From the NCBI GenBank assembly GCA_965202665.1, contig OZ241841.1, positions 2,176,001 through 2,240,000 of the forward strand: a DNA stretch of 64,000 bases. The letters are read 5' to 3'. Numbering within the stretch: position 1 is the first letter of the stretch; every line of letters begins with the position of its first letter. A program made the position numbers and the translations under genes. The notes under the pieces were generated by a model, which was not told the origin of the DNA, ran no database searches, and worked only from the letters and a program-made list of their open reading frames with translations. The stretch comes from Candidatus Spongiisociaceae bacterium (GTDB lineage Bacteria > Actinomycetota > Acidimicrobiia > Spongiisociales > Spongiisociaceae). This document shows positions 1 through 64,000 of this stretch, piece after piece.

Positions 1-17
1 CCGCGGCCAAAGTTACG

Positions 18-3000
18 GTGACCGCCTCCTTCCCGGAAGGCTCCAGCACCCTGATCAGGGACACGGCGGTGACGGTGTCGGTCGGGGCGCCCAACGACTC
101 GGCGGTTGCGGGAACCGACTATGCGGCGGTGGACGATTTCACCGTCACCATCCCCGCGGGCCGGTCCAGCGGTTCCAACACGTTCAGTCTGTCGGGGACC
201 GATGACGATGTGGCCGGGGAAGGTTCGGAGTCCATAACCGTGTCGGGGTCGGCCGCCGGTTTCACCATCTCCGACGCTACGGTGGCCTTAACCGACGGCG
301 ACGCCGCCCCGCGGACCATCAGCCTCGGCGCGCGTCCCTCCACCCTGGCGGAAAGCAACCGTCCGGCGGTGGTGACGGTGACAGCCGCCTTCCCGTCGGG
401 GTCGGCCGTTTTGACCTCCGATACGCAGGTGACCGTGTCGGTGGGCGAGGCCGACGACGGAGCCGGCGAAGGAACCGACTATGCGGCGGTGGATGATTTC
501 ACCGTCACCATCCCCGCGGGCCGGTCCAGCGGTTCCAACTCGTTCAGTTTGTCGGGGTCCGATGATGATGTGGCCGGGGAAGGTTCGGAGTCGATAACGG
601 TGTCGGGGTCGGCCGCCGGTTTCACCATCTCCGACGCCGGTTTCACCCTCACCGACTCCGACTCCGTTCCCACCGCCATAACCCTCAGCGTCGATGCGGA
701 GGCGGTTGTGGAAGGAAGCGCCGCCCGAACCGTCGCCGTCGCCGCCTCCTTCCCGGAAGGCTCCGTCCCGTTGGCGGAGGCGGTTTCGGTGGCCGTGACG
801 GTGGGGGACGGCACCGCCGGGGCGGATGATTACGCCGCTACCCCCGCCGCTTTCAAGGTGACCATCCCCGCCGGCCAAATGCGGGGGACAGGCTCCTTCC
901 AGCTGACCGTCGACTCCGACGCCGTCAACGGGGAACCGGAGGCCATCTCCATCACCGGAACCCTGGCCGGATATACGATCGCCGGCGCAACAGTGGACAT
1001 AGTGGAACGGTTGGCCGCCTTGGACGCCGCCCATTGCGGGGACGGAACCTTCGTGGCCGGCCCCGCTTCCAACGCCGCTTTAGCGGCCGACTGCCGCATC
1101 CTCGTCGAACTGCACCGGCGGTGGAGCGCGGTCGCCGGCAACGCCGACCTGCCCGTCCGCCACCCGTTGCGCACCTGGGGCGTCGGCGGAATCGGCTCCT
1201 GGGGCGGGGTGAGCGCCGCCGGGGGGCGGGTGACCGGGTTGTCGTTGCCCGGCCGGGCCGGAGCCCGCATCGCCGGCAGCCTTCCCGCCGCGCTGGGCGG
1301 CCTGACCGGCTTGACCGTTTTGGATTTGGGGGGCAACGATTTGCAGGGGGCGGCCCCGGGGGAGATCGGCGGGCTGGTCAAACTGACCCGCCTGGACCTG
1401 TCCGGCAACCGGCTGACCGGCCCCATCCCGGACGGCTGGCGCAGCCTGTCCGCCCTCGCCTACATGGACTTGTCCGGCAACCGGCTGACCGGGGAAATCC
1501 CGGAGCGGTTCAGCCAACTGTCCGCCCTCGTCCATATGGATTTGTCCGGCAACGACCTGTCCGGCCCCATACCGACCCGGTTGGGCGACCTGGCCGGCCT
1601 GACCGTTCTGGATTTGGGCGGCAACGGGTTGCGGGGGGCGATCCCCGACCGTTTGGGCCTGTTGCGCCGCATGACCTACCTGGATTTGAGCGGCAACTCC
1701 CTGGCCGGCTCCATCCCGGAGGCGTTGAGCCGGATGGCGGAACTTACCTTGCTGGACCTGTCGGACAACGACCTGTCCGGCGCCTGGCCGGTTCGCTTGG
1801 GCGACCTGGCGGCCCTGGCGGTGCTGGATGTCAGCGGCAACCGGCTGACCGGCGCCCACAACCTCGCTTCGTCGGATTTGACCCGGCTGGCCGCGCTGGA
1901 CCTGTCCGGCAACCGGCTGACCGGTTCGGTCGCCTCCGTCCCGGTCGCCGCCTCCGCATCCTCCGGGGACTTCGCCGTTTCCAGGGCTTTCACCGACCTG
2001 TCGGCGGCGGGTTGCGCCGACGGAACCTTCGTGGCCGACCCCGGCTCCAACGCCGCTTTGGCCGCCGACTGCCGGTGGCTGGTAGCGGCCCGCAACCACT
2101 GGGCGGCCGTTCCCGAAAACGCCTTCCTGCCCTCCGACCACGCCCTGCGTTCCTGGGGCGCGGGACGCATTAATTCTTGGCCGGGGGTGACGGTCGGCAA
2201 CGGGCGGGTGACCAAAGTGTCTTTGCGGGGCGACTACCGCCGCTGGCCGACGCAGCGGAGCGGCATCGCCGGAACCATTCCCGCTTCTTTGCAAAACCTG
2301 TCCGCCCTCACCCATCTGCTGTTGGACGGCAACCAACTGTCCGGGGCCATCCCCGCCTCCATGGGCTACCGGGGGAACCTGCCCGCCCTCACCCGCCTGT
2401 GGCTGGACGGCAACCAACTGTCCGGGGCCATCCCCGCCTCTTTGGGCAAATTAACCACCCTGCGGCAGCTGACGCTCAGCCGCAACCAGCTGTCCGGCTC
2501 CATACCGACGTTGCTGACCAAGCTGACCGCCCTCACCCATCTGCGGCTGGATCACAATCAGTTGTCGGGGGCGATACCCGTCGAGTTCAAACGGTTGTCG
2601 AATCTGCGGCACCTGCTCCTCAACGACAATAAGATGTCCGGCGGGATACCCCGCCAAATAGGCAACATGAGCGCGCTTACCCGGTTGAATTTGGGCGGCA
2701 ACCTGCTTACCGGCGAAATACCCACCCGGCTGGGCGCGTTGGACAATCTGACCTGGCTGATGTTGGACCGCAACCTGTTGATGGGGCGGGCCCCCCTGTC
2801 CGACCCGGTGGATCCCAAACCCCGGGCCACCCCCGCCCGGTTGGGGGCCCTGTCCAACCTGCGCGTTATGTGGTTGGACGACAACCGGCTGCACGGGCAA
2901 ATACCTTCCCGCTTCGGCGCGCTGAACAACCTGTGGGATTTGGATTTGAGCGGCAACCGGCTGTCCGGTTGGATACCCTCCCGCTTCGGGGCCATGGACA

Positions 3001-6000
3001 GTTTGCGCTGGTTGGACATGGGCGGCAACAACCTGTCCGGGGCCTTGCTTCCCGCCCGGCTGGGGGCTTTGAGCAACGCCGAATGGCTGCTGCTGAACGA
3101 CAACGATTTAGTGGGGGAAATCCCCACCCGTTACGGGGCTTTGAACCATCTGCGGTGGTTGCGGTTGGACGGCAACGACCTGTCCGGGGAGATACCCGAC
3201 CGGCTGGGCAGATTGGGCAAACTGCGGTGGTTGCGGTTGGACGGCAACAACCTGAGCGGCCCCATCCCCGCCGGCTTCGCCTCCATGACCGCTTTGGAGG
3301 AGTTGTATTTGCACGACAACATGCTGACCGGCTCCGTCCCCGCCGGGTTGGGGGCCCCGGTTTCCGGTCTGATGGTGGAAGGGGTGACGCAGCCGGGCAA
3401 CGTGGTCGGTTCGGGGGAGGCGGCGGGGGATCCCGCATCCGCCCTGCGCCGGTTGCGGCTGTGCGGCAACAACCTGACCGGCGGCCTGCCCGCCCATCTG
3501 CGCACCGCCCCGGACGGACGGAACGGGCGCTTGAGCCTCATCTGGCTGGACGCGGCGCCCGCCGACCACGCCGACCTGGGCGGATGCCGCCGGGCGGTGG
3601 AGTTGAGCGCCTCGCCGGACAGCGTTACCGAAAGCGACACGACGGTTGCGGTGTCGGTCACCGCCGCCCTGGTCGGATACGGGGAAAGCGGCCAGGCCCC
3701 GTGGATGCGCAACGGGGAAGCGGTCGCTTATGCGGAGCCGCTGTTCGGAGTGAGCGGAACCCGCCAGCCCGCCCTGCCGGATGCGGATACGGCGGTTACG
3801 GTGACGGTGGGGGCGAAAGGGGACGGGGCCTCCTCCGGGGTCGATTACACGGCGGTGGAGGATTTCACGATCACCATCCCGGCGGGCAAAACCAGCGGCA
3901 CGGGCCGGTTCATCCTGGCCGGCTCGGCCGACGACGTAGCCGGGGAAGGGTCGGAGACGGTGACGATAGGCGGGGAGCTGGCCGGAACGGCGGTCACCGG
4001 GGCGACGGTGGCCATCGCGGACGCCGATACGGCCCCCACCAGGCTCGTTTTGACCGTCGACGCCGCCAAAGTAACCGAAGGGAGCGGGACCACCCGGGTG
4101 ACGGTGACCGCCGCTTTCCCGGAAGGTTCGGCGGTGGCGGGACGGGACCTGACGGTTCTGGCGTCGGTCGGGGCGGCGGGGGACACGGCTTCGGAAGGGA
4201 CCGATTACCAGCGGGTGGCCGGCCTGCGGGTGACCATTTCGGCCGGGCAGCGGAGCGGGACGGCCGGGTTCGACTTGGCGGTGGTCGACGACAACCTGGC
4301 GGAAGGCTCCGAGTCGCTGAGCGTGGCCGGGACGCTCGCCGGTTACTCCGTCGCCGGAACTTCCATCGCCATCTCCGACGACGACGTCGCGCCCGTATCT
4401 ATAGCTTTGCAGGCCAACCCGGCCAAGACGGCGGAAAGGGCGGGGGCGGCCAAAGTTACGGTGACGGCGTCCTTCCCCGACGGGTCGGCGTTGATGACTT
4501 CGGATACGGCGGTGACCGTGTCGGTGGGCGCGGCCAATGATTCGGCGGTCTCCGGGACCGACTACGCGGCGGTGGGGAACTTCACGGTAACCATCGGGGC
4601 CGGGCAACGGAGCGGGTCCGCTTCCTTCCGGTTGCTTTCCACGGCCGACGGCGTGGCTGGAGAAGGGTCGGAGTCGTTGTCGGTGTCCGGTGCGGCGGAT
4701 GGGTTTGCGGTGTCGGGGACGAGTGTGTCCATCACCGATGGGGACGCCGTTCCGACTGCCATAGGTTTGAGCGTGAATCCGGCGAAGGCGGGGGAGGGCG
4801 CGGAGGCGACGGCGGTAACGGTGACGGCGGCCTTTGGGGAGGGTTCGGCGGTGCGGGCGGTGGATACGGTGGTGTCGGTGTCGGTGGGGGCGGCTGGTGA
4901 TTCGGCGGTTGCGGGGACGGATTACACCGCGGTGGATGGGTTTAGTGTGACGATTCCGGCGGGGAAGGCGAGCGGTTCGGGCAGTTTCAGTTTGGCGGGG
5001 ACGGATGACGATGTTGCCAGTGAGGGTACCGAAACTTTGTCGGTGTCCGGTGCGGCGGATGGGTTTGCGGTGTCGGGGACGAGCGTGTCCATCACCGATG
5101 GGGACGCCGTTCCGACTGCCATAGGTTTGAGCGTGAATCCGGCGAAGGCGGGGGAGGGCGCGGAGGCGACGGCGGTAACGGTGACGGCGGCCTTTGGGGA
5201 GGGTTCGGCGGTGCGGGCGGTGGATACGGTGGTGTCGGTGTCGGTGGGGGCGGCTGGTGATTCGGCGGTTGCGGGGACGGATTACACCGCGGTGGATGGG
5301 TTTAGTGTGACGATTCCGGCGGGGAAGGTGAGCGGTTCGGGCAGTTTCAGTTTGGCGGGGACGGATGACGATGTTGCCGGTGAGGGTACCGAAACTTTGT
5401 CGGTGTCCGGTGCGGCGGATGGGTTCAGGGTGTCGGGCGCCAGCGTGTCCATCACCGACGGGGATGTGGTTCCCACGGCTATAGGTTTGACCGTGGATCC
5501 GGGGCGAGTGGCGGAAGGTTCCGGCAAGACGACGGTAACCGTGACGGCGGCTTTCCCGGAGGGTTCGGCGGTGCGGGCGGTGGATACGGTGGTGTCGGCT
5601 TCGGTGGGCGCGGCTGGTGATTCGGCGGTCTCTGGAACAGATTACGCGGCGGTGGATGGTTTCAGCGTGACGATTCCAGCAGGGAAGATGAGTGGGTCGG
5701 GTTCGTTCAGTTTGGCGGGGACGGATGACGGGGTGGCCGGTGAGGGTACTGAAACTTTGTCGGTGTTCGGTGCGGCGGATGGTTTCAGGGTGTCGGGCGC
5801 CAGCGTGTCGATTACCGATGGGGATGTGGTTCCCACGGCTATAGGTTTGACCGTGGATCCGGGGCGGGTGGGGGAAGGTTCCGGCAAGACGACGGTAACC
5901 GTGACGGCGGCTTTCCCGGAGGGTTCGGCGGTGCGGGCGGTGGATACGGTGGTGTCGGTGTCGGTGGGGGCGGCTGGTGATTCGGCGGTCTCTGGAACGG

Positions 6001-7337
6001 ATTATGCGGCGGTGAAGGGTTTCAAGGTGACGATCCCGGCGGGTGAGGCGAGTGGTTCGGGTTCGTTCAGTTTGTCGGTGGTGGACGACAAGATAGCGGG
6101 TGAAGGAACTGAAACTCTGTCGGTGTCCGGTTCGGCGGATGGTTTCGAGGTGTCGGGCGCGAGCGTATCCGTCACGGATAACGACGCGGCGGTGGTTTCC
6201 GAGGCAGTGGTCGGGCTGGGGGTGTCGCCGTCGACGGTGGGGGAGGGCGATGGGGTGGTTTCGGTACGGGTGTCGGCAGTGTTGCCGGAGGGGATGGTCG
6301 CCCCGGCGGGCGGCGTGTCGGTGAATGTGTCGGTGGGCGGGGCCAGCGATTCGGCTGAGGCCGGTTCCGACTACCGGCGGGTGGATGATTTCTCGGTGTC
6401 CATCGCGGAAGGCAAGTCGGGCGGATGGGTTGATTTCCGATTGAACGTTACGGATGACGGCGAGGTAGAGGGGGCGGAGTCGGTGTCGGTGTCGGGCGCC
6501 GCGTCGAACTATGTGGTGTCGGGCGCCTCGTTGACCATCAACGACAACGACGAAGACGAGGGCGGCGGCGACGGCGATTCGCCAGGGTCGGTTGCGCAGG
6601 CCTCTCAGCAAGAGCCTACGCCGCCCCCGCCGCCGCCCTCATCGGCTTCTTCGCCCGCTCCCCCGCCGGCGGCTGGCGGCGGAGGCGGAGGGTTTGCGCC
6701 CGCAGGCGGCGGCCCGCCCCCCGCTCCCCCCGCCGCGCCGCCTGTTCCGCCGGTCGCCGAATCCGCAGAGGATGTTTGCGTGGGACGGTTCTGCGACGAA
6801 GATGGGAGCGTTCATCAAGCCAACATTGAGTTGGCGGCGGAGTGGGGCATCACCAACGGGTGCGGCGAAGGTCGTTTCTGCCCGGGTTTGTCCATTACGC
6901 GGAGTCAGATGGCGGCTTTCCTGTACCGGGCGGCGGCACGTCAGTCGGGCGCACCGCCCGCGGCGGGATCGGGAGTGGATTTGCCCGACGTAGGTTCGGG
7001 GGCGTGGTATCGGACTTTCGCGCGGTGGGCGGTTTCGTCGGGCGTGATCGCCACCCGGGCCGGAGGGTTCGACCCGGGCGGGGTGGTGACGCGGGGGGAT
7101 ATGGTGGTGATGCTGGCCGCCGCTTTCCCCAGTTTGACGGACGACGCGCCGCCCACGGAAGGCCTGTTCGAAGATTTGGGGGCCGGAGGCGACACGGCCC
7201 GGGCGGCGGAGGCGTTGCACAGGGCGGGGGTGACCAACGGTTGCTCCACCGCTCCGTTGCGGTTCTGCCCCGACCAGCCGGTAACCCGCTCCCAGATGGC
7301 CTCCTTCTTCGTCCGAGCCCTAACCGCCCTCCGCTAA
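18..7337 (+). CDS. Giant surface protein (5' end probably outside window): Calx-beta/Ig-like repeats, two plant-type LRR blocks with Cys caps, Pro/Gly linker, C-terminal SLH-like anchor
   Basis: 2439-aa ORF open from the window edge. ~120-aa repeats (GTDYAAV..FTVTIPAG..SGS..F.L...DD...GEG.E), 24-aa LRRs (L..LDLSGN.L.G.IP), C-terminal ITRSQMAAFLYR and VTRSQMASFFVR motifs. Confidence 0.88.
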   Translation: MTASFPEGSSTLIRDTAVTVSVGAPNDSAVAGTDYAAVDDFTVTIPAGRSSGSNTFSLSGTDDDVAGEGSESITVSGSAAGFTISDATVALTDGDAAPRTISLGARPSTLAESNRPAVVTVTAAFPSGSAVLTSDTQVTVSVGEADDGAGEGTDYAAVDDFTVTIPAGRSSGSNSFSLSGSDDDVAGEGSESITVSGSAAGFTISDAGFTLTDSDSVPTAITLSVDAEAVVEGSAARTVAVAASFPEGSVPLAEAVSVAVTVGDGTAGADDYAATPAAFKVTIPAGQMRGTGSFQLTVDSDAVNGEPEAISITGTLAGYTIAGATVDIVERLAALDAAHCGDGTFVAGPASNAALAADCRILVELHRRWSAVAGNADLPVRHPLRTWGVGGIGSWGGVSAAGGRVTGLSLPGRAGARIAGSLPAALGGLTGLTVLDLGGNDLQGAAPGEIGGLVKLTRLDLSGNRLTGPIPDGWRSLSALAYMDLSGNRLTGEIPERFSQLSALVHMDLSGNDLSGPIPTRLGDLAGLTVLDLGGNGLRGAIPDRLGLLRRMTYLDLSGNSLAGSIPEALSRMAELTLLDLSDNDLSGAWPVRLGDLAALAVLDVSGNRLTGAHNLASSDLTRLAALDLSGNRLTGSVASVPVAASASSGDFAVSRAFTDLSAAGCADGTFVADPGSNAALAADCRWLVAARNHWAAVPENAFLPSDHALRSWGAGRINSWPGVTVGNGRVTKVSLRGDYRRWPTQRSGIAGTIPASLQNLSALTHLLLDGNQLSGAIPASMGYRGNLPALTRLWLDGNQLSGAIPASLGKLTTLRQLTLSRNQLSGSIPTLLTKLTALTHLRLDHNQLSGAIPVEFKRLSNLRHLLLNDNKMSGGIPRQIGNMSALTRLNLGGNLLTGEIPTRLGALDNLTWLMLDRNLLMGRAPLSDPVDPKPRATPARLGALSNLRVMWLDDNRLHGQIPSRFGALNNLWDLDLSGNRLSGWIPSRFGAMDSLRWLDMGGNNLSGALLPARLGALSNAEWLLLNDNDLVGEIPTRYGALNHLRWLRLDGNDLSGEIPDRLGRLGKLRWLRLDGNNLSGPIPAGFASMTALEELYLHDNMLTGSVPAGLGAPVSGLMVEGVTQPGNVVGSGEAAGDPASALRRLRLCGNNLTGGLPAHLRTAPDGRNGRLSLIWLDAAPADHADLGGCRRAVELSASPDSVTESDTTVAVSVTAALVGYGESGQAPWMRNGEAVAYAEPLFGVSGTRQPALPDADTAVTVTVGAKGDGASSGVDYTAVEDFTITIPAGKTSGTGRFILAGSADDVAGEGSETVTIGGELAGTAVTGATVAIADADTAPTRLVLTVDAAKVTEGSGTTRVTVTAAFPEGSAVAGRDLTVLASVGAAGDTASEGTDYQRVAGLRVTISAGQRSGTAGFDLAVVDDNLAEGSESLSVAGTLAGYSVAGTSIAISDDDVAPVSIALQANPAKTAERAGAAKVTVTASFPDGSALMTSDTAVTVSVGAANDSAVSGTDYAAVGNFTVTIGAGQRSGSASFRLLSTADGVAGEGSESLSVSGAADGFAVSGTSVSITDGDAVPTAIGLSVNPAKAGEGAEATAVTVTAAFGEGSAVRAVDTVVSVSVGAAGDSAVAGTDYTAVDGFSVTIPAGKASGSGSFSLAGTDDDVASEGTETLSVSGAADGFAVSGTSVSITDGDAVPTAIGLSVNPAKAGEGAEATAVTVTAAFGEGSAVRAVDTVVSVSVGAAGDSAVAGTDYTAVDGFSVTIPAGKVSGSGSFSLAGTDDDVAGEGTETLSVSGAADGFRVSGASVSITDGDVVPTAIGLTVDPGRVAEGSGKTTVTVTAAFPEGSAVRAVDTVVSASVGAAGDSAVSGTDYAAVDGFSVTIPAGKMSGSGSFSLAGTDDGVAGEGTETLSVFGAADGFRVSGASVSITDGDVVPTAIGLTVDPGRVGEGSGKTTVTVTAAFPEGSAVRAVDTVVSVSVGAAGDSAVSGTDYAAVKGFKVTIPAGEASGSGSFSLSVVDDKIAGEGTETLSVSGSADGFEVSGASVSVTDNDAAVVSEAVVGLGVSPSTVGEGDGVVSVRVSAVLPEGMVAPAGGVSVNVSVGGASDSAEAGSDYRRVDDFSVSIAEGKSGGWVDFRLNVTDDGEVEGAESVSVSGAASNYVVSGASLTINDNDEDEGGGDGDSPGSVAQASQQEPTPPPPPPSSASSPAPPPAAGGGGGGFAPAGGGPPPAPPAAPPVPPVAESAEDVCVGRFCDEDGSVHQANIELAAEWGITNGCGEGRFCPGLSITRSQMAAFLYRAAARQSGAPPAAGSGVDLPDVGSGAWYRTFARWAVSSGVIATRAGGFDPGGVVTRGDMVVMLAAAFPSLTDDAPPTEGLFEDLGAGGDTARAAEALHRAGVTNGCSTAPLRFCPDQPVTRSQMASFFVRALTALR
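4675..6115 (+). repeat. Four intragenic ~360-bp tandem repeats (120 aa each), near-identical in pairs
   Basis: Lines at 4681/5041 and 5401/5761 are almost identical with 360-bp period; a similar 360-bp duplication lies near 100-270 and 460-630. Confidence 0.9.
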
Positions 7338-7403
7338 CCCGTCGCTTACCCCCATCCGAAAGGTGCCCGCTCGGAGTGTCAGCCCGGCAAAGTTTTATAC
7401 AAC

Positions 7404-7709
7404 CTAATCCGCAGACGTCGTATCGTTACCGTCAGGAGATTCGGCGGCTTGGCTCCCCTCCGCCGATCTCGCTTGAGCCAGATACAAAAATTCATCAATG
7501 TCGTCGGTGGAATACTTAAGATGCTCGATCAGAAAGAATTCAAGATATGCGGTTTGAATGTGGAGAAGTTTCCTGATTTCATCTAGTTGTTGCCATATGT
7601 GGGTCCAAAGGATATGAGCAACACTGCCACTACGAACTTGCTGTCCGGTTAGAGCCTCGATTAGCTCCGCAATCTCTTCGGGTGTTTTAGAGGGAGGCGA
7701 GGGAGTCAT
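7404..7709 (-). CDS. Small hypothetical protein (lower-GC islet)
   Basis: ATG at 7709 (MTPSPPSKTPEEIAELIEAL...), overlapping the end of the upstream small ORF; no recognised motif. Confidence 0.45.
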   Translation of the reverse strand: MTPSPPSKTPEEIAELIEALTGQQVRSGSVAHILWTHIWQQLDEIRKLLHIQTAYLEFFLIEHLKYSTDDIDEFLYLAQARSAEGSQAAESPDGNDTTSAD

Positions 7710-7959
7710 AAGTGTTTCCCGGCACCACCGCCAAAGCGTCCCGAAAATCGTAGGAAATAAGATCCGGATCCATTCTTTCCAGTAGTTGCTCCGTAAGTCC
7801 CCCTCTGCTAAGCCGCCTACGGGATCCCGCCAAGACCACGAAATCATCAAATACTTCGTGTACGCGGCCGCTGACCGGGCGAGCGCGGTTGTGATAAATG
7901 GTGATATGTTGCCCGACGAACTCTTCCAGCCGGTCCCTAATGTCTTGGGCGGGATCCAT
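7687..7959 (-). CDS. Small protein, possibly Sm/SH3-like beta-barrel (YuzF/DUF2642-like)
   Basis: ATG 7959 preceded by GGAGGT; pattern LEEFVGQHITI...VSGRVHEVFDDFVVL. Confidence 0.5.
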   Translation of the reverse strand: MDPAQDIRDRLEEFVGQHITIYHNRARPVSGRVHEVFDDFVVLAGSRRRLSRGGLTEQLLERMDPDLISYDFRDALAVVPGNTYDSLASL

Positions 7960-8140
7960 TGTCCACCTCCCTTCCGTCTTTAGCATCGTTTTGATCCATA
8001 TACAGACTATCGGGCGGGTGCCGCAGATATCCGCTCCCCTGACGACGATCGCCCATCCCAGCTGACACCGATTATACCACGCCATCAAACTATCTGTTTG
8101 ACAGTTGTTGGATAATATCCCGACGTGGCCGGGGTTGGGG

Positions 8141-9121
8141 TCAGGCGGTTATTACCCGGCGGGCGGCTTCCGTTATTTGGGCGGGGCCGGGGACTATCGC
8201 CTCTTCCAGAGGGGGGCTGAAAGGGATGGGGGCGGAGGCGGCCCCCACCCGCACCGGGGCGGCTTTCAGGGAGTCGAAGGCGCGGCTGGTGATGGAGGCG
8301 GCCAGTTCCCCGCCGAAGCCGCCGAACTCCCACGCTTCGTGGGCCACCACCGCCCGCCCCGTTTTGCGCACCGAAGCCAGCACCGTTTCCAAATCCAGGG
8401 GCACCAGGGAACGCAGGTCGATCAACTCCGCCTCGATTCCCTCCTCCGCCAACTGGTCGCAGGCGGTCGCCGCGTGCCCGGCCATCACCGAATAGGAGAC
8501 GATGGTCACATCCCCCCCGGAGCGCCGCACCGCCGCCCGTCCCAGCGGCACCGTATGATCCTCCTCCGGGACCGGGCCCCGCTGGGCGGTGATTTTTTTG
8601 TTCTCCAAATAGACCACCGGGTCGTCGTCGGCGATGGCCGCCCGCAACAGGCCTTTGGCGTCGGCCGGGTTGGACGGGGCTACCACTTTCAGCCCCGGCA
8701 TATGGGTGAACAGGCCCTCCAAACTGGATGAATGCTGGGCGGCCGAGGAGCGCAGAACCCCGTCCGAAGCCCGCAGCACCAGCGGCACCGACGTCTGCCC
8801 TCCGAACATGTAGCGGAATTTGGCCGCCTGGTTGACGATCTCGTCCATCGCCCCCAAAGTGAATTCCACGAAACTCATGGAGGCCACCGGGCGCAGGCCG
8901 GTCACCGCCGCCCCCACCGCCGCCGCCATGATGATCGCCTCCGAAATCGGCATGTCCATCACCCGCTCCGGGCCGAATTCGTCCGCCAGCCCCCGGAACT
9001 GCCCGAAGTTGCCGCCCCAGCTGATGTCTTCGCCCAGCACGATCACCGCCGGGTCCTCCCGCATGGCGAATTGCATGGCCTGCACGGTGGCCGCCCCGAA
9101 ACTCATTCTGCGCTCGCCCAT
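8141..9121 (-). CDS. 2-oxoacid/acetoin dehydrogenase E1 beta subunit
   Basis: GEDI, DMPISEA, DEIVNQAAK, AQHS, IDLRSLVPLD motifs; start taken at MGERRMSF. Confidence 0.93.
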   Translation of the reverse strand: MGERRMSFGAATVQAMQFAMREDPAVIVLGEDISWGGNFGQFRGLADEFGPERVMDMPISEAIIMAAAVGAAVTGLRPVASMSFVEFTLGAMDEIVNQAAKFRYMFGGQTSVPLVLRASDGVLRSSAAQHSSSLEGLFTHMPGLKVVAPSNPADAKGLLRAAIADDDPVVYLENKKITAQRGPVPEEDHTVPLGRAAVRRSGGDVTIVSYSVMAGHAATACDQLAEEGIEAELIDLRSLVPLDLETVLASVRKTGRAVVAHEAWEFGGFGGELAASITSRAFDSLKAAPVRVGAASAPIPFSPPLEEAIVPGPAQITEAARRVITA

Positions 9122-9126
9122 GACCG

Positions 9127-10101
9127 CTACCCGGTGAAAACCGACTCCAAGGCGCCCGCCGCCTCGGGCAGGGGGCTTTGTTCGGCGAAGGCCACCGCGG
9201 CGGCCGTTTCCTCCCCGGCCCGCTCCCACGCCCGCTCCCGGCCCGCTTCGTCCAACGTTCCCGCCCCGGCCAGAAGTTTCTCCCAGCGCAGGACGGGGTC
9301 GGCCGCCCGGCGGGACTCCACTTCCTCCGCCGTCCGGTAAACCTCGGCGTCCCCCACGTAATGCCCTCCGAACCGGTAGGTGTCGGCGATGAGAAGGGTG
9401 GGGCCCTCCCCGGCCCGGGCCCGCTCCACCGCCGTCCCCGCCGCCTGATAAACCGCCCCCGCGTCGTTGCCGTCCACCGTTTCACCGGGGATGCCGTAGG
9501 CCGCCGCCCGCACCGACAGGTCCTCCACCGCGGTGGTTCGGCTACGGTGGGTGAACTGGGCGTACTGGTTGTTTTCGCATACGAACACGGCCGGCAACCG
9601 GCGGGCGGCCGCGAAGTTGAGGGCCTCGTGGAAAGTCCCCTTGTTGATCCCCCCGTCCCCGAAGAAGGCGACCGCCGCCTGGTCCGTCCCCCGCAAGCGG
9701 GCCGAAAGACCCGCTCCGGCGGCGATGCCCAGCCCGCCCGCCACGATCCCGTTCGCCCCCAGCATCCCCAGGGAAAAGTCGGCCACATGCATGGAGCCGC
9801 CCCGCCCCCGGCAGGCCCCCGTTTCCCGCCCGTACAGTTCGGCCATCACCCGCTCCATCGTCATCCCTTTGGCCAGGGCGTGGCCGTGCCCCCGGTGGGT
9901 GGAAGTGATGTAGTCGTCGGGGCGCAGGCGGGCGCACACCCCGGCCGCCGTCGCCTCCTGCCCCACATAAGTATGGACGAAGCCGGGCAGTTTTCCCTCT
10001 TTGAACAATTCGGCCACCCGGCTTTCGAACACCCGGATGCGCACCATCATCCGATGCAGGTCCAAAGCGGTTTCGGGGGTCATCCCCATCGGGAGGCTCA
10101 T
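9127..10101 (-). CDS. TPP-dependent 2-oxoacid/acetoin dehydrogenase E1 alpha subunit
   Basis: GQEA, STHRGHGH, GRGGSMH, TPP motif GDG...EALN..A...LP..FVCENN, TYRFGGH. Confidence 0.94.
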   Translation of the reverse strand: MSLPMGMTPETALDLHRMMVRIRVFESRVAELFKEGKLPGFVHTYVGQEATAAGVCARLRPDDYITSTHRGHGHALAKGMTMERVMAELYGRETGACRGRGGSMHVADFSLGMLGANGIVAGGLGIAAGAGLSARLRGTDQAAVAFFGDGGINKGTFHEALNFAAARRLPAVFVCENNQYAQFTHRSRTTAVEDLSVRAAAYGIPGETVDGNDAGAVYQAAGTAVERARAGEGPTLLIADTYRFGGHYVGDAEVYRTAEEVESRRAADPVLRWEKLLAGAGTLDEAGRERAWERAGEETAAAVAFAEQSPLPEAAGALESVFTG

Positions 10102-10856
10102 TGGCTGGTGTATCCCCCGTCCACCGCCAGGATCTGGCCGGTGATCATCGCCGCCGCCTCCCCGGCCAGGAACAGGACCGGGCCGGCCACGTCCTCCGGT
10201 TCCCCCAGCCGCGCCATCGGGGTGCGGGACAGGAAAAAATCACGCAGTTCCGGTTCGGTCTCCCACATTTTCCGCACCAGTTCGGTGGCGATATGGCCGG
10301 GGGCCACCGCGTTCACCCGCACCCCCGCCTCCGCCCATTCCACGGCCAGGGTTCGGGTCAACTGCACCACCCCGCCTTTGGAGGCCTGGTAGCCGACGCT
10401 CCCCGGATACCCGACCAGCCCGGCGATGGAGGCGATGTTGACGATGGAGCCGCCCCCCGCCTCCGCCATTCTCCTCCCCGTCGCCCGGCACATCAGAAAA
10501 GTGCCTTTCAGGTTGACCGCCAACAACCGGTCGAAGGCCGCTTCGTCGTGGGAGACGGCCGCTCCCCGCCCGGCGATCCCGGCGCTGTTGACCAGCACGT
10601 CCAACCGGCCCCGCTCTTCGGCCAAACCGCCCACCGCTTCCTCCACCGCCTCCGCATCGGACACGTCCAGCACGCAGGCTCCGCCCCCCGTCCGGCGGGC
10701 GGTGTCGGCCGCCCCCGCCGGGTCGATGTCCAAACAGGCCACCCAGGCCCCCGCCTCCGCCAAAGCGACGGCCGCCGCCCGCCCCAGGCCGCTCCCCGCC
10801 CCGGTTACCAACGCGGTCCGGCCCGCCAGCGAAAACCGCTCCGTCACGGGACTCAC
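10098..10856 (-). CDS. Short-chain dehydrogenase/reductase
   Basis: TGAGSGLG, VNSAG, YQASKGG, VNAVAPG, VDGG; GTG start overlaps the upstream stop. Confidence 0.93.
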   Translation of the reverse strand: MSPVTERFSLAGRTALVTGAGSGLGRAAAVALAEAGAWVACLDIDPAGAADTARRTGGGACVLDVSDAEAVEEAVGGLAEERGRLDVLVNSAGIAGRGAAVSHDEAAFDRLLAVNLKGTFLMCRATGRRMAEAGGGSIVNIASIAGLVGYPGSVGYQASKGGVVQLTRTLAVEWAEAGVRVNAVAPGHIATELVRKMWETEPELRDFFLSRTPMARLGEPEDVAGPVLFLAGEAAAMITGQILAVDGGYTSQ

Positions 10857-11089
10857 GGGACGATCACCGCCAGAACGGTCCCCACCGCCACCTCGTTGTC
10901 GGAGGCGGGCACCAGAATGTTGATGACCCCCGAGGCGGGGGACTCCAAAGCCACCTCCGCTTTTTCGGTTTCCACTATCACCACCTCCTGGCCCGCGGCC
11001 ACCGCCGCTCCTCCTTCCACCAGCCATTCCAAGACGATCACCTCCTCCACCACCCCCATCTGGGGAACCGTCAGCTGCGCGCCCTCCAT
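10853..11089 (-). CDS. Stand-alone lipoyl-domain carrier protein
   Basis: 78 aa: PQMG...EWLV..G..V..GQEVVIVETEKAEVALESPASG; lipoyl-lysine in ETEKA. Confidence 0.88.
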   Translation of the reverse strand: MEGAQLTVPQMGVVEEVIVLEWLVEGGAAVAAGQEVVIVETEKAEVALESPASGVINILVPASDNEVAVGTVLAVIVP

Positions 11090-11772
11090 CAGATATGCCC
11101 GTGTTTCTCCAGGCCCTCCATCGGGGAAAGCCCGGCTTTCATGTCCTCCCGCACCCGCCCTTCGGCTGCGACTATTTCCTCCGCCCGCAGCAGCACCCGT
11201 TCCGCCTCCCGGGAGGGGACTATCAGAATCCCGTCGAATTCGCCCATCACCACATCCCCCGGATGGACGACCACTCCGCCGATTTCCACCGGGACCCCCC
11301 AAGCGGTCATCTCCCAGCGGCCGATGGCGTTCAACGGGGACAGGTCCCGGTAAAAAACCTGAAGGCCGATTTCCCGCAGTCCCTCGATGTCCCGCAAGTT
11401 GCCGTCCAGCACCACCCCCGCGCACCCCCGGCGCAGGGCCGACGTCCCGGTCAACTCCCCGAAATGCCCCACCAGCGAATCCAGGTTATGGTGCACCAGG
11501 ATGCTGTCCGGGGTGATCCGCTCGAATATTTCCAGGTAGGAGGAGATGCGCCCGATCCCTTCCTCCCATCCCACCGGCGGGTCGATGGCCTCCCCCCGCA
11601 GGGTGAAAGCGAACCCGGCCATGCGCTGTTCGGGAAACAGGGGGCGCAGGGCGGAAGGGAGCGTCGGTTCCGGCAACCCCAGGGAATACATGGCGTCGCA
11701 CACCGCCGACAGGTACAGCCGCCGGTATCGGGCGGCCATCTCCGCCGGGGAAATGGGTTTGTCGTCGTTCAT
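11089..11772 (-). CDS. RraA-family / HMG-aldolase-like protein
   Basis: AVCDAM, HFGELTG, GVVLDGNLRD, VHPGDVVMGEFDGILIVP. Confidence 0.85.
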   Translation of the reverse strand: MNDDKPISPAEMAARYRRLYLSAVCDAMYSLGLPEPTLPSALRPLFPEQRMAGFAFTLRGEAIDPPVGWEEGIGRISSYLEIFERITPDSILVHHNLDSLVGHFGELTGTSALRRGCAGVVLDGNLRDIEGLREIGLQVFYRDLSPLNAIGRWEMTAWGVPVEIGGVVVHPGDVVMGEFDGILIVPSREAERVLLRAEEIVAAEGRVREDMKAGLSPMEGLEKHGHI

Positions 11773-11782
11773 CAGGCTCCTT

Positions 11783-12967
11783 TCAGGTCGCCGCTATTCG
11801 AGCCGCCGCCGGGAGGGGGGAGCGCGCCGCGGCCGCCAGCCGCCGCACCCCTTCCGTCACATCCTCTTCGGAGGCGGCCAGGGAAATCCGCACGTAACCT
11901 TCCCCGCCCGGGCCGAACACCGACCCCGGGGCCACGCTGACGCGCCGCTCCCGCAACAAATCCAGGCAGAATTCCAGCATGGAGCGCCCGCCGGGGTCCG
12001 CCTCCGCCAGCATGTACATCGTCCCCGCCGGGCGCACCGCCCGCAAGCCCCCCCGCCGGGCCTCCTCCAAGGCCAGGTCGCGGCGGCGACGGTAGGCGGC
12101 CGTCATTTCCTCCACCGGCCGCAGAGGGCCCGCCAAGGCCGCCTCGGCCGCCTTCTGGGAGATGGTGCTGGGGCAGGAAATCACCGGCTCCTGCAGTTTG
12201 CGCAACAGTCCGGCGATGGGGCCGGGGGCGGCCGCGTATCCCACCCGCCAGCCGGTCATGGCGTAGACCTTGGAAAAACTGTACACCGAAATCACCCGGC
12301 CCTCCTCGTCGAAGACCCCGGCCGCGGTGTGGACGGCGTCTTCGTCCAGCAGCATCTGGTCGTACACTTCGTCGGACAGCAGCCACAGGTCGTGCCGGTC
12401 GCAGAAACGCACCAGGGACTCCATCGTCTCCGCCGGAAAGACCGCCCCGGTCGGATTGGAGGGGGTGTTTACGAACAGCGCCCGGGTGCGGTCGGTTACC
12501 AACCCGGCCAGCCGTTCCGGGTCGGGCAGGAACCCGTCCCCGGCGGCCAGCGGGTAGAAAACCGGCTCCCCTCCCGCCAGCCGCACCATTTCGTCCATGT
12601 TCGGAAACCCGGGGGTGGGCAAAAGGGCCTGATCCCCGTCGTCCAGCAAGGCCAGGTAGATGGTGAACAGGGCGTTCATCCCGCCCGCGGTCACCACCAC
12701 GTTGCCGGGGTCGGTCCGGTAGCCGTCCACCCGCTGGATTTTGTCGGCCAGGGCCTCCCGCAGGGACGCCAAGCCGCCGTTGGGCCCGTATCCGGTCCAA
12801 CCGGCCCGGGCCGCCGCGGCCGCCGCGTCGATGATGTGGCCGGGGGTGGTGAAAGCCGGCTCGCCCACTTCCAGCCGAATGGCCCGCGGGTCGGCGTCGG
12901 CCGCGTCGAACAGCAGGCGAATTTCGGAGGGCCGCCGGTCGGCGGCGCGGGCGGAGGGTTCTCTCAT
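11783..12967 (-). CDS. PLP-dependent aminotransferase class I/II
   Basis: LEVGEP, NTPSNPTG, SDEVY, SFSKVYAMTGWRVGY, YVRISLA; start at MREPSAR. Confidence 0.92.
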   Translation of the reverse strand: MREPSARAADRRPSEIRLLFDAADADPRAIRLEVGEPAFTTPGHIIDAAAAAARAGWTGYGPNGGLASLREALADKIQRVDGYRTDPGNVVVTAGGMNALFTIYLALLDDGDQALLPTPGFPNMDEMVRLAGGEPVFYPLAAGDGFLPDPERLAGLVTDRTRALFVNTPSNPTGAVFPAETMESLVRFCDRHDLWLLSDEVYDQMLLDEDAVHTAAGVFDEEGRVISVYSFSKVYAMTGWRVGYAAAPGPIAGLLRKLQEPVISCPSTISQKAAEAALAGPLRPVEEMTAAYRRRRDLALEEARRGGLRAVRPAGTMYMLAEADPGGRSMLEFCLDLLRERRVSVAPGSVFGPGGEGYVRISLAASEEDVTEGVRRLAAAARSPLPAAARIAAT

Positions 12968-12978
12968 AGCCGGACGGG

Positions 12979-13539
12979 TCAGCGGCGGGCGGAGGCTTTG
13001 GCTTCCAGGTCGGGGCGCTGGCCGGGGTCGAAGTAGCGCAGGGCCCAGTCCGCCCCCTGCCAGGTGATCAGCCGCCCGTCGCGGGGGGCCAGCCGCACCA
13101 GGTAGCGGTCCCAATCCCAGGAGGCTTTCAGCTGTTCGGGGCCGGAGGGCCCGGTGTAGCGGACGGCCATCTCCTCGGCGATGGGAACCCACTGCGAACC
13201 TTCCCCTTTGGCGGGCCCCTCCGCGATCTCCGCCCGGCACTGGGCCAGCACTTTGCGGATGCGGGGGTGGGCGGTCTCTTCTATGCAGATCGCGCACTGC
13301 GGGTTGCGGGCCAGGTCCCGCACCCATTCGGAACGTTTGCGCCCCACCACGTAGAAGGCCTCCCCGTCCCACTGGTACCACAGGGGCACGATCATCGGCC
13401 AGCCGTCCGGTTTGACGACCGCCAGTTTCAACAGCCAGGTGCTGTCCGGGCCGGCCAGAAACTCCTCTATTTGGGAGTCGGGGATGCCGCCCGCGTCCGA
13501 ACCTTCCTCGTAGTAACGATCCTGTTTGAAGTCGCCCAT
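12979..13539 (-). CDS. Pyridoxamine 5'-phosphate oxidase-like (PPOX class, possibly F420-dependent) protein
   Basis: LAVVKPDGWPMIVPLWY.WDG, LARNPQCAICI; AGGAGGG upstream of MGDFKQ. Confidence 0.8.
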   Translation of the reverse strand: MGDFKQDRYYEEGSDAGGIPDSQIEEFLAGPDSTWLLKLAVVKPDGWPMIVPLWYQWDGEAFYVVGRKRSEWVRDLARNPQCAICIEETAHPRIRKVLAQCRAEIAEGPAKGEGSQWVPIAEEMAVRYTGPSGPEQLKASWDWDRYLVRLAPRDGRLITWQGADWALRYFDPGQRPDLEAKASARR

Positions 13540-13637
13540 AACGCCCTCCTGCCGCGGGTAATGCCGGTTTTTGTCCCCTCCCCATAGTAGCCTGCGCCGC
13601 ATAGGCGGGCGGGATAGAAAGACCATAGGAGACGCCG

Positions 13638-15800
13638 ATGTCCGGTTTGGCAAAACGTGGGGGATGGGCCCCGGTCCTGTTGGCGTTGGCGATGGTTGCA
13701 GGCTTGGCCGCTCCGGGGACGGCCCAGACTCCGCCGGCCGACGGGGTGGGAAGGGCCGACAACCGGGCCGAATATTCGGCCTGCGTGGGGGCGGCTTATC
13801 TGGAACCGGGCGTCTCCGGGCCTTTTCTGGACGTGCGCGGCTGGAACCTGGAGGACGAAATTTTCTGCGTGGCCCATTACGGGATAACCGAAGGCCGCAC
13901 CCCCACGACCTATTCCCCGACCGAGCCCACCCTGCGCTGGCAGATGGCCCTGTTCCTGTACCGGGCGGCGATGCCGGCCGGCATAGTTTTGCCCAGACCC
14001 GCCCGCGACCAGGGTTTCACCGACATCGGAGGCTTGTCCGACGAAGCTTGGCAGGCGGTTAATTCCCTGGCCGAGATGGGGATCATGACCGGCGAAGACG
14101 GCCTGTTCAGCCCCAACCTCCCCGTGTCCCGTAGTTCCATGGCCCGGTTGATGGCCGCTTTTCTGCGGGTGTCCACCCCCGGGACCGGGGCGTACGGTCC
14201 CGCCGCCCGGTTGCAGGACATCAGGCCGGACAACACCGTTTTCACCGACACCGAAGACTTGTTCGCCGGGGCCTACCGGGACATTGAGCTGATCTACGAG
14301 CTGGGGATCACCGAAGGCAAAACCGTCACCACCTACGCCCCCGACGATTCGGTCACCCGGGGGCAGATGGCCGCTTTCATCACCCGCATGCTGTCCCACA
14401 CTTTGGCCCGCCCGATCGGGGTGTCGGTGCAGGTGGGGTCGGGGCAGGGGGCGGAGGTGGAAGTGACGGCCTCGGTGCGGGATGTGAGTTACCAGCCCCG
14501 GCGGGACGTTCCGGTGGATATGTTCTGGATCGGGGACCCGGACGGCACGTTCTCCACCGCCCGCACCTGCCCCCGCGACGCCGATGAGGTCGGTTCGGGA
14601 GCCCGGTTGTGCGAAATCGACGACGACGACGACCGAACCAACGCCGCCGGGGATGTGGTGACGACCATCACCCAAACCTCGGCTGGCAAGGTTTGGGCCT
14701 GGACCGGGAAAAAAGGGGACCGGGTCCGCACAGCCCCGGTGGGGACGCTCAGCGGCTCCCAAGGGGTGGGCTCGGCCCGAGTGGCCGCCGGGTTGAAAGT
14801 GTCCGACAGCCTGGCGGAAAACCAACAGAAACTGAAATACGGCCGCCCGGTCACTTTCATCCTGCAGGTGGTGGACGAAGACGGCGCCCCCTTGGATCTG
14901 AGGGACATCGGGATAAGAATCTCCTCCACCGAAGTCGCCCCCTCCGGGGGGACCGGTTCCCGAACCGATGTCCGCACCCACCGCACCGACGACCGGGGGC
15001 AAATCAACCTCACGTACACGCAGACGGATCCGGATATCAGCCGCGCCGACGGGGACGCCCGGCTGACGCTCACCCTCTACGCCGACACCATCAGCCAGGA
15101 CCTGCAACTGGAGGACGACACCACCAACGGGTTGGTAGTGGCGGGGGGAGCGGCGGAGGAGGCGGAGGTGTCGTGGTCGGACGATGAGCCGGAGGCGGCC
15201 GCCTTGGTGCTGGACCAGATGGAGGCCCACCATCCGGCCTCCGCCGCCGGCCGGGGCGCGGCCAACCGGGTGACCGCCACCGTCATCGACCAGTACGGAA
15301 ACCGGTTCAGCGGAGTGCGGCGGGTGTTCTTCGACTCCGACGACCCGGACGGGGTCGGCCAAGCGGCGGCCGCCGGGGCCGGTTCTTTGCGGCGCACCAC
15401 CACCCGGGGCGGGATCGCCACCCTGGACTACCAGCGGGATTCGGCGGACAGCGGGGTGGAAATCATCCGGGCCTGGGTGGACCGGCAGGACGGCCCCCGG
15501 CTGGACTCCAACGATTTGGCCCACTATTGGACCAAATCCCCGGCCGGTTTGGAAAGGCGCTCCGCGGTCGGCTCGTTGCGGTTGATCGACGCCGACGCCG
15601 ACTGGTTGGTTTTCGAAGACAACGGGCGGGAGGTGTGGGCGGCCTCCTACGACTCCAACGACCGGTTCATCGGCCGCTCCGGCCTGGGCATTCCCCTGGC
15701 CGAATTCGAGAACCAACTGCGGGATGCGGTGGGGCGCCGGATAACGGTGGACGGCTACTCGGAGAGCCCCTCCGGGAGCAGCCGTTTCATCCTCGGCTGA
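13638..15800 (+). CDS. Secreted SLH-domain (S-layer-like) protein
   Basis: Signal peptide; three SLH-like repeats (LRWQMALFLYR, VSRSSMARLM, VTRGQMAAFITR); AGGAG RBS. Confidence 0.85.
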   Translation: MSGLAKRGGWAPVLLALAMVAGLAAPGTAQTPPADGVGRADNRAEYSACVGAAYLEPGVSGPFLDVRGWNLEDEIFCVAHYGITEGRTPTTYSPTEPTLRWQMALFLYRAAMPAGIVLPRPARDQGFTDIGGLSDEAWQAVNSLAEMGIMTGEDGLFSPNLPVSRSSMARLMAAFLRVSTPGTGAYGPAARLQDIRPDNTVFTDTEDLFAGAYRDIELIYELGITEGKTVTTYAPDDSVTRGQMAAFITRMLSHTLARPIGVSVQVGSGQGAEVEVTASVRDVSYQPRRDVPVDMFWIGDPDGTFSTARTCPRDADEVGSGARLCEIDDDDDRTNAAGDVVTTITQTSAGKVWAWTGKKGDRVRTAPVGTLSGSQGVGSARVAAGLKVSDSLAENQQKLKYGRPVTFILQVVDEDGAPLDLRDIGIRISSTEVAPSGGTGSRTDVRTHRTDDRGQINLTYTQTDPDISRADGDARLTLTLYADTISQDLQLEDDTTNGLVVAGGAAEEAEVSWSDDEPEAAALVLDQMEAHHPASAAGRGAANRVTATVIDQYGNRFSGVRRVFFDSDDPDGVGQAAAAGAGSLRRTTTRGGIATLDYQRDSADSGVEIIRAWVDRQDGPRLDSNDLAHYWTKSPAGLERRSAVGSLRLIDADADWLVFEDNGREVWAASYDSNDRFIGRSGLGIPLAEFENQLRDAVGRRITVDGYSESPSGSSRFILG

Positions 15801-15912
15801 ACGGCGGGTTTAGGTTTTGCCCTGATTGCCCGGCGGGGGCCGGTTCGCTAGTGTATAATCGGACGGACGTTCCCGGTCGGACGCCGGGGTTAGGTAATAG
15901 GAGGAACCAGTC

Positions 15913-17712
15913 ATGAACGAAACTTGGATGGGCGAAGAGGCCGCCCCGCCGGAGATCGCCGAGCTGACGGCCGGCTATAAGGAGAAGCGGATCAGCCGCC
16001 GGCAGTTTATGAAGAGGGCGGCGGCGGCCGGGATCGGAGCGGCCGCGGCGGCTTCCATTCTGGCGGCCTGCGGCTCTGATGACCCGGCTCCCACCACCAC
16101 TACCGAAGCCGCCGCCGCGCAGGAAACGACCACCACCGCCGCCGCTACCACCACCACGGAAGCGGAGATGACGGGGCCGGCCGTCGGCGGAACGTTGCGG
16201 GAAGGCTACAACCGGGACGTTTCCAAGCACGACCCGCTGACCACCAACTGGTACGACCCGGCCTTCTTCGCCGTTTACGAGGCGATTTTGACCAACAACC
16301 CCGCCGGGGAGTCGGTGCCGCAGTTCGCTTCCGACTTTTCGGTGTCCGACGACGGCTTGGAATACCGGTTCACCATCCCGGAGGGGAAACTTTCCCATTC
16401 CGGGGGGACCATCAACGCCGAGATGGTGGCCGAATTTTACCGCTCCGTCCAGCAGTACAGCTTCGTGGCCGGTTTGGCCGCCCCGGTGGACACCTACGTA
16501 GCGGAGGGCAACGAGGTGGTGGTGAAGATGAAGAACGCCTGGATCGGCGCTCTGGGGCCGCACAAGACCGGCTACTGGCGGATCATCAACATCAACACCT
16601 GGAAGGAACTGTCTTTGACGGCCGAAGGGGAACTGGACGCCGGTTCCACCTACGGAACGGCAGTGGCGGACGGCACCGGGCCTTTCACCCACGAAGAGTG
16701 GGTGCCGGGCAGCCATGTGCTGGTGCGGCGCTGGGATGACTATCCGGGCACTTTGACCCCCTTCTTCGAAAACAAGGGGACCGCCTACCTGGACGCCATC
16801 CGCTGGTCGGTGATCACCGAAGGCGGGCAGCGGGCCACCCAGTTGGAGAACGGCGACATCGACACCCTGATCAACCCGCAGCATCAGGACATCGGCCGGT
16901 TGGAGACCAACCCGGATCTGACCGTCATCCGCCATCCGGAATGGTCCGGCTACCACCTGTCGATGAACCGGGACTACGACGAGTTCTTCGGCGACCGGTT
17001 GACCCGCCAGGGTTTGTCGCACGCTTTGGACCGGGAGGGAATGGTGGAGGCGCTCCTCTACGGCAACGGGGCCGCCACCTACGGGCCGTTCCCCACCACC
17101 GACCGGCAGTACGACCCGGCGGTGGAGCAGTTCAACCAGTTCGACGTGGATCTGGCCAACCAAAAACTGGACGAGGCGGGATGGACGGTGGGCTCCGACG
17201 GCGTGCGGGAACGCAACGGGGTGCGCTTCGAGTTCCGCTACGCGGTGGAGGACGAAACCACGCAGAGGGCGGTGGCGGAGGCGGTGGCCGCCCAGTTCTC
17301 CCAAGTGGGGGTGCGGGCCAACCTGGATGTGATCGACCGGGCCCTGCACTTCGCCGAGATCAGCGCCCCCGGCCGGGATTCGGCGGAAATGGCCCTCTTC
17401 TTCTGGCTGTGGCCCATCCCCCTGGACGTGCTGATTCTGTTCAGCGGCGAAATCTTCGTCCCGGTGCCCAACTTCTCGCACGCCATCGAGCCGCGCATCG
17501 AGCAGGCCATCGCCGACTGGCAAACCTCGGCCAACGAAGCGGAGGCCCAGGCCGCCTCTTCGGCCTTCCAGTTGGCGTGGGCGGAGGAGTTGCCCTACCT
17601 GCCGCTGATGAACCAGAACGCCACTTTCGTGCATCACAACCGGGTGCACGGCTGGCAGCCGTTCGTATGGAACCTGTATCCGTACTACAACGACACCTGG
17701 ATCGAGGCTTAA
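15913..17712 (+). CDS. Peptide/nickel-type ABC transporter substrate-binding lipoprotein (Tat signal)
   Basis: SRRQFMK Tat motif, lipobox LAAC, GTGPF, LDEAGW, ELPYLPL. Confidence 0.92.
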   Translation: MNETWMGEEAAPPEIAELTAGYKEKRISRRQFMKRAAAAGIGAAAAASILAACGSDDPAPTTTTEAAAAQETTTTAAATTTTEAEMTGPAVGGTLREGYNRDVSKHDPLTTNWYDPAFFAVYEAILTNNPAGESVPQFASDFSVSDDGLEYRFTIPEGKLSHSGGTINAEMVAEFYRSVQQYSFVAGLAAPVDTYVAEGNEVVVKMKNAWIGALGPHKTGYWRIININTWKELSLTAEGELDAGSTYGTAVADGTGPFTHEEWVPGSHVLVRRWDDYPGTLTPFFENKGTAYLDAIRWSVITEGGQRATQLENGDIDTLINPQHQDIGRLETNPDLTVIRHPEWSGYHLSMNRDYDEFFGDRLTRQGLSHALDREGMVEALLYGNGAATYGPFPTTDRQYDPAVEQFNQFDVDLANQKLDEAGWTVGSDGVRERNGVRFEFRYAVEDETTQRAVAEAVAAQFSQVGVRANLDVIDRALHFAEISAPGRDSAEMALFFWLWPIPLDVLILFSGEIFVPVPNFSHAIEPRIEQAIADWQTSANEAEAQAASSAFQLAWAEELPYLPLMNQNATFVHHNRVHGWQPFVWNLYPYYNDTWIEA

Positions 17713-17725
17713 GTTACGTATGAGC

Positions 17726-17750
17726 GGGGGGCGGTTCCGTTCCGCCCCCC
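17726..17750 (+). promoter_or_regulatory. GC-rich intercistronic hairpin after the substrate-binding protein gene
   Basis: GGGGGGCGG-7 nt-CCGCCCCCC without a U tract; position typical of mRNA-stabilising stems. Confidence 0.5.
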
Positions 17751-17769
17751 TCGTCGATAGGGAACGCCG

Positions 17770-18714
17770 ATGACATCGGACGCGGAGACCGCCCCTCGGT
17801 TGGAAGATTGGAACGAACGGCTGGCCGCATACGAGGCGGCCCGGCACATGGGGGCTTTCCGTTCCGCTCTGCGCCGCATGCGGTTCAACAAGCTGTTGCT
17901 GATCGGCGTGGCGTTGGCGATTCTGGTGCTGGCGGCGGGCATCCTGGGTCCGGTCATCTCCGGGGTGGACCACACCTTGCAGAGTTTCCGGGACACCCAT
18001 CTCCCCCCCGGTTCCCCCGGTCATCTGCTGGGCACCGACCATCTGGGCCGGGACGTGGCCGCCCGCCTGTTCATCGGCATCCGGGTCAGCCTGTTGGTGG
18101 CGGCCGGGGTGACTTTGCTGTCGCTGATCCTGGGGTTGCTGTTGGGAATGTTCGCCGGCTACCTGGGGGGGTGGCGGGACCGCACCATCCGGGGGGTGGT
18201 GGACTTCGTGTGGGGGTTCCCGCTCATTTTGGTGGCGGTGCTGCTGGCGGGCGGCTTGGGCGGAGGGCTGTTTCCGGTGATTCTGGCGGTGGGGCTGGTC
18301 AACACGGCCGCCATCGCCCGGGTGGTGCGGGGGGAGGTGCTGGCCCTCAGCGAACGGGAGTTCATCGAAGCGGCCCGGGCGGGCGGGCTGTCCACCCCCC
18401 GCATAATGTTCAAGCACATTTTCCCCAACATCCTGGCCCCCGCCCTGGTGCTGGCCTCCTACTACGTGGCGGTGGCCATCATCGCCGAAGCGGCCCTGTC
18501 TTTCATCGGCCTGGGCGCCCAGCCCCCCACCCCCAGCCTGGGGGGGATGGTGTCCGACGGGCGCAACTTCCTGCAGCAGAACCATTGGGAGTCCACCATC
18601 CCCGGCCTGGCCATCATGTTGCTGGTGTTGGCGGTGTCCCTGATCGGGGACGGCCTGCGGGACGTCTTCGACCCCCGGTTGCGGCATGAGGCCAAAGGGG
18701 TGGAAAGCCAATGA
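17770..18714 (+). CDS. Peptide ABC transporter permease (DppC/OppC-like)
   Basis: HLLGTDHLGRD, EFIEAARAGG, HIFPN, GDGLRDVFDPR. Confidence 0.94.
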   Translation: MTSDAETAPRLEDWNERLAAYEAARHMGAFRSALRRMRFNKLLLIGVALAILVLAAGILGPVISGVDHTLQSFRDTHLPPGSPGHLLGTDHLGRDVAARLFIGIRVSLLVAAGVTLLSLILGLLLGMFAGYLGGWRDRTIRGVVDFVWGFPLILVAVLLAGGLGGGLFPVILAVGLVNTAAIARVVRGEVLALSEREFIEAARAGGLSTPRIMFKHIFPNILAPALVLASYYVAVAIIAEAALSFIGLGAQPPTPSLGGMVSDGRNFLQQNHWESTIPGLAIMLLVLAVSLIGDGLRDVFDPRLRHEAKGVESQ

Positions 18715-19628
18715 AAACCCTGGTCGCCCGCACCGTCTACATGGTGGTGGTTTTGGTGTTGTCCTCCATCGCCGTGTTCTACGCCATCCGCCTGTCCGGG
18801 GGGGACGTGACCGCCGCCCGGTTGCCCGCCTCCGCCAGTTTCGAACAGCGGGAGGCCTTCAAAGAGCAACTGGGTTTGAACGACCCCATCTACGAGCAGT
18901 ATTTCAACTACATGGGGCGGGTGCTGAGCGGCGACCTGGGTTCTTCGCTCACCAACAACGCCCGCATTTCCGACCTGTTGCTCACCCACGGACGCAACAG
19001 CCTCATTCTGGGGGCGGCCGCCTTCGTGTTGGTGTTCGCCATCGGGATTCCGCTGGGAATGCTGGCTTCCCTGCGGCGAAATTCGTGGTGGGACGGGGGG
19101 ATTATGTCCTTTTCGGTGGCGGGGATGGCCGTTCCCAACTTTTGGCTGGCCCTGCTGGCGGTGTGGTTGTTCGCCTCGGTGCTGGGCTGGTTCCCTTCGG
19201 CGGGTTGCTGCAGCCCCCGCCAGTTGGTCCTGCCGGCGGTGGTGCTGGCCATGGAGGGAATCGCCCTCACGGTGCGGATGACCCGCTCGGCGATGCTGGA
19301 AAACCTCAACCAGGACTTCGTGCGCACCCTGCGGGCGGGCGGGCTGGGGGAGGTTTCGGTGATCGGACGGCACGTGTTCCGCAACGCCCTGGTGCCCATC
19401 GTGTCCCTGGCCGGGTTGCGCATCGGGCAGATAGTGGGCTACGCCCTGGTGGTGGAAACCATATTCGGCTGGCCCGGTTTGGGCCAAGTGCTGGTCAACG
19501 CGGTGTTGCGGCGGGACTATCCGGTGGCCCAGTTCTTCTCCCTGGTGCTGGTGACCATCGTGCTGTTGGGCAACTGGCTGGCCGATGTGGGATACACGAT
19601 GGTCAATCCCCGGCTGAGGAAAGCCTGA
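18711..19628 (+). CDS. Peptide ABC transporter permease (DppB/OppB-like)
   Basis: LGLNDP, GDLGSS, PNFWL, HVFRNAL, VETIFGWPGLG, RDYPV, NPRLR. Confidence 0.94.
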   Translation: MKTLVARTVYMVVVLVLSSIAVFYAIRLSGGDVTAARLPASASFEQREAFKEQLGLNDPIYEQYFNYMGRVLSGDLGSSLTNNARISDLLLTHGRNSLILGAAAFVLVFAIGIPLGMLASLRRNSWWDGGIMSFSVAGMAVPNFWLALLAVWLFASVLGWFPSAGCCSPRQLVLPAVVLAMEGIALTVRMTRSAMLENLNQDFVRTLRAGGLGEVSVIGRHVFRNALVPIVSLAGLRIGQIVGYALVVETIFGWPGLGQVLVNAVLRRDYPVAQFFSLVLVTIVLLGNWLADVGYTMVNPRLRKA

Positions 19629-20659
19629 TGGCCGCCGCCGACTCCGGGGCGGCGGTGGCGGAGGCCCCGGCTCCGGCCGGGGGCGGCGGGTCGCTCCTGT
19701 CCATCCGCGGTTTGCGCACCGCGGTGACCGGCGGCGGGGAAACCTTCGACATCGTGCGCGACCTGTCCCTGGATTTGTTCCCCAACGAAATTCTGTGCCT
19801 GGTGGGGGAGAGCGGGTGCGGCAAAAGCATCACCGCCCTGTCGGTCATGCGGCTGTTGCCCACCCCGCCGGTGCAGGTGCGCTCCGGGGAGATTCTCTAC
19901 GAAGGGCGGGATCTGCTGGCCCTGCGGGCGGCGGAAATGCGGGACATCCGCGCCGACCGTATTTCCATGATTTTCCAAGATCCGCTGACTTCCCTGGATC
20001 CGGTGTTCACGGTGGGCGGGGTGATGACCGAAGTCATTCAGGCCCACCGTCCGGCGGAGCGGGCGCAGGCCGAAGAGATGGCGGTGGCCGCCCTCGCCGA
20101 AGTGGGCCTGCCCGACCCGGCCGCCCGCATGCGCTCCTACCCCCACGAGTTGTCGGGGGGGATGCGGCAACGGGTGATGATCGCCATGGCCCTGGTGCTG
20201 GACCCCGACATCCTGATCGCCGATGAGCCCACCACCGCCCTGGACGTGACCGTCCAGGCCCAGATTTTGGACAAACTGACCAGCGAACAGCGCCGGCGGG
20301 GAATGTCCATGTTGCTCATCACCCACGACTTGGCGGTGGTGGCCGCGGTGGCCGACCGGGTGGCGGTGATGTACGCCGGGGAGATAGTGGAGCAGGCCCC
20401 GGTGGTGGAACTGTTCGACCACCCCCGCCATCCTTACACGCAGGGGCTGTTGCGGGCCCTGCCCCATGTGAGCGCCACCCGCCACCGCCTGCATCCCATC
20501 CGGGGGGTGGTGCCGCCTCCGCAACTGATGCCGGAGGGGTGCCGGTTCGCCCCCCGTTGCCCGCACGCCCTGGACCGGTGCTGGAGCGACCCCCCGCAGT
20601 TGGCGGAGGAGGAGGGGCGGGCTTTGCGCTGTTTTAACCCGCAACCGTTCGTCCGATGA
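19628..20659 (+). CDS. Peptide ABC transporter ATPase (DppD/OppD-like)
   Basis: [43 protein letters not shown]; TGATG overlap at 19626-19630. Confidence 0.95.
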
Positions 20660-21372
20660 GCGGGGGCCCGGCCGGGCCGGTTCCGGCCAACGGGGGGCCG
20701 ACGGCGGTGGCGGTGCGCACCGCGGAGGGACTGGTGTTGCGGGGCCACGAATGGCCGGTGGACGGCCCGGCGGTGCTGTTCGTGCATGACTTCGGGGATG
20801 ATTTGGACTCCTGGGGGCCGGTCACCGCCCGTTTCGCCTCCTGCGGGTTTCGGGTGATCAGCATGGAACTGCGGGGGCACGGCCTGTCCGAAGGCGACCC
20901 CGACCCGGCCCGCCTGCTCGACGACCTGGCCGGGCTGTCGGCGGAGATCGCCGCCTCTTTCGGTCCGGTGGGGGTGGTTTCCTACGGCTGGGCCGCCGTC
21001 GGGTTGCTGTATCTGAACGAGGAGTCTGGGGCTCCGGTGCACGCCCTGCTCACCCCTTTCTCCGGGGAAGAGATGGATTGGCGGGGAACCCGCTCGGCGA
21101 TGCGGGTGATTTTGGGCGGCTCCCTGGACGAGGTCCGCCATCGCTACCTGGACCGGATCTATCCGAAAATTTTGGGCCACAAACTGCGGGTGTCCGGGGC
21201 GTCGGCCGCCTTCGGCCCGCAACTGTTGGAGGATCAGCCGCAACTGCTGGAGCATCTGGTTATGTTTATGCGCAGGGAACTGATTCCCTACCATTTGGCT
21301 TGGATCGCCCAACGCGCCGACCAGTTGCGGGCGGGCGGCGCGGCGGCCCCCGACCGGGATAACCCGGAGTAG
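20656..21372 (+). CDS. Alpha/beta-hydrolase-fold protein, apparently degenerate
   Basis: AVLFVHDFG, ELRGHGLSEG; the nucleophile elbow reads VSYGW, not GxSxG. Confidence 0.65.
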   Translation: MSGGPAGPVPANGGPTAVAVRTAEGLVLRGHEWPVDGPAVLFVHDFGDDLDSWGPVTARFASCGFRVISMELRGHGLSEGDPDPARLLDDLAGLSAEIAASFGPVGVVSYGWAAVGLLYLNEESGAPVHALLTPFSGEEMDWRGTRSAMRVILGGSLDEVRHRYLDRIYPKILGHKLRVSGASAAFGPQLLEDQPQLLEHLVMFMRRELIPYHLAWIAQRADQLRAGGAAAPDRDNPE

Positions 21373-21423
21373 CCACGCGAGTAAGCCCGCAGACAAGATA
21401 AGACCAGTAGAAAGGACCAGGCG

Positions 21424-22296
21424 ATGCCGGTTGTCGACGCCCACTTGCACCTGTTCCGGGCGCGGAGCGAAACCTATCCCCGGGATGTCATAGACGGGAT
21501 GACCCCGCCGGAGCGGGAAGAACCCGCCGAGGAGTTTTTGGCCGCCATGGAACGGGCCGGGGTGGACCGGGCGGTGATCGTCCCCCTTTCCACCCACGAC
21601 CATTATCTGGCGGAGATACTGCGCGACTTCCCCGGCAAATTCGCCGGAGTGGGGGTGTACGACGCCGATGCCCCGGACGGGGCGGGGCAGGTTGCCCGCC
21701 GGGCGGAGCAGGTCGGCGTCCAGGGGTTGCGTTTCTACGGGTTCGGGGCCGATGCCGGGCAGGCCCCGGAGGAGATGGCCGTGTTTCCGGTTTTGGAGGC
21801 GATGCGGGAGGCGGGGATGGTGGTGTGGTTCTACGGGTCGCCCGACCAGGTGCGCCTGTTGGACGGGGCGATGGAACTTTTGCCCGGCCTGAAAGTGGTT
21901 TTGAACCATTTGGGGTTCTGCCCCGACATTTGGATGGAAATCAAGATGGACGCCGACATGCGCCCCCGGTTCGACATCCCCCTGCCCCCGGATTCCCTGG
22001 AGCTGATAGAGGAGACGGCCGCCAAGCGCCCCGATGACCTCTACGTGCACGTGTCCGGCCAATACGCCTTCACCGGTGCCGACTACCCGCACCCCGACCT
22101 GCAGGAAGTGGTGGACCGGGTGTACGCGGCCTTCGGGGCGGAGCGGATGATGATGGCCTCCGACTGGCCGTGGATAAAACACAACCCGGGCTACAAGGAA
22201 ACCCTGGCCCTGGCGGACCTTTACCTCCCCGACCTGACCCCGCCCGAACGGGAAGCCATCCGCGGCGGCACCGCCTCCTCCCTTTTCACATTTTAA
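21424..22296 (+). CDS. Amidohydrolase family (Amidohydro_2-like) protein
   Basis: VDAHLH, GVDRAVIV, VVLNHLG, FGAERMMMASDWP, IRGGTA. Confidence 0.9.
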   Translation: MPVVDAHLHLFRARSETYPRDVIDGMTPPEREEPAEEFLAAMERAGVDRAVIVPLSTHDHYLAEILRDFPGKFAGVGVYDADAPDGAGQVARRAEQVGVQGLRFYGFGADAGQAPEEMAVFPVLEAMREAGMVVWFYGSPDQVRLLDGAMELLPGLKVVLNHLGFCPDIWMEIKMDADMRPRFDIPLPPDSLELIEETAAKRPDDLYVHVSGQYAFTGADYPHPDLQEVVDRVYAAFGAERMMMASDWPWIKHNPGYKETLALADLYLPDLTPPEREAIRGGTASSLFTF

Positions 22297-22786
22297 GAAA
22301 AGCCACCGCTAGTTTACAATCCCAAGCAGCAACCAGCGCCGTAGCGACAAGGGGGCGTGAAAACTAAATCCTGGGGCGCCTTAACCTGGGGCGCCTATGA
22401 TTCCTTTCGCCCACCACGACTGCGAATGGGTAACCCGCGAAAATATGGAGTTACCCTTCGGTTGGGAATCGGTCTGCTTGCTGGGCTCCGCCCAAACCGG
22501 GAAACGCCGGTTGCCCCTCCCTCAGATTATCGATGCGCTGATGTCCGCCGGTACCATCTTTATCGATGCAGAGGGCAGAGGTGATTGGCCTATCGTCTTG
22601 ACCTATCACGCGTTCGGTCCCACACAGGACAGTCCCATCCATGTCTTGTTCGGGTTTCATCAATTTTTTCCGGTGGGTAAAATAATGCACGCTTGTCGTT
22701 ACCTATGCGATGCTTCTCGGCAATTCTCAGGATTTGGGGATGTTAGGCTACGCTTAGGACGCGAGAGGGAATAGGAGGTACAACCA

Positions 22787-23113
22787 ATGCCTGCAGATTC
22801 AGACTACGATCCGTTGGATTACGATAGTTTGGGAGCGCGGTTGCCTGAGCATATTAGGCAGTGGCGGGATGACCCGAACCATTGGTTCAACGACCAGGAG
22901 GACAACCGGTATTGGGAGGAGTACGATCGGGACTTGATGGCTGGTCGGCGCGGCGCGGAGGTGTGGGAGGCGGCGCGTCGTATGGAGGAGGCGGGTCAGA
23001 CTACGGTGACCATCAACGGTCGGGAGTACCCGGCGGCTACCACCGCCGACTTGGAGAGAATGTACAAGGCGGCCCGAAAACGCGCCCGCGCGCAAACCGA
23101 ATCTCCTTCCTGA
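22787..23113 (+). CDS. 108-aa array protein, copy 1
   Basis: AGGAGG RBS; frame conserved in all five copies. Confidence 0.85.
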   Translation: MPADSDYDPLDYDSLGARLPEHIRQWRDDPNHWFNDQEDNRYWEEYDRDLMAGRRGAEVWEAARRMEEAGQTTVTINGREYPAATTADLERMYKAARKRARAQTESPS

Positions 23114-23140
23114 CGTTCGGTAACGATTGGAGGCGCAACG

Positions 23141-23467
23141 ATGTCTGCAGACTCAGGTTACGATCCGTTGGATTACGATGTTTTTGGGCGGCGGTTGCCT
23201 GAGCATATCAGGCGGTGGCGGGATGACCCGAACCATTGGTTCAACGACCAGGAGGACAACCGGTATTGGGAGCAGCATGACCGGGATCTGATGGCTGGTA
23301 GGTGCGGCGCGGAGGTGTTGGAGGAGATCCGTCGCATGGAGGAGGCTGGCCAGACCACGGTGACCATAAACGGTCGAGAATACCCGGCGGCGGTGCGCTC
23401 CAACATAGAGAAGTTCCGAGCCTTGGCTCGAGAACGCGAGCGTTCCCAAACCGAATCCCCTTCCTGA
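23141..23467 (+). CDS. 108-aa array protein, copy 2
   Basis: GGAGG RBS; paralog of copy 1. Confidence 0.85.
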   Translation: MSADSGYDPLDYDVFGRRLPEHIRRWRDDPNHWFNDQEDNRYWEQHDRDLMAGRCGAEVLEEIRRMEEAGQTTVTINGREYPAAVRSNIEKFRALARERERSQTESPS

Positions 23468-23495
23468 CGTTCGGTAACGATTGGAGGCGTAACCG

Positions 23496-23822
23496 ATGTC
23501 GGCAGGCTCAGACTACGACCCTTTGGAGTATGACATTTTGGGGAATCGGCTCTCCGAGGAGGAGATACGGTGGCGGTCGGACCCGAACCATTGGTTCAAC
23601 GACCAGGAGGACAACCGGTATTGGGAGGAGTACGATCGGGACTTGATGGCTGGTCGGCGCGGCGCGGAGGTGTTGGAGGAGATCCGTCGCATGGAGGAGG
23701 CTGGTCAGACCACGGTGACCATCAACGGGCGGGAGTATCCGGCGGCGGTGCGCTCCAACATAGAAAAGATACGCGCCCGAACCAGGGAGCGCGAGCGCGC
23801 CCAAACCGAATCCTCGTCCTGA
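23496..23822 (+). CDS. 108-aa array protein, copy 3
   Basis: GGAGG RBS; most divergent N-terminus. Confidence 0.85.
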   Translation: MSAGSDYDPLEYDILGNRLSEEEIRWRSDPNHWFNDQEDNRYWEEYDRDLMAGRRGAEVLEEIRRMEEAGQTTVTINGREYPAAVRSNIEKIRARTRERERAQTESSS

Positions 23823-23850
23823 CATTTCGGGAACGATTGGAGGTACAAGG

Positions 23851-24177
23851 ATGTCTGCAGATTCAGATTACGATCCGTTGGATTACGATAGTTTGGGGGC
23901 GCGGTTGCCTGAGCATATCAGGCGGTGGCGGGATGACCCGAACCATTGGTTCAACGACCAGGAGGATAACCGGTATTGGGAGCAGCATGACCGGGATCTG
24001 ATGGCTGGTAGGTGCGGCGTGGAGGCGTGGGAGGCGGCGCGTCGTATGGAGGAGGCGGGTCAGACTACGGTGACCATTAACGGTCGGGAGTACCCGGCGG
24101 CTACCACCGCCGACTTGGAGAGATGGTACGAGGCGGCCCGGAAACGCGCCCGCGCTGAAACCGAGTCTCCTTCCTGA
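23851..24177 (+). CDS. 108-aa array protein, copy 4
   Basis: GGAGGT RBS; paralog. Confidence 0.85.
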   Translation: MSADSDYDPLDYDSLGARLPEHIRRWRDDPNHWFNDQEDNRYWEQHDRDLMAGRCGVEAWEAARRMEEAGQTTVTINGREYPAATTADLERWYEAARKRARAETESPS

Positions 24178-24205
24178 CGTTTGGGTAGCGATTGGAGGTA
24201 CAAGG

Positions 24206-24532
24206 ATGTCTGCAGATTCAGATTACGATCCGTTGGATTACGATAGTTTGGGGGCGCGGTTGCCTGAGCATATCAGGCGGTGGCGGGATGATCCGAATCA
24301 TTGGTTCAACGACCGGGAGGACAACCGGTTTTGGGAGGAGGATGACCGGGAGTTGATGGCTGGTCGGCGCGGCGCGGAGGTGTGGGAGGAGGTGCGTCGT
24401 ATGGAGGAGGCGGGCCAGACCACTGTGACCATAAACGGGCGGGAGTACCCGGCGGCGGTGCGCTCCAATATAGAAAAGATACGCGCCCGAACTAGGGAGC
24501 GCGAGCGCGCCCAAACCGAATCTTCGTCCTGA
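24206..24532 (+). CDS. 108-aa array protein, copy 5
   Basis: GGAGGT RBS; paralog. Confidence 0.85.
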   Translation: MSADSDYDPLDYDSLGARLPEHIRRWRDDPNHWFNDREDNRFWEEDDRELMAGRRGAEVWEEVRRMEEAGQTTVTINGREYPAAVRSNIEKIRARTRERERAQTESSS

Positions 24533-24579
24533 CGGTCGGCCAACCATCATTTTCGATTATCCCAAAGGCGGGATTCAGT

Positions 24580-24942
24580 TCAGTCTGTGTCCGGCCAAAA
24601 AACGGTAGCGCCCAAAACCTGGTTCCTGTGCCAGTTGATTCTTACCCAAACCGGGCCTTCCGGTGGCTTTATGTCCGATTCTCGGGGTATGTAACCAAGT
24701 TTTTTGTCCTCGGCTTCGATATATAAGGCATCAAGATCATGCAGGTTGTAAGTCTCATATACCGCCCGCCCTGGGATAAGTCGTTTTCCATGCTCCCCGT
24801 ATAGGTCGGCGAGATTTTCCTGACGGTTCTCGAAGGTTACTCCCACCAAGTCAATGCTGTATCCTTCAACGTCGCCATCGAAACTGTCATCATCAAAATA
24901 CCCGGTTCTGACAGGATAGCCGCGCTTGGTATTTGCTTTCAT
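24580..24942 (-). CDS. Stand-alone HIRAN-domain protein
   Basis: LVGVTFENRQ ... YNLHDLDALYI ... KKLGYIPRE matches the HIRAN pattern; lower GC. Confidence 0.75.
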   Translation of the reverse strand: MKANTKRGYPVRTGYFDDDSFDGDVEGYSIDLVGVTFENRQENLADLYGEHGKRLIPGRAVYETYNLHDLDALYIEAEDKKLGYIPRESDIKPPEGPVWVRINWHRNQVLGATVFWPDTD

Positions 24943-25017
24943 ATCTTCCCATAATAGCAAACCCCGGTTTTGCTGTTGATCCGATGACGGATGATCCCCG
25001 TATAGTTTGCGGGCGGG

Positions 25018-26190
25018 TTATTCGCCGTTGGCGGGTTCGGCTCCCCAGGCTCCTATGGCGGCGATCATCCGGCTTACGCCTTCTTTCAGCAGGTCGGGGG
25101 CGGTGGCCAGGGAAATCCGCACGTAGTTTTCAGCGCGGGGACCGAAGGTTTCACCGGGCACCACCGCCACCCCCTGTTCTATCACCAGCCGCCGCGCGAA
25201 CCGGTCGGCGGTGAGTCCGCTGCCGGAAACATCCACCATCTGGTAGAAAGCCCCCGACGGCCGCACATAGGGCGTCCCCGCCCCGTCCAGCAGTTCCATC
25301 ACCATGTCGCGCCGCCCGCGGTAGGCGTCCCGCATTTCCGCCACCGCCTCCTGCGGGCCGGTGATCGCCGCCGTCGCCGCTTTCTGGGCGGGGGCGTTCA
25401 CGCAGGACGTGATCGGCTCCTGCACTTTGACGATGCTTTCCGTCACCTCCGGGGGCGAAACCAGATACCCGACCCGCCACCCGGTCATCGCGTAAGTTTT
25501 GGAGAAGCTGAAAAAACTGATTACCCGCCCGTCTTCGTCCAGGGGGGCGGCCGAAGGGGGCGGCTCCTCGTACCAAATCTCGTCGTACACCTCGTCGGAC
25601 AGCACCCACAGGTCGTGCTGGCGGGCCAACTCCATTATTTCCAGCAAGGCGGAGCGGGGAGTCGCCGCCCCGGTGGGGTTGCCGGGGGAGTTGAGGAGGA
25701 CGGCCCGGGTGCGGTCGGTGATGAGCGGTTCCATCAGTTCCGCTTGCGGGATAAAATCGTTTTCGGGGAGCAGCGGATAGGGGACGTCGACCACCCCGGA
25801 CAGGTTGGTCATCAGCCGGTAGTTGGGCCAGGCCGGGTCGCTGATCAGAATTTCCTCCCCCGGGTCGCACAGCGACACGATCGCCCCGTACACCCCGGCC
25901 ACCGCCCCGGGGGTCACCACGATGTCGTCCGGGGAGGCTTCTATCCCGTTGCGCCGCCGCACCTTGTCGGCCAGGGCTTCCCGCAGTTCGGGGATGCCGG
26001 CGTTGGGAGTGTATTTGGTGAAGCCTTCATCCCCGGCCCGCCGGGCGGCTTCCACCACATGGGCGGGGGTGTCGAAGTTGGGTTCCCCCACTTCCAGATG
26101 GATGGCGCCGCCCTTTTCCAAGGCCAATTCCATAATGTCCCGGATGCCGGACCGCCCCAGCGAGTCCACCACATTGGAGGTTGTCCGCAT
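25018..26190 (-). CDS. PLP-dependent aminotransferase class I/II
   Basis: LEVGEPNF, NSPGNPTG, SDEVY, SFSKTYAMTGWRVGY; paralog of 11783-12967. Confidence 0.93.
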   Translation of the reverse strand: MRTTSNVVDSLGRSGIRDIMELALEKGGAIHLEVGEPNFDTPAHVVEAARRAGDEGFTKYTPNAGIPELREALADKVRRRNGIEASPDDIVVTPGAVAGVYGAIVSLCDPGEEILISDPAWPNYRLMTNLSGVVDVPYPLLPENDFIPQAELMEPLITDRTRAVLLNSPGNPTGAATPRSALLEIMELARQHDLWVLSDEVYDEIWYEEPPPSAAPLDEDGRVISFFSFSKTYAMTGWRVGYLVSPPEVTESIVKVQEPITSCVNAPAQKAATAAITGPQEAVAEMRDAYRGRRDMVMELLDGAGTPYVRPSGAFYQMVDVSGSGLTADRFARRLVIEQGVAVVPGETFGPRAENYVRISLATAPDLLKEGVSRMIAAIGAWGAEPANGE

Positions 26191-26199
26191 CGCCCCGCC

Positions 26200-27339
26200 T
26201 TAGATGATGTTTTTGACTTCGGGGAAATGGCAGGCCGTCAGATGGCCGGGGGCCAGCTCCCGCAGGGGGGGTTCTTCTTCCCGGCAGACATCCCGGTCTT
26301 TCCCCACCGGGCAGCGGGTGTGAAACCGGCACCCGGAGGGCGGGTTGAGCGGGCTGGGCACGTCCCCTTCCAGCAGGATGCGGGAACGTTTCCGCTGATG
26401 AACCGGGTCGGGCACCGGCACCGCCGACAGCAGGGCGTGGGTGTAGGGGTGCATCGGTTCGGCGAACAGTTGGTCGGTGGGGGCCGACTCGGCGATTTTG
26501 CCCAAGTACATCACCGCCGTGTGGTCGCAAATGTGGCGCACCACCGCCAAGTCGTGGGCGATGAACAGGTAGGTGAGGCCCAGCCGTTCCTGGATTTCGT
26601 GGAACAGGTTGAGCACCTGCGCTTGGATGGAAACGTCCAAAGCCGACACCGGTTCGTCCAGGATCAGAAAGCCGGGGCGCAACGCTAAGGCCCGCGCCAC
26701 CCCGATCCGCTGCCGCTGGCCGCCGGAGAACTCATGCGGGTAGCGGTTGGCGGCGTTGGCGCTCATCCCCACCAGTTGCAACAGTTCCCCCACCGCCTCC
26801 GCGCGGGCGGAGCGGGTCAGGTCCAGATGGACTTCCATCAGTTCGGCGATGGCCGCCCCCACCGTCATCCGCGGGTTGAGGGAGGCGAACGGGTCTTGGA
26901 AAACGATCTGCATGTGGCGGCGCAACTCCCGCAACCGGCGCCGGTCGGCGGCGATGATGTCGATGGTTTCCACCCGCCCGTCGCCCGGGCCGCCGTCCGG
27001 GGACCCGTTTGGGTTCGCCGCCGGTTCCTGTTCGCCGTCCTCCTCCGGGCCGGGGGCGCCGTCCAGCCGCCGTTGCAGGAACACCTCCCCGGAGGTGGGT
27101 TCCACCAAGCGCAACACGGAGCGGGCGGTGGTCGATTTGCCGCAGCCGGATTCGCCGACCAGGCCCAAGGTGCGTCCGAACGGGATGTCGAACGACACCC
27201 CGGCCACCGCCGACACCTCCCCCTGGTTGCGGCTGAAAATCCCGCCGCTGAGAGTGAAAGTTTTCACCAGGTTGCGCACCGACAGGGCCGCGTCGCGGCT
27301 GATCGGCGTCTGCGTCTGTTGCGCGGCTGGGTGGGTCAA
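26200..27339 (-). CDS. Peptide ABC transporter ATPase (DppF/OppF-like)
   Basis: [50 protein letters not shown]; probable TTG start after GGAGG. Confidence 0.93.
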
Positions 27340-27493
27340 GCGGCCTCCGTTGGTTGTGGCGGGCGGAACCATTCTACATTCCCCGACCGGGCGGGGTTCG
27401 GGTTTCGCCCGCCGCCGCCCTCATCGGGATGATAATATGGGGGGCGGCGGTCCGCCGGGCCGCTCGCATCAAACTATGGAAGGAGAGCCGTCG

Positions 27494-28036
27494 ATGTCGG
27501 ATGACGATTTTCGGGGGAAGCTGGGGGGTTTGGACCCCGAAGAGTTGGATTTGTTCCTGGACGAGGATTGGCTGGCCCGGCTGGCCTGCCTCACTCCGGA
27601 CGGGGCGCCCTACGTGGTGCCGCTGTGGTACCAGTGGCAGGACGGGGCCCTGTGGTTCGTCGGCCGGCAACGGGCGGTATGGTGCGAATACATCAAAAAC
27701 GACCCCCGGGTGTCGGTGGTGATCGACGCCGCTGAAACTCCGCCCGAATACGAAGGCCGTTCCATGCAGATCCCCAAGGTGATGTTCCAGGGCATGGGCG
27801 AGATAACGGAGGAGCCGAACATCGGCGGCCTGTGGGTGGATATAGCCAAAGAAATGTCCTACCGGTACCTGGGGCCGAACGGCCCCGAATATCTGACCGG
27901 CACCATGAACCAGCCCCGTTGGCTGATCAAAGTGGTTCCGACCAAGATCGACACCTGGCAGGGGGTGGGCTGGGCCCGGCGCTACTGGGTGGAGGGCACC
28001 GGCGGCCCCTCCTACGAGGAGGCGCACGGAGGCTGA
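27494..28036 (+). CDS. PPOX-class pyridoxamine 5'-phosphate oxidase-like protein
   Basis: LACLTPDGAPYVVPLWYQWQDG, IKNDPRVSVVID, TWQG..WA.RY; paralog of 12979-13539; AAGGAG RBS. Confidence 0.82.
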   Translation: MSDDDFRGKLGGLDPEELDLFLDEDWLARLACLTPDGAPYVVPLWYQWQDGALWFVGRQRAVWCEYIKNDPRVSVVIDAAETPPEYEGRSMQIPKVMFQGMGEITEEPNIGGLWVDIAKEMSYRYLGPNGPEYLTGTMNQPRWLIKVVPTKIDTWQGVGWARRYWVEGTGGPSYEEAHGG

Positions 28037-28140
28037 TTCCGGCGGGCGGGGGGCTCCGGCCGGCCTCCCGCCCCGGCTGGTTCCGGTAGTTCCGGTACGG
28101 GTTTAGCCTGACTCCTTGACGCTAGGTAAGGAGGTGGCTG

Positions 28141-29082
28141 ATGGCAGCCCGTTTGCGGTCCTATCCGAAAGTTTACACCCTGGGCCATGTGGCCTTGGAG
28201 CAGATGATGAACGAGCCGGACCTTTTGGTGGAGATCACCGAAAAGGTGGACGGCTCCCAGTTCAGCTTCGGCCTGCTGGAGGGCCGGCTGGCTTTCCGCA
28301 GCAGCGGGCAGGAGATTTTCCCCGAATCGGCCGGGAAGCTGTTTGAACCGGCGGTGGCGCAGGTGCTGTCGGTGCGGGAGCGGCTGGCCGACGGCTGGTC
28401 CTACCGGGGGGAGGCCTTTTTCCGTCCCAAGCACAACACGCTGGCCTACCAGCGGGCGCCGCGCGGCCACGTAATGCTGTTCGGGGTGGACCGGGGCTAC
28501 CAGGATTGGGCGGACGCCGCGGTGCGGGAGGAAGCGGCGGAGGAGCTGGGGATGGAGGCGGTGCCGGTGTTGCACCAGGGGCCGTTGCCGTCGTTGGAGG
28601 AGTTGCGGGGGATGCTGGACCGGGAGTCGGTCTTGGGCGGGGTGAAGGTGGAGGGGATAGTCATCAAGCAGGTCGCCAACGCGTTTTTCGACAAGGGGGG
28701 CAAGGCCTTGATGGCCAAACTGGTGTCGGAGGAGTTTGCGGAAACCCACCGGCGGGAATGGCGCAAAACCAACCAGTCCCAGAAGGAGGGCCTGGCCGAG
28801 CTGGCCGAATCGTACCGCACCGAAGCCCGCTGGCGCAAGGCGGCGCAGCATCTGTCCGAACGGGGGGATCTGGCGGGGGAGCCGCGCGACATAGGCCCGC
28901 TGATCGTGGAGGTGCGCCGGGATTTTTTGGAGGAGGAGGCGGACAACGTAAAAGAAAAGCTGTGGCGGATGTTCAAAGACCAGATGCTCCGCAAAGTAAC
29001 CGCCGGCCTCCCCGAATGGTACAAAAAAACCCTAGCGGAAGCCCAGCTCCCGCCCGCACCCCCGGAGGAGGTTGCCGATTGA
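28141..29082 (+). CDS. ATP-dependent RNA ligase (Rnl2-like nucleotidyltransferase)
   Basis: Motif I TEKVDGSQ, III YRGEAF, IIIa LFGV, IV EGIVIK, V AKLVSEEF; strong TAAGGAGGT RBS. Confidence 0.8.
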   Translation: MAARLRSYPKVYTLGHVALEQMMNEPDLLVEITEKVDGSQFSFGLLEGRLAFRSSGQEIFPESAGKLFEPAVAQVLSVRERLADGWSYRGEAFFRPKHNTLAYQRAPRGHVMLFGVDRGYQDWADAAVREEAAEELGMEAVPVLHQGPLPSLEELRGMLDRESVLGGVKVEGIVIKQVANAFFDKGGKALMAKLVSEEFAETHRREWRKTNQSQKEGLAELAESYRTEARWRKAAQHLSERGDLAGEPRDIGPLIVEVRRDFLEEEADNVKEKLWRMFKDQMLRKVTAGLPEWYKKTLAEAQLPPAPPEEVAD

Positions 29083-29193
29083 TATGAAAAGCGGGGTATG
29101 CTTGTTCCCGCAGGCGTGAGAAAGGTCGGTTGATGTCAACTTCTGCTGCGGCGCCTCCGTTGTCGCGGTTGCATGTCGTAGAAAGGATTCGAA

Positions 29194-29439
29194 ATGACAT
29201 TTACGGATAGGACACCCTCATCAGACGCTGAGGCTGTTGCGCGGGAACGGGAGCGGTGGTTTTCCGACCCCGAGGACAACGCTTACTGGGAGGAGATGCA
29301 CGCCAGCTTGGAGCGGGGCGACCCCCAGCATGCCGAGTTCTCCCGCGCCGCCGCCGAGCACATCTTGGGGAGCCTGCGCCCGGGCGAGAGGCTGGAGTTG
29401 CGTCCCGGGGAGGGCCTTTTCGTCGTCTCCGACGACTGA
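29194..29439 (+). CDS. Small acidic protein related to the tandem-array proteins
   Basis: WFSDPEDNAYWEEMHASLERG aligns without gaps to the array's WFNDQEDNRYWEEYDRDLMAG; AAAGGA RBS. Confidence 0.7.
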   Translation: MTFTDRTPSSDAEAVARERERWFSDPEDNAYWEEMHASLERGDPQHAEFSRAAAEHILGSLRPGERLELRPGEGLFVVSDD

Positions 29440-29730
29440 AACCGCCCGAGCGCAACACGCGCCGGACCGGTTCCGCGTCATCCGCTGGTCCGGAATGTCG
29501 CTGGTTCAACTCCGCCGCGATCCGCAACGCCGCCTGGGCGGGTTATACGCTATCGGGCGGACGGATTCGTCCTCCGCCGGAGGGGGCGGTAATGGCCGCG
29601 GTTAGTCGTTACCGGGTCGCCACCGTGTTATTCCGGCGGCGGAATAAACTGGCCGCCGGTCGGTTCGTCCTGGTCGGCGGTAGCGGACGGGCGGAGGGTT
29701 TTAGAAGTCGGAGCGTACTTGTCCGGTCAC

Positions 29731-30198
29731 TCAGCCACCCCCCCGCGGCTGGGGGTCGTAAATGGCCGACAAAGAACCCTCCGGTTCGTCCTTCACTACC
29801 CAGTGGACGTTGGGGATAGTTATCCGGGATAATAATTCGGTTAGCCGGTCGGTCGTTTCGGCTAGCTGGTTGGAGGTTACCGCTAGCTGTTCGGAGGTTT
29901 CACGATTAGCCCGCGCCGTTTCCCGGTTATCTTCCGTCGCCCTCCGGTTATCTTCCGTCGCCCTCCGGTTATACTCCGCCGCCCTCCGGTTGTCTTCCGC
30001 CGCCCTCCTGTTATCCCATGCCGCCGCCCATAGAGATCCGTCTATCCGAGTCGCCATTTCATCTAACCGGTCGGTCGTTTCCCGGTTCGTTTTAGCCGCC
30101 GTCCGGTTGTCTTCCGCGCTCTCCGGGCGGCGTAACCGAAATCCGTCCTTCTGTTGGTTACCGCCGTCCTCCGGCGGCCTGTTTGGTTCGTCCGTCAT
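29731..30198 (-). CDS. Coiled-coil protein with heptad repeats
   Basis: GGAGGA RBS; (E/W)DNRRA(A/T) heptads. Confidence 0.65.
   Translation of the reverse strand: MTDEPNRPPEDGGNQQKDGFRLRRPESAEDNRTAAKTNRETTDRLDEMATRIDGSLWAAAWDNRRAAEDNRRAAEYNRRATEDNRRATEDNRETARANRETSEQLAVTSNQLAETTDRLTELLSRITIPNVHWVVKDEPEGSLSAIYDPQPRGGG
29923..30016. repeat. 21-bp tandem repeat, about 4.5 copies
   Basis: Units such as CCGGTTATCTTCCGTCGCCCT, encoding the heptads on the minus strand. Confidence 0.85.
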
Positions 30199-30459
30199 AG
30201 TTCGTCCTCCGTTCGGTCGGTTTCTAACGCGTAGTCACCGTCGTTCGTCTTTCCGCCGGGGGCTCTATCCGGTTCGGGTTCGGCGGACCGAGGGTTCTAA
30301 TCCCCGCCGTCCGTTATAGTAGAGCATTAGCCGAGTTGGTGGAGTGGTGTCAAGTTGGCGGGCGTATAATTCGCCGTCCGGGGGGTCCGAACGGCGGCGG
30401 CGCGGGTGGCGTAGGCGGAGGCCCAGCTTCGGCGACGCAGCTGGCTGTTGTTCCACCAC

Positions 30460-30489
30460 TATGTCCGTTATGTCCACATCTGCTAGAGT
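30460..30489 (+). promoter_or_regulatory. Putative leaderless promoter and operator of the TA operon
   Basis: TAGAGT (30484-30489) lies 6 nt before ATG 30496; direct repeat TATGTCC at 30460 and 30469. Confidence 0.45.
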
Positions 30490-30495
30490 GACGTT

Positions 30496-30774
30496 ATGAG
30501 CAACCTACAGCAGGACCTCCAACGTAGATTCCCTCAGATAGCCGACCGTCTCCAAACTCGGGACGGCAAGCTGACTTTGTTAGACAACGGCGTACCCGTG
30601 GCCGTGTTGCTGACGCCCGCTGAAATGGAAGGTTTGGAGATCACATTGGAGTTGATGTCCGACCCCGATGCCGCTACCGAGATTCGAGAGGCAGAAGAAG
30701 CGTACAGAGTAGGCGACGTAGTTGAAGACGAAGCCAAGATTAGAGAACTCATAAGCCGCCAGTCCGGCAATTAA
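30496..30774 (+). CDS. Phd/YefM-family antitoxin
   Basis: LTLLDNGVPVAVLL...MEGLEITLELMSDP...IREAEEAYRVG; TAATG overlap with the downstream toxin start. Confidence 0.8.
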   Translation: MSNLQQDLQRRFPQIADRLQTRDGKLTLLDNGVPVAVLLTPAEMEGLEITLELMSDPDAATEIREAEEAYRVGDVVEDEAKIRELISRQSGN

Positions 30775-30902
30775 TGCAAAAATACGCACCAGCGTTTGCC
30801 CCGGCTGTTCAGCGTGCGTTGGCGGAAACGTTGCCAGAGTCTGTTGCGTTAGCGGCTGTGGATTTAATCTATGGGGATATGTCCCAAAACCCTCAGAGGG
30901 TA
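30774..30902 (+). pseudogene. Truncated RelE/ParE-family toxin (N-terminal half only)
   Basis: PAVQRALAETLPESVA.A....I.G.M..NPQRV resembles actinobacterial RelE N-termini; the expected GKPL...SARRG.YRV half is absent, replaced by the end of the R-M gene. Confidence 0.65.
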
Positions 30903-30915
30903 CATAACCCGTCAT

Positions 30916-33900
30916 CTAAATCCGATGCTCTAGTAATTGATGAACAAGGGTTTCTACCCGCAATTTCTCCGGGGTAGTTGTCAACCATTTCCGTAGTTCC
31001 CTACGCGCCACCGTTACGGAAACAGGCTTGTCCTTTGCTATTCTGCTATCTCTTATCACAGACCACTCTTCGGCGGCTTTGATACGGAGATCCCCGCCCA
31101 GAAGAGCAAGTTCCGTATGTATGGGGTCGGTATCATCATATTCTGGTATAGGCAAGCGCCATAGATGTTTTTGTAAATGGCGAGGGCCAAACTGCCCTTT
31201 GGCCATTAGAGGTTTTACCGCTTTTTCGAGGGTTTCACTATTAATTATGGCTGAAAGATAGTCCGCTTCTTCTATAGACAGGCATTCGATCCAGAATAGC
31301 GTGGTATAAATCAATGGGCTTGAATCATCCAGGACAGCTGCTGTAGGTCGCCCGGAAGAAGTGTATATTAGACGAATCTGCGCAAGATTTTTTGTCTGCA
31401 TCGTTAGTTTATTCACATAATCAATTTGATCAACTAAGTTGAGTTTGGTATCTTTACTCTTGTAGTCTTCCCATAAGTTATACATTACTTGCCAGCGTCT
31501 ACGCATTCTCTCACTCAAGGTCCTACCATCAATACCGCCAATCGACGTTTCCGAGTTGGAACGGATAATACTTTGACCCCGTTCGCTTATTGGCAAAACC
31601 ACCTTCTGTGGTTCAAGTAATATATAGGGGGCGACAGTTTCGCCTAAATGAATATCATATATATGATTTTCTTCTAAAGGCCCTGATAGTTTTTGAATTT
31701 CTGCTTGTTCAAAATTTTTCCAAGGCGATTTTTCTTGTGAACTACGATGTGGTTCAACGCGGCAAAGTCCTCTAACTAACGAGGAGTCTAGGTTAGATGT
31801 CTTTACAAAAAAGAGCACGCGTGGCACCGTGGTAGCACCTTGCGTGGCACGTCTACCATACTCAGAGTTATATTTATCTGAAGTATCTTTGTAATCAATA
31901 TAATCGTATTCGTAAGGGCCACCTTCTTTACCAAGCCAACGCTTTGTCTTGGATTTTAGTTTTTTGGCATCTGTAGAAGTTGATGTTTTGGTAGCAAAGA
32001 TAACGCAGGCGGGAACCGGGAAAAAGGTATTAGGTTCAATATTCTCCAAGTCCCAAGAATAGTCATTACTCATATCTGCACCTATGTCACCCCACTCTCC
32101 TTCTCTCCACTTAGTAAAATGACCTGCGAACAAGGCACTGTGCGGCATTACCATTCCTATTCGACCTTTATTATGCAAATACAAGTCTACGCATCGTGCA
32201 TAAAATAGTCCAGAAATATCCTGGTGAGGAGCATATCTTCCTCCTGACCATATCCTATATTGGCTGCTGCTTTGTTGTCGTAGTTCCTCGCGTAATGCGG
32301 CCTTAGTTTTGGAGTATTTTATCCAAGGAGGGTTTCCTACTATAGCATCGACCTTGCCTTCATTAGTAGATAACCAGATAGGTCGAACTAGATTGCGGGT
32401 ATAGTAGGCCCAAATATGATTGCGGCCTTCCTCGTGCAGTTCTTCCATCTGCTTTACCGTTTCTTCTAGGATATCTCGTTCCGATCCAGGTGGTATTCCT
32501 GCCTCATCTAAAGCCAGCTGTCCTTTACTAGACGATTCTATTTCAGATGCAATACTGAGCATTACATTATCAAACCAGTCACCTTGGTCAACCAGGGCAC
32601 GGGGGAATTGAAGTAACCTATGCTTATCTCCGGTTGCAGATGTTACTTCTATGGTGACCTGTGTTTCGCCTAATAGGTTTCCATTATCGGTTCGCAGTTG
32701 TAAAGAATCACCTAGATAAACTGGTATGGTAAGCTCACCTTGCTCTAGGCCAGCTTCGATAATAACATCGCGGGCGGCGGATATCCAGGTGGCTCGCGCC
32801 AGATGGACTGATACCGGATGCAGGTCTACTCCTATAATTGATTGTCGTAAGCCATTTAGAATTTTTTTAGAATCCCAATCATTTGCTTTGGCCTCTTTGA
32901 TATACTGTTGGATAGCTGCGCGTAGGAAAGTACCCGACCCGCATGATGGATCAAGGACCCGGCTACTAAGCGGTTTGGTAACTACTTCAGCTACAATCGC
33001 TTTTGCTAGCCAATCAGGAGTATAATATTCACCTAGTTGTCGGCGATCGTCATCTGGTATAACTGCCTGATAGAGCACCCGGGCAAAATCGTAATCTGCC
33101 ATACCCCAGTCGAAAGATGCTACTCTGGTAGCAAGACCATCGATCCAGTCCTTACCGTCTTCAATCTCTATCGGCCAAGCAAAAAAATCAGATTCGATAA
33201 CTCCGCGTATACCAGTGGTAGCAGACAATACTTGCCCGCCTAACAAAGCTTCAGTGTTGGAGGCAGCCTCGCTACGTATGTCTATCCCAAAAGCACTCTG
33301 CACCGCCAGCCCTACTACAGCTGATAAATAGGTATGCAAAAGGAACAATTTCTCAAGGTTGGTATTTTCCTCGACTACCTCGCCTAGTGCGGCGGCTAGC
33401 AGGTTTTTCCATAGCTCTTGCTTTACATGCAAAGAAGGATCATTTTTATGTTGATCATATAGTTGTCTAAGTTTTTCTAGGTCGTTATCGAACCATAGAC
33501 CTCTGCCCAACTTTTCCCGAACCTTTTCTTCGGTCGGTTGTAATCTTTCTTGTTCAAATATGGATAATTCATCTCTTAACCATTCGTATAGTAGCATTCC
33601 ACCCCTGTTTTCTCGTAGTTCAAATACATAAGGAGGGTGTGTCCGAACCTCCTCGACATTAGGTAGTTTTAACAACCAGTAGCGTCCGTCGGTTAGAATG
33701 CCCAACCGTCGGGGTTTGCCCTCTTTAGCGGATTCTAGCATATAGTTATCCAATTGCCTCACATATTCCCGTTTTGGATAAAATCCTGGTTTGGTACCGA
33801 TCCGACGTTTTGTTTCAATAATTAACTGAGCACTTTGCAGGTCGATGCGATCTTTTTCCCGTCGCAAATCTTCCTCGGCGGCCAGTCCGGTCGAAACGAG

Positions 33901-34047
33901 AAAGTTGCTTATAGCTGCTGTGATGTCGGCCGCGGGGGCATGTTCCGCATGCCGATCGATGATAAGTTGCACGGCCTTGCGAAATTCTTCGCCATCGGGA
34001 TCGAAGAGGTCGCCATTTTGGGAGGAGGGTATGTGTCCGTTTGCCAT
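30916..34047 (-). CDS. Type IIG-like fused restriction endonuclease / N6-adenine methyltransferase
   Basis: RIDL....IIETKRR (PD-(D/E)xK-like), GILTDGRYW, LGEYYTPDWLA, VLDPSCGSGTFL, IVGNPPW, C-terminal TRD-like region; markedly low GC. Confidence 0.88.
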   Translation of the reverse strand: MANGHIPSSQNGDLFDPDGEEFRKAVQLIIDRHAEHAPAADITAAISNFLVSTGLAAEEDLRREKDRIDLQSAQLIIETKRRIGTKPGFYPKREYVRQLDNYMLESAKEGKPRRLGILTDGRYWLLKLPNVEEVRTHPPYVFELRENRGGMLLYEWLRDELSIFEQERLQPTEEKVREKLGRGLWFDNDLEKLRQLYDQHKNDPSLHVKQELWKNLLAAALGEVVEENTNLEKLFLLHTYLSAVVGLAVQSAFGIDIRSEAASNTEALLGGQVLSATTGIRGVIESDFFAWPIEIEDGKDWIDGLATRVASFDWGMADYDFARVLYQAVIPDDDRRQLGEYYTPDWLAKAIVAEVVTKPLSSRVLDPSCGSGTFLRAAIQQYIKEAKANDWDSKKILNGLRQSIIGVDLHPVSVHLARATWISAARDVIIEAGLEQGELTIPVYLGDSLQLRTDNGNLLGETQVTIEVTSATGDKHRLLQFPRALVDQGDWFDNVMLSIASEIESSSKGQLALDEAGIPPGSERDILEETVKQMEELHEEGRNHIWAYYTRNLVRPIWLSTNEGKVDAIVGNPPWIKYSKTKAALREELRQQSSSQYRIWSGGRYAPHQDISGLFYARCVDLYLHNKGRIGMVMPHSALFAGHFTKWREGEWGDIGADMSNDYSWDLENIEPNTFFPVPACVIFATKTSTSTDAKKLKSKTKRWLGKEGGPYEYDYIDYKDTSDKYNSEYGRRATQGATTVPRVLFFVKTSNLDSSLVRGLCRVEPHRSSQEKSPWKNFEQAEIQKLSGPLEENHIYDIHLGETVAPYILLEPQKVVLPISERGQSIIRSNSETSIGGIDGRTLSERMRRRWQVMYNLWEDYKSKDTKLNLVDQIDYVNKLTMQTKNLAQIRLIYTSSGRPTAAVLDDSSPLIYTTLFWIECLSIEEADYLSAIINSETLEKAVKPLMAKGQFGPRHLQKHLWRLPIPEYDDTDPIHTELALLGGDLRIKAAEEWSVIRDSRIAKDKPVSVTVARRELRKWLTTTPEKLRVETLVHQLLEHRI

Positions 34048-34524
34048 AGTTGTGAACCTACCACAGGGAGGCGACATTTTTTGCCAGGCGGTTGGGCGGC
34101 GGGCTGTGGGGACGGAGGCTCAAAGGATTTTCTGCAGAAACCAGAGGCCGGAGGCGCCCATCCGGACGAACCCAACCGGCGTCCGCCTGTCCGCTGGGAC
34201 GTTCGGTTTCCAGCTCCGCTAACCTGCTTGTCATTTCCACACTCTTCTTTCGCAGCCGCTGTACTTGCCTGCCTCCCCACCCGTTTCCCCTGGTGCTCCA
34301 GGCCCTTACATTGTATTAGGGGTGTGACAAACCCGGGACCACCAGCTGCAGGTCGCATATGTCGGCGTTGAGGAAAGGGCTTCCAGGATGGAGGGAGGCA
34401 CCGGTCCGGGGTTCCCAGGATTTCGCATCCGCCGTCCGGCCGCGTTCCGTCCAACAGTCCTAGGTCGGCTGGGGTGGGGGGATTCGGGGGATTCGGTTGG
34501 GGAGGGAGAAAGTGGGGAGGGGGG

Positions 34525-34740
34525 TTACTCCTCTACTATGCGCCAGGGTGGGCCTTTCAGTTGTTGGCCGGGGGGCAGGTTGGCCTCGTACTGGCGGAGG
34601 GCTTCCGCCACCTCGGACGCGAACTCGCCGCGTTCGGCGTCTTCTCCTAGTTGCGCCAGCGCGGCGTCGGATGCCGGGTCGTTTGCCCAGTCGCTGGGAG
34701 CGGCGGAGATTGGGAAGCGGTCTTGTTCCATCTGGGGCAT
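34525..34740 (-). CDS. Small acidic protein, distant relative of 29194-29439
   Basis: WANDPASDAALAQLGEDAERG...AE...LPPGQQL aligns with WFSDPEDNAYWEEMHASLERG...AE...LRPGERL. Confidence 0.55.
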   Translation of the reverse strand: MPQMEQDRFPISAAPSDWANDPASDAALAQLGEDAERGEFASEVAEALRQYEANLPPGQQLKGPPWRIVEE

Positions 34741-34865
34741 TTTAGGAGCGGGGGCGTTCCGGGTGCCCGGTGGAACGGGTTGTGGAACCGGGGTCGGTTT
34801 TAGGGGTGGTAGGATGTTGGGCTGAAAGGCGGGATGGCGCCGCGGCGCCGGTTGCGCCCTGGTCG

Positions 34866-34938
34866 GCCCTCGTAGCTCAGCGGACAGAGCAGGAGCCTTC
34901 TAAGCTCTTGGTCGGAGGTTCGAATCCTTCCGGGGGCG
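34866..34938 (+). tRNA. tRNA-Arg(TCT)
   Basis: Acceptor GCCCTCG/CGGGGGC, anticodon loop CTTCTAA, T-loop TTCGAAT; CCA not encoded. Confidence 0.95.
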
Positions 34939-34966
34939 CGGGCCCGCCCACAAGCCCAAAACGCAT

Positions 34967-35045
34967 GGTGATCGTAGCTCAGTCTGGTTAGAGCGCCTGG
35001 TTGTGGTCCAGGAGGACGGGGGTTCGAATCCCCTCGGTCACCCCA
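34967..35045 (+). tRNA. tRNA-His(GTG)
   Basis: G-1, acceptor GTGATCG/CGGTCAC, loop TTGTGGT, C discriminator, CCA encoded. Confidence 0.95.
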
Positions 35046-35115
35046 CCCGCCCCCCCCCCCCCGTGGGCGGCCAAAACCCGAAAAGAAAAACCAACCTGGG
35101 AGACAAAAACTGACC

Positions 35116-36564
35116 GTGCCCGCCGCGCCCGTGGCCGCCCCCTCGGAAGAAGATGTCGTAACGGCCCTCCCCGGGGAGGACCCGCCGTCCGGCCCCCCTC
35201 CGGAGGTGACCGAGGTCAGCCAGTTCGAACGGCGGCTCACCATCCTCATCGACCGCCCCGCTTTGGACAAGGCCAAAAACGCCGCCGCCCGCCGCCTGTC
35301 CCGGGGAGTGAACATCAAAGGGTTCCGCAGGGGCAAAGCCCCCCGCCGCATGGTGGAAAACGCGCTGGGGGCGGAACGGGTGCGCGACGAAGCCATCGAA
35401 ATCGCCCTGCCCGGCCTGCTTGGACCCGCCCTGCAAGCCGCGCAGCTGGCCCCGGCGGTCACCCCCTCCGCCGACGACATCCGGGAAACGGAGCAGGGGG
35501 TGGAAGTGGACATCCTCATCTCCCTGTGGCCCGTCTTGGACGAACCTCCCCTCTACGAGGGCCGCCGCTTCGAGGTGGATACATTCGTCAGCACCGACGA
35601 AATGGTGGAAGCCAACCTGGAACGTTACCTGGAGCAGTTCGCCGAGTTGGAAACCGTGGACCGCCCGGCGGAGGAAGGCGACTATGTGGCCGTCAACTTG
35701 CACGGCTCCCGCAACGGCCGCCCGGTGGAGGCCGCCTCCGCCACCGACCTGCTCTACGAGGTGGGCTCCGGCGGGTTGCTGGAAGGGTTGGACGCCAACG
35801 TGACCGGCCGGGCGGCGGGCGACATCAGCCAGTTCGCCACCATCCTCCCCCCGGCGATGACCGGCGGCCGGCAGGAAGACCCGGTGGACGTGTCGGTCAT
35901 GGTCAAAGAGGTGCGCCGCAAACTTCTCCCCCAAATCGACGACCAGTGGGTGGCGGACAACACCGAATACGAAACCGAGGCGGAAATGCGGCAGGGAATC
36001 GCCGACCGCTTGGAAGAGATGCGTTTGGAAGAGTTGCGCCGCCAGTTGAAAGAGAACGCCTTGGAGGGGCTGGTGCAGGAGTTGCAGGTGGACATCCCGC
36101 AGGCGATCATCATCGCCCACGCCAACAAGTTGATGGACGATTTGCGGAATTCCCTGCAGGAGTCCGACATGACCTTCGAGGCATATCTGCAGTCCACCGG
36201 CGACGACCGCGAACAGTTCCAGGAGCGCATGCTGTTCCAGACCCTTTTTTCCCTGTCCAAGATGATCCTGTTGGACGCGGTGGCCCGCCAAGCCGGAATC
36301 ACCGTCGGCGACGAAGAGAAGCGGGAGTTTTTCCGGCGGCTGGCCGCCCAGGTGCGGGAAACCCCCGAAGAGTTGGCCGCCCGCCTGGAAGGGACGGAAC
36401 AGGAACGCAGTATCCTGGTTAACATGATCCGGTCCAAAGCCCACGACGAGCTGGCGCGCCGGGTGACGGCGGTGGATGTGGACGGCAACCCCATCGATCT
36501 CCATTTCGACCCGCCCCCCGGCCAACCCCAACCCCCGTCTCCGCCCGGCGCGGAAGACGACTGA
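35116..36564 (+). CDS. tig: Trigger factor
   Basis: Ribosome-binding signature [13 protein letters not shown]-like middle domain, upstream of clpP. Confidence 0.9.
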
Positions 36565-36580
36565 GAGGAGCAAACCCGCC

Positions 36581-37231
36581 ATGGCCAACCCCTATTCGCC
36601 CCCGCCCCCCGCCCCGCCCGCGCCGCGCAACTACCTGGTTCCCACCGTGGTGGAATCCACCAGCCGCGGCGAACGGGCTTTCGACATTTACTCCCGCCTG
36701 CTGAAAGACCGCATCATCTTCTTGGGCACCGCCATCGACGACGCGGTGGCCAACCTGGTGATGGCCCAGTTGCTCCACCTGGAGTCGGAGGACCCCGAAA
36801 AGGACGTGGCCTTGTACATCAACTCCCCGGGCGGGGAGATCACCAGCCTGTTCGCCATCTACGACACCATGCAGTACATCCGCCCCGATGTGAGCACGGT
36901 GTGCATGGGGATGGCGGCCTCGGCGGCGGCGGTGATTCTGGCCGGCGGCGCCAAAGGGAAGCGTTTCGCCCTGCCACACGCCCGGGTGATGCTCCACCAG
37001 CCGCAGGGCGGGGCCCGGGGACAGGCGACCGACATTGAAATCCAGGCCCGGCTGATCGTGCAGATGCGCGAACAGCTCAACCAAATTCTGGCCGGCCACA
37101 CCGGGCAGGATTTGGAGAAGGTGGCGGCCGACACCGACCGGGACTTCTGGATGCTGGCCGACGAAGCCCACGAATACGGGATGGTGGACGAAGTGCTGAT
37201 CCGCCGGGCGTTGACGGAAGGAGCCAACTGA
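36581..37231 (+). CDS. clpP: ATP-dependent Clp protease proteolytic subunit
   Basis: [39 protein letters not shown]. Confidence 0.97.
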
Positions 37232-37340
37232 CGAAACCCCGAACCCCCCCAAAAAACCAAGCCCGGCGGACCCGGAACCGGGCGAAAACCAAACCAAACC
37301 CCAAGCAAACAACCCTGAAAAGAAACCAAGGAGGGCGGAA

Positions 37341-38639
37341 GTGGCAAAATTCGGCGAAGGAGCGGACGCCCTGAAATGCAGCTTCTGCGGTCATTCCCAG
37401 AAGCAGGTGAGAAAACTGATCGCCGGCCAGAGCGGGTACATCTGCGATGAATGCATCGACCTGTGCAACGAAATATTGGAGGACGAGTTTTCCGAGGCGG
37501 TGGAGGCCGCCCCCGCCCGTTCCCTCCCCAAACCAACCGAAATATACGCTTTCTTAGACGATTACGTGATCGGCCAGGAACACGCCAAAAAGGCCCTGTC
37601 GGTGGCGGTGTACAACCATTACAAACGGGTGCGGGCGGAAGCGGAAGCCGCCGACCGGGAGCAGGAAGACGGCGACCACCCGGACGGAGACGTGGAGCTT
37701 TCCAAATCCAACATTCTGATGATCGGCCCCACCGGGTGCGGCAAAACCCTTCTGGCGCAAACCCTGGCCCGCATCCTCAACGTGCCTTTTTCCATCGCCG
37801 ACGCCACCGCCCTCACCGAAGCCGGATACGTGGGCGAAGACGTGGAAAACATTCTCCTCAAACTGATCCAAGCCGCCGACTTCGATGTGAAACAGGCCGA
37901 ACAGGGCATCATCTACATCGACGAAATCGACAAGATCACCCGCAAAGCCGAACATCCTTCCATCACCCGCGACGTGTCGGGGGAGGGGGTGCAGCAGGCC
38001 CTGCTGAAAATTCTGGAAGGCACGGTGGCGTCGGTTCCGCCGCAGGGGGGGCGGAAACACCCTCATCAGGATTTCATCCAGATCGACACCACCAACATTC
38101 TGTTCATCTGCGGGGGGGCCTTCGGCGGGTTGGCGGAAATCGTGGGGCGGCGCATCGGCAACGGGGTGGTCGGGTTCGGGGCCGATGTGCGTTCCGTCCG
38201 CGAACGCACCCAGGATCAGATGTTGAGCCAGGTGATGCCCGAAGACCTGTTGCAGTACGGACTGATACCGGAGTTCATCGGGCGGCTGCCGGTGGTGTCC
38301 ACGGTGAGCGCCTTGGACCGGGCGGCCCTGATCCGCATCCTGCAAGAACCCCGCAACGCCCTCGTCCGGCAGTACGCCCGCATTTTCCAACTGGACGGGG
38401 TGGAGCTCCGTTTCGAAGAGGACGCCATCGAAGCCATCGCCGAATTCGCCCTGAAGCGGGGCACCGGGGCCCGCGGCCTGCGGGCCATCATCGAAGACGT
38501 GCTGTTGGACTACATGTACGAAACCCCTTCCCGCACCGATGTGGAGGAGGTGGCGGTGGACCGCCGGACCATCGAAGAACGCTACCGGCAGATGGGGCAG
38601 GTGCACGACTTGGAGGCCCGCCGTGAGCAGTCCGCCTGA
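37341..38639 (+). CDS. clpX: ATP-dependent Clp protease ATP-binding subunit
   Basis: Zn finger [43 protein letters not shown]. Confidence 0.98.
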
Positions 38640-38687
38640 CCGCGACCGCCCACGCCGTCCCGCCCCCGGCGGGGCCCGGCCCGCCTG

Positions 38688-41324
38688 ATGGACGACCCCG
38701 GCGCCGGGGATCTGACCGGCCCGTACGACCCGCAAAAAATTGAAGGGCGCTGGTACCGGGCCTGGGAGGAGTCGGGTGTCTTCTCCCCGGATGTGAACCC
38801 GGACGGGGATCCTTTTACCATCGTCATCCCCCCGCCCAACGTGACCGGGGTGCTGCACATGGGCCACGCCCTGGACCATTCCATCCAGGACGCCGTAATC
38901 CGCCGCAAACGCATGCAGGGGTTCGCCGCCCTGTGGCTGCCCGGAACCGACCACGCCGGGATCGCCACGCAGATGGTGGTGGAAAGGGAGTTGGCCGCCG
39001 AAGGCTTGAGCCGTCACGACCTGGGACGGGAAGCCTTTGTGGAGCGGGTGTGGGAGTGGAAGCGCAAGTCGGGGGGGTCCATCACCGATCAGATGCGGGC
39101 CCTGGGCGACTCCTGCGACTGGAGCCGGGAGCGGTTCACTTTGGACGAGGGGCTGTCCGCCGCGGTGCGGGAAGTGTTCGTGCGCCTCTACGAACAGGGG
39201 CTCATCTACCGGGGGCGGCGCATCATCAACTGGTCGCCCGGCCTGCGCACCGCCATCTCCGACATAGAAGTGGAATATCGGGAAACGGACGGCTGCCTCA
39301 CCTACATGGACTACCCGTTCGCCGACGGGGAGGGGGGGATTACGGTGGCCACCACCCGCCCGGAAACCATGCTGGGCGATACCGGGGTGGCGGTTCATCC
39401 CGACGACGACCGTTTCCGGGAGGCGGTGGGGCGGACGGTGCTGCTGCCGTTGATGGAGCGGGAGATTCCGGTGGTGGCCGACGCGGCCGTGGACCCCGCC
39501 TTCGGAACCGGGGCGGTGAAAGTCACCCCCGCCCACGACCCGACCGACTTCGAGATCGCCTTCCGGGCCGGGTTGCCGCCCATTCAGGTCATCGGCCCCG
39601 ACGCCCGCATGACCGCCGCCGCCGGGCGCTTCGCCGGCCTGGACCGGTTCGCGGCCCGAACCGAAGTGCTGGCCGCTTTGCGGGAGGAGGGGCGCATTGT
39701 CCGAGCGGAGGAGCATCGGCATACGGTGGGGCATTGTTCCCGCAGCGGAACCCCGGTGGAGCCGATGCTGTCCGACCAGTGGTTCGTCAAAGTGGCGGAC
39801 CTGGTGGGCCCGGCGGTGGAGGCGGTGCGGGACGGGCGCACCGAGTTCATCCCCGGGCGGTGGGATAAAAACTATTTCCACTGGATGGGGCAGTTGCAGG
39901 ACTGGTGCATCAGCCGTCAGCTGTGGTGGGGGCATCGCATTCCCGCCTGGCATTGCCCGGAGGACGGGACGGTGATGGTGGCCCGCTCCGCGCCCGCCGC
40001 CTGCCGGAAATGCGGCTCCGGGAATCTGGCCCCCGACCCGGATGTGCTGGACACCTGGTTCAGTTCCGCCCTGTGGCCGTTCAGCACTTTGGGCTGGCCG
40101 GAGGACACCTCCGACATGCGGCGCTTCTACCCTACTTCAACGCTGGTTACCGGATTCGACATTATTTTTTTCTGGGTGGCCCGGATGATGAAAATGGCCT
40201 TGCGCTTCACCGGGGAGGCCCCTTTCCGGGATGTGGTGATTCACGGGTTGGTGCGGGCCGCCGACGGGCGGAAAATGTCCAAGTCGGCGGGCAACGCCCT
40301 GGACCCGATGGAGATGATCGACCGCTACGGAGCGGACGCTTTGCGCCTCAGCCTGCTGCAGGCGGCCGCCCCCGGACACGACGTGCCGTTCGACGAAAAA
40401 TGGGTGGACGCCGCCCGTCGGTTCGGCAACAAACTGTGGAACGCGGCCAAGTTCGTCATCGTCCATCAGCGGGTGGGGCCGGTTCCCCCCGACGGCGGCT
40501 ATCCGGACGACCCCGGCCCGGCGGATGCTTGGATTCTGTCCCGCTTGGCCGAGACGGGGGTGAAAGCGGACCAACTGCTGGACCGCTACCGGCTGTCGGA
40601 CGCTTTTTCCCTGTTGTACAATTTCGCCTGGTCGGAGATGTTCGACTGGTATCTGGAAATGTGCAAGCCCGCTTTGGCCGACGCCGGCCCGAATGCGCCG
40701 CAGGCCGGGGCCGCCCGCCAAACCCTGGGGGTGGCGTTGCGGGATTTGCTCAAGTTTTTCCATCCCGCCATCCCGTTTCTCACCGAAGAGCTGTACAGCC
40801 GGTTGGTGGGGGAGGGGATGTGCGTCACCGCCTCCTGGCCGCAACCTCCCGCCTACCGGGCTCCGGAGGGAATGGACGTTCTGCGGGAGCTGGTCGCCGG
40901 GTTGCGCCGTTTCCGCTCCGAACACAACCTGCCGCCCCGGCGGGAGGTCCCGGTTCTCATCCACGATCCGCAGGGGATGTGGGCGCAATGGTGGTCCCCG
41001 CAGGTCGCCGCCCTGGCCCGTATGGTTCCCCGGTTGGGAGACCCGCCCGCCGGGCCGGGGTTTTCGCGGGTGGAAGCCGGGCCGGTCAAAGGATTCATTC
41101 TTTTGGAGGGCCTGGTGGACGTCGCCGCGGAACGGGAGCGGTTGCGGGCCCGTTTGGAGGAGGCGCAAAAAGACGCGGGACGGGCCCGGCAAAAACTGGC
41201 TAACCCGAATTTCAGGGAGCGGGCCCCGGCCGAGGTGGTGGACAAAGAAGAGTCGAAGGCATCCGCCGCTGAAGCCCTGGCCGGGGAACTGTCCGCCCAG
41301 CTGGAGAAACTGGGCGCCCCCTGA
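38688..41324 (+). CDS. valS: Valine--tRNA ligase
   Basis: PPPNVTGVLHMGH, GTDHAGIATQ, DWCISRQLWWGH, KMSKS, C-terminal coiled coil. Confidence 0.97.
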   Translation: MDDPGAGDLTGPYDPQKIEGRWYRAWEESGVFSPDVNPDGDPFTIVIPPPNVTGVLHMGHALDHSIQDAVIRRKRMQGFAALWLPGTDHAGIATQMVVERELAAEGLSRHDLGREAFVERVWEWKRKSGGSITDQMRALGDSCDWSRERFTLDEGLSAAVREVFVRLYEQGLIYRGRRIINWSPGLRTAISDIEVEYRETDGCLTYMDYPFADGEGGITVATTRPETMLGDTGVAVHPDDDRFREAVGRTVLLPLMEREIPVVADAAVDPAFGTGAVKVTPAHDPTDFEIAFRAGLPPIQVIGPDARMTAAAGRFAGLDRFAARTEVLAALREEGRIVRAEEHRHTVGHCSRSGTPVEPMLSDQWFVKVADLVGPAVEAVRDGRTEFIPGRWDKNYFHWMGQLQDWCISRQLWWGHRIPAWHCPEDGTVMVARSAPAACRKCGSGNLAPDPDVLDTWFSSALWPFSTLGWPEDTSDMRRFYPTSTLVTGFDIIFFWVARMMKMALRFTGEAPFRDVVIHGLVRAADGRKMSKSAGNALDPMEMIDRYGADALRLSLLQAAAPGHDVPFDEKWVDAARRFGNKLWNAAKFVIVHQRVGPVPPDGGYPDDPGPADAWILSRLAETGVKADQLLDRYRLSDAFSLLYNFAWSEMFDWYLEMCKPALADAGPNAPQAGAARQTLGVALRDLLKFFHPAIPFLTEELYSRLVGEGMCVTASWPQPPAYRAPEGMDVLRELVAGLRRFRSEHNLPPRREVPVLIHDPQGMWAQWWSPQVAALARMVPRLGDPPAGPGFSRVEAGPVKGFILLEGLVDVAAERERLRARLEEAQKDAGRARQKLANPNFRERAPAEVVDKEESKASAAEALAGELSAQLEKLGAP

Positions 41325-41375
41325 GCGCCCCGCCGTCCCCGAACATCGGAGTCGGAGGCTACAATCAGGCGGGCG

Positions 41376-41464
41376 GGAGGGGTCGCATAGTCCGGTCTAG
41401 TGCGCGGCACTCGAAATGCCGTAGGGGTTTTCGCCCCTCGTGGGTTCGAATCCCACCCCCTCCG
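41376..41464 (+). tRNA. tRNA-Ser(CGA)
   Basis: Acceptor GGAGGGG/CCCCTCC, loop CTCGAAA, long variable arm, T-loop TTCGAAT. Confidence 0.95.
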
Positions 41465-41489
41465 CTTTTGTCGGTGGGTGGGTGGCGAT

Positions 41490-41517
41490 TTGACATATTG
41501 GGGGGGGGGGTTAGGGT
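41490..41517 (+). promoter_or_regulatory. Sigma70-type promoter with a G11 tract in the spacer
   Basis: TTGACA (41490-41495), 16-bp spacer TATT-G11-T, TAGGGT (41512-41517). Confidence 0.65.
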
Positions 41518-41606
41518 TTGGGGTGCTGGGCTTGTTGTGGGTTCGGCGGCCTGTTGCGGCGGCGGGTTTGGTATTGGTTCGCCGTTGGAGAGTTTGGAGG
41601 TTGGTG

Positions 41607-44600
41607 ATGGGGCGGATGTCGGGGTTGGGTTCGGCGGGTGGGGTGCGTGCGTTGGGGTTGGGTTTGGTTGTGGGTGGGGTGCGGCGTGTGTTGGGTTTGG
41701 GTTTGGCGGTGGTGTTGGTGGTGGGTTTGTTGCCGTTGGTTCCGGTGGGGGTGGTGGGGCAGGCGCAGAAGGCTACGGTGAGTATCACGTACCGGGATGG
41801 TGGTGCGGTTGTTGGTGTGAATGAGGGTGAGGAGGTGAGGTTGAAGTTGACTGTGGAGTTCGCTGGTGGGACGGCGCATAAGGGTGGTTCTATTTATGTT
41901 CAGACGGGTGGTACTGCTACTCGTCATACGGATTATGGGATGGGTAAGGATGATAATTGTTGTTCGACGGCTACTCAGTTTTTTGATAATTTTATTGATA
42001 ATGCTATTATTGATTGGAGTACTGGTTCTGGTACTGTGTCAACGAATTTTACTTTTCGGGCGGTGAATGATACGTTGTTTGAGTATTATGAGTCGTTTAA
42101 GTTGGCGGTGCAGACTTTTTCTACTGGGGGTTTTCAGTATAATGATGTGGGGTTTAGTATTCGGGATCGGGATCGTAGTTTGGGGGTGTCGTATTCTGTT
42201 AGTGAGGTGGGGGAGAGTGCGGCGGGGCAGTGGCGGTCGGGTACGGTGACATTGAGTAGGGGGGAGGTTTCGGGTGGGGTGTTTGTGCCTGCTACGGCGA
42301 ATTGGACTTCTTATGGTGTTACTCCTTTGCAGGTGAAGGTGGTGGATGGCACGGCGAAGAATGAGGTGTCGGGGGTGACGGATGAGAGGCGTGATTTTGT
42401 GTTTTCGCATTTTAATGATGCGGTGGTTGCGAATCGGCGGATTGTTAGTGTTGCTAAGGGGCAGGTGTCGGGTACGGTTGGTAATGTCGGGTTTCGGGTT
42501 TTGTCGGAGGTGGGGCCGCGGGTGGCGGAGCCGCCGGAGGTGTTTTATGTGACGGTGGATACTTCTCCGGTGTGGGGGGCGCCGGTGACGATTGTGGATG
42601 ATGATGTGACTATTGCGTTGTCGTCGTCGTCGTCGAATAGTTCTTTTGCGGGGTTCGCGGAGAGTGACATTCCGCAGCCGGTGACGGTGACGGCCCGGTT
42701 TTTGCATGCGGCTAGTTCGGTGATTCCTACGGATACGGTGGTGAATGTGAGCGTGAAGTCGTTTTCGGATAGTCCTGTGTTGACGGGTGGGGGGGCGGTG
42801 GTGTCGTCGGGGGCGTGTCCGCAGTCGAGTGGGGATGTGTGTTTGGATGTGGGGAATTCGTTTACGGTGACGATCCCGGCGGGGGAGTTGTCGGGGTCGA
42901 GGACGGTTTTGATGACGGCGCGGGATGAGGGCGGTACGGCGGAGGGGGTGGAGGGGGTGGGGTTTGATGGGTCGGCGTCGGTGGGGGGGGAGGCGGTGTT
43001 TGTGTATGGTCATGCTATCCGGCTGTATGATGCGGATGATCCGAAGGTGATTGGGTTGTCGTTGCATGAGGCGGCGACGGGGGAGGCGGGGTTGTCGTCG
43101 GTGGATGAGGGCGCGGCGAAGGCGGTGCGGGTGCGGGCTACTATGACTGGGTCGTGGCAGTCGGTGTGGGAGTCGCAGTATACGAGGGTGGTGTGGGTGA
43201 CGCCGGGTTCGGTGAGCGGTTCGGCGGTGTTGGGGTCGTGTACGGGTTCGGGTCAGAGCCGGGTGTGCACGGGGGACTTCGGACGGAACACGGGGGAGGT
43301 GACTGTCACTATGCAGCCTAAGCCGGCATCGCAGGCGACGGTGGGGGATGTGACGATCACCGCTTATGATGATACGGTGACGGAAGACGGGGAGTCGGTG
43401 GTGTTCTGGGGCCGGGCTAATTCGCAGTGGGTGGTCGCTCCGGCCATGTTGACTATTAACGATGCGGATCGGCATGTGGATTTGGGCGTGTCCCCCTCCA
43501 CGATAGCGGAGCCGGCGTCGGGTTCGGCTCGTAGTGATTTTCTGTTTACGGCGCGGTTTGGGCAGATGGTTGATAATGTGTTTGTTCCGTCGACGTCTAG
43601 TACTGTGGGCAGCGCTTTTAGTATTTCGGATTTTTCTTTTGTTAATGGGTCGGCGCGGGCTGAGGACGATAATGGGATTCCTCTGGATTTTTATCCGGTT
43701 GATACCGCTAATGTGTCTAGGGCTGTTTCCATAGTGGCGGGTTCGGTGTCGGGGACGCTGACATGGCCTTTCAATTCTTATGCTGATAATGAGGCGGAGG
43801 GGACGGAGGATTTCAGTTTCAGGGTTTGGTCGTCGACCGCGGGATACAGCGTGGGGGTGCCTAGAGTGAATATCACAGACCCGGATTCAGTGTTGAATCT
43901 GTCGATAGACGCCGATGGGGGAACAACCGGGGTGCAGCCGTTGCGGGAGGGAGAGTCGTCATCGGGGGCGATGGCGACGGCGGCGTTCCCGGCGGGTTCG
44001 TCCACGATCGGGTCGGCAACCTCGGTTGCTTTGTCTGCGGGGTTGGGGACGCCGGGGGCGGGGGTGGCGTCGGCGGCTGATTTTACTTATGCGCCGGCTT
44101 CTCCGCTTACGGTTTCGGTGGGCGCCAATAGCGTGTCGGGGTCGGCGGCGTTGGGGGGGTTGACGGTGGTGGATGATGGTGTGGTGGAGGGTCCGGAGAC
44201 GTTTGTTTTGTCGGGGGTGGTTACGGGGGCGGTGGGGGTGTCGGCGGCGGATAGTTCGGTGACGATTGTGGATGATGATGCGGATATTGATTTGACGGTG
44301 TCGGAGTCGTCGGTGCTGGAAGGAGCGGGGGAGCAAGCGATCACCGTGAAAGCCGCTTTTAGGGGGAGCAGTTCCGTTTTGGCTGCGGCGACTGATGTGG
44401 CGGTGACGTTGGCGTCGGCGGCGTCGGGTGGGGCGGTGTTGTCGTCGGCGGTGTGTCCGCAGACCAGCGGAGACGTGTGTTCCGACAAGACCAATAATCA
44501 GTTCACGGTGTCCATCCCAGCGGGCGCCACCAGCGGGTCGGCGACGTTGCGGCTGACCGCCCGGGACGACGGCAACGCGGAGGGGGGAGAGGGGCTGGTG

Positions 44601-47600
44601 TTGTCAGGGACGGCGTCGGTGGGCGGCGCGGCGGTGTCGGTTACGTCCGCGAATATTAGCGTGTTTGATCCGGGGCAGGCGATTGATTTGTCTTTGACCG
44701 ACACCGCGCAAACTCCTGTGGTGTTGACGGCGGTGGGGGAGGACGGGGGCGCGCGGGTGGTGCGGGTGACGGCTACTGCTCCGGCGGCGGTGTCGGCGGA
44801 GACGGTGGTGACGGTGAGGATGGGGCTGGGGGGTTCGGCGGTTTCGTCGTGTTCGGGTTCGGGGCAGAGCCGGGTTTGCACGGGGGATTTCGGGACGGTT
44901 GCGGATACGTCGACGATAACCATCCCGTCGGGGGGAACGACCGGGTCGGTGGACGTGACGGTCACCCCCTTTGAGGACACCATTGCGGAGGAGGATGAGA
45001 CGATTCGTGTTGGGGGTTCGGCGGGGGGGTATGCGGTGCGGGGGGCTGATTTGACGATCACCGACCAGGATCGGACGGTGGGGGTAGGCGTGGGGATGGG
45101 GGAGGCGGTGTATGGGGAGGGCGGGGATCCGCAGTCGGGCTGGGCCACCCGCAGCCAGTGTATGACTTCCGCTCCGTTTTCCAGGACGGTGACCGGCCGC
45201 CTAGGAGGGCTTTCGGCGGAGGGGGTGTTCACCGCGGCTACCTCCTCCACGCTGGGCAGTAACGTGCGGGGGCGGGTGCGGACGGTGGACGGCACCGCTA
45301 CCTACAATCAGGATTATTCGTCGGATGGGTTCGCGGTGGACACCATGCCTACCGCGTGGGAGTTTATTACCATCGCGGCTGGTTCCACGTCGGGGACGGC
45401 GACGGTGCAGTTGGTGAGTTGCGTGGATGACGTGGCGGAAGGGGATGAGACTTATCAGATGACTATTTCCAGCCTCCCGGCGGGGTTCGGGGCGCATCCG
45501 CAGGTGATGACCGTCACCGACGACGACAGCCGCCCCGGGCTGCGGGGAACCATATCCGAGGACGCGGGCGGAACAGTGGGGGTGGAGGCTTTCCTCCCGG
45601 CGGGGTCGTCGGAGTTGACCGACCCGCAGGTGGTGTCTTTAACATCGGTGACCGCCGACAGCGCGGGGACGGCTGATTTTTCTTATCCGTCGCCTGCGCC
45701 GGTGTTGTTGACCATCCCGGCTGGTTCCACTTCGGTCAGCGGCGCCATCCCGGGGTTGGCTATCACTGATGATGGGAGCGTGGAGGGGCCGGAGCGGTTG
45801 ACTTTGGGCGGGACGGACGCGTCGGGGGCTGCGGTGTCGGGTTCGTTGGCTATCGTCGATGACGACGCGGTGATAGATGTGCTGGTTTCCCCGGCGGAGG
45901 TGTTGGAGCAGGCCGCCGCTCAACAGATCGGGGTGACCGCCCGTTTCCGGGGAGAAACTTCCGCGTTGACCGCGGCGACGGCGGTGACGGTTACGTTGGC
46001 GGGGGCGCAGAACGGGGCTACGTTGGCGGCGGCGTGTCCGGCTACTTCTGAGGATGCTTGCACCGACCAGGCCAACAACCAGTTCACCATCAGCATCCCC
46101 GCCGGGAGCACCGAGGCGTCTGGGTCGTTTATGCTGACCGCCCGCAGCGACAACGCGGCGGACAACGACGAAGACCTGACCGTATCCGGCGCGGCCACCA
46201 TCGGAGGCGAAGCCGCGGTGGTGGAGGGGACGGAGCTGACCATATTCGACCCGGGCCGGTCCATCGCGTTGAGTTTCACCGACACGGCTTCCACGCCGGT
46301 TCCGTTGGTGGATGTGGGGGAGGATGGGGGGGCTAAAGTGATTCGGGTGGTGGCTTCTGCGCCGGTGGCGCCGACGTCGGCGGTGACGGTGGAGGTGGTG
46401 GTGGGAGCGGAGGGTACTACGGCCGGGGCGGGGGATTATTCGTCGAGTTCGGATAGGGTGTCGGTGACTATCGCCGCCAACGACACCAGCGGGACAGCGG
46501 ATGTGACTATCACCCCCGCGTCGGATACCATCACCGAAGACTTGGAGACTATCCGGTTCGCCGGTTCAGCCACTGGGTATGCGGTGGTGGCGAATGATTT
46601 GGTGATACAGGATCAGGATCGGGCGGTGAAGGTGATGGCGGCGGAGGGGGATCTGGTGGTGCGGGAGCCTAGGGAGGGGGAGGCGTTGACCAACCAGTAT
46701 AATGGCATTCTCAAGTTTTTCCGGGGTATGACGGCTGTTTTGGGCGGGGTGTCGGGCGGGGTGTTCACCCCCTCCACCTCTTCTACTTACAGTTCTAATT
46801 TGGGGATGCGGGTGCGGGTTGATGCGGGGACGGCCACCGTGGGCGGCCAGACTAGCACTACCGACGATATCTTCCATGAGCACGGCGAGGCGGACGACCC
46901 GCTGGAGGTGACTATAAACGCGGGGGCCCTTTCCGGTAATGTGAATATAGTGTACGCTCCCACCGCGGTTCCGGTGGTTGCTGTTTTGAAGGACACGGTG
47001 GCGGAACCGGATCAGATCTTTTACTTCCGCCCCGCCGTTCCCTCCGGTTGGACCGCGGTCAGGGAGACGATCACCATCCAAGACTCCAACCAGATAGCGA
47101 TAACCGTGGACACTGACAGCGCGACGGGAACCCAGACCACGCTGGCGGAAGGCGCTACCGGTTCCGGTGTGACCGTTTCCGCCGCTTACTACAACGCCAC
47201 CACCTCGGTAATCACCTCCGCCACCAACGTGACTCTGTCAGCCGCCGCGCCTACTCCGGCGGGTGCGGGGAAGGCCGTCGCCACTGATTTCACCTATTCT
47301 CCGGCTACGCCCAATGCGATTACTTTCCCCGCTAACAACGCCACTCCTTCAGCCACCGCCACGCTGGCCGGGTTGACGGTTACCGACGACGCGATAGTGG
47401 AGGGGCCGGAGACGATCACCGTCAGCGGTTCTTCCTCGTTAGGCGACGCCACCCCCGCTACTATTACCATCGTTGACGACGATGACGATATCACGTTGTC
47501 GGTGTTCCCCGCTTCGGTAGCGGAAGGCTCCGGAGCGCAGACCATTGCCGTCACCGCCGCTTTCGCGGGAACCACCTCCGCTTTGACTACCGCCACCGAC

Positions 47601-50600
47601 GTAACAGTCACCATCGCCTCCCCGTCCAGCAACGGCGCCACCCTGGCCGCCTGCCCCTCCTCCACCACTGATGTATGCGCTACCGGTTTGACCAGTAGCC
47701 AGCTGACGGTAACCATCCCCGCTGGGGAAACCAGTAGCACGGCTACTTTCCAGCTCACCGCCCGCGATGACACCACCGCCGACGATGATGAGAAACTGAC
47801 CGTCACCGGCTCCGCCACCGTCGGCGGCGCAACAGCGACCATCACCGGAACGGAAATGTCGGTACGCGATCCGGGGCGGGCGATCACCCTTAGTTTCACC
47901 GACACCGCCCAAACTCCCGCCGCGCTGACCGCGGTGGAAGAAGACGGCGGGGCGCAGACGGTGCGGGTGGTGGCCACCGTCGGGACGGCCCCCGCCGCGG
48001 ATACCGATGTAACGGTCACCGTAGGAGCCGCGGGCGGCACCGCCATTTTGGGAACGTTGGGGGATTACCTGCGTAGCACGGGGGAGGCGACGGTGACTAT
48101 CGCGGCGAATAATACCAGCGGAACCGCCGATGTGACTATCACTCCGGTAGTGGACAGGGTGACCGAAGATCACGAGACGATCCGCTTCGCGGGCGCCGCC
48201 ACCGGATACGCGATAGTACCAGCTGATTTGCAAATCACCGATCAAGATCGGGTTATCAAATTCACTTTGAATCCGGACACGCAAGATGAGTTGCCTTACA
48301 GACAAAATTCGATTAGTTTGTCCGCTGTCGCTGCTTTGGGAGGCACCTCCGGTGGCGTGTTCACTCCTTCCACGTCCTCTACCTACAGCGGAAGTATGAA
48401 TTTGTTGGGGTGGAGTCCTGAAGGTTATGGTCAGAATGCTCAGACTAGATCTGTTGCGACATATGTTATAGAGGACGGTGATCCCTTCTTTTTGCATTCG
48501 TATAGGAGATGGTTTTCTATTCCGTCTGGTTCTTTCGCCTCTTCGTCGCAAAGCATGGACCATAGCGTGGAGATAAACGATACGGCGGATCCGGATGAGG
48601 GGGTGAGACGGGTGGGAGCGAGACAGAATACGGTTCCGGCGGGGTTCGTTCAGGAACAAGCCTGGTTTAGGATACGGGACGTGGCGGATTCGCGGGTGGT
48701 GTTCGGGGTGGATACCGACGGTAACACTATGGGCAACCAGACTACGATTGAGGAGGGCGCTTCCGGGTCGGGGGTGGAGGTGTGGGCGGGATGGCCGCCG
48801 GGGGTTACCAATAACCGTCACGCGTCGCCGGTCACGGCCACTCTTACCATGGAGGAGGATACGGAACCGGGGGCGGGGGAGGCGGGGGACGCCGATTTTG
48901 ATTACGCTCCGCCGTCGCCGCTGTCGTTCACTATTCCCGTTAAGGTGGCGGAGGATCTTATGGCTACGCCTCCGGTGGTGGGTGTGTCTGGGTTGAGGAG
49001 TTCTTCGGGGACGTTGGCGGGTTTGTCGGTGGTTGATGATTCGATTGTGGAGGGCCCGGAGACGATAGCCTTTGGGGGGACTTCCAGTTTGGGCGCCGGG
49101 CATAGCGTTACGGGAGAGTTGACCATCGCCGACGACGACGCCGATATTACGTTGTCGGTGTTCCCGGCGGTGGTGGCGGAAGGGTCGGGGGCGCAGACGA
49201 TAACCGTCACCGCCCGCTTCGCGGGAACTACCTCGGTGTTGACAACGGCTACCAACGTGACGGTGACCATCGCGGCGGCGGCGTCGGATGGGGCGGTGGT
49301 GGACGCGGATGCGTGCCCGTCGGAGTCGGGGGATGATGTGTGTACTAATAAGGCGGGCAATCAGTTTACGGTTGCTATTCCGGCGGGTGAGTTGGAGGGC
49401 AGTGGCGTTTTCCAGTTGACCGCTCGGGAAGACTCCACCGCCGATGATGGGGAAGGGCTGATCGTTTCGGGGTCGGCCATGGTGGGGAGCGAGGCGGTGG
49501 AGGTGACGGGGGCGGCGATGACGGTTCATGATGCGGATAAGACGATCACGTTATCTTTTACCGATACCGCTCAGACCCCGACGGCGTTGACCGAGGTGGA
49601 GGAGGATGGGGGTGCGCAGACGGTGCGGGTGGTGGCTACCGCTCCGGCGGCGGTGGGCGCGTCGCCGGTGACGGTTTCGGTGACGGTGGGCGCGGCGGGC
49701 GGGGAGGCGGCGCTGAACGCTGATTACACCCGTAGTTCCGCTTCGGCGACGGTTACTATCCCCGCGCAGGGCACGAGCGGTTCGGCGGATGTGACTATAA
49801 CGCCCCGGTCGGATACGATTACCGAAAATCAGGAGACAATAGTTTTCACCGGTTCCGCTTCCGGGTACGGGGTGGTGGGGGCTGGTTTGGGAATCGCGGA
49901 TCAGGATCGGTACATTCGGATGTCCCCCACCGGCGGTGACCGGTTTAATGAGCCCCCTGTTGTGTTTGCTGGTCATTCGGTGGGCGCTAAGGCTGATTTG
50001 GGTGGTGTAACCGATGGGGTTTTCACCGCTTCGACGGCTTCCACGTACAGTGTTGCTTTGAACAATTTGCGGGTGACGATGCGGGGAGTGACCGCGACGG
50101 AGGGGATAGCCGGGTCGCCGGTAGGGCCGAGGGATTTCGTTTGGACCGGTAATGGAGGTGGTGTCGACTCGCGGTTTTTGTCTATCCCGGCTGGTTCTTT
50201 GTCTGCTACGGCGGTTCCTCATACTTTACAGTTGTTTCGTTATGCCAGGGAGGTGGAGCCGCTGGAAACGATAGAAGTGGTGGCTACTGAGCCGGCGGGT
50301 TTCACTGTCGTCCCGGGGATTATCAGCATTTTGGACACAATTCAGACTCAGCTTACCTTGCAGGTGGATACCGATCGGGTGGAGAGCGGGAATCAGAGCG
50401 TGTTAGCGGAGGGCGCTGCTGGTTCCAGTGTGGATGTGTCGGGAAGATACCGGGGTACGAGTAACAAGTTGGGGGAGGACACGGTGGTTACTTTGTCGAC
50501 GGCTGTGGAAACCCCCGGGGCGGGGAAGGCTACCGCGGCTGATTTCACTTATGCGCCGTCGTCGCCGAACTCTTTCACCATCCCGCAGGCGGCGGTCTCT

Positions 50601-53600
50601 TCGTCGGTTGCGGCGACGTTGGCTGGGTTGACGGTTGTGGATGATGCGATCGTGGAGGGTTCGGAAACGTTCCGGATTACCGCTGCTTCTTCGCAGACGT
50701 TGCGGATTACGGGTGCTTCTTCGTCGGGGGCGGTTGCGGCGGCGACGGTGACTATTTGGGATGATGATGCTGATATTGATTTGTCGGTGTCCCCGTCGGT
50801 GGTGGCGGAAGGCGTGGGGGCGCAGACGATAACGGTCACCGCCCGTTTCAAGGGTTCCAGCACTGTGTTGACGGAGGCGGTGGATGTGTTGGTGTCGGTG
50901 GCGGGCGCGTCGGGGGGCGCGGCGTTGGCGGCTGCGCCGTGTCCGCAGGCGTCGGGGGATGCTTGTACGGATAAGACGGGCAATCAGTTTACGGTTACTA
51001 TTCCGGCGGGTTCGTTGTCGGCTAACGGAACGTTCCAGTTGACCGCCCGTGATGATAACGTCGCCGAGGGGGCGGAGGCTTTGACTGTTAGCGGTTCGGC
51101 TATGGTGGGGGGTTTGGCGGTGGATGTGGAGTCGGCTGTGGTGAACGTGGTGGATCGGGGCATTGAGTTGTCGGTGAGTAGCGGTGGGTCGGCGTTGACC
51201 GGGTTGGGGGAGGACAGCGGTTCCACCACCGTGCGGGTAACCGCCACTTTGCCGGTCGCGTCGAGTACGCCGGTGGTGGTGGGGGTGAACGTGACGGGCG
51301 GGTCCGCCACTTTGGATGATGACAGTATGTTCGGGGCGGGGGAGGATTTTCGGGTTTCTTATCCGCAGGGTTCCCCGCCGGCGGGTTACGGGATGGGGAT
51401 TTCCATTCCCGCGGGGCGGGTCAGCGGTTGGGCGGATATTGTGGTGGCGGTGAACGACGACCGGGCGGCGGAGGGGGCGGCGGAGACGATATCCGTGGAT
51501 GGGGCGGTGGCGAGCGGGAGCGTGCTGGCGGTGGTGGACACCGCTTTTGATATCACCGACAACGACTCCGGTATAACTCTGAACGTAACCGCCGACGCGT
51601 TGGAAGAAGACGGCGACGGGAGAGCGGCCCGGGTGACCGCCTCTTTGGCGGGAACCACCTCCCAGATCGGGGTCGCCACCGTCGTAACGTTGTCGTTCAC
51701 GGCGGGGGCTGGTACGGAAGCGGCTGATTTCACCGCTCCCGGGGCCGGCAGTGAGATAACGGTGACCATCCCGGCTGGCTCGGTCAGCAGTTCCTCCACC
51801 GCTCTGACCGGTTTGGGTATAACCGATGACGCTATCGCCGAGGTGGGGGAAACCATCCAAGTGGGGGGAACCACCCCCGGTCTGTCGGTTACTCCCGCCT
51901 CGCTGACTATTCAAGACGACGACTCGGTGATAGTCCTAACCGCCAGCGCGGCGGCGGCGGAAGGCGGAACTGGGTCGGGGATTACCGTGTCGGCCGCTTT
52001 CCAAACCGGGACCACCTCCTCCGAAATCGCCACCGCCACCGCGGTGACGCTCACCGTGGGGGACGGGACCGCGGTCAGTCCCGCCGACTACCAAAACAGC
52101 GGAACATACACCGTGACCATACCCGCCCAAGCGACCGGCGCCGCCGCCGGAGTATCCCTGGCCGGCCTGACTGTAAAACATGATGACATAACCGAAGGGC
52201 GGGAGACGATCATTATCAGCGGAACCTCCACTTTGGGCGCCGCTGCTTCCGCGGTGTTGGCGATCGCCGACGCCGACACCGCCCTCACCCTGAGCGCTAC
52301 CCCCGATTTGCTGGTGGAAAGACCCAACCATTACATTGTGACCGTCACCGCCGCCTTCGACAACGTAGCCTCTTCCGCCCGTACTGCGGCTGTTCCGGTG
52401 ACGGTCACCCTCGCCGACGACACCGCCACCCACGGCACCAGCAACGACTGGTACACCAACCTGCCCGCCAACCGGCAGCTGACGGTGAACATCCCCGCCG
52501 GACGGACCAGCGGCGCATCCACCTTCCGCATCGTCGCCCGCGCCGACAGCACAGGGGAATCCACCGAACGGGTTTCCCTCACCGCTACCGCGCAGGTAGA
52601 CGGCTCTGCGGTGACCGCCACTTCCGCCCGGTTGGAAATCGTCGACCAAGGCGTGACTCTGGGCTGGGCCAGCAACACCGGAACCCCCCTGACCGCCATC
52701 GCGGAGGACAGCGGAACCACCACCCTGCGCATAACCGCCTCCATACCCGTGGTAGCCCCCGCCGGAGGCGCCGTCATAGGAGTGAACATCGCCAACGGCA
52801 CCGCCGCCCCCGCCGCCGCCTCCACCGGTTTCGGAACCGGGGAGGACTACCGCATCACCCTGCCCACCAGTCCCGCCCCGCCCGCCGGATACGACCTAGC
52901 CGTCGCTATCTCCGCCGGGGAAACCAGCGGCCACAGAACGGTAACGTTGCAGGTAAACGACGACAACACCGCCGAGGGGGCGTCGGAGGGGGCTGACCCG
53001 GAAACTGTCCACATCGAAGGCGGTACCCTGACGCTGGGCGGATCCACCCTGCCGGTGGTGGGGGCCAACCTGAACATCACCGACGACGACCAAGCCCCCG
53101 ATGAAATAACCATCACTCTGCAAACCCCCGGCGGGGCCGACCTCGCCCAAATATTCGAAACAACCGCCACCACTCCGGTGGTTGTAAAAGCCGCCTACCA
53201 GGGTACCAACACTCTGCCCCACTCGGTGATCGTCCCCCTGGGAGTAGCCAAAGTCGGCGACACTGCCATACCCGACACGGACTACCGGGACGTAACCTCG
53301 CCCCCTTCCATTACCATCCCCGCCTACCAATCGCATGGAATGGCCCGTTTCGATCTAGAAGCCATCGACGACGATGATCCTGAAAGCCCCGAAACGATCA
53401 CCGTACGAGGCGACCCCGCCGACACCCTGACCGCCTTCACCGTCGGTGAAGACACCCTAACCCTCGTCGACGACGAAAGCGCCGTAACCCTCTCCCTGGA
53501 TGTCACCCAAGCCCCCGAAGGAACCCGCCAAAATGTTACCGTGAAAGCCGCCTTCTCGGCCGGCGTCACCCAAACCGCTCAGAAAACCATCCGAGTAACC

Positions 53601-54974
53601 GTAACCGACGGAACCGCCACCGCCGGAGAAGACTACCAAACCCATGCCCCGTTCGATATCAGAATCCCCGCCAACAGCAACTACGCCACCACCAACATCA
53701 CCCTCAACCTCACCCCCGACGACCGCGTCTACGAAGGCAACGAAACCCTGGAACTGACCGGATCGCACTCCCAGTTCACCGTCAGACCCGTCACTTTCAC
53801 CATCACCGAAAACGACGCCCAACCCAACCGCATAACCCTATCCGCCAGCCCCAACCGAATAAACGAAGGCCAAACCGCAAACGTAACCATCACCGCCTCC
53901 CTCGGCTCAGTCGCTCTAACCCAAGACATGCAAGTTCCCATCCGTTTGGGAACCGGAGAATCTTACCAACCCGGCCCCGGCGCCCACACCATCCGCATCC
54001 CCGCTGGCCAAACCAGCGGAAACATCCAAATAAGAATACAAATAAACGACGACAACACCCGTGAGGACGCCAAACAAATTCGCATAACCCCCGGCGCCGT
54101 TGCCGGATTCACCGTCACCACCACCGCTATCACCATCCCCGCCAACGACGCCCCCGCTGTCACCACCACCCCCACCGGCGGTGGCGGAGGAGGTGGTGGC
54201 GGTGGAGGAGGAGGTGGTGGTGGCGCCCCAGCTCCGCCCCCCGCAGGAGGGGGAGGGGGCGGTGGAGGCGGTGGAGGAGGGGCCCCGCCCCCACCCGCCG
54301 GAGGAGGTGGCGCCCCGCCCCCGGCTGGTCCCGCTGGACCTGTCGCGCCGGTTGCGCCTCCGCCCGCGCCGGTGGTCTGCCAGGGACGGTTCTGCGACGA
54401 TGACGGCAGCGTCCACGAAGACAACATCGAGTTGATGGCCGTATGGGGTATAACCATCGGATGCGACGCCAACGACTCCACCAAATACTGTCCCAGTGCG
54501 CAAATCACCCGTCGGCAAATGGCCACTTTCATCTACCGGGCAGTCAATCCCCGCTGGCCCATCCAGTTCCCCACCGGCATAGAAATCAACGATGTCCCCG
54601 CCGACGCCAGCTACCGTTCCTACGCCGACTGGCTGGTAAGCATCGGGGCCTTCCAGCTGGACGACGGGAACTTCAATCCCCGGGGCATAGTAACCCGAGC
54701 CGATATGGCGGTGATGATGGTAGCCGCTTTCCCCCATATCCAGGCCGTATCCGAGTCGCAAAACCTGTTCGCGGACACCGGCAACTTGGACGCGGCGGTG
54801 GTGCGGGCTATTGAAGGCATAGCCGATAGCGGAGTGACCAGGGGATGCACCACCACGCCGCCTCTCAGGTACTGCCCCAACAATCCGGTGACCCGGGCGC
54901 AGATGGCGTCCTTCTTCGTAAGGGTAATCAACCAAGCCCCCGCCGCCGACGACGCCGCAGGCGCAAGTTCATAA
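41607..54974 (+). CDS. Giant (~4,455 aa) secreted surface protein: Calx-beta/Ig-like super-repeats, Gly/Pro linker, SLH-like anchor
   Basis: ATG 41607 after GGAGG; signal-peptide-like segment; repeated DD.IVEGPET and VTIPAG domains; C-terminus homologous to that of 18-7337. Confidence 0.88.
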   Translation: MGRMSGLGSAGGVRALGLGLVVGGVRRVLGLGLAVVLVVGLLPLVPVGVVGQAQKATVSITYRDGGAVVGVNEGEEVRLKLTVEFAGGTAHKGGSIYVQTGGTATRHTDYGMGKDDNCCSTATQFFDNFIDNAIIDWSTGSGTVSTNFTFRAVNDTLFEYYESFKLAVQTFSTGGFQYNDVGFSIRDRDRSLGVSYSVSEVGESAAGQWRSGTVTLSRGEVSGGVFVPATANWTSYGVTPLQVKVVDGTAKNEVSGVTDERRDFVFSHFNDAVVANRRIVSVAKGQVSGTVGNVGFRVLSEVGPRVAEPPEVFYVTVDTSPVWGAPVTIVDDDVTIALSSSSSNSSFAGFAESDIPQPVTVTARFLHAASSVIPTDTVVNVSVKSFSDSPVLTGGGAVVSSGACPQSSGDVCLDVGNSFTVTIPAGELSGSRTVLMTARDEGGTAEGVEGVGFDGSASVGGEAVFVYGHAIRLYDADDPKVIGLSLHEAATGEAGLSSVDEGAAKAVRVRATMTGSWQSVWESQYTRVVWVTPGSVSGSAVLGSCTGSGQSRVCTGDFGRNTGEVTVTMQPKPASQATVGDVTITAYDDTVTEDGESVVFWGRANSQWVVAPAMLTINDADRHVDLGVSPSTIAEPASGSARSDFLFTARFGQMVDNVFVPSTSSTVGSAFSISDFSFVNGSARAEDDNGIPLDFYPVDTANVSRAVSIVAGSVSGTLTWPFNSYADNEAEGTEDFSFRVWSSTAGYSVGVPRVNITDPDSVLNLSIDADGGTTGVQPLREGESSSGAMATAAFPAGSSTIGSATSVALSAGLGTPGAGVASAADFTYAPASPLTVSVGANSVSGSAALGGLTVVDDGVVEGPETFVLSGVVTGAVGVSAADSSVTIVDDDADIDLTVSESSVLEGAGEQAITVKAAFRGSSSVLAAATDVAVTLASAASGGAVLSSAVCPQTSGDVCSDKTNNQFTVSIPAGATSGSATLRLTARDDGNAEGGEGLVLSGTASVGGAAVSVTSANISVFDPGQAIDLSLTDTAQTPVVLTAVGEDGGARVVRVTATAPAAVSAETVVTVRMGLGGSAVSSCSGSGQSRVCTGDFGTVADTSTITIPSGGTTGSVDVTVTPFEDTIAEEDETIRVGGSAGGYAVRGADLTITDQDRTVGVGVGMGEAVYGEGGDPQSGWATRSQCMTSAPFSRTVTGRLGGLSAEGVFTAATSSTLGSNVRGRVRTVDGTATYNQDYSSDGFAVDTMPTAWEFITIAAGSTSGTATVQLVSCVDDVAEGDETYQMTISSLPAGFGAHPQVMTVTDDDSRPGLRGTISEDAGGTVGVEAFLPAGSSELTDPQVVSLTSVTADSAGTADFSYPSPAPVLLTIPAGSTSVSGAIPGLAITDDGSVEGPERLTLGGTDASGAAVSGSLAIVDDDAVIDVLVSPAEVLEQAAAQQIGVTARFRGETSALTAATAVTVTLAGAQNGATLAAACPATSEDACTDQANNQFTISIPAGSTEASGSFMLTARSDNAADNDEDLTVSGAATIGGEAAVVEGTELTIFDPGRSIALSFTDTASTPVPLVDVGEDGGAKVIRVVASAPVAPTSAVTVEVVVGAEGTTAGAGDYSSSSDRVSVTIAANDTSGTADVTITPASDTITEDLETIRFAGSATGYAVVANDLVIQDQDRAVKVMAAEGDLVVREPREGEALTNQYNGILKFFRGMTAVLGGVSGGVFTPSTSSTYSSNLGMRVRVDAGTATVGGQTSTTDDIFHEHGEADDPLEVTINAGALSGNVNIVYAPTAVPVVAVLKDTVAEPDQIFYFRPAVPSGWTAVRETITIQDSNQIAITVDTDSATGTQTTLAEGATGSGVTVSAAYYNATTSVITSATNVTLSAAAPTPAGAGKAVATDFTYSPATPNAITFPANNATPSATATLAGLTVTDDAIVEGPETITVSGSSSLGDATPATITIVDDDDDITLSVFPASVAEGSGAQTIAVTAAFAGTTSALTTATDVTVTIASPSSNGATLAACPSSTTDVCATGLTSSQLTVTIPAGETSSTATFQLTARDDTTADDDEKLTVTGSATVGGATATITGTEMSVRDPGRAITLSFTDTAQTPAALTAVEEDGGAQTVRVVATVGTAPAADTDVTVTVGAAGGTAILGTLGDYLRSTGEATVTIAANNTSGTADVTITPVVDRVTEDHETIRFAGAATGYAIVPADLQITDQDRVIKFTLNPDTQDELPYRQNSISLSAVAALGGTSGGVFTPSTSSTYSGSMNLLGWSPEGYGQNAQTRSVATYVIEDGDPFFLHSYRRWFSIPSGSFASSSQSMDHSVEINDTADPDEGVRRVGARQNTVPAGFVQEQAWFRIRDVADSRVVFGVDTDGNTMGNQTTIEEGASGSGVEVWAGWPPGVTNNRHASPVTATLTMEEDTEPGAGEAGDADFDYAPPSPLSFTIPVKVAEDLMATPPVVGVSGLRSSSGTLAGLSVVDDSIVEGPETIAFGGTSSLGAGHSVTGELTIADDDADITLSVFPAVVAEGSGAQTITVTARFAGTTSVLTTATNVTVTIAAAASDGAVVDADACPSESGDDVCTNKAGNQFTVAIPAGELEGSGVFQLTAREDSTADDGEGLIVSGSAMVGSEAVEVTGAAMTVHDADKTITLSFTDTAQTPTALTEVEEDGGAQTVRVVATAPAAVGASPVTVSVTVGAAGGEAALNADYTRSSASATVTIPAQGTSGSADVTITPRSDTITENQETIVFTGSASGYGVVGAGLGIADQDRYIRMSPTGGDRFNEPPVVFAGHSVGAKADLGGVTDGVFTASTASTYSVALNNLRVTMRGVTATEGIAGSPVGPRDFVWTGNGGGVDSRFLSIPAGSLSATAVPHTLQLFRYAREVEPLETIEVVATEPAGFTVVPGIISILDTIQTQLTLQVDTDRVESGNQSVLAEGAAGSSVDVSGRYRGTSNKLGEDTVVTLSTAVETPGAGKATAADFTYAPSSPNSFTIPQAAVSSSVAATLAGLTVVDDAIVEGSETFRITAASSQTLRITGASSSGAVAAATVTIWDDDADIDLSVSPSVVAEGVGAQTITVTARFKGSSTVLTEAVDVLVSVAGASGGAALAAAPCPQASGDACTDKTGNQFTVTIPAGSLSANGTFQLTARDDNVAEGAEALTVSGSAMVGGLAVDVESAVVNVVDRGIELSVSSGGSALTGLGEDSGSTTVRVTATLPVASSTPVVVGVNVTGGSATLDDDSMFGAGEDFRVSYPQGSPPAGYGMGISIPAGRVSGWADIVVAVNDDRAAEGAAETISVDGAVASGSVLAVVDTAFDITDNDSGITLNVTADALEEDGDGRAARVTASLAGTTSQIGVATVVTLSFTAGAGTEAADFTAPGAGSEITVTIPAGSVSSSSTALTGLGITDDAIAEVGETIQVGGTTPGLSVTPASLTIQDDDSVIVLTASAAAAEGGTGSGITVSAAFQTGTTSSEIATATAVTLTVGDGTAVSPADYQNSGTYTVTIPAQATGAAAGVSLAGLTVKHDDITEGRETIIISGTSTLGAAASAVLAIADADTALTLSATPDLLVERPNHYIVTVTAAFDNVASSARTAAVPVTVTLADDTATHGTSNDWYTNLPANRQLTVNIPAGRTSGASTFRIVARADSTGESTERVSLTATAQVDGSAVTATSARLEIVDQGVTLGWASNTGTPLTAIAEDSGTTTLRITASIPVVAPAGGAVIGVNIANGTAAPAAASTGFGTGEDYRITLPTSPAPPAGYDLAVAISAGETSGHRTVTLQVNDDNTAEGASEGADPETVHIEGGTLTLGGSTLPVVGANLNITDDDQAPDEITITLQTPGGADLAQIFETTATTPVVVKAAYQGTNTLPHSVIVPLGVAKVGDTAIPDTDYRDVTSPPSITIPAYQSHGMARFDLEAIDDDDPESPETITVRGDPADTLTAFTVGEDTLTLVDDESAVTLSLDVTQAPEGTRQNVTVKAAFSAGVTQTAQKTIRVTVTDGTATAGEDYQTHAPFDIRIPANSNYATTNITLNLTPDDRVYEGNETLELTGSHSQFTVRPVTFTITENDAQPNRITLSASPNRINEGQTANVTITASLGSVALTQDMQVPIRLGTGESYQPGPGAHTIRIPAGQTSGNIQIRIQINDDNTREDAKQIRITPGAVAGFTVTTTAITIPANDAPAVTTTPTGGGGGGGGGGGGGGGGAPAPPPAGGGGGGGGGGGGAPPPPAGGGGAPPPAGPAGPVAPVAPPPAPVVCQGRFCDDDGSVHEDNIELMAVWGITIGCDANDSTKYCPSAQITRRQMATFIYRAVNPRWPIQFPTGIEINDVPADASYRSYADWLVSIGAFQLDDGNFNPRGIVTRADMAVMMVAAFPHIQAVSESQNLFADTGNLDAAVVRAIEGIADSGVTRGCTTTPPLRYCPNNPVTRAQMASFFVRVINQAPAADDAAGASS

Positions 54975-54985
54975 CCACCCCAACC

Positions 54986-55027
54986 TATCCCGGCCTCTGC
55001 CCAACCTAGGGGCCGGGATATTCTTTT
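54986..55027 (+). terminator. Intrinsic terminator after the giant gene
   Basis: TATCCCGGCCTCTG...TAGGGGCCGGGATA stem followed by TTCTTTT. Confidence 0.75.
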
Positions 55028-55043
55028 CCCCAACCCCCCAAAT

Positions 55044-55358
55044 TCAAAGAGCCAATAATGCTCTTATCGCGTCGACGCCGCGAGTCACGTTACCGTTCAG
55101 ATAGTCGCGATGGCTTTCAATCAGGGCTTCCATCTCTTCAGGATCCCCCAGTATGGAAAGGGTTTCTTCCAGCGACTCCAGGGTTTCCCGCCCCTGGGGA
55201 GACAGTCCCCCATCGACGCTTCGCGCCCGCAGAGCCGCAAGCCGGCTTTCCAGAGATTCCATTTCCCGCTGGGCGGTCAGCAGGCCGTCGTTCCGTTGCA
55301 CCCGATCAAGAAACTCCACGACCTGCTGGTCGACGGTGAGCGTTGGTTGGTTGGTCAT
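55044..55358 (-). CDS. Orphan antitoxin-like protein (YefM-type C-terminus)
   Basis: GGAGGAG RBS; ESLEETLSILGDPEEMEALIESHRDYLNG; paralog at 63756. Confidence 0.65.
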   Translation of the reverse strand: MTNQPTLTVDQQVVEFLDRVQRNDGLLTAQREMESLESRLAALRARSVDGGLSPQGRETLESLEETLSILGDPEEMEALIESHRDYLNGNVTRGVDAIRALLAL

Positions 55359-55444
55359 GTCGCTCCTCCAATATATCCGCGTCTGCCCGCCTCGCCGGGG
55401 TTGGCGGGTATAGGATAATGGTAGGTCTTCGTCAGGAGGGACGG

Positions 55445-58400
55445 ATGATTGACAGTTTCGCCGGGCTGACCGGTCGGAGGGTTTCGGTGGACGGCGCCGG
55501 CGCCCCGGCCGAGGCCCGGGATTTGCAGGCGGTGATGTTGGACGCATCCTTTGAGGTGTTGCTGGCCGGGTGGGATTCGGCCCGTCCTCCCGCTCCGGGC
55601 AAACTGCTGTCCCTCCACCGGTGGCGGCTCGGCTCACAGAACTTTTCGCTGGTGGTTGCGGTTACCGACCGACAGGGCAAGGTGTGGCTGGCCGGTCCGG
55701 GCGGGAGAGACCAGCCGGTGGGTCCGCTCACCGAATCGGAGGCCGCCCGCATGTTGCAGGCCGCTCTGGAGGAACCGTCCGGCCCGTCCGCCCATAGACG
55801 GATAGCCGACCTGCTGAAAGCCCGTCGCAAGGACGATTCCGTTCCCGGCCTGGGCGGCGAAGGCCTGTTCGCCCAGCACTACCTGGCCAAAGTGCTACCC
55901 GGTCAGGGCGTTTGGCGGGAATCCGTCGCCCGGGCCCGCCCCTGGCTGTGCCTGCGCGGCATGGCCCTGATAGAAGCGATGGGGTTTTCCGCCCTTCGCC
56001 CCGTTGGGAACGGGTGCGTCCTGACAGATAGGATATCTCAAGGGAACGGGGGGGGGGGTAGGCTTGGTGAGAGCCCTAATGCGGTGGCGGTGTTGCTTGA
56101 CCGCGTCGAGCATTTCGATGCGGGCAGCACGCGTTTCGACGCTTCCCCGGTAGAATACGGCCTGTCCCTGGCCCGCGAGGAGCAGGCGGGTTGGCTGATT
56201 CTCCTGCGCGGTTCGCAAATCCGGCTTTATTCGGCCAAACCGGGCGTGGGAGTGGGCAGCAGGGGGCTGACCGAAACCTTTTTTGAGCTGGACCTGGCCC
56301 TGCTGGAAGAAGACAAGGCGGGCTACCTTGATTTAGCGTTTTCCGCCGCCGCCCTAGTCGAAGACGGAACGGTAAAACAGTTGCTGGAGGGCTCACGCGA
56401 CTACGCGGTGGGTTTGGGGGATCGCCTGCGGGAGCGCATCTACGTGGAGGCCATCCCCGAATTGGCGGTAGCGGTGGCTAAAGAACTGGAACGGCTGGAC
56501 CACCAGGCTGGCAAAGATCTGGCCCGCGCCTACCGAATCACCCTCCGCATCCTGTTCCGGTTGCTGTTCCAAGCCTACGCGGAAGACTGCGGGTTGTTGC
56601 CTTACGGAACCAACGAAGAGTACACCAAATATTCGCTGAAACAACACGCCCGCGACCTGGCGGATCCTCCCGAAGAAATGTTTGATCCCCGCTCCCATAA
56701 AACTTGGGACGAACTTATGTTGGTGTGGGGAGTCATCGACACCGGTGACGCCGTCATGGGGGTTCCCGCTTACAACGGTGGTCTGTTCCTTTCCGACCCG
56801 GAGCGTTCCCCCGATGGCGCCCTCATTTCTCAAATGCGGTTGGATAATGCGGTGGTGGGCCATGCCCTGCGCCGACTGCTGGTGGATGTGGACAGCCTTG
56901 GCGTTCCCGGACCGGTGGATTTTCGGTCGCTGTCCATTCGGGAGTTCGGGACCATCTACGAAGGCCTGCTGGCTTCGTCCCTGTCCCGGGCCGACCAAGA
57001 CCTGACTTTGGACAAAAAACAGACCTACGTCCCAGCCAAGGCGGCGGACAAAGTGGAAGTGCGGGCAGGTGAGATTTATTTCCACAACACCTCCGGCATG
57101 CGCAAATCAGCAGGTGTTTATTTCACCCCCCGGTTTGCAGTAGACCACCTGTTGGAACGGTCGCTGGTCCCGGTGCTCAGGGATCATCTCAAAAAAATCA
57201 ACGCAATGTTGGATGAAGACGATGATGCGGGCGCCTACGAGTCGTTTTTCGATTTCCGAGTGTGCGACCCGGCAATGGGGTCGGGCAACTTCCTAGTGGC
57301 GGCCATTGATCATATGGCCGAGGAGATGACCCCGTTTTTGCGTGCCCACCCTATACCGGGTGTGACCGGTGAGTTGAACCGATTGGAGGCGGCGGCAAGG
57401 AAAGAGTTGGGCGATGCGGCCGATCAGTATTCGTTGGATCGGTCAATGTTGCTCCGCCGCCAGATAGCCCGCCACTGCATCTACGGCATCGACAACAACG
57501 ATATCGCAGTGGAGTTGGCAAAAGTCGCCGTGTGGTTGCACACGTTTGTCCCCGGTTTGCCAATGTCCACCTTGGACCACAATCTGGTGTGCGCTGATTC
57601 GCTGACCGGAATAGAGTCCATTGAAGAGGCTATAGAAATACTGGACCCGCAACGCAATCCGGGGGTGGTGTCGCTGATGCGCGGGCCCCTCGAGGAAAGC
57701 CTGGAGGAGTCCCGAAGTCATCTCCAAGATGCGGCCAAAATTTCGGAATCCACCACGGCCGAAATCAGGCAAGCGGACAAGCACCGGGACAGGGCCGTTC
57801 AAGTCGCCGGTAAAGCCAAGGCCATCTTTGACGCGGCGGTGGCCGCCCGCATCGGCGAGTTGGGCGATTTGACGATGGTAGAGCCGGAAGAGATTGTCCG
57901 TATGTCCCAGCAAACAGAGGTTCAAGACCGGATAGCTATTCTCAATCCTGGTCATATGCCTTACCTGTTTCCGCAAGTTTTCCTCCGAGACCCCTCAGGG
58001 TTTGATGTAATGGTTGGCAATCCTCCCTGGGAAAAAATTAAAGTCGAGGAACATGCCTGGTGGGGTTTACGCTTTCCAGGTTTACGGGGATTACCTTTGG
58101 TGGCAAAGCGAGAGAGGCTTAAAACCCTAAAACACGACCGCCCTGATCTGGTGGATGAATATGAACAGGCTGTTACCCTGACCGCAGAGTTGCGGAAGAT
58201 TATAAGCAAGGGACCTTATCCTGGAATGGGTACTGGTGATCCTGACCTCTTCAAAGCCTTCTCATGGCGGTTTTGGAAGTTATCTCGCGATGGCGGTGCT
58301 GTAGGTATTGTTTTGCCCTCTGGTGTATTAAAAGGTAAGGGTTCGGAAAGATGGCGTAAGCAGGTTTTCGAGGAGTGTTGTTTTGTTGATTTAGCTCCTT

Positions 58401-58906
58401 TGATAAACACAGGGGGCTGGGTTTTTAATGATGTGCATAAGCAGTATATAGTAGGTTTGATGGCTATAGGAAAGGGTAGCGAACAATTTGGTTCCGTACG
58501 TATCAGAAATCTTTGCCGAAGTGTGAGCGATTTAGCACGAGTTGATGCTAGTAATGTGGTGCAAATAGATGAGCTTTTGGCTTGGACACCTGAAGCTCTT
58601 TTCCCTTTATTTCCTAGCACGGATGCTATTAAGGTTTTTAGAAAAATGATTAAGTACCCCAGAATAAAAAGAAGCGAGCGTCAGCGAGCGTCAGCGAGCG
58701 TCAGCGAGCGTCAGCGAGCGTCAGCGAGCGTCAGCGAGCGTCAGGTACAGCCTCTACAAGCTACCACAAATTGGAGGACAAGTCCAGTAACCGAATTACA
58801 CACAAGAAAAGACAGAAAGTATTTCTTAGGAGCAGAACTTCTTGGCGAGCATTACCCATTAGAGAACTCGAAACCACGCCCGACAGACATAGGTTCACAG
58901 CAATGA
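55445..58906 (+). CDS. Eco57I/type IIG-like adenine methyltransferase, N-terminal and catalytic part (phase-variable)
   Basis: AGGAGGG RBS; YNGGLF, FGTIYEGLL, RKSAGVYFTP, CDPAMGSGNFL, IYGID, VGNPPWEK. Confidence 0.88.
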   Translation: MIDSFAGLTGRRVSVDGAGAPAEARDLQAVMLDASFEVLLAGWDSARPPAPGKLLSLHRWRLGSQNFSLVVAVTDRQGKVWLAGPGGRDQPVGPLTESEAARMLQAALEEPSGPSAHRRIADLLKARRKDDSVPGLGGEGLFAQHYLAKVLPGQGVWRESVARARPWLCLRGMALIEAMGFSALRPVGNGCVLTDRISQGNGGGGRLGESPNAVAVLLDRVEHFDAGSTRFDASPVEYGLSLAREEQAGWLILLRGSQIRLYSAKPGVGVGSRGLTETFFELDLALLEEDKAGYLDLAFSAAALVEDGTVKQLLEGSRDYAVGLGDRLRERIYVEAIPELAVAVAKELERLDHQAGKDLARAYRITLRILFRLLFQAYAEDCGLLPYGTNEEYTKYSLKQHARDLADPPEEMFDPRSHKTWDELMLVWGVIDTGDAVMGVPAYNGGLFLSDPERSPDGALISQMRLDNAVVGHALRRLLVDVDSLGVPGPVDFRSLSIREFGTIYEGLLASSLSRADQDLTLDKKQTYVPAKAADKVEVRAGEIYFHNTSGMRKSAGVYFTPRFAVDHLLERSLVPVLRDHLKKINAMLDEDDDAGAYESFFDFRVCDPAMGSGNFLVAAIDHMAEEMTPFLRAHPIPGVTGELNRLEAAARKELGDAADQYSLDRSMLLRRQIARHCIYGIDNNDIAVELAKVAVWLHTFVPGLPMSTLDHNLVCADSLTGIESIEEAIEILDPQRNPGVVSLMRGPLEESLEESRSHLQDAAKISESTTAEIRQADKHRDRAVQVAGKAKAIFDAAVAARIGELGDLTMVEPEEIVRMSQQTEVQDRIAILNPGHMPYLFPQVFLRDPSGFDVMVGNPPWEKIKVEEHAWWGLRFPGLRGLPLVAKRERLKTLKHDRPDLVDEYEQAVTLTAELRKIISKGPYPGMGTGDPDLFKAFSWRFWKLSRDGGAVGIVLPSGVLKGKGSERWRKQVFEECCFVDLAPLINTGGWVFNDVHKQYIVGLMAIGKGSEQFGSVRIRNLCRSVSDLARVDASNVVQIDELLAWTPEALFPLFPSTDAIKVFRKMIKYPRIKRSERQRASASVSERQRASASVSERQVQPLQATTNWRTSPVTELHTRKDRKYFLGAELLGEHYPLENSKPRPTDIGSQQ
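56048..56058 (+). repeat. G11 homopolymer within the MTase gene (currently in frame)
   Basis: AAC-G11-TAGG, encoding NGGGG. Confidence 0.85.
58673..58744 (+). repeat. Perfect 10-bp tandem repeat (AGCGAGCGTC)x7 within the MTase gene
   Basis: Directly visible at 58673-58742 plus AG; no stop codon in any frame. Confidence 0.97.
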
Positions 58907-59649
58907 AAGATAACCTGTGGCCAGTCTATGGTGGACGTTCTTTTAATATTTGGTGCCCAGATACGGGTAAATATTATGCGGCAACCGACCCTGATGCTAT
59001 CACTGAGTATCTCCAAGGGAAGCGAGAGCGTAGCAGGACCAGTTTTGCTGAAATGCCGCAAGAGTGGCTTGATGATTTAGATACTCTTCCTTGTAAGCAT
59101 CCCCGTATTGCTTTTTGTGATGTTGCGAATAGTGTAGATAGTAGAACGATAATCGCGGCTCTTGTACCGCCGAATATAGTGATTACAGAAGTAGCACCAT
59201 ATCTGATATGGCCTTCAGGGGAAGTTAGCGATCAAGCCTTCCTACTAGGGGTGTTATCATCGATGATTCTCGATTGGTACGCTCGTCGCATTGTATCGAC
59301 TCATTTCAAGTTCTACATCTTTAATTCTTTGCCGGTGCCGGATGCTGATCCTGGGGATCCGGTTGTTCGGCGGGTGGTGGAGATTTCGGGGCGGTTGGCG
59401 GCGGTGGATGAGCGGTTTGCGGACTGGGCGGAGGAAGTGGGGGTGCCGGTGGGGACTTTGCAGGAAGAACCGGAGCGGTCGGACGCCATCTACGAACTGG
59501 ACGCCTGCGTGGCTTTGCTCTACGGCTTGGATGAAGACGACCTGCGAATCATCTACGAAACCTTTCACGAAACGACCGACTATTCGCAACGGCATGTGGC
59601 GGTGCTGGCCCATTTCCGCAGATGGCGGGAAGAGCGGGAACCCCTGTGA
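58903..59649 (+). CDS. C-terminal target-recognition part of the MTase (separate frame; ATGA overlap with the upstream stop)
   Basis: WPVYGGRSFNIW, PRIAFCDVANSVDSRTIIAALVP, LLGVLSSMILDWYAR, ELDACVALLYGL; frame open back to the 10-bp repeat. Confidence 0.82.
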   Translation: MKDNLWPVYGGRSFNIWCPDTGKYYAATDPDAITEYLQGKRERSRTSFAEMPQEWLDDLDTLPCKHPRIAFCDVANSVDSRTIIAALVPPNIVITEVAPYLIWPSGEVSDQAFLLGVLSSMILDWYARRIVSTHFKFYIFNSLPVPDADPGDPVVRRVVEISGRLAAVDERFADWAEEVGVPVGTLQEEPERSDAIYELDACVALLYGLDEDDLRIIYETFHETTDYSQRHVAVLAHFRRWREEREPL

Positions 59650-62600
59650 CCGCCTCCCGCAGGCATTTTCCCCCTGTTTTCGCCACCAATCGAGCCGGGA
59701 CCGAAACCCGGGCGGGGGAGCGGGTGGCGGACGAGATCAACCGGTTGCTGTCCGGGATGCGTACCCAACTGGCCGACGCCCCCCGTCTGGCCATCGCCAC
59801 CGCTTTTCTAAATACGGGCGGATATGAACTGCTGGCCGACGAACTGGAGCAGGCCCCCCGGGTGCGCCTGCTGTTGGGGGCGGAACCGGACATTTCCGCC
59901 ACCCGGCCCGTCCTGCGGCGCATATCCAAAGAGCAGATCGGGGAAGCTCTGCGGCGGCACGAGCAGTGGCTGGCCTCCGAACGGGATTTGACCGGTTTCA
60001 CCCGGGAGGCCGACCGAGCCGCCCGGCGGATGGTGAAATGGCTGCAGGCTAAAACCGAAGCGGGGGAGCGGCGGGTGGAAGTGCGCCGGTACGCGGACGG
60101 GTTTTTGCACGGCAAAGCGTTCATCACCGAGCATCCCAGCTTGCCGGCGGTGCTGGCCGGGTCGTCCAACTTCACATACGCCGGGCTGGCGTCCAACGCC
60201 GAACTCAACCTGGGATACCCGTCCGGGGAGCACACCCATCTGGTGCAGGAATGGTTCAACGAACTGTGGGAACACTCCGCCCCCTACCGGTTGGACGAGT
60301 TGTACGCCGCCCGCTGGGAACCGCACGCCCCATGGCTGATTTTCCTGCGGATGCTGTGGGAACTGTACGGCGGGCATTTTGACGAAGACGACGACCTCCG
60401 GGCCCGCACCGAACTGGGACTGACCGGTTTCCAGCGGGAAGGGGTGGCCCGCATGTTGCGCATTTTGGAGGAGCACGGCGGGGTGATCGTGGCCGACGAA
60501 GTCGGTTTGGGGAAAACGTTTATGGCCGGTGAGGTGATCAAACGGGCCGCTTCCGTCAGCCGCCAGCAGGTGCTGGTCATCGCCCCCGCCGCCCTCAAAG
60601 CCGGAATGTGGGAGCCGTTTCTGAAACAATACGATTTTCCCCGCCGGGTGGAAGTGATGTCCTACGAAGAGTTCCGCAACCGCTGGGGGGACGCGGAACG
60701 GGAAGCAATGCGCAGCCAGTTGGACGAATACGCCCTGGTGGTGGTGGACGAAGCCCACAATTTGCGCAATCCGAACGCCCAGCGCACCGAAGCGGTCAAC
60801 GCCCTGGTGGGCGGCTCCCATCCCAAACGGCTGATGTTGCTCACCGCCACCCCGGTCAACAACACCCTGTTCGACCTTCATTCCCTGGTGTCGCTGTTCA
60901 TCCGCAACGACGCAGCTTTCGCAGCCCGGGGCATCCCCTCCATCTACCAATACATAAAAACCGCCGAAGAAATGGATCAGGACGCCCTTTCCCACGAGCA
61001 CCTGTTCGACCTGTTGGATCAGGTGGCGGTGCGCCGCACCCGCCGTTTTGTCAAAAAGCACTATCGGGGCGAAAAGATCAAAGACCACCGGGGCGAGGAG
61101 AAAACCATCCAGTTCCCCCAGCCGGAGTTGAAAAGACTGGACTACGACCTTGACCAGGCGGGTCTGGAGTTGGTGGAAGCGGTCGTTTACGCGTTGGAGA
61201 ACTCCGAAGAGGACGCCCTCCGCTACGAGGAACGCCAGCGCGATCCGGACCGGTTGATGCTGGCCCGTTACACCTCCGGGGCCTACCACATGGAAGCGAA
61301 CCACGAATTCGACTATCAGGTGTCCAACGCCGGGTTGCTCCGCTCCACCCTGCTGAAAAGGCTGGAATCATCCCCCATCGCTTTGGCCAACACTTTGGGG
61401 AGAATGGTTGAATCCCATCGGGCTTTCCTGGAGGCGTTGGCGGAAGGCTGGGTGCTGGCGGGTGAAGCCCTGCGGGAATGGACCTCCTCCGATGCGGAAG
61501 ACTTCGACGAGTTTCTGGAAGGGTTGGACGACCGCGCCTCCGCCGGGGCGGACCCCGTCGACCGCTATCACGTAGCAGAATTGCGAGAAGACGTGGAAAG
61601 CGACTTGGAAATGCTGGGCCGGTTGCGGGAGCGGGTCGGGGAGGCGGCGGACGGGCCCAACCCCAAATTGGACAAGTTGCTGGAAAGGCTGGGGGAGATC
61701 GCCGCCGAAGCCTGTTTGGTCAGCCGGGACGGGGTCAGTTCGGGGAACCGGCGCAAAACCATCGTTTTCTCCAGTTTCGCCGACACCATTAAGTCGGTGG
61801 CCGAAAAGGTGTCGGTGCGGGTGGTGAACTGCGCCGACGACGATCCGCTGGCCGACTTCCGGCAACGGATAGCGAAGCCGGTGTTCGGGGCCAAAAGGGG
61901 ATTCAATCCGGAAACGCGGGCCCGCATTATCGCCGGGTTCGCCCCCGAAACGGCGGGCGGGAGCAAAGGGGGCGAAGATAAATACGACCTGCTGTTCACC
62001 ACCGACATCCTGTCGGAAGGGGTGAACCTGCAACAGGCGGGGCGGATCATCAACTACGACCTGCCTTGGAATCCGATGCGGGTGGTGCAACGGCACGGGC
62101 GCATCGACCGGATCGGTTCTCTGCACAGCCGGGTGTTCATCGACTGCTTCTTCCCTTCCGCCCATCTGGACCGGCTGCTGGGGCTGGAGGCGAGGCTGCG
62201 CCGCAAACTGGCTTTGGCGGACGCGGCGGTGGGAACCGGGCAGGTGTTGCCCGGATTCGAATCGGGCGACGCGAAAGTGTTCAGCGACATTGAACGGTTG
62301 CGGTGGGAAGACGCCGGTTTTCTGGAAGAACGGGGAGGGGCGGCGGCCCTGTCCGGCGAAGAATACCGGCGGCGGTTGCGGGCGGCCGCCGCCCACGCCT
62401 CGGCCGAAATGGAACAAGCGCGGGCGTTGCCCTACGGCTCCGGCTCCGGTTTCATCAACCCCCGTTTCGCCGGCTCCGGGTACGTGTTCTGCATCCGGGT
62501 GGGGGAGGGGGGAGGCCACCCGCCCCGGTTCCGGTTTGTTCCCGTCGACGGCGACTGGGGTCCCCTCCTGGACGGCGACGACCGGCCGGTTGTGAAATCG

Positions 62601-63074
62601 GATACGCTGACCGCGCTGGTGGCCGCCGACCCGGGGGATGAAACCGCCGCCCGGGAATTATCCGAGGTGGCCTACGACCGGGCTTTCGACGCCTGGGAGG
62701 CGGCCCGGGAGGACGTATACCGGGAGTGGATGCGCCTCACCGATCCCAGCAACCTGCGTCCCGACGTCCCCAAGGCGTTGCGGGAAGCCACCGAGATGGT
62801 GCACAAACATGGGGATGTCCTGACTACGGAAGACAGGGATGATCTGGTGAAACGGCTCAACACCCGCCCCAGCCGCCGCATAGTGAAAACCATCCGGGAG
62901 CTGGTCAGATCCGAGGAGGAGGCGCCGGCCGCCAAAATCCGGCGGTTGCGCCAGTTGGTGGAAGAAGCCGGCTTGCAACCCCCTGAAATCCCCGACCCCC
63001 TGCCGGAAATCACCCGGGACGACATCCACCTGGTGGCATGGACCGCCGTCAACGTCCCGGCCAAGTACAGTTAG
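59646..63074 (+). CDS. SNF2-type helicase with N-terminal PLD-like nuclease domain
   Basis: LHGKAFI...GSSNFT...NAELN; ADEVGLGKT, DEAH, LTATP, SEGVNLQ, QRHGRIDRIG; GTGA overlap with the upstream gene. Confidence 0.92.
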   Translation: MTASRRHFPPVFATNRAGTETRAGERVADEINRLLSGMRTQLADAPRLAIATAFLNTGGYELLADELEQAPRVRLLLGAEPDISATRPVLRRISKEQIGEALRRHEQWLASERDLTGFTREADRAARRMVKWLQAKTEAGERRVEVRRYADGFLHGKAFITEHPSLPAVLAGSSNFTYAGLASNAELNLGYPSGEHTHLVQEWFNELWEHSAPYRLDELYAARWEPHAPWLIFLRMLWELYGGHFDEDDDLRARTELGLTGFQREGVARMLRILEEHGGVIVADEVGLGKTFMAGEVIKRAASVSRQQVLVIAPAALKAGMWEPFLKQYDFPRRVEVMSYEEFRNRWGDAEREAMRSQLDEYALVVVDEAHNLRNPNAQRTEAVNALVGGSHPKRLMLLTATPVNNTLFDLHSLVSLFIRNDAAFAARGIPSIYQYIKTAEEMDQDALSHEHLFDLLDQVAVRRTRRFVKKHYRGEKIKDHRGEEKTIQFPQPELKRLDYDLDQAGLELVEAVVYALENSEEDALRYEERQRDPDRLMLARYTSGAYHMEANHEFDYQVSNAGLLRSTLLKRLESSPIALANTLGRMVESHRAFLEALAEGWVLAGEALREWTSSDAEDFDEFLEGLDDRASAGADPVDRYHVAELREDVESDLEMLGRLRERVGEAADGPNPKLDKLLERLGEIAAEACLVSRDGVSSGNRRKTIVFSSFADTIKSVAEKVSVRVVNCADDDPLADFRQRIAKPVFGAKRGFNPETRARIIAGFAPETAGGSKGGEDKYDLLFTTDILSEGVNLQQAGRIINYDLPWNPMRVVQRHGRIDRIGSLHSRVFIDCFFPSAHLDRLLGLEARLRRKLALADAAVGTGQVLPGFESGDAKVFSDIERLRWEDAGFLEERGGAAALSGEEYRRRLRAAAAHASAEMEQARALPYGSGSGFINPRFAGSGYVFCIRVGEGGGHPPRFRFVPVDGDWGPLLDGDDRPVVKSDTLTALVAADPGDETAARELSEVAYDRAFDAWEAAREDVYREWMRLTDPSNLRPDVPKALREATEMVHKHGDVLTTEDRDDLVKRLNTRPSRRIVKTIRELVRSEEEAPAAKIRRLRQLVEEAGLQPPEIPDPLPEITRDDIHLVAWTAVNVPAKYS

Positions 63075-63156
63075 GGGCGGCCGCCGGGGGATGACCGACT
63101 CGGAAATCCGGGCGGACGCCGAACTAGCCGCCGCCGTTGCACGGGCGGGGTAGATA

Positions 63157-63651
63157 ATGGGGTGGATAATGATGTCGCAGGACGACCGGATACGACTCCC
63201 GGACGGGCGGGTAGCGGACGCTACCGGATGGCGGGCGGACATGGAACCGGTTCCGAACCGACCGGGCCGGGTGTCGTTGCTCGTTTCCCGTCCGCAGGAC
63301 GGCGACCCCGTTCGTTACCGAATCATCCGAGCGGACGACCAGGACGGGGAATCATTCCAGGCGTCGGCGGCGGAATCATTAGCCGACCGGATCGCCGCCG
63401 GTCGGATAGACGACATAGTTCGTATACGAACCGCCGGGCGCCCTGGTCGTCCCCGAACGGCCAGCGGCCTGCGCCTGGAAACCCTGGATGACCGGGATGG
63501 CGTCATCCGCATCCCCGCCCTCCGAATCACCGACCGAATCCGCCACCGGCGGGAACGACCGGCGGGCGTCCGCCCAGAACGGCGGGACCCGAGCCGGGCG
63601 GAACGCCGTAACATTAGGCGGGTAATCCGGCAAACCCGGCGGGGCAGATAA
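63157..63651 (+). CDS. Hypothetical Arg-rich protein, atypical composition
   Basis: 164-aa ORF; start uncertain; no motif recognised. Confidence 0.35.
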   Translation: MGWIMMSQDDRIRLPDGRVADATGWRADMEPVPNRPGRVSLLVSRPQDGDPVRYRIIRADDQDGESFQASAAESLADRIAAGRIDDIVRIRTAGRPGRPRTASGLRLETLDDRDGVIRIPALRITDRIRHRRERPAGVRPERRDPSRAERRNIRRVIRQTRRGR

Positions 63652-63755
63652 TCAACATCAACAACCAAAACCCGTCACCAACCTCCCGGCCAAGTACAGG
63701 CAACCCCTACGCCCCCCTCAAATCCGAAGAGCCGCTAAAGACCGTAAGGCATGCG

Positions 63756-64000
63756 TTAACAGGTTCGGAGAGCCTTTACGGCGTCGGTTCCTTCGATAAA
63801 GTCGCCGTTCAGGTAGTCGCGGTACCCTTCAAACAAGGCTCCCATCGCCTCGGGATCCTGCAGGATGGAGAGGGTTTCTTCCAAAGATTCCATGTCTTCC
63901 CGCTCTTGGGCAGTCAGGCCGTTGACGCTACGCGCTTGCAATTCTGCGAGGGCGGCCTGCAGAGAGGCGATCTCCTGCGGGTCGCTCAACTTGCCGTTGT
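63756..64000 (-). CDS. Orphan antitoxin-like protein, paralog of 55044-55358 (5' end probably beyond window)
   Basis: LAELQARSVNGL...ESLEETLSILQDPEAMGALFEGYRDYLNG. Confidence 0.65.
   Translation of the reverse strand, partial: NGKLSDPQEIASLQAALAELQARSVNGLTAQEREDMESLEETLSILQDPEAMGALFEGYRDYLNGDFIEGTDAVKALRTC

What the first reader, a model, noticed from the sequence alone, without database searches (positions are those of the whole stretch)
22787..24532. Five tandem 108-aa genes that are combinatorial mosaics of a few allelic blocks
Seen: five ~355-bp units, each intact, equal in length and with its own RBS. Constant cores (DPNHWFND.EDNR, RRMEEAGQTTVTINGREYPAA) separate variable blocks that reassort. 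N-block: DSLGAR (copies 1,4,5), DVFGRR (2), DILGNRLSEEE (3). Next: EEY..RR (1,3), EQH..RC (2,4), EED..RR (5). Next: WEAA (1,4), LEEI (2,3), WEEV (5). C-block: TTADLER (1,4) versus VRSNIEK (2,3,5). Partners change block by block, which points to gene conversion or unequal crossover rather than simple duplication. The array interrupts a catabolic cluster. Inference: a co-expressed, diversifying repertoire of small binding or immunity proteins.
Basis: partly seen in the sequence, partly recalled or inferred. Interest (0 to 1): 0.82.

Follow-up and report, generated by a model that had tools for sequence, protein, structure and literature searches.

The report
Shuffled antitoxin-like gene array, sponge symbiont
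A likely sponge-symbiont bacterium carries five intact, recombination-shuffled copies of a small acidic gene directly behind a gene predicted to encode a RelE/BrnT-type RNase toxin, so the copies are likely antitoxins, and the same genome repeats a similar duplicated-partner layout at five other likely toxin-antitoxin sites.

Summary
The array is real: five intact 108-aa genes in 354-355-bp units, each with GGAGG. Copy-specific contigs from four public runs lie at about flank depth. Recombination is supported (PHI-like p about 1e-4) and survives re-threading of the assembly graph.

The helix and C-terminal blocks do not reassort (0 of 66 alleles pair WEAA with VRS). Selection is purifying (dN/dS 0.18-0.41, no block above 1), not diversifying.

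Its model has RelE-type toxin-antitoxin structures as top but non-significant fold hits. It keeps an invariant His like RelS H64 but has KRR where BrnT and RelS have KH. A-plus-small-acidic-partner pairs recur in this genome and in a congener. Five other such sites have duplicated partners, including a PIN/VapC site whose partners are also mosaic. The module sits between two convergent operons rather than inside one.

Best reading: a lineage-specific type II toxin-antitoxin-like module whose antitoxin was amplified and shuffled, working like staphylococcal EsaG arrays but without an export domain on the toxin. Toxicity and binding are untested.

The parts
22397..22774 (+). Gene A, 125 aa, predicted BECR-type (RelE/BrnT/RelS-like) toxin fold; invariant His98 on the last strand; stop codon runs into the RBS of copy 1
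   Evidence: ORF; GC3 0.58 against 0.85 for the upstream amidohydrolase; model pLDDT 81, pTM 0.78; Foldseek ranks 1 and 2 are toxin-antitoxin structures, E 0.046 and 0.28; His invariant in 25 of 25 rows
22787..23113 (+). Partner copy B1 (SLG / EEY / WEAA-TTADLERM)
23141..23467 (+). Partner copy B2 (VFG / EQH / LEEI-VRSNIEKF)
23496..23822 (+). Partner copy B3 (ILG / EEY / LEEI-VRSNIEKI); its middle matches B1 over CDS nt 85-178 and its helix block matches B2 over nt 164-209
23851..24177 (+). Partner copy B4 (SLG / EQH / WEAA-TTADLERW)
24206..24532 (+). Partner copy B5 (SLG / EED / WEEV-VRSNIEKI); first 86 nt identical to B4
23114..24205 (+). Span holding the four 27-28-nt spacers (23114-23140, 23468-23495, 23823-23850, 24178-24205), each carrying GGAGG; no terminator-like site on the + strand inside the array
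21424..22296 (+). Left flank: amidohydrolase, last gene of a + strand ABC-transporter/hydrolase run
   Evidence: Pfam PF04909; conserved in 27 of 29 family genomes
24580..24960 (-). Low-GC 126-aa ORF of unknown family at the right edge of the insertion; an unrelated remnant occupies this place in the congener G001
   Evidence: no significant library hit
25018..26190 (-). Right flank: class I/II aminotransferase, convergent with the left flank
   Evidence: Pfam PF00155
29194..29439 (+). Orphan distant homolog of B (WFxDxEDN motif) with no A gene upstream; the congener G001 keeps an A-family gene directly upstream of its ortholog

Best explanation
The five genes are likely antitoxin copies of a type II toxin-antitoxin-like module, sitting directly behind a gene predicted to encode a BrnT/RelS-like RNase toxin, and they were amplified in tandem and shuffled by recombination between copies. 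Shown: the tandem copies, the exchange of segments, purifying selection on every copy, the recurrence of A-then-partner pairs, and insertion of the module at a junction between convergent operons in this genus. Inferred: A is or was a translation-inhibiting RNase. B likely neutralises it by laying its conserved acidic helix (WFxDxEDN..W, aa 33-51) over the His/Lys face of A, as RelI does on RelS. Unequal crossing-over would add or remove 355-bp units, and crossovers or conversion in identical tracts would swap the N-terminal and middle segments. Copies likely accumulate only on the partner side because extra antitoxin would be harmless and its loss costly while A is intact. In this reading the sequence variety is mostly a by-product of exchange among old alleles that all remain functional.
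For: Layout: A's stop lies 12 nt before B1 and overlaps its GGAGG. The same pair, with one partner copy, occurs at genome 2566459-2567098 (52% identical A, about 65% identical partner core). All 5 A-family genes found in G000 and all 4 found in G001 are followed by a small acidic ORF. Fold: model of A at pLDDT 81 with one core helix and a four-strand sheet. Foldseek rank 1 is 7vd7_A (a toxin-antitoxin complex; E 0.046, prob 0.99, TM 0.40/0.51) and rank 2 is 1wmi_A (RelE-RelB; E 0.28, prob 0.85). The last-strand His is invariant in 25 of 25 and 14 of 14 rows, matching RelS H64, which is needed for toxicity (PMC13284704, passages). A pre-helix KH occurs in 8 of 14 rows of the wider family. B is acidic (pI 4.7-5.1), hydrophilic and without a compact predicted fold (pTM 0.39). 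Its acidic motif is the part shared with distant partners, as RelI uses D8/D12. Asymmetry: A is lost or broken while the partner stays (window 29194; genome 2584152). Partners are duplicated at five other sites. One of these has a Pfam PIN toxin above cut-off and five full partner copies that are also mosaic (p 2e-4). Selection and recombination. MutS was not found and NucS is present in both genomes.
Against: No fold match reaches E 0.001. No Pfam, NCBIfam, PADLOC, PHROGs or PDB-sequence hit names A or B; the best is DUF4258 at E 0.2 in 1 of 15 members. The window's A has KRR where RelS and BrnT have the KH needed for toxicity, so it may be inactive or act differently. No HTH or RHH domain was detected in B. 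A is frameshifted in G001, where the partner array persists; this could also be a homopolymer error. All five copies stay under purifying selection, which simple redundancy would not predict unless conversion or dosage maintains them.
Confidence: 0.55

Rival explanations
1. The array is a selected specificity repertoire. Different B mosaics would neutralise different A alleles arriving by gene transfer from co-resident strains (anti-addiction), as proposed for EsaG and TipC immunity arrays.
For: A is itself polymorphic among homologs (73-100% identity in the four closest clusters; block-like differences). 67 distinct B sequences were fetched and all four N-block types occur with both C types. 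Run X8 shows other alleles of copies 4-5 at about half depth. Anti-addiction by orphan antitoxins is a published idea (PMC7354431, passages).
Against: No block has pN/pS above 0.53. The conserved acidic motif, the likely toxin contact, is the least variable part. No relative of B was confirmed in viral contigs (0 of 179 pattern hits). Part of the allele diversity from metagenome assemblies may be mis-joined across identical tracts.
Confidence: 0.2
2. A is a defanged toxin-fold protein, or merely a co-transferred neighbour, and B has its own job (for example a small binding or regulatory protein) for which dosage or variety is selected.
For: KH is replaced by KRR in the whole window-type A subfamily. 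B has an extra helix-hairpin-helix module that is invariant at aa 65-84 despite pS 0.4 and is internally duplicated in homologs of 162-187 aa; distant partners lack it. The array persists in G001 behind a frameshifted A.
Against: A is intact and conserved in at least 9 protein clusters. The A-then-partner order holds at every A-family locus examined. An unrelated PIN locus shows the same partner amplification. B has no hydrophobic or export-like N-terminus (GRAVY about -1.3).
Confidence: 0.2
3. The mosaic is an assembly chimera of strain variants or a mis-threaded repeat.
For: 1440 threadings (1200 distinct gene sets) fit the same 31-mer graph, and no laid contig spans the array.
Against: The genome is one contig. 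Copy-specific contigs lie at flank depth in X4 and near it in X1 and X3. All 25 pieces laid from X4 are at least 99% alike, with no loose ends, and 25 is the number of simulated pieces of 45 nt or more. Even the least incompatible threadings keep at least 23.6% incompatible site pairs (15 tested, p 0.018-0.037). G001 has its own array at the same site.
Confidence: 0.03

Closest known systems
EsaG and TipC immunity-gene arrays of firmicute type VII secretion toxins (PMC9484751; abstract, sections 13 and 19 read)
   Same: First copy directly downstream of a toxin gene; strings of non-identical paralogues; near-equal conserved spacers; conserved homology blocks through which segments are exchanged and copy number changes.
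   Different: EsaD and TelC are secreted toxins used against competitors. A is a 125-aa single domain with no export domain, and no secretion gene was recognised in the flanks. No sequence relation to EsaG or TipC was detected. Here one pair of variable blocks stays linked.
RelS-RelI (Rv2663-Rv2664) and BrnT-BrnA type II systems (PMC13284704: abstract, passages, section 23 part 1, section 33; PMC11980606: passages)
   Same: Toxin-first order; small BECR-type toxin with a conserved His on the last strand and, in paralogs, a pre-helix KH; a small acidic partner with no known antitoxin family.
   Different: The window's A has an N-terminal extension and KRR instead of KH. B is not detectably related to known antitoxins and shows no HTH or RHH. 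The passages read describe one antitoxin gene per toxin, against five here. Sequence-level homology to RelS was not shown.
Orphan antitoxins and anti-addiction modules (PMC7354431; passages)
   Same: Surplus antitoxin genes that could neutralise related incoming toxins; orphan partner genes also occur in this genome.
   Different: The published cases in the passages read are scattered orphans, not tandem recombining arrays behind a cognate toxin.
DUF4258 / Colicin-like and BECR-Tox2 groups (bioRxiv 10.64898/2026.08.28.747851; passages, sections 10 and 16)
   Same: Small BECR-fold genes with a conserved downstream partner; active-site His on the terminal strand; KH motif before the core helix in BECR-Tox2.
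   Different: Only a DUF4258 hit at E 0.2 in 1 of 15 members; no assignment to either group was possible.

Membership tests
Type II toxin-antitoxin system | Two small, adjacent, co-oriented, translationally close genes | tested here: met
   12 nt between A and B1, stop overlapping the RBS; the pair recurs at all A-family loci examined
Type II toxin-antitoxin system | One gene encodes a recognised toxin fold | tested here: inconclusive
   Top two Foldseek hits are TA structures but E 0.046 and 0.28; no curated family above cut-off
Type II toxin-antitoxin system | Toxin inhibits growth and partner rescues | not testable with these tools
   Needs expression assays
Type II toxin-antitoxin system | Direct toxin-antitoxin protein binding | not tested
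Type II toxin-antitoxin system | Antitoxin usually carries a DNA-binding domain for autoregulation | tested here: inconclusive
   No HTH or RHH hit in 19 aligned members; model of B has pTM 0.39 and no fold match
BrnT/RelS-like RNase toxins | Lys-His pair before the core helix, needed for toxicity | tested here: not met
   Window A and its close homologs have KRR; KH is present in 8 of 14 rows of the wider family; residue roles from PMC13284704. The positional match to RelS is by motif, not by alignment to the RelS sequence.
BrnT/RelS-like RNase toxins | Conserved His on the last beta strand (RelS H64) | tested here: met
   His98 invariant in 25 of 25 rows and lies in strand 93-101 of the model; equivalence to H64 inferred from position
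BrnT/RelS-like RNase toxins | RNase activity or 16S rRNA cleavage | not testable with these tools
   Needs biochemistry
Polymorphic-toxin immunity arrays (EsaG/TipC type) | Tandem non-identical paralogues with homology blocks and intergenic recombination | tested here: met
Polymorphic-toxin immunity arrays (EsaG/TipC type) | Cognate toxin is a secreted effector with a trafficking domain | tested here: not met
   A is 125 aa and wholly taken up by the predicted toxin fold; homologs found are 83-154 aa apart from a fragment and two spurious repeat proteins. Longer fused forms were not searched by the word-index tool, and secretion systems were not searched genome-wide.
Integron cassette array | An attC site between cassettes | tested here: not met
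   Spacers are 27-28 nt and consist largely of the RBS; attC lengths of roughly 57-141 bp are recalled, not from a call

The most novel reading that the evidence does not exclude
This sponge-symbiont genus builds recombining 'poly-antitoxin' arrays behind several unrelated intracellular toxins (a new BrnT/RelS-like family and a PIN/VapC). Each cell would thereby hold a shuffled library of antitoxin variants that protects it against toxin alleles traded among co-resident strains. That would be an intracellular counterpart of secreted-toxin immunity arrays.
Probability: 0.2. Interest if true: 0.72.

Novelty: new variant of a known kind. Interest (0 to 1): 0.5.

Why it matters
Type II toxin-antitoxin modules are normally described as one toxin gene and one antitoxin gene, while recombining immunity arrays are described for secreted toxins. 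Here the array layout appears behind a small, apparently cytoplasmic toxin-fold gene and at five more sites in one genome, for two unrelated toxin folds. If confirmed, it gives a natural panel (at least 67 partner sequences, several toxin alleles) for testing whether surplus antitoxins act as anti-addiction modules, which a review read here calls undemonstrated as a common use (PMC7354431). It also adds an unnamed, lineage-restricted toxin and partner family. If the variety is neutral, it is a clear example of one-sided gene amplification but of modest interest. Five full-text searches (listings only) showed no title describing tandem recombining antitoxin arrays in type II modules; subscription papers are mostly not covered.

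Tried and rejected
Complex prediction of A with B was not available, so there is no verdict on binding.

Expression: no RNA holder was listed among 20 runs, which says nothing either way.

Library searches for B gave nothing meaningful: Pfam (weak Peptidase_U32 and ZapA hits below cut-off), NCBIfam, PADLOC, PHROGs, ESM Atlas (no usable hit), Foldseek PDB (best E 1.0). For A: Atlas hits all at or below 0.80, PDB sequences, viral folds (best E 0.15). Two paralogs against plasmids gave only E 6-7 hits.

Distribution: B was found in 2 of 61 relatives including this genome, 1 of 99 pattern hits in species genomes, 0 of 593 in JGI metagenome contigs and 0 of 179 in viral contigs. The A family was found in 2 of 29 family genomes and 1 of 201 class genomes. 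In the 1.84-billion search 9 hits came back; 2 (P0096, P0097) are repeat proteins and were dropped.

Epistasis as the cause of the helix-to-C-block linkage is not established. Identical runs between the two types are only 11-20 nt in that core against 16-58 nt in the first core, so scarce crossover sites, or assembler behaviour, explain it as well.

A recalled resemblance of B's WFND.EDN..WE motif to CopG/BrnA antitoxin N-termini got no Pfam support. The identity of PDB 7VD7 beyond its title was not found. Promoter and terminator scans were near chance (4 against 1.3 +/- 1.3; 6 against 2.7 +/- 1.7). An integron was rejected on spacer length. Supplements of the papers were not read.

Full report
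Observation. The five ORFs are present at the stated coordinates, each 108 aa and intact, in units of 354-355 bp, with GGAGG 7-8 nt before each ATG and spacers of 27-28 nt. Copies are 74-93% identical in DNA and 70-91% in protein. They are real coding genes: pairwise dN/dS is 0.18-0.41 (pooled 0.28), and aa 65-84 show no amino-acid change at pS 0.4. No block shows an excess of amino-acid change (pN/pS 0.49, 0.11, 0.53, 0.0, 0.52).

Is it an artefact? The window lies in a single-contig genome of 2.77 Mb. Four public runs from four studies were laid on the region; one may be the source. In X4 six copy-specific contigs have depth 49.5-50.0 against flanks of 47.2 and 53.4. X1 and X3 show the same six pieces at noisier depth, and X8 shows other alleles of copies 4-5 at about half depth. 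A second laying of X4 gave 25 of 25 pieces at least 99% alike, with no loose ends (8 were printed). A graph simulated from the window gives 31 pieces, 25 of them 45 nt or longer, with the same boundaries as those printed. So five copies co-occur at single-copy depth. The order of blocks is not fixed by such data (1440 threadings), but every threading keeps at least 23.6% incompatible site pairs, and the 15 least incompatible still give p 0.018-0.037.

Recombination. Of 55 informative sites, 33.5% of pairs are incompatible, and compatible sites cluster (permutation p down to 1e-4; 8e-4 with one site per codon). Copy 3 matches copy 1 over CDS nt 85-178 and copy 2 over nt 164-209, so the switch falls in a 15-nt tract. 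MutS was not found and NucS is present in this genome and its congener; that this eases exchange between diverged copies is my inference. I fetched 67 distinct 58-118-aa alleles (8 clusters expanded, 15 of 17 members listed for the largest) and classified 66 after dropping one truncated sequence. All four N-block types occur with both C types. The helix block and C block do not reassort: 33 WEAA-TT, 32 EEI/EEV-VRS, 1 other, 0 WEAA-VRS. This may reflect co-folding, or simply the short identical runs there (11-20 nt). Some metagenome alleles may be mis-joined.

Surroundings. The module lies between a + strand run ending in an amidohydrolase and a convergent aminotransferase. Of 18 loci from other genera of the family, 4 have these two genes abutting within about 100 nt, 1 has them about 1.3 kb apart, and none shows A or B in the 1.5-kb flank. 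The congener G001 has the module at the same site: a frameshifted A and three partner genes, two with an internally duplicated C-terminal module. B was found in 2 of 61 relatives. The only species-genome hit is titled Candidatus Spongiisociaceae, and the named holder runs are marine or sponge metagenomes, so the host is likely a sponge-associated member of that family. Its placement in the Acidimicrobiia is recalled.

The missed gene. A 125-aa ORF (A, 22397-22774) ends 12 nt before copy 1, with its stop running into the RBS. A paralog at genome 2566691-2567098 is followed by a single homolog of B. Profile searches find five A-family genes in this genome and four in G001, each followed by a small acidic ORF. 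At window 29194 the partner survives without A, while G001 keeps A upstream of it. The model of A is confident (pLDDT 81, pTM 0.78). Its two best Foldseek hits are a toxin-antitoxin complex (7vd7_A, E 0.046, prob 0.99) and RelE-RelB (1wmi_A, E 0.28); none reaches E 0.001, and no curated family names it. His98 on the last strand is invariant. In RelS of M. tuberculosis, K9, H10 and the last-strand H64 are needed for toxicity, and acidic residues of the RelI helix bind them (PMC13284704). A's paralogs keep a KH at the matching place (8 of 14 rows), but the window's A has KRR. B is acidic and hydrophilic, with low model compactness. The motif it shares with distant partners is the acidic WFxDxEDN segment.

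A genome-wide pattern. A scan for short tandem duplications showed five more sites with duplicated partners. (1) An A paralog with two partner copies at genome 1068432-1069312; G001 has four there. (2) An A paralog fused to its partner, plus a second partner, at 407640-408465. (3) A KH-bearing toxin-like gene, only weakly linked to A, with two partners at 1866439-1868178. (4) A PIN gene above the Pfam cut-off interleaved with five full and two partial copies of a 102-aa acidic partner at 2471407-2475076, which are mosaic too (p 2e-4). (5) Two such partners before a PIN-like remnant at 2542658-2543844 (PIN identity by eye). Other tandem repeats in that scan lie in surface or other proteins, and I did not compute an enrichment.

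Mechanism. Best reading (0.55): a type II toxin-antitoxin-like module whose antitoxin gene was amplified by unequal crossing-over and shuffled through identical tracts, with copies kept on the partner side because surplus antitoxin would be harmless and its loss costly. Rival (0.2): the mosaics are a selected library against incoming toxin alleles; A is polymorphic, but positive selection was not seen. Rival (0.2): A is defanged and B has another job. Artefact: 0.03.

Comparison. It works like EsaG and TipC arrays (PMC9484751) but is not a member, since the toxin has no export domain. It resembles RelS-RelI and BrnT-BrnA in order and fold, but fails the KH test and has no shown homology. Literature searches (listings) showed no title on recombining antitoxin arrays in type II modules.

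Verdict: a real and well-supported mosaic array, a new variant of a known kind, with function inferred and untested. Interest 0.5.

Noticed in passing
genome G000 2471407-2475076 (L057): PIN/VapC gene, an internally shortened copy and a fragment, interleaved with five full and two partial copies of a 102-aa acidic partner; the partners are mosaic (p 2e-4). Two more copies lie at 2542658-2543461, and G001 has three in tandem.
   Followed up: partly
genome G000 1068432-1069312 (L015); G001 L024 1492-2944: A-family gene with an intact KH motif, followed by two copies of an unrelated 72-73-aa partner in G000 and four copies in G001.
   Followed up: partly
genome G000 407640-408465 (L054 1438-2263): A-family gene read through without a stop into its partner (toxin-partner fusion), then a second free partner copy. 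Related partner modules occur at 108341-108871, 1697231 and 1866439-1867861.
   Followed up: partly
genome G000 1866439-1868178 (L058): 107-aa gene with SAFKHG and a last-strand His, followed by two acidic genes that each hold two repeats of one module; next to a restriction-type specificity gene fragment (by eye).
   Followed up: partly
genome G000 2584152-2584758 (L014): A-family gene broken by a frameshift beside a tRNA gene, with an intact partner downstream; an intact homolog exists elsewhere (P0098).
   Followed up: partly
window 28141-29082 and 29194-29439: RNA ligase family gene (PF09414) followed by an orphan partner gene; G001 keeps an A-family gene between them.
   Followed up: partly
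window 34525-34740 (-) and genome 1539051-1539350: Two related small acidic solo ORFs with a W.xDP motif, perhaps further orphan partners; the first lies beside tRNA genes (by eye).
   Followed up: no
window 30496-30774 and 30916-34077: Solo Phd/YefM antitoxin (PF02604, just under cut-off) next to a low-GC 1053-aa restriction-modification methylase gene.
   Followed up: no
window 24580-24960 (-): Low-GC 126-aa ORF without library hits; its GVTFENRQ...LGYIP pattern recalls HIRAN domains (recalled, no call supports it). X4 and X8 show many differences just upstream of it.
   Followed up: partly
window 111-6179: 360-bp and 72-bp tandem repeats at the start of the window, likely surface-protein and leucine-rich repeats; a perfect 10-bp repeat (7.2 copies) lies at 58673-58744.
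   Followed up: no
window 29731-30198 (-): 155-aa ORF with 4.4 copies of a 21-bp repeat (EDNRRAA-like heptads).
   Followed up: no

What the first reader, a model, noticed from the sequence alone, without database searches (positions are those of the whole stretch)
22787..64000. Ten dispersed small genes share an antitoxin-like 21-residue helix motif, with no intact toxin visible
Seen, ungapped alignment: array x5 WFNDQEDNRYWEEYDRDLMAG; 29194 WFSDPEDNAYWEEMHASLERG; 34740(-) WANDPASDAALAQLGEDAERG; 30496 LMSDPDAATEIREAEEAYRVG; 55358(-) ILGDPEEMEALIESHRDYLNG; 63756(-) ILQDPEAMGALFEGYRDYLNG. All have D4 and G21, and most have P5 or E6, E13 and a hydrophobic residue 18. From memory, this spacing matches the toxin-binding C-terminal helix of Phd/YefM antitoxins (LL.sP.....L.E....le.G) and of some AbrB-type ones (WFW.PEWQ..E.EAD.DI.AG). 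Only 30496 has a recognisable DNA-binding N-terminus, and the only toxin in the window is truncated. Inference: an arsenal of orphan neutralising domains against incoming RelE/ParE/YoeB-type toxins, with the array as its diversifying arm. Short acidic helices can match by chance.
Basis: inference. Interest (0 to 1): 0.75.

Follow-up and report, generated by a model that had tools for sequence, protein, structure and literature searches.

The report
Amplified antitoxins behind overlooked RelS-like toxin

Summary
The ten genes and their 21-mers are real, but they form two groups, and 'no intact toxin' is wrong. An intact 125-aa ORF (X, 22397-22774) ends 12 bp before the array. Its model best matches RelE/BrnT-fold toxins (Z 5.2-7.1), and its family matches an independent RelS-like profile (E 4.6e-5). 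Seven genes (array, 29194, 34740) belong to a family Y found only in this genus among genomes searched; all 6 X-like genes in the genome are directly followed by a small acidic partner, 4 of 6 in multiple copies. Three genes (30496, 55358, 63756) are Phd-derived: one RelE partner is truncated, two have none. The cross-group motif match is weak (array vs Phd tail E 0.77). The motif is among the most conserved parts of the array (pN/pS 0.19), not a diversifying one. The genome duplicates readily (93 local duplications); in 7 of 8 duplicated toxin–antitoxin loci partner copies outnumber toxin copies. Best reading: a divergent toxin-first RelS/BrnT-like module with an amplified antitoxin lacking a recognisable DNA-binding domain, plus leftover orphans. 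Toxicity and binding are untested; X lacks the RelS H10 equivalent. Earlier scan notes reported a duplication-prone sponge symbiont elsewhere.

The parts
22397..22774 (+).
   Evidence: AF2 pLDDT 82; top structural matches 7vd7_A Z7.1, CdiA-CT 5i4q Z6.0, BrnT 3u97 Z5.5, RelE 1wmi Z5.2; family profile vs RelS-like profile E 4.6e-5; dN/dS 0.20 vs G001; no gaps in 4 of 4 runs laid
22787..23113 (+). Y copy 1 (108 aa), putative antitoxin, 12 bp after X, GGAGG ribosome site
23141..23467 (+). Y copy 2 (108 aa)
23496..23822 (+). Y copy 3 (108 aa)
23851..24177 (+). Y copy 4 (108 aa)
24206..24532 (+). Y copy 5 (108 aa)
29194..29439 (+). Y-family gene (81 aa); its X gene is absent here but intact upstream of the orthologue in G001
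   Evidence: non-array Y vs array profile E 1.4e-5
30496..30774 (+). Phd/YefM-type antitoxin (92 aa)
   Evidence: PF02604 E 5.7e-7, 29.7 bits vs cut-off 29.8
30774..30977 (+). Truncated RelE/ParE-type toxin; similarity stops near 30902, where the converging restriction gene ends
   Evidence: 57% identity over 35 aa to the RelE of locus L021, which is PF05016 E 2.8e-8
30916..34077 (-). Low-GC type IIG restriction-modification gene (context; abuts the truncated RelE)
   Evidence: PADLOC REase_MTase_IIG E 1e-66; GC 46-50%
34525..34740 (-). Y-family gene (71 aa), no X upstream, next to tRNA-Arg
55044..55358 (-). Phd-derived orphan (104 aa): Phd C-terminal helices kept, N-terminal beta-hairpin region replaced by a helical insert; head-to-head with a type IIG + Snf2-helicase cassette
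   Evidence: Phd C-terminal HMM E 5.7e-16, hhalign 98.7%; no RelE downstream
63756..64000 (-). Paralogue of 55358 (95 aa, start 43 bp beyond the window), part of an older duplicate of the cassette's promoter end
   Evidence: E 3.3e-14; 70% DNA identity over 510 bp

Best explanation
The array is likely the antitoxin half of a toxin-first, RelS/BrnT-like toxin–antitoxin operon: the intact upstream gene X is predicted to fold like a ribonuclease toxin, and the five copies behind it would each supply an acidic helix that covers its active face. Shown: gene order, fold class, profile similarity, purifying selection, recurrence of the pairing. Inferred: X is or recently was a translation-blocking RNase; Y binds it; Y has no recognisable DNA-binding domain, so copy number plus strong ribosome sites would raise the antitoxin:toxin ratio in place of self-repression. 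The copies arise from this genome's general habit of tandem duplication, are shuffled by recombination, and persist because extra antitoxin is harmless or useful while extra toxin is purged. 29194 and 34740 are Y genes whose X was lost or left behind. 30496, 55358 and 63756 are a separate Phd lineage whose RelE partner was cut or lost. The shared 'D...G' helix is mostly a generic acidic antitoxin helix, not one family signature.
For: X model matches BECR toxins in its 8 best rows and 7vd7_A, a toxin–antitoxin complex, heads the Foldseek list too. An HMM of RelS-like proteins from other Actinomycetota, built without any X sequence, returns three X paralogues as its top three hits among 27,221 ORFs of this genome (E 0.02, 0.25, 1.9); profile-profile E 4.6e-5, 0 of 40 shuffles. 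All 6 X-like genes are directly followed by a small acidic gene, 5 of them by Y-HMM hits; random placement never reached 5 in 20,000 trials. G001 repeats the pairing at 4 of 4 X loci. Each array copy has GGAGG; none is visible before X. dN/dS 0.13-0.23 for X, Y and Phd-type genes, as for three housekeeping controls. RelI neutralises RelS through acidic residues of a helix laid across the sheet (PMC13284704, section 23). Of 93 local duplications, I read 8 as TA loci; in 7 the complete partner copies outnumber complete toxin copies.
Against: Window X has Arg where RelS has the essential H10, no Arg at the R69 spacing, and a pI of 6.3, so it may be weak or inactive. Z scores under 8 are common for unrelated folds (tool note). 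X misses Pfam BrnT and DUF4258 (one homologue E 0.2), and the narrow X alignment matches the RelS-like profile only weakly (E 0.0035-0.19). 8 of 13 Y loci have no detectable X. The Y HMM was seeded partly with X-adjacent genes, which inflates the adjacency test. In G001 the X before the array is frameshifted while the array persists. Y matches no known antitoxin family.
Confidence: 0.55

Rival explanations
1. Orphan arsenal (first reader, restricted): the toxin-less genes, above all 55358 and 63756, are kept to neutralise incoming RelE-type or X-type toxins (anti-addiction).
For: 55358/63756 have no adjacent RelE in either genome yet show dN/dS 0.16-0.23 and a 14-member cluster of uniform length; no PF05016 match in G000 or G001; full Phd+RelE relatives exist in the same family; 8 of 13 Y loci lack X. 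Anti-addiction is a proposed role of orphan antitoxins (PMC10790755, passages).
Against: Does not apply to the array. No X or Y relatives were found in viral contigs, and one X paralogue found none in plasmids. Orphan Y genes could act on the genome's own X paralogues. 55358 travels with the promoter end of a restriction cassette and may be its regulator.
Confidence: 0.17
2. Specificity array: the mosaic copies differ outside the core helix so that together they cover several X variants (paralogues or strain alleles), like an immunity-gene island.
For: Copies are mosaics of alternative N-terminal, middle and C-terminal segments (segment identity 51-100%); many further allelic combinations exist in databases; six diverged X genes coexist.
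Against: No segment has pN/pS above 1; the motif is at 0.19; X is not a secreted-type protein by sequence and was near-invariant in 4 of 4 runs; mosaicism follows from ordinary unequal crossing-over.
Confidence: 0.13
3. Not a working toxin–antitoxin pair: X is a detoxified descendant (possibly metal-binding through its conserved His/Cys residues) and Y has another job; the array is neutral duplication.
For: H10-to-Arg change, near-neutral pI, conserved H82, H98, C100, C104 in the narrow family; frameshifted X at two loci; 93 local duplications show a strong mutational bias.
Against: Four X relatives keep the Lys/Arg-His or His at the RelS position; one RelS-like protein elsewhere also has Arg there; all copies keep open frames, ribosome sites and purifying selection.
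Confidence: 0.15

Closest known systems
RelS–RelI (Rv2663–2664) of Mycobacterium tuberculosis, PMC13284704, and RelS-like actinobacterial toxins
   Same: Toxin-first two-gene order; BrnT-like fold; profile similarity of the X family to RelS-like proteins; conserved C-terminal His (H98 = H64); small acidic partner.
   Different: X has a ~22-residue N-terminal extension, Arg for H10 and C-terminal cysteines; Y shows no match to the RHH-type partner's DNA-binding domain and no HTH family hit; the partner is present in five tandem copies.
BrnT–BrnA of Brucella abortus (PDB 3u97; PF04365)
   Same: Fold match Z 5.5 over 70 residues; toxin-first order (PMC11980606, table passage).
   Different: No PF04365 match in the genome; BrnA has a C-terminal RHH domain, Y has none detected.
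Phd/YefM–RelE modules of related Acidimicrobiia (loci L021, L022, L024, L027)
   Same: 30496, 55358 and 63756 match their antitoxins; 30774 matches the start of their RelE.
   Different: RelE is truncated or absent; 55358/63756 carry a helical insert in place of the N-terminal beta-hairpin. The seven Y genes are not Phd members.
Orphan antitoxins / anti-addiction modules (PMC10790755, passages)
   Same: Four toxin-less genes here, under purifying selection.
   Different: The array is not orphan; no target on a mobile element was found.

Membership tests
RelS/BrnT-like BECR toxin (gene X) | BECR (RelE-like) fold | tested here: met
   8 best rows are BECR toxins, Z 4.3-7.1; moderate Z, so supported by class consistency, not by score alone
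RelS/BrnT-like BECR toxin (gene X) | Sequence-profile similarity to RelS-like proteins | tested here: met
   broad X profile E 4.6e-5, 67 columns, 0 of 40 shuffles; narrow profile only E 0.0035
RelS/BrnT-like BECR toxin (gene X) | Match to curated BrnT or DUF4258 model | tested here: not met
   one homologue DUF4258 E 0.2
RelS/BrnT-like BECR toxin (gene X) | K9-H10 pair needed for toxicity | tested here: not met
   window X aligns K36-R37; His kept in paralogues at genome 1068432, 407640, 1868172 and in G001's X upstream of the 29194 orthologue
RelS/BrnT-like BECR toxin (gene X) | H64 on the last strand | tested here: met
   H98 invariant in 11 of 11 rows
RelS/BrnT-like BECR toxin (gene X) | Toxin gene first, partner directly behind | tested here: met
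   12-bp gap; 6 of 6 X-like genes in G000, 4 of 4 in G001
RelS/BrnT-like BECR toxin (gene X) | Toxicity and RNA cleavage | not testable with these tools
   needs expression assay
RelI- or BrnA-type antitoxin (Y genes) | HTH or RHH DNA-binding domain | tested here: not met
   no such family at E<=1; full RHH-partner profile aligns only its N-helix, E 0.05-0.4
RelI- or BrnA-type antitoxin (Y genes) | Homologous toxin-binding acidic helix | tested here: inconclusive
   N-helix of RHH-type partners vs Y E 0.003-0.13; vs the partner of paralogue 1068432 E 7e-5
RelI- or BrnA-type antitoxin (Y genes) | Binds and neutralises its toxin | not testable with these tools
Phd/YefM antitoxin (30496, 55358, 63756) | Homology to Phd of Phd–RelE pairs | tested here: met
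   (E 7e-7 to 6e-16)
Phd/YefM antitoxin (30496, 55358, 63756) | Intact N-terminal DNA-binding domain (PF02604) | tested here: inconclusive
   30496 29.7 bits vs cut-off 29.8; 55358/63756 no Pfam hit, hairpin region replaced
Phd/YefM antitoxin (30496, 55358, 63756) | Adjacent intact toxin | tested here: not met
Phd/YefM antitoxin (the seven Y genes) | Homology to Phd C-terminal helix | tested here: not met
   Phd C-terminal HMM finds no Y gene at E<10; array E 0.77; non-array Y only E 0.01, probability 4%
AbrB/MazE-type antitoxin | AbrB swapped-hairpin domain | tested here: inconclusive
   no such Pfam or NCBIfam family listed for any Y protein scanned; the recalled WFW motif family was not fetched

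The most novel reading that the evidence does not exclude
A lineage-specific RelS-like toxin family whose antitoxin has shed DNA binding and is controlled by tandem copy number instead of autorepression; the same one-sided amplification acts on Phd, VapB-like and Y antitoxins across the genome, disarming addiction modules, with the mosaic and orphan copies cross-neutralising paralogous or incoming toxins.
Probability: 0.2. Interest if true: 0.68.

Novelty: new variant of a known kind. Interest (0 to 1): 0.42.

Why it matters
It turns an apparent orphan arsenal into a testable cognate pair: an unannotated, strongly diverged relative of the recently described RelS ribonuclease with an unnamed partner family. 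The genome offers a natural test of how chromosomes tame toxin–antitoxin modules, since antitoxin-like genes are amplified and toxins mostly are not, across three toxin classes. TA genes are reported as enriched in sponge Actinobacteriota (PMC11706023, one passage), and families like X and Y are invisible to the Pfam, NCBIfam and PADLOC scans run here.

Tried and rejected
Complex prediction of X with Y was unavailable, so there is no binding evidence either way. ESM Atlas: one search gave only sub-0.9 leads; further ones were unavailable. No X or Y relatives in JGI metagenome contigs or viral contigs; one X paralogue had no plasmid match. Array protein found in 2 of 61 genomes, 34740 in 2 of 29, the X profile in 2 of 29 family genomes; phylum-wide weak hits that I opened (2 of 3, 6 of 15) looked like chance. 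The full-library profile search with X returned 7 proteins. PDB sequence searches gave nothing relevant. The Y model was low confidence (pTM 0.37) and had no fold match at Z>=5. No paper on PDB 7vd7 was found, so its toxin family is known only by the entry title. No RNA holder listed. Promoter and terminator hits were near shuffle levels. Assembly artefact rejected: copies are 74-93% identical and unique junction contigs occur at flank depth in runs of four studies, although none spans the array. Lack of cover of 30970-34695 in one run is not taken as absence.
Full report
Setting. The window lies in a 2.77-Mb single-contig genome, G000. The only same-genus genome, G001, is titled a Candidatus Spongiisociaceae bacterium, and 5 of the 17 runs holding the array stretch are labelled sponge metagenome, 4 marine metagenome, the rest coded.

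Observation. The ten ORFs and 21-mers are present. All-against-all BLAST already splits them into array/29194/34740 (group Y) and 30496/55358/63756 (group P). Within groups the motif is significant; across groups it is reached by 0.4-13% of 5379 background chunks. A Phd C-terminal HMM from seven relatives finds the three P genes (E 7e-7 to 6e-16) and no Y gene; profile-profile it gives E 0.77 against the array and E 0.01 (probability 4%) against non-array Y, about the same as the N-terminal helix of RHH-type antitoxins gives (E 0.013). The motif is therefore a generic acidic helix ending in glycine, with at most a faint link between groups.

Group P. 30496 scores 29.7 bits on PF02604 (cut-off 29.8). 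30774 is the first third of a RelE of the kind in locus L021 and stops where a low-GC type IIG restriction gene ends. 55358 and 63756 align with full Phd proteins over 86 columns (98.7%), with a helical insert replacing the N-terminal hairpin region. Neither has a toxin downstream, nor has the G001 orthologue; PF05016 finds nothing in 2 of 2 genomes. They stay under purifying selection (dN/dS 0.16-0.23, synonymous sites near saturation) and sit head-to-head with the start of a type IIG + Snf2 helicase cassette or duplicates of that start. These are true orphans; their job is unexplained.

The missed gene. ORF X (22397-22774) ends 12 bp before array copy 1. With 12 aligned homologues it folds at pLDDT 82. 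The eight best structural matches are BECR-fold toxins: 7vd7_A (Z 7.1, rmsd 3.6, 79 aligned), CdiA-CT (6.0), BrnT (5.5), RelE (5.2, 4.8), colicin D (4.7, 4.3), MqsR (4.6); the tool notes that Z under 8 is common. For an independent test I fished RelS-like genes from 301 Actinomycetota genomes with a recalled short motif, kept by eye 8 of 30 loci, whose invariant K9, H10, H63, R68 match the RelS residues K9, H10, H64, R69 reported in PMC13284704 (abstract, passages, section 22 and part 1 of section 23 read). Twelve more came from 12 of 23 loci of an RHH-type partner (two loci from unpublished genomes left out; two rows duplicate earlier ones). This profile matches the broad X profile at E 4.6e-5 (0 of 40 shuffles) and ranks three X paralogues first among 27,221 ORFs of G000. 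Against the narrow X alignment it is weaker (E 0.0035). Window X keeps the H64 equivalent but has Arg for H10, which is essential in RelS, and is not basic (pI 6.3).

Pairing. G000 has six X-like genes: 22397 (window), genome 2567095, 2584152 (frameshifted), 407640 (one ORF with its first partner), 1068432 and 1868172 (the last was first noticed by eye). Each is directly followed by a small acidic gene, in 5, 1, 1, 2, 2 and 2 copies (the last two-domain). An iterated Y HMM finds 20 ORFs at 13 loci, 5 with X upstream and 8 without; the partner of 1068432 is not hit by it and resembles the N-helix of RHH-type partners (E 7e-5). In G001 all 4 X loci have partners; X is intact before the 29194 orthologue and frameshifted, at homopolymer runs that may be sequencing errors, before the array orthologue. 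So 29194 became orphan by loss of X.

The array. Five 355-bp units, 74-93% identical, are mosaics of alternative segments. pN/pS is 0.35 overall, 0.19 in the motif, 0.0 in the hairpin, 0.49-0.88 elsewhere; each copy has GGAGG. Junction contigs appear at flank depth in 4 of 4 runs from four studies, and X is covered by one gap-free contig in each, with a single missense difference in one; one run may be the source sample. G001's copies carry internal domain duplications instead. Three of four runs laid on 28900-35100 carry extra sequence just upstream of 29194, in two of them recognisably the tail of another copy.

Genome-wide habit. Self-comparison finds 93 local duplications, most unrelated to toxins. 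I read 8 as TA loci: four X loci, Phd x2 + VapC, an unnamed partner x5 complete + one complete PIN gene, the same partner x2 + PIN-like gene, and a MazF locus. In 7 the complete partner copies outnumber complete toxin copies; the MazF locus duplicated both. Others may have escaped my reading. Amplified partners occur at 4 of 6 X loci against 1-2 of 8 X-less Y loci, a small sample.

Mechanism. Most likely (0.55) X-Y is a toxin-first type II module in which Y's acidic helix (residues 37-51 in a low-confidence model) lies across X's sheet as RelI alpha-1 does on RelS, and duplication bias filtered by selection has raised antitoxin dosage. Binding and toxicity are inferred, not shown. Rivals: orphan protection for the toxin-less genes (0.17), a detoxified non-TA pair (0.15), a specificity array (0.13).

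Novelty. Six literature searches (listings and abstracts, plus passages of PMC11980606, PMC10790755, PMC11706023) showed no tandem antitoxin array behind a BECR toxin; the library is partial and supplements were not read. X and Y match no curated family.

Noticed in passing
window 24580-24960 (-): Lower-GC ~119-aa gene between the array and the aminotransferase, replaced in G001 by a short HNH-like ORF; by eye HIRAN-like (recalled motif), no Pfam, NCBIfam or PADLOC hit.
   Followed up: partly
window 28141-29082 (+): RNA ligase gene (PF09414 E 1e-16) directly upstream of the 29194 locus, where G001 has an intact RNase-fold X gene; 90% identical in G001. Possible repair partner or coincidence.
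   Followed up: partly
window 55343-63074 (+): Type IIG restriction-methyltransferase split into two overlapping ORFs near 58673-58906, where a 10-bp unit repeats 7.2 times, followed by an HKD+Snf2 helicase; G001 has one 1225-aa ORF at a different site. Possible slippage switch.
   Followed up: partly
window 29731-30198 (-): 155-aa gene with a 21-bp internal repeat that varies between strains.
   Followed up: no
L045:1407-5076 (G000 2471407-2475076): Array of five complete and two partial copies of an unnamed acidic gene interleaved with one complete and two broken PIN genes; a two-copy relative at 2542658.
   Followed up: partly
L042:1140-1965 (G000 407640-408465): X and its first partner form one 194-aa ORF, followed by a second partner copy.
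   Followed up: partly
L089:439-2172 (G000 1866439-1868172, -): Most RelS-like-looking X with two downstream genes of two Y domains each, beside a type I restriction locus.
   Followed up: partly
window 41400-54974 (+): 4524-aa repeat protein with C-terminal SLH-like end, inserted at tRNA-Ser.
   Followed up: no

Follow-up and report, generated by a model that had tools for sequence, protein, structure and literature searches.

Textbook accounts treat the slippage of repeats as a means of turning genes on and off or of truncating their products, and switching among several specificities as something that needs recombination. The locus described here raises the question of whether slippage of a single repeat could choose between DNA specificities. 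It lies in a window (the whole stretch of DNA that was analysed) of 64,000 nucleotides from a Candidatus Spongiisociaceae bacterium. A sequence-only reading had proposed that a 10-bp repeat in a restriction-modification gene selects between two homologous segments encoded in different frames, or switches the enzyme off. The features of the locus are as follows, with MTase for methyltransferase and TRD for target-recognition domain.

55445..58672, + strand: 5' part of the methylase, comprising a degenerate REase-like N-terminus and a gamma-class N6-adenine MTase, up to the MTase-TRD linker
58673..58744, + strand: frame selector, a perfect 10-bp tandem repeat (AGCGAGCGTC)x7 plus 2 nt
58772-58825, + strand: cassette 1, WRTSPVTELHTRKDRKYF, of the xExH type (T-E-L-H), read with 3n+1 units
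58788..58790, + strand: TAA, end of the third frame (3n units), a predicted off state without an overlapping start codon
58843-58896, + strand: cassette 2, WRALPIRELETTPDRHRF, of the RExE type (R-E-L-E), read with 3n+2 units
58903..58906, + strand: ATGA, where the stop of the cassette-1 frame overlaps the start of the TRD remainder, with predicted translational coupling
58903..59649, + strand: TRD remainder, 248 aa, assigned by PADLOC profile and family alignment
59646..63074, + strand: PLD(HxK)-SNF2 helicase, assigned by Pfam PLDc_2, SNF2 and Helicase_C and by motifs

The array consists of exactly 7.0 perfect AGCGAGCGTC units at 58673-58742 and sits between the MTase domain and the TRD, as the sequence-only reading had placed it. 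The unit forms an array at this one site of the genome, with a single lone copy elsewhere, and as a perfect non-triplet repeat inside an open reading frame (10 bp x7) it has the form of the simple sequence repeats of phase-variable methyltransferases. The two diverged 18-codon copies that follow were also recovered 71 nt apart and in different frames, with identity at 9/18 residues and 28/54 nt. Their variable residues are T at 58790 and H at 58799 in cassette 1, and R at 58861 and E at 58870 in cassette 2, which is in frame with the TRD remainder. When the number of units was varied in silico, 1, 4, 7 or 10 units led to reading of copy 1 and a stop at TGA 58904, overlapping ATG 58903; 2, 5, 8 or 11 units led to reading of copy 2 in a frame open to 59647 as a fusion; and 0, 3, 6, 9 or 12 units led to the stop at TAA 58788. 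The likely methylase start is ATG 55445, with GGAGG just before it, and the computed products from this codon are 1153 aa with 7 units, 1394 and 1404 aa with 5 and 8 units (about 1,400 aa had been expected) and 1111 and 1121 aa with 6 and 9 units. The frame arithmetic of the sequence-only reading was thereby reproduced for all three classes of unit number. With 7 units the TRD remainder is predicted to be a chain of its own, and with 8 units to form the C-terminus of the fusion.

The arrangement is rare by chance. Shuffling left at least two frames open across the 161 nt from the array to ATG 58903 in 87 of 20,000 trials, and among 88 coding windows of low GC content taken from this gene, one did so; a best 18-aa self-identity of 9 was attained in none of 300 shuffles, the highest value being 8. 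The suggestion that selection keeps both frames open is favored by the shuffles, but the dual-frame stretch is longer than the roughly 100 nt first given, at 161 nt, and has a GC content of 45%.

On the preferred reading, slippage would switch the enzyme between two DNA specificities and an off state, with copy 1 used as a two-chain enzyme, and we regard this as probable on sequence and structural models. The repeat would set the frame in which the recognition domain is entered, and each frame would meet a different loop copy or a stop. With 3n+1 units, the MTase chain would end with the T-E-L-H loop and a 26-aa tail, the ribosome would resume translation at the ATG that overlaps the stop, and the TRD remainder of 248 aa would assemble with the MTase chain. 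With 3n+2 units, one chain carrying the R-E-L-E loop would be made, the cassette-1 DNA being read as a floppy linker, and with 3n units no loop would be made. Conservation of the layout, selection on the copies in their own frames, the structural register of the loop and variation in repeat number all lend support to this three-state reading, as set out below.

The layout of repeat plus double cassette, for which a search of related genomes had been suggested, is conserved. We examined 174 loci (L001-L013, L021 and L041-L200), of which L041-L200 were the best 80 of 108 and the best 80 of 212 matches retrieved with an alignment of repeat-bearing members. Removal of 12 loci without anchor and 27 near-duplicates left 135 de-duplicated loci; these are kin retrieved with a repeat-bearing alignment, and counts among them are therefore not independent. 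A repeat with two to five copies was present in 77 of the 135 (27 with two copies, 48 with three, one with four and one with five). Multiple copies thus occurred in 77 of 80 repeat-bearing loci and in 0 of 55 repeat-free loci, 52 of which had one copy and three had none detected (L170, L188 and L191). The remaining repeat-bearing loci (L061, L081 and L153) showed one detected copy; L061 and L081 have long junctions and may hold a diverged second copy below the threshold. The first repeats comprised 30 different unit sequences with lengths of 1, 2, 4, 5, 7, 8 and 10, never a multiple of three in any of the 77 multi-copy loci. Consecutive copies were spaced 2 mod 3 in 128 of 130 cases, and the copies within a locus were of different type in 27/27 two-copy and 47/48 three-copy loci. 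A stop-free frame leads from the repeat to every one of the 204 copies numbered 1-3 but to none of the three numbered 4-5, and the copy read in present assemblies was spread over all positions.

A quick tree was built from 87 rows of the 135, the other 48 being short or having a stop within 1200 nt upstream; on it the multi-copy label needed 10 changes, at least 7 of them forced by strong branches. The multi-copy loci are therefore not one recent clade, with gain and loss indistinguishable. Since relatives mostly use three frames for three cassettes, the family design can be described as one cassette per frame, of which the locus in the window is, judged from its sequence, a two-cassette version with an off frame. 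The two-segment, three-state design originally proposed stands as far as the layout is conserved, but most relatives carry three cassettes and use all frames. Some relatives also carry tandem TRD-remainder genes. In L004 and L007 the TRD remainder is immediately preceded by a second repeat, (AG)n, through which either copy can become fused at the DNA level, and L007 at present encodes copy 1 fused; L107 and L118 contain exact extra copies beyond three.

The route from a truncated copy to the TRD remainder was examined by following stop-start overlaps from each non-fused copy, with copies detected by HMM. The stops of truncated copies were ATGA, GTGA or TTGA in 148 of 161 cases compared to 969 of 1945 background off-frame stops. 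Unbroken overlaps of one to five steps relayed 129/162 non-fused copies to the TRD gene, and control walks in single-copy genes reached the relay end in 23 of 104 cases. Relay failed for 33/162 copies, with at least one such copy in 18 of the 77 loci. At 24 loci a fused frame is lacking altogether, and the relay takes each of the copies to the TRD gene; if these enzymes work at all, they would therefore work as two chains.

Each copy is also under selection as a peptide. The synonymous fraction of truncated copies was 0.72-0.80 in their own frame and 0.07-0.33 in the other frames (the pairs being non-independent), with 0.80-0.84 in single-copy genes, and the three substitutions that strain X5 carries in cassette 1 are without exception synonymous when read in that cassette's own frame and non-synonymous when read in the fused one. 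Such own-frame evolution is at odds with a plain on/off switch, in which the fused frame alone would be active and cassette 1 would be a silent spare brought in by deletion or recombination. That explanation can draw on the on/off switching published for the Type IIG enzyme Cj0031 (PMC4889913), on fused single-copy genes being the family norm, and on the exact extra copies in L107 and L118, which show that unequal recombination does occur. We nevertheless consider it unlikely: the 24 loci without a fused frame still relay every copy, all copies numbered 1-3 are within reach of the repeat, and the two copies of the window, at the nucleotide identity given above, are a poor substrate for recombination.

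What the two copies would change depends on the place of the motif in the recognition domain. Full-length homologs without the repeat have a single loop copy at the same TRD position, with the alleles xELH, RELD and QGDLN and, more rarely, REIE, RELH and IELR. Comparison with these homologs identifies the cassette motif as the first loop of the TRD, which is variable in this family. AlphaFold models of the single-copy homolog L012 match the gamma-class methylase-TRD folds of BseCI, CamA, PglX/BrxX, TaqI and MmeI. In its TRD model (pLDDT 84.8), cut just before the loop, residue 1 aligns to BrxX 670 (Z 10.9, rmsd 4.1, 181 aligned) and residue 6 to Salmonella PglX 678 (Z 12.4, rmsd 4.0, 182 aligned). 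The variable residues (model 12 and 15) would then fall on BrxX K681/D684 and PglX A684/S687, a register that was taken from the ends of the alignment ranges of the homolog's model and assumes no gap over 11 residues. Both pairs are named as reading base pair 2 in PMC11842806, and MmeI Y642/K645 also read position 2 according to PMC4833311; the structural register of L012 on MmeI is one off Y642/K645. The expectation that the motif would lie at the DNA interface is supported by this register on base-reading pairs, but hhalign against PglX, with a homology probability of 93.9, placed the loop further downstream, past K681/D684. The loop register was not fixed by hhalign against BrxX (single-sequence, small-profile), and a PDB sequence search with the family profile gave weak CamA matches only, with nothing over the loop.

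If the structural register holds, the base pair contacted by loop residues i and i+3 would be the one lying three positions to the 5' side of the methylated adenine, which is position 2 of a six-base site. From this predicted reading it follows that the active states would methylate sites differing there, and the PLD-SNF2 helicase would be directed against those same state-specific sites. Two published findings count against this prediction: in the MmeI family, similar residues at this place give different specificities (PMC4833311), and engineered swaps at the equivalent residues of BrxX gave degenerate rather than clean new motifs (PMC11842806). The outcome in BrxX, together with the failure of hhalign to reproduce the register, would fit a switch that is real but whose loops affect how stringent, active or stable the enzyme is or how readily phage inhibitors act on it, or whose target motifs are degenerate and overlap. 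This possibility seems improbable to us in view of the co-variation of the alleles in pairs (R..D, x..H and QG..N) at two independently named base-reading pairs, and of the near absence of same-type copies within the first three frames of one locus.

The preferred reading, with clean alternative specificities, relies on a second chain whenever copy 1 is read. TRD starts are preceded by a Shine-Dalgarno (SD)-like signal (median -5.3 versus -2.2 kcal/mol), although the window's own SD before ATG 58903 is weak at -3.1 kcal/mol. A model of the complex between the window's two chains scored 0.89, compared to 0.00 for the best of three controls, with contact agreement between runs of at least 76% and partner pLDDT of at least 88; among reference pairs, 116 of the 157 solved ones and 2 of the 215 mismatched ones attain the mark used. 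The modelled interface holds cassette 1 and the pre-repeat helix inside and leaves the repeat peptide outside. Because the two halves of a split gene often pass such a test through their resemblance to folds already solved, the complex model shows fit and not binding. Taken with the relay and own-frame selection, the split state is likely functional. Cassette 1 could instead be used within one chain if the ribosome shifted frame or hopped near the ATGA, with no restart. Frameshift suppression at repeats has been reported for a mod gene (bioRxiv 10.64898/2026.04.01.715767), the (AG)n repeats of L004 and L007 can fuse either copy, and L007 demonstrates that a fused copy-1 form exists in nature; yet the conserved stop-overlapping start with its SD-like signal, and chains of up to five overlaps, fit re-initiation better, and we give the frameshifting route very little weight.

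Slippage requires that the number of units varies. From repeat-to-flank contig depth in eight runs, the mean number of units was about 5-12, with about 5 in X1 and X12, 7-9 in X10 and X11 and 10.5-11.6 in X2-X5, an estimate good to roughly one unit at best; X10 and X11, which are one sample, gave 7.0-7.4 and 8.1-8.8 units and so show the error of the method. Among the surveyed loci, the flanks of L162 and L165 are identical over 570 and 500 nt, but the two differ by one unit and read copy 1 and copy 2, respectively; L054, L121 and L123, which are alike over the 500 nt that follow, read copies 3, 1 and 2, respectively. P0001, the closest database protein, is a fused form that has the repeat peptide of the window's locus and an identical copy 2. 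At the assembly level, repeat number therefore differs between near-identical alleles.

Local misassembly, which the sequence-only reading had named as grounds for rejecting its proposal, was not borne out at the flanks. Both flanks reach the array in contigs of 7/8 runs, strictly touching it on both sides in 6/8, and for this reason we consider the flanks not to be misassembled; X1 contigs have a gap downstream, with no cover at 58713-58910, and the X5 upstream piece aligns only to 58565. Decay or an assembly artefact, that is, a broken gene with a duplicated fragment, is scarcely credible: contigs of all eight runs break at the array and the assembled unit count could be off, but the same layout recurs with 30 different repeat units at 77 loci, the flanks are identical or near-identical in independent runs, and the own-frame synonymous evolution of truncated copies contradicts it.

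The methylase carries the gamma-class N6-adenine MTase motifs DPAMGSG at residue 608 and GNPPW at residue 858, with Pfam matches to Eco57I (over the cut-off), MmeI_Mtase and N6_Mtase. Residues 52-1087 match positions 55-1104 of the PADLOC profile PDLC03620 (REase_MTase_IIG, E 2e-182), and the second piece matches positions 1097-1371, starting at cassette 2, so that both pieces cover consecutive parts of one Type IIG profile. A gamma-class MTase followed by a TRD, as seen in motifs, Pfam, PADLOC and folds, is the organization of a Type IIG enzyme. No nuclease family was matched in the methylase by Pfam. The E/DxK motif is expected of a PD-(D/E)xK endonuclease, and no such catalytic motif was apparent by eye in the N-terminal consensus AVAVLL...LRGSQIRLY. 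The description of the protein as a restriction-modification enzyme therefore fits its methylase part, an active nuclease in the same polypeptide being doubtful, and is to be read as a methylase plus a separate PLD-SNF2 helicase. The methylase would then be the subunit for modification and recognition, nuclease and helicase functions being carried by another protein, and the neighboring PLD-SNF2 helicase is the likely restriction effector. Its GTG start overlaps the methylase TGA (GTGA), where the ORF caller instead gives ATG 59622, and such a helicase lies downstream in 98/108 loci long enough to test (57/63 multi-copy and 41/45 others).

Comparison with named defense systems placed the locus outside the BREX class. 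NCBIfam BREX MTase models scored 16-20 bits against cut-offs of 400-900. As for partners of the BREX-related Type-2 BR systems, two DUF499 matches were found in the genome, both more than 300 kb away from the locus, and a DUF3780 search gave no match either in the genome or in any control, and so carries no information. The HKD-SNF2 effector of this locus resembles the Type-2 BR helicases (PMC12839542). For DISARM, partial DrmMI and DrmD matches fell below the NCBIfam cut-off, and no drmABC was found among the ORFs adjoining the locus. MANTIS was set aside, as it has four components including an AAA+ ATPase. The closest named relatives come from genomes of sponge-associated Acidimicrobiia, and the stretch is present in marine and sponge metagenome runs.

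Target choice by repeat slippage, likely without DNA rearrangement, would make all three frames a selector for alternative modules, at the price of a split and translationally coupled enzyme. We lean, with rather less assurance than for the locus itself, toward a broader reading in which this design is a bacterial DNA-level equivalent of mutually exclusive exon choice: the repeat would pick among up to three frame-stacked base-reading cassettes, a stop-start relay would reach the shared remainder, and the device would have been redeployed at more than one loop of the recognition domain and joined to additional repeats, giving multi-state, recombinase-free specificity repertoires in defense methylases. 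Many genes of this kind that are annotated as frameshifted or as pseudogenes in the genomes of sponge symbionts would then be active, and sponge-symbiont populations may continuously diversify their anti-phage target sites. The cassettes would also provide natural matched pairs differing only in one base-reading loop, useful for reprogramming Type IIG, IIL or BREX-like specificity.

The suggestion that this design had not been described stands in part. No paper on frame-selected alternative cassettes in a methylase was found in a literature search with most subscription papers and supplements outside its scope, and term searches of the reviews PMC12707154 and PMC13076061 brought up no passage on such cassettes; repeat-driven change of specificity itself, however, is published for Hpy99XIV and NgoAV. 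In Hpy99XIV/HpyAXVI, the hsdS genes and Cj0031, no cassette is chosen over another that lies in a different frame, and no coupled remainder is needed. The Campylobacter jejuni enzyme Cj0031 is a phase-variable Type IIG protein affecting phage restriction, but it switches on and off only (PMC4889913). BrxX/PglX (PDB 9EWZ and 8C45) and MmeI (5HR4) share with the locus a gamma-class N6 MTase and a TaqI-like TRD fold, and have a first TRD loop with an i/i+3 pair reading base pair 2 (PMC11842806 and PMC4833311), but are single chains with a single loop and about 11% identity to the locus. M.AquI and M.EcoHK31I are precedents for an active methylase split into two polypeptides; unlike the locus, they are C5 enzymes with a constitutive split and have neither a repeat nor alternative cassettes (PMC3404938). 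In Type I hsdS genes with inter-TRD repeats (NgoAV and the extended HsdS of Mannheimia and Fusobacterium), slippage moves between active specificities as proposed here, but the subunits are truncated, full or extended in one coding frame, with no out-of-frame alternative module (PMC7383803).

Helicobacter pylori JHP1272 (Hpy99XIV), in which a change in repeat length alters the site from GGWTAA to GGWCNA, and HP1353-HP1354 (HpyAXVI) are Type IIG/IIL methylases with a recombination-free, repeat-driven change of specificity, as proposed for the locus, in which a spare recognition module replaces part of the TRD; there, however, a second tract appends an extra C-terminal domain to an enzyme that is complete and active already (PMC3936762). 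In the locus described here, the repeat precedes the TRD and the alternatives are internal 18-codon cassettes. In contrast to the domain added in Hpy99XIV, these are short and mutually exclusive, with a single cassette in each frame and most of the TRD encoded after them, and the upstream cassettes would need a separately translated TRD remainder.

The arrangement of a repeat followed by loop copies in different frames recurs in other enzyme subfamilies. In a second Type IIG-like subfamily (loci L028, L031-L034 and L040), which occurs in the same hosts, a repeat precedes two or three out-of-frame loop copies, some of which stop at ATGA. The copied loop is a later loop of the target-recognition domain (TRD) than that of the main family, namely the ...FR[DKN]IT[NR]ST[ND]xRT... 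segment, and this subfamily is the main-family design used again at another recognition site. A third, more distant subfamily (L015, L016 and L023) showed a (GA)n repeat and then TDLH-type and RELD-type loop copies in differing frames; its relatives L022 and L025 harbor a single copy without a repeat.

Additional or differently placed repeats were also observed. Loci L004 and L007 have a second repeat, (AG)n, immediately 5' of the TRD remainder (the part 3' of the cassettes), which can bring the frame back after either cassette and so give single-chain enzymes; this is a frameshift-in/frameshift-out variant of the design. At L035, (AG)n sits within the methylase domain of a different gene. The L011/L036 locus lacks cassettes, with the methylase joined by the repeat straight to a shortened TRD, and is probably a deletion.

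At least two complete TRD-remainder genes with differing second loops lie in tandem at L049, L085, L090, L097 and L125, where a G or C run is found near the end of the first. This run may control that gene's completion and coupling, in which case the number of states would be multiplied.

Three further ORFs of the window stand out, two of which flank the methylase-helicase pair:
41400-54974, repetitive ORF of 4524 aa with a G11 run near its start
55044-55360 and 63756-63998 (minus strand), two similar short ORFs, one on either side of the pair

The 4524-aa ORF resembles a giant surface protein whose C-terminal region is anchor-like. A family search with the two short ORFs gave no match of weight. 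At genome positions 2240184 and 2741151, the opening 32-42 codons of the methylase gene are found again.

Finally, G or C runs of at least 11 bases occur by the dozen across the whole genome, together with several further perfect microsatellites, which suggests that slippage switches are in wide use in this bacterium.
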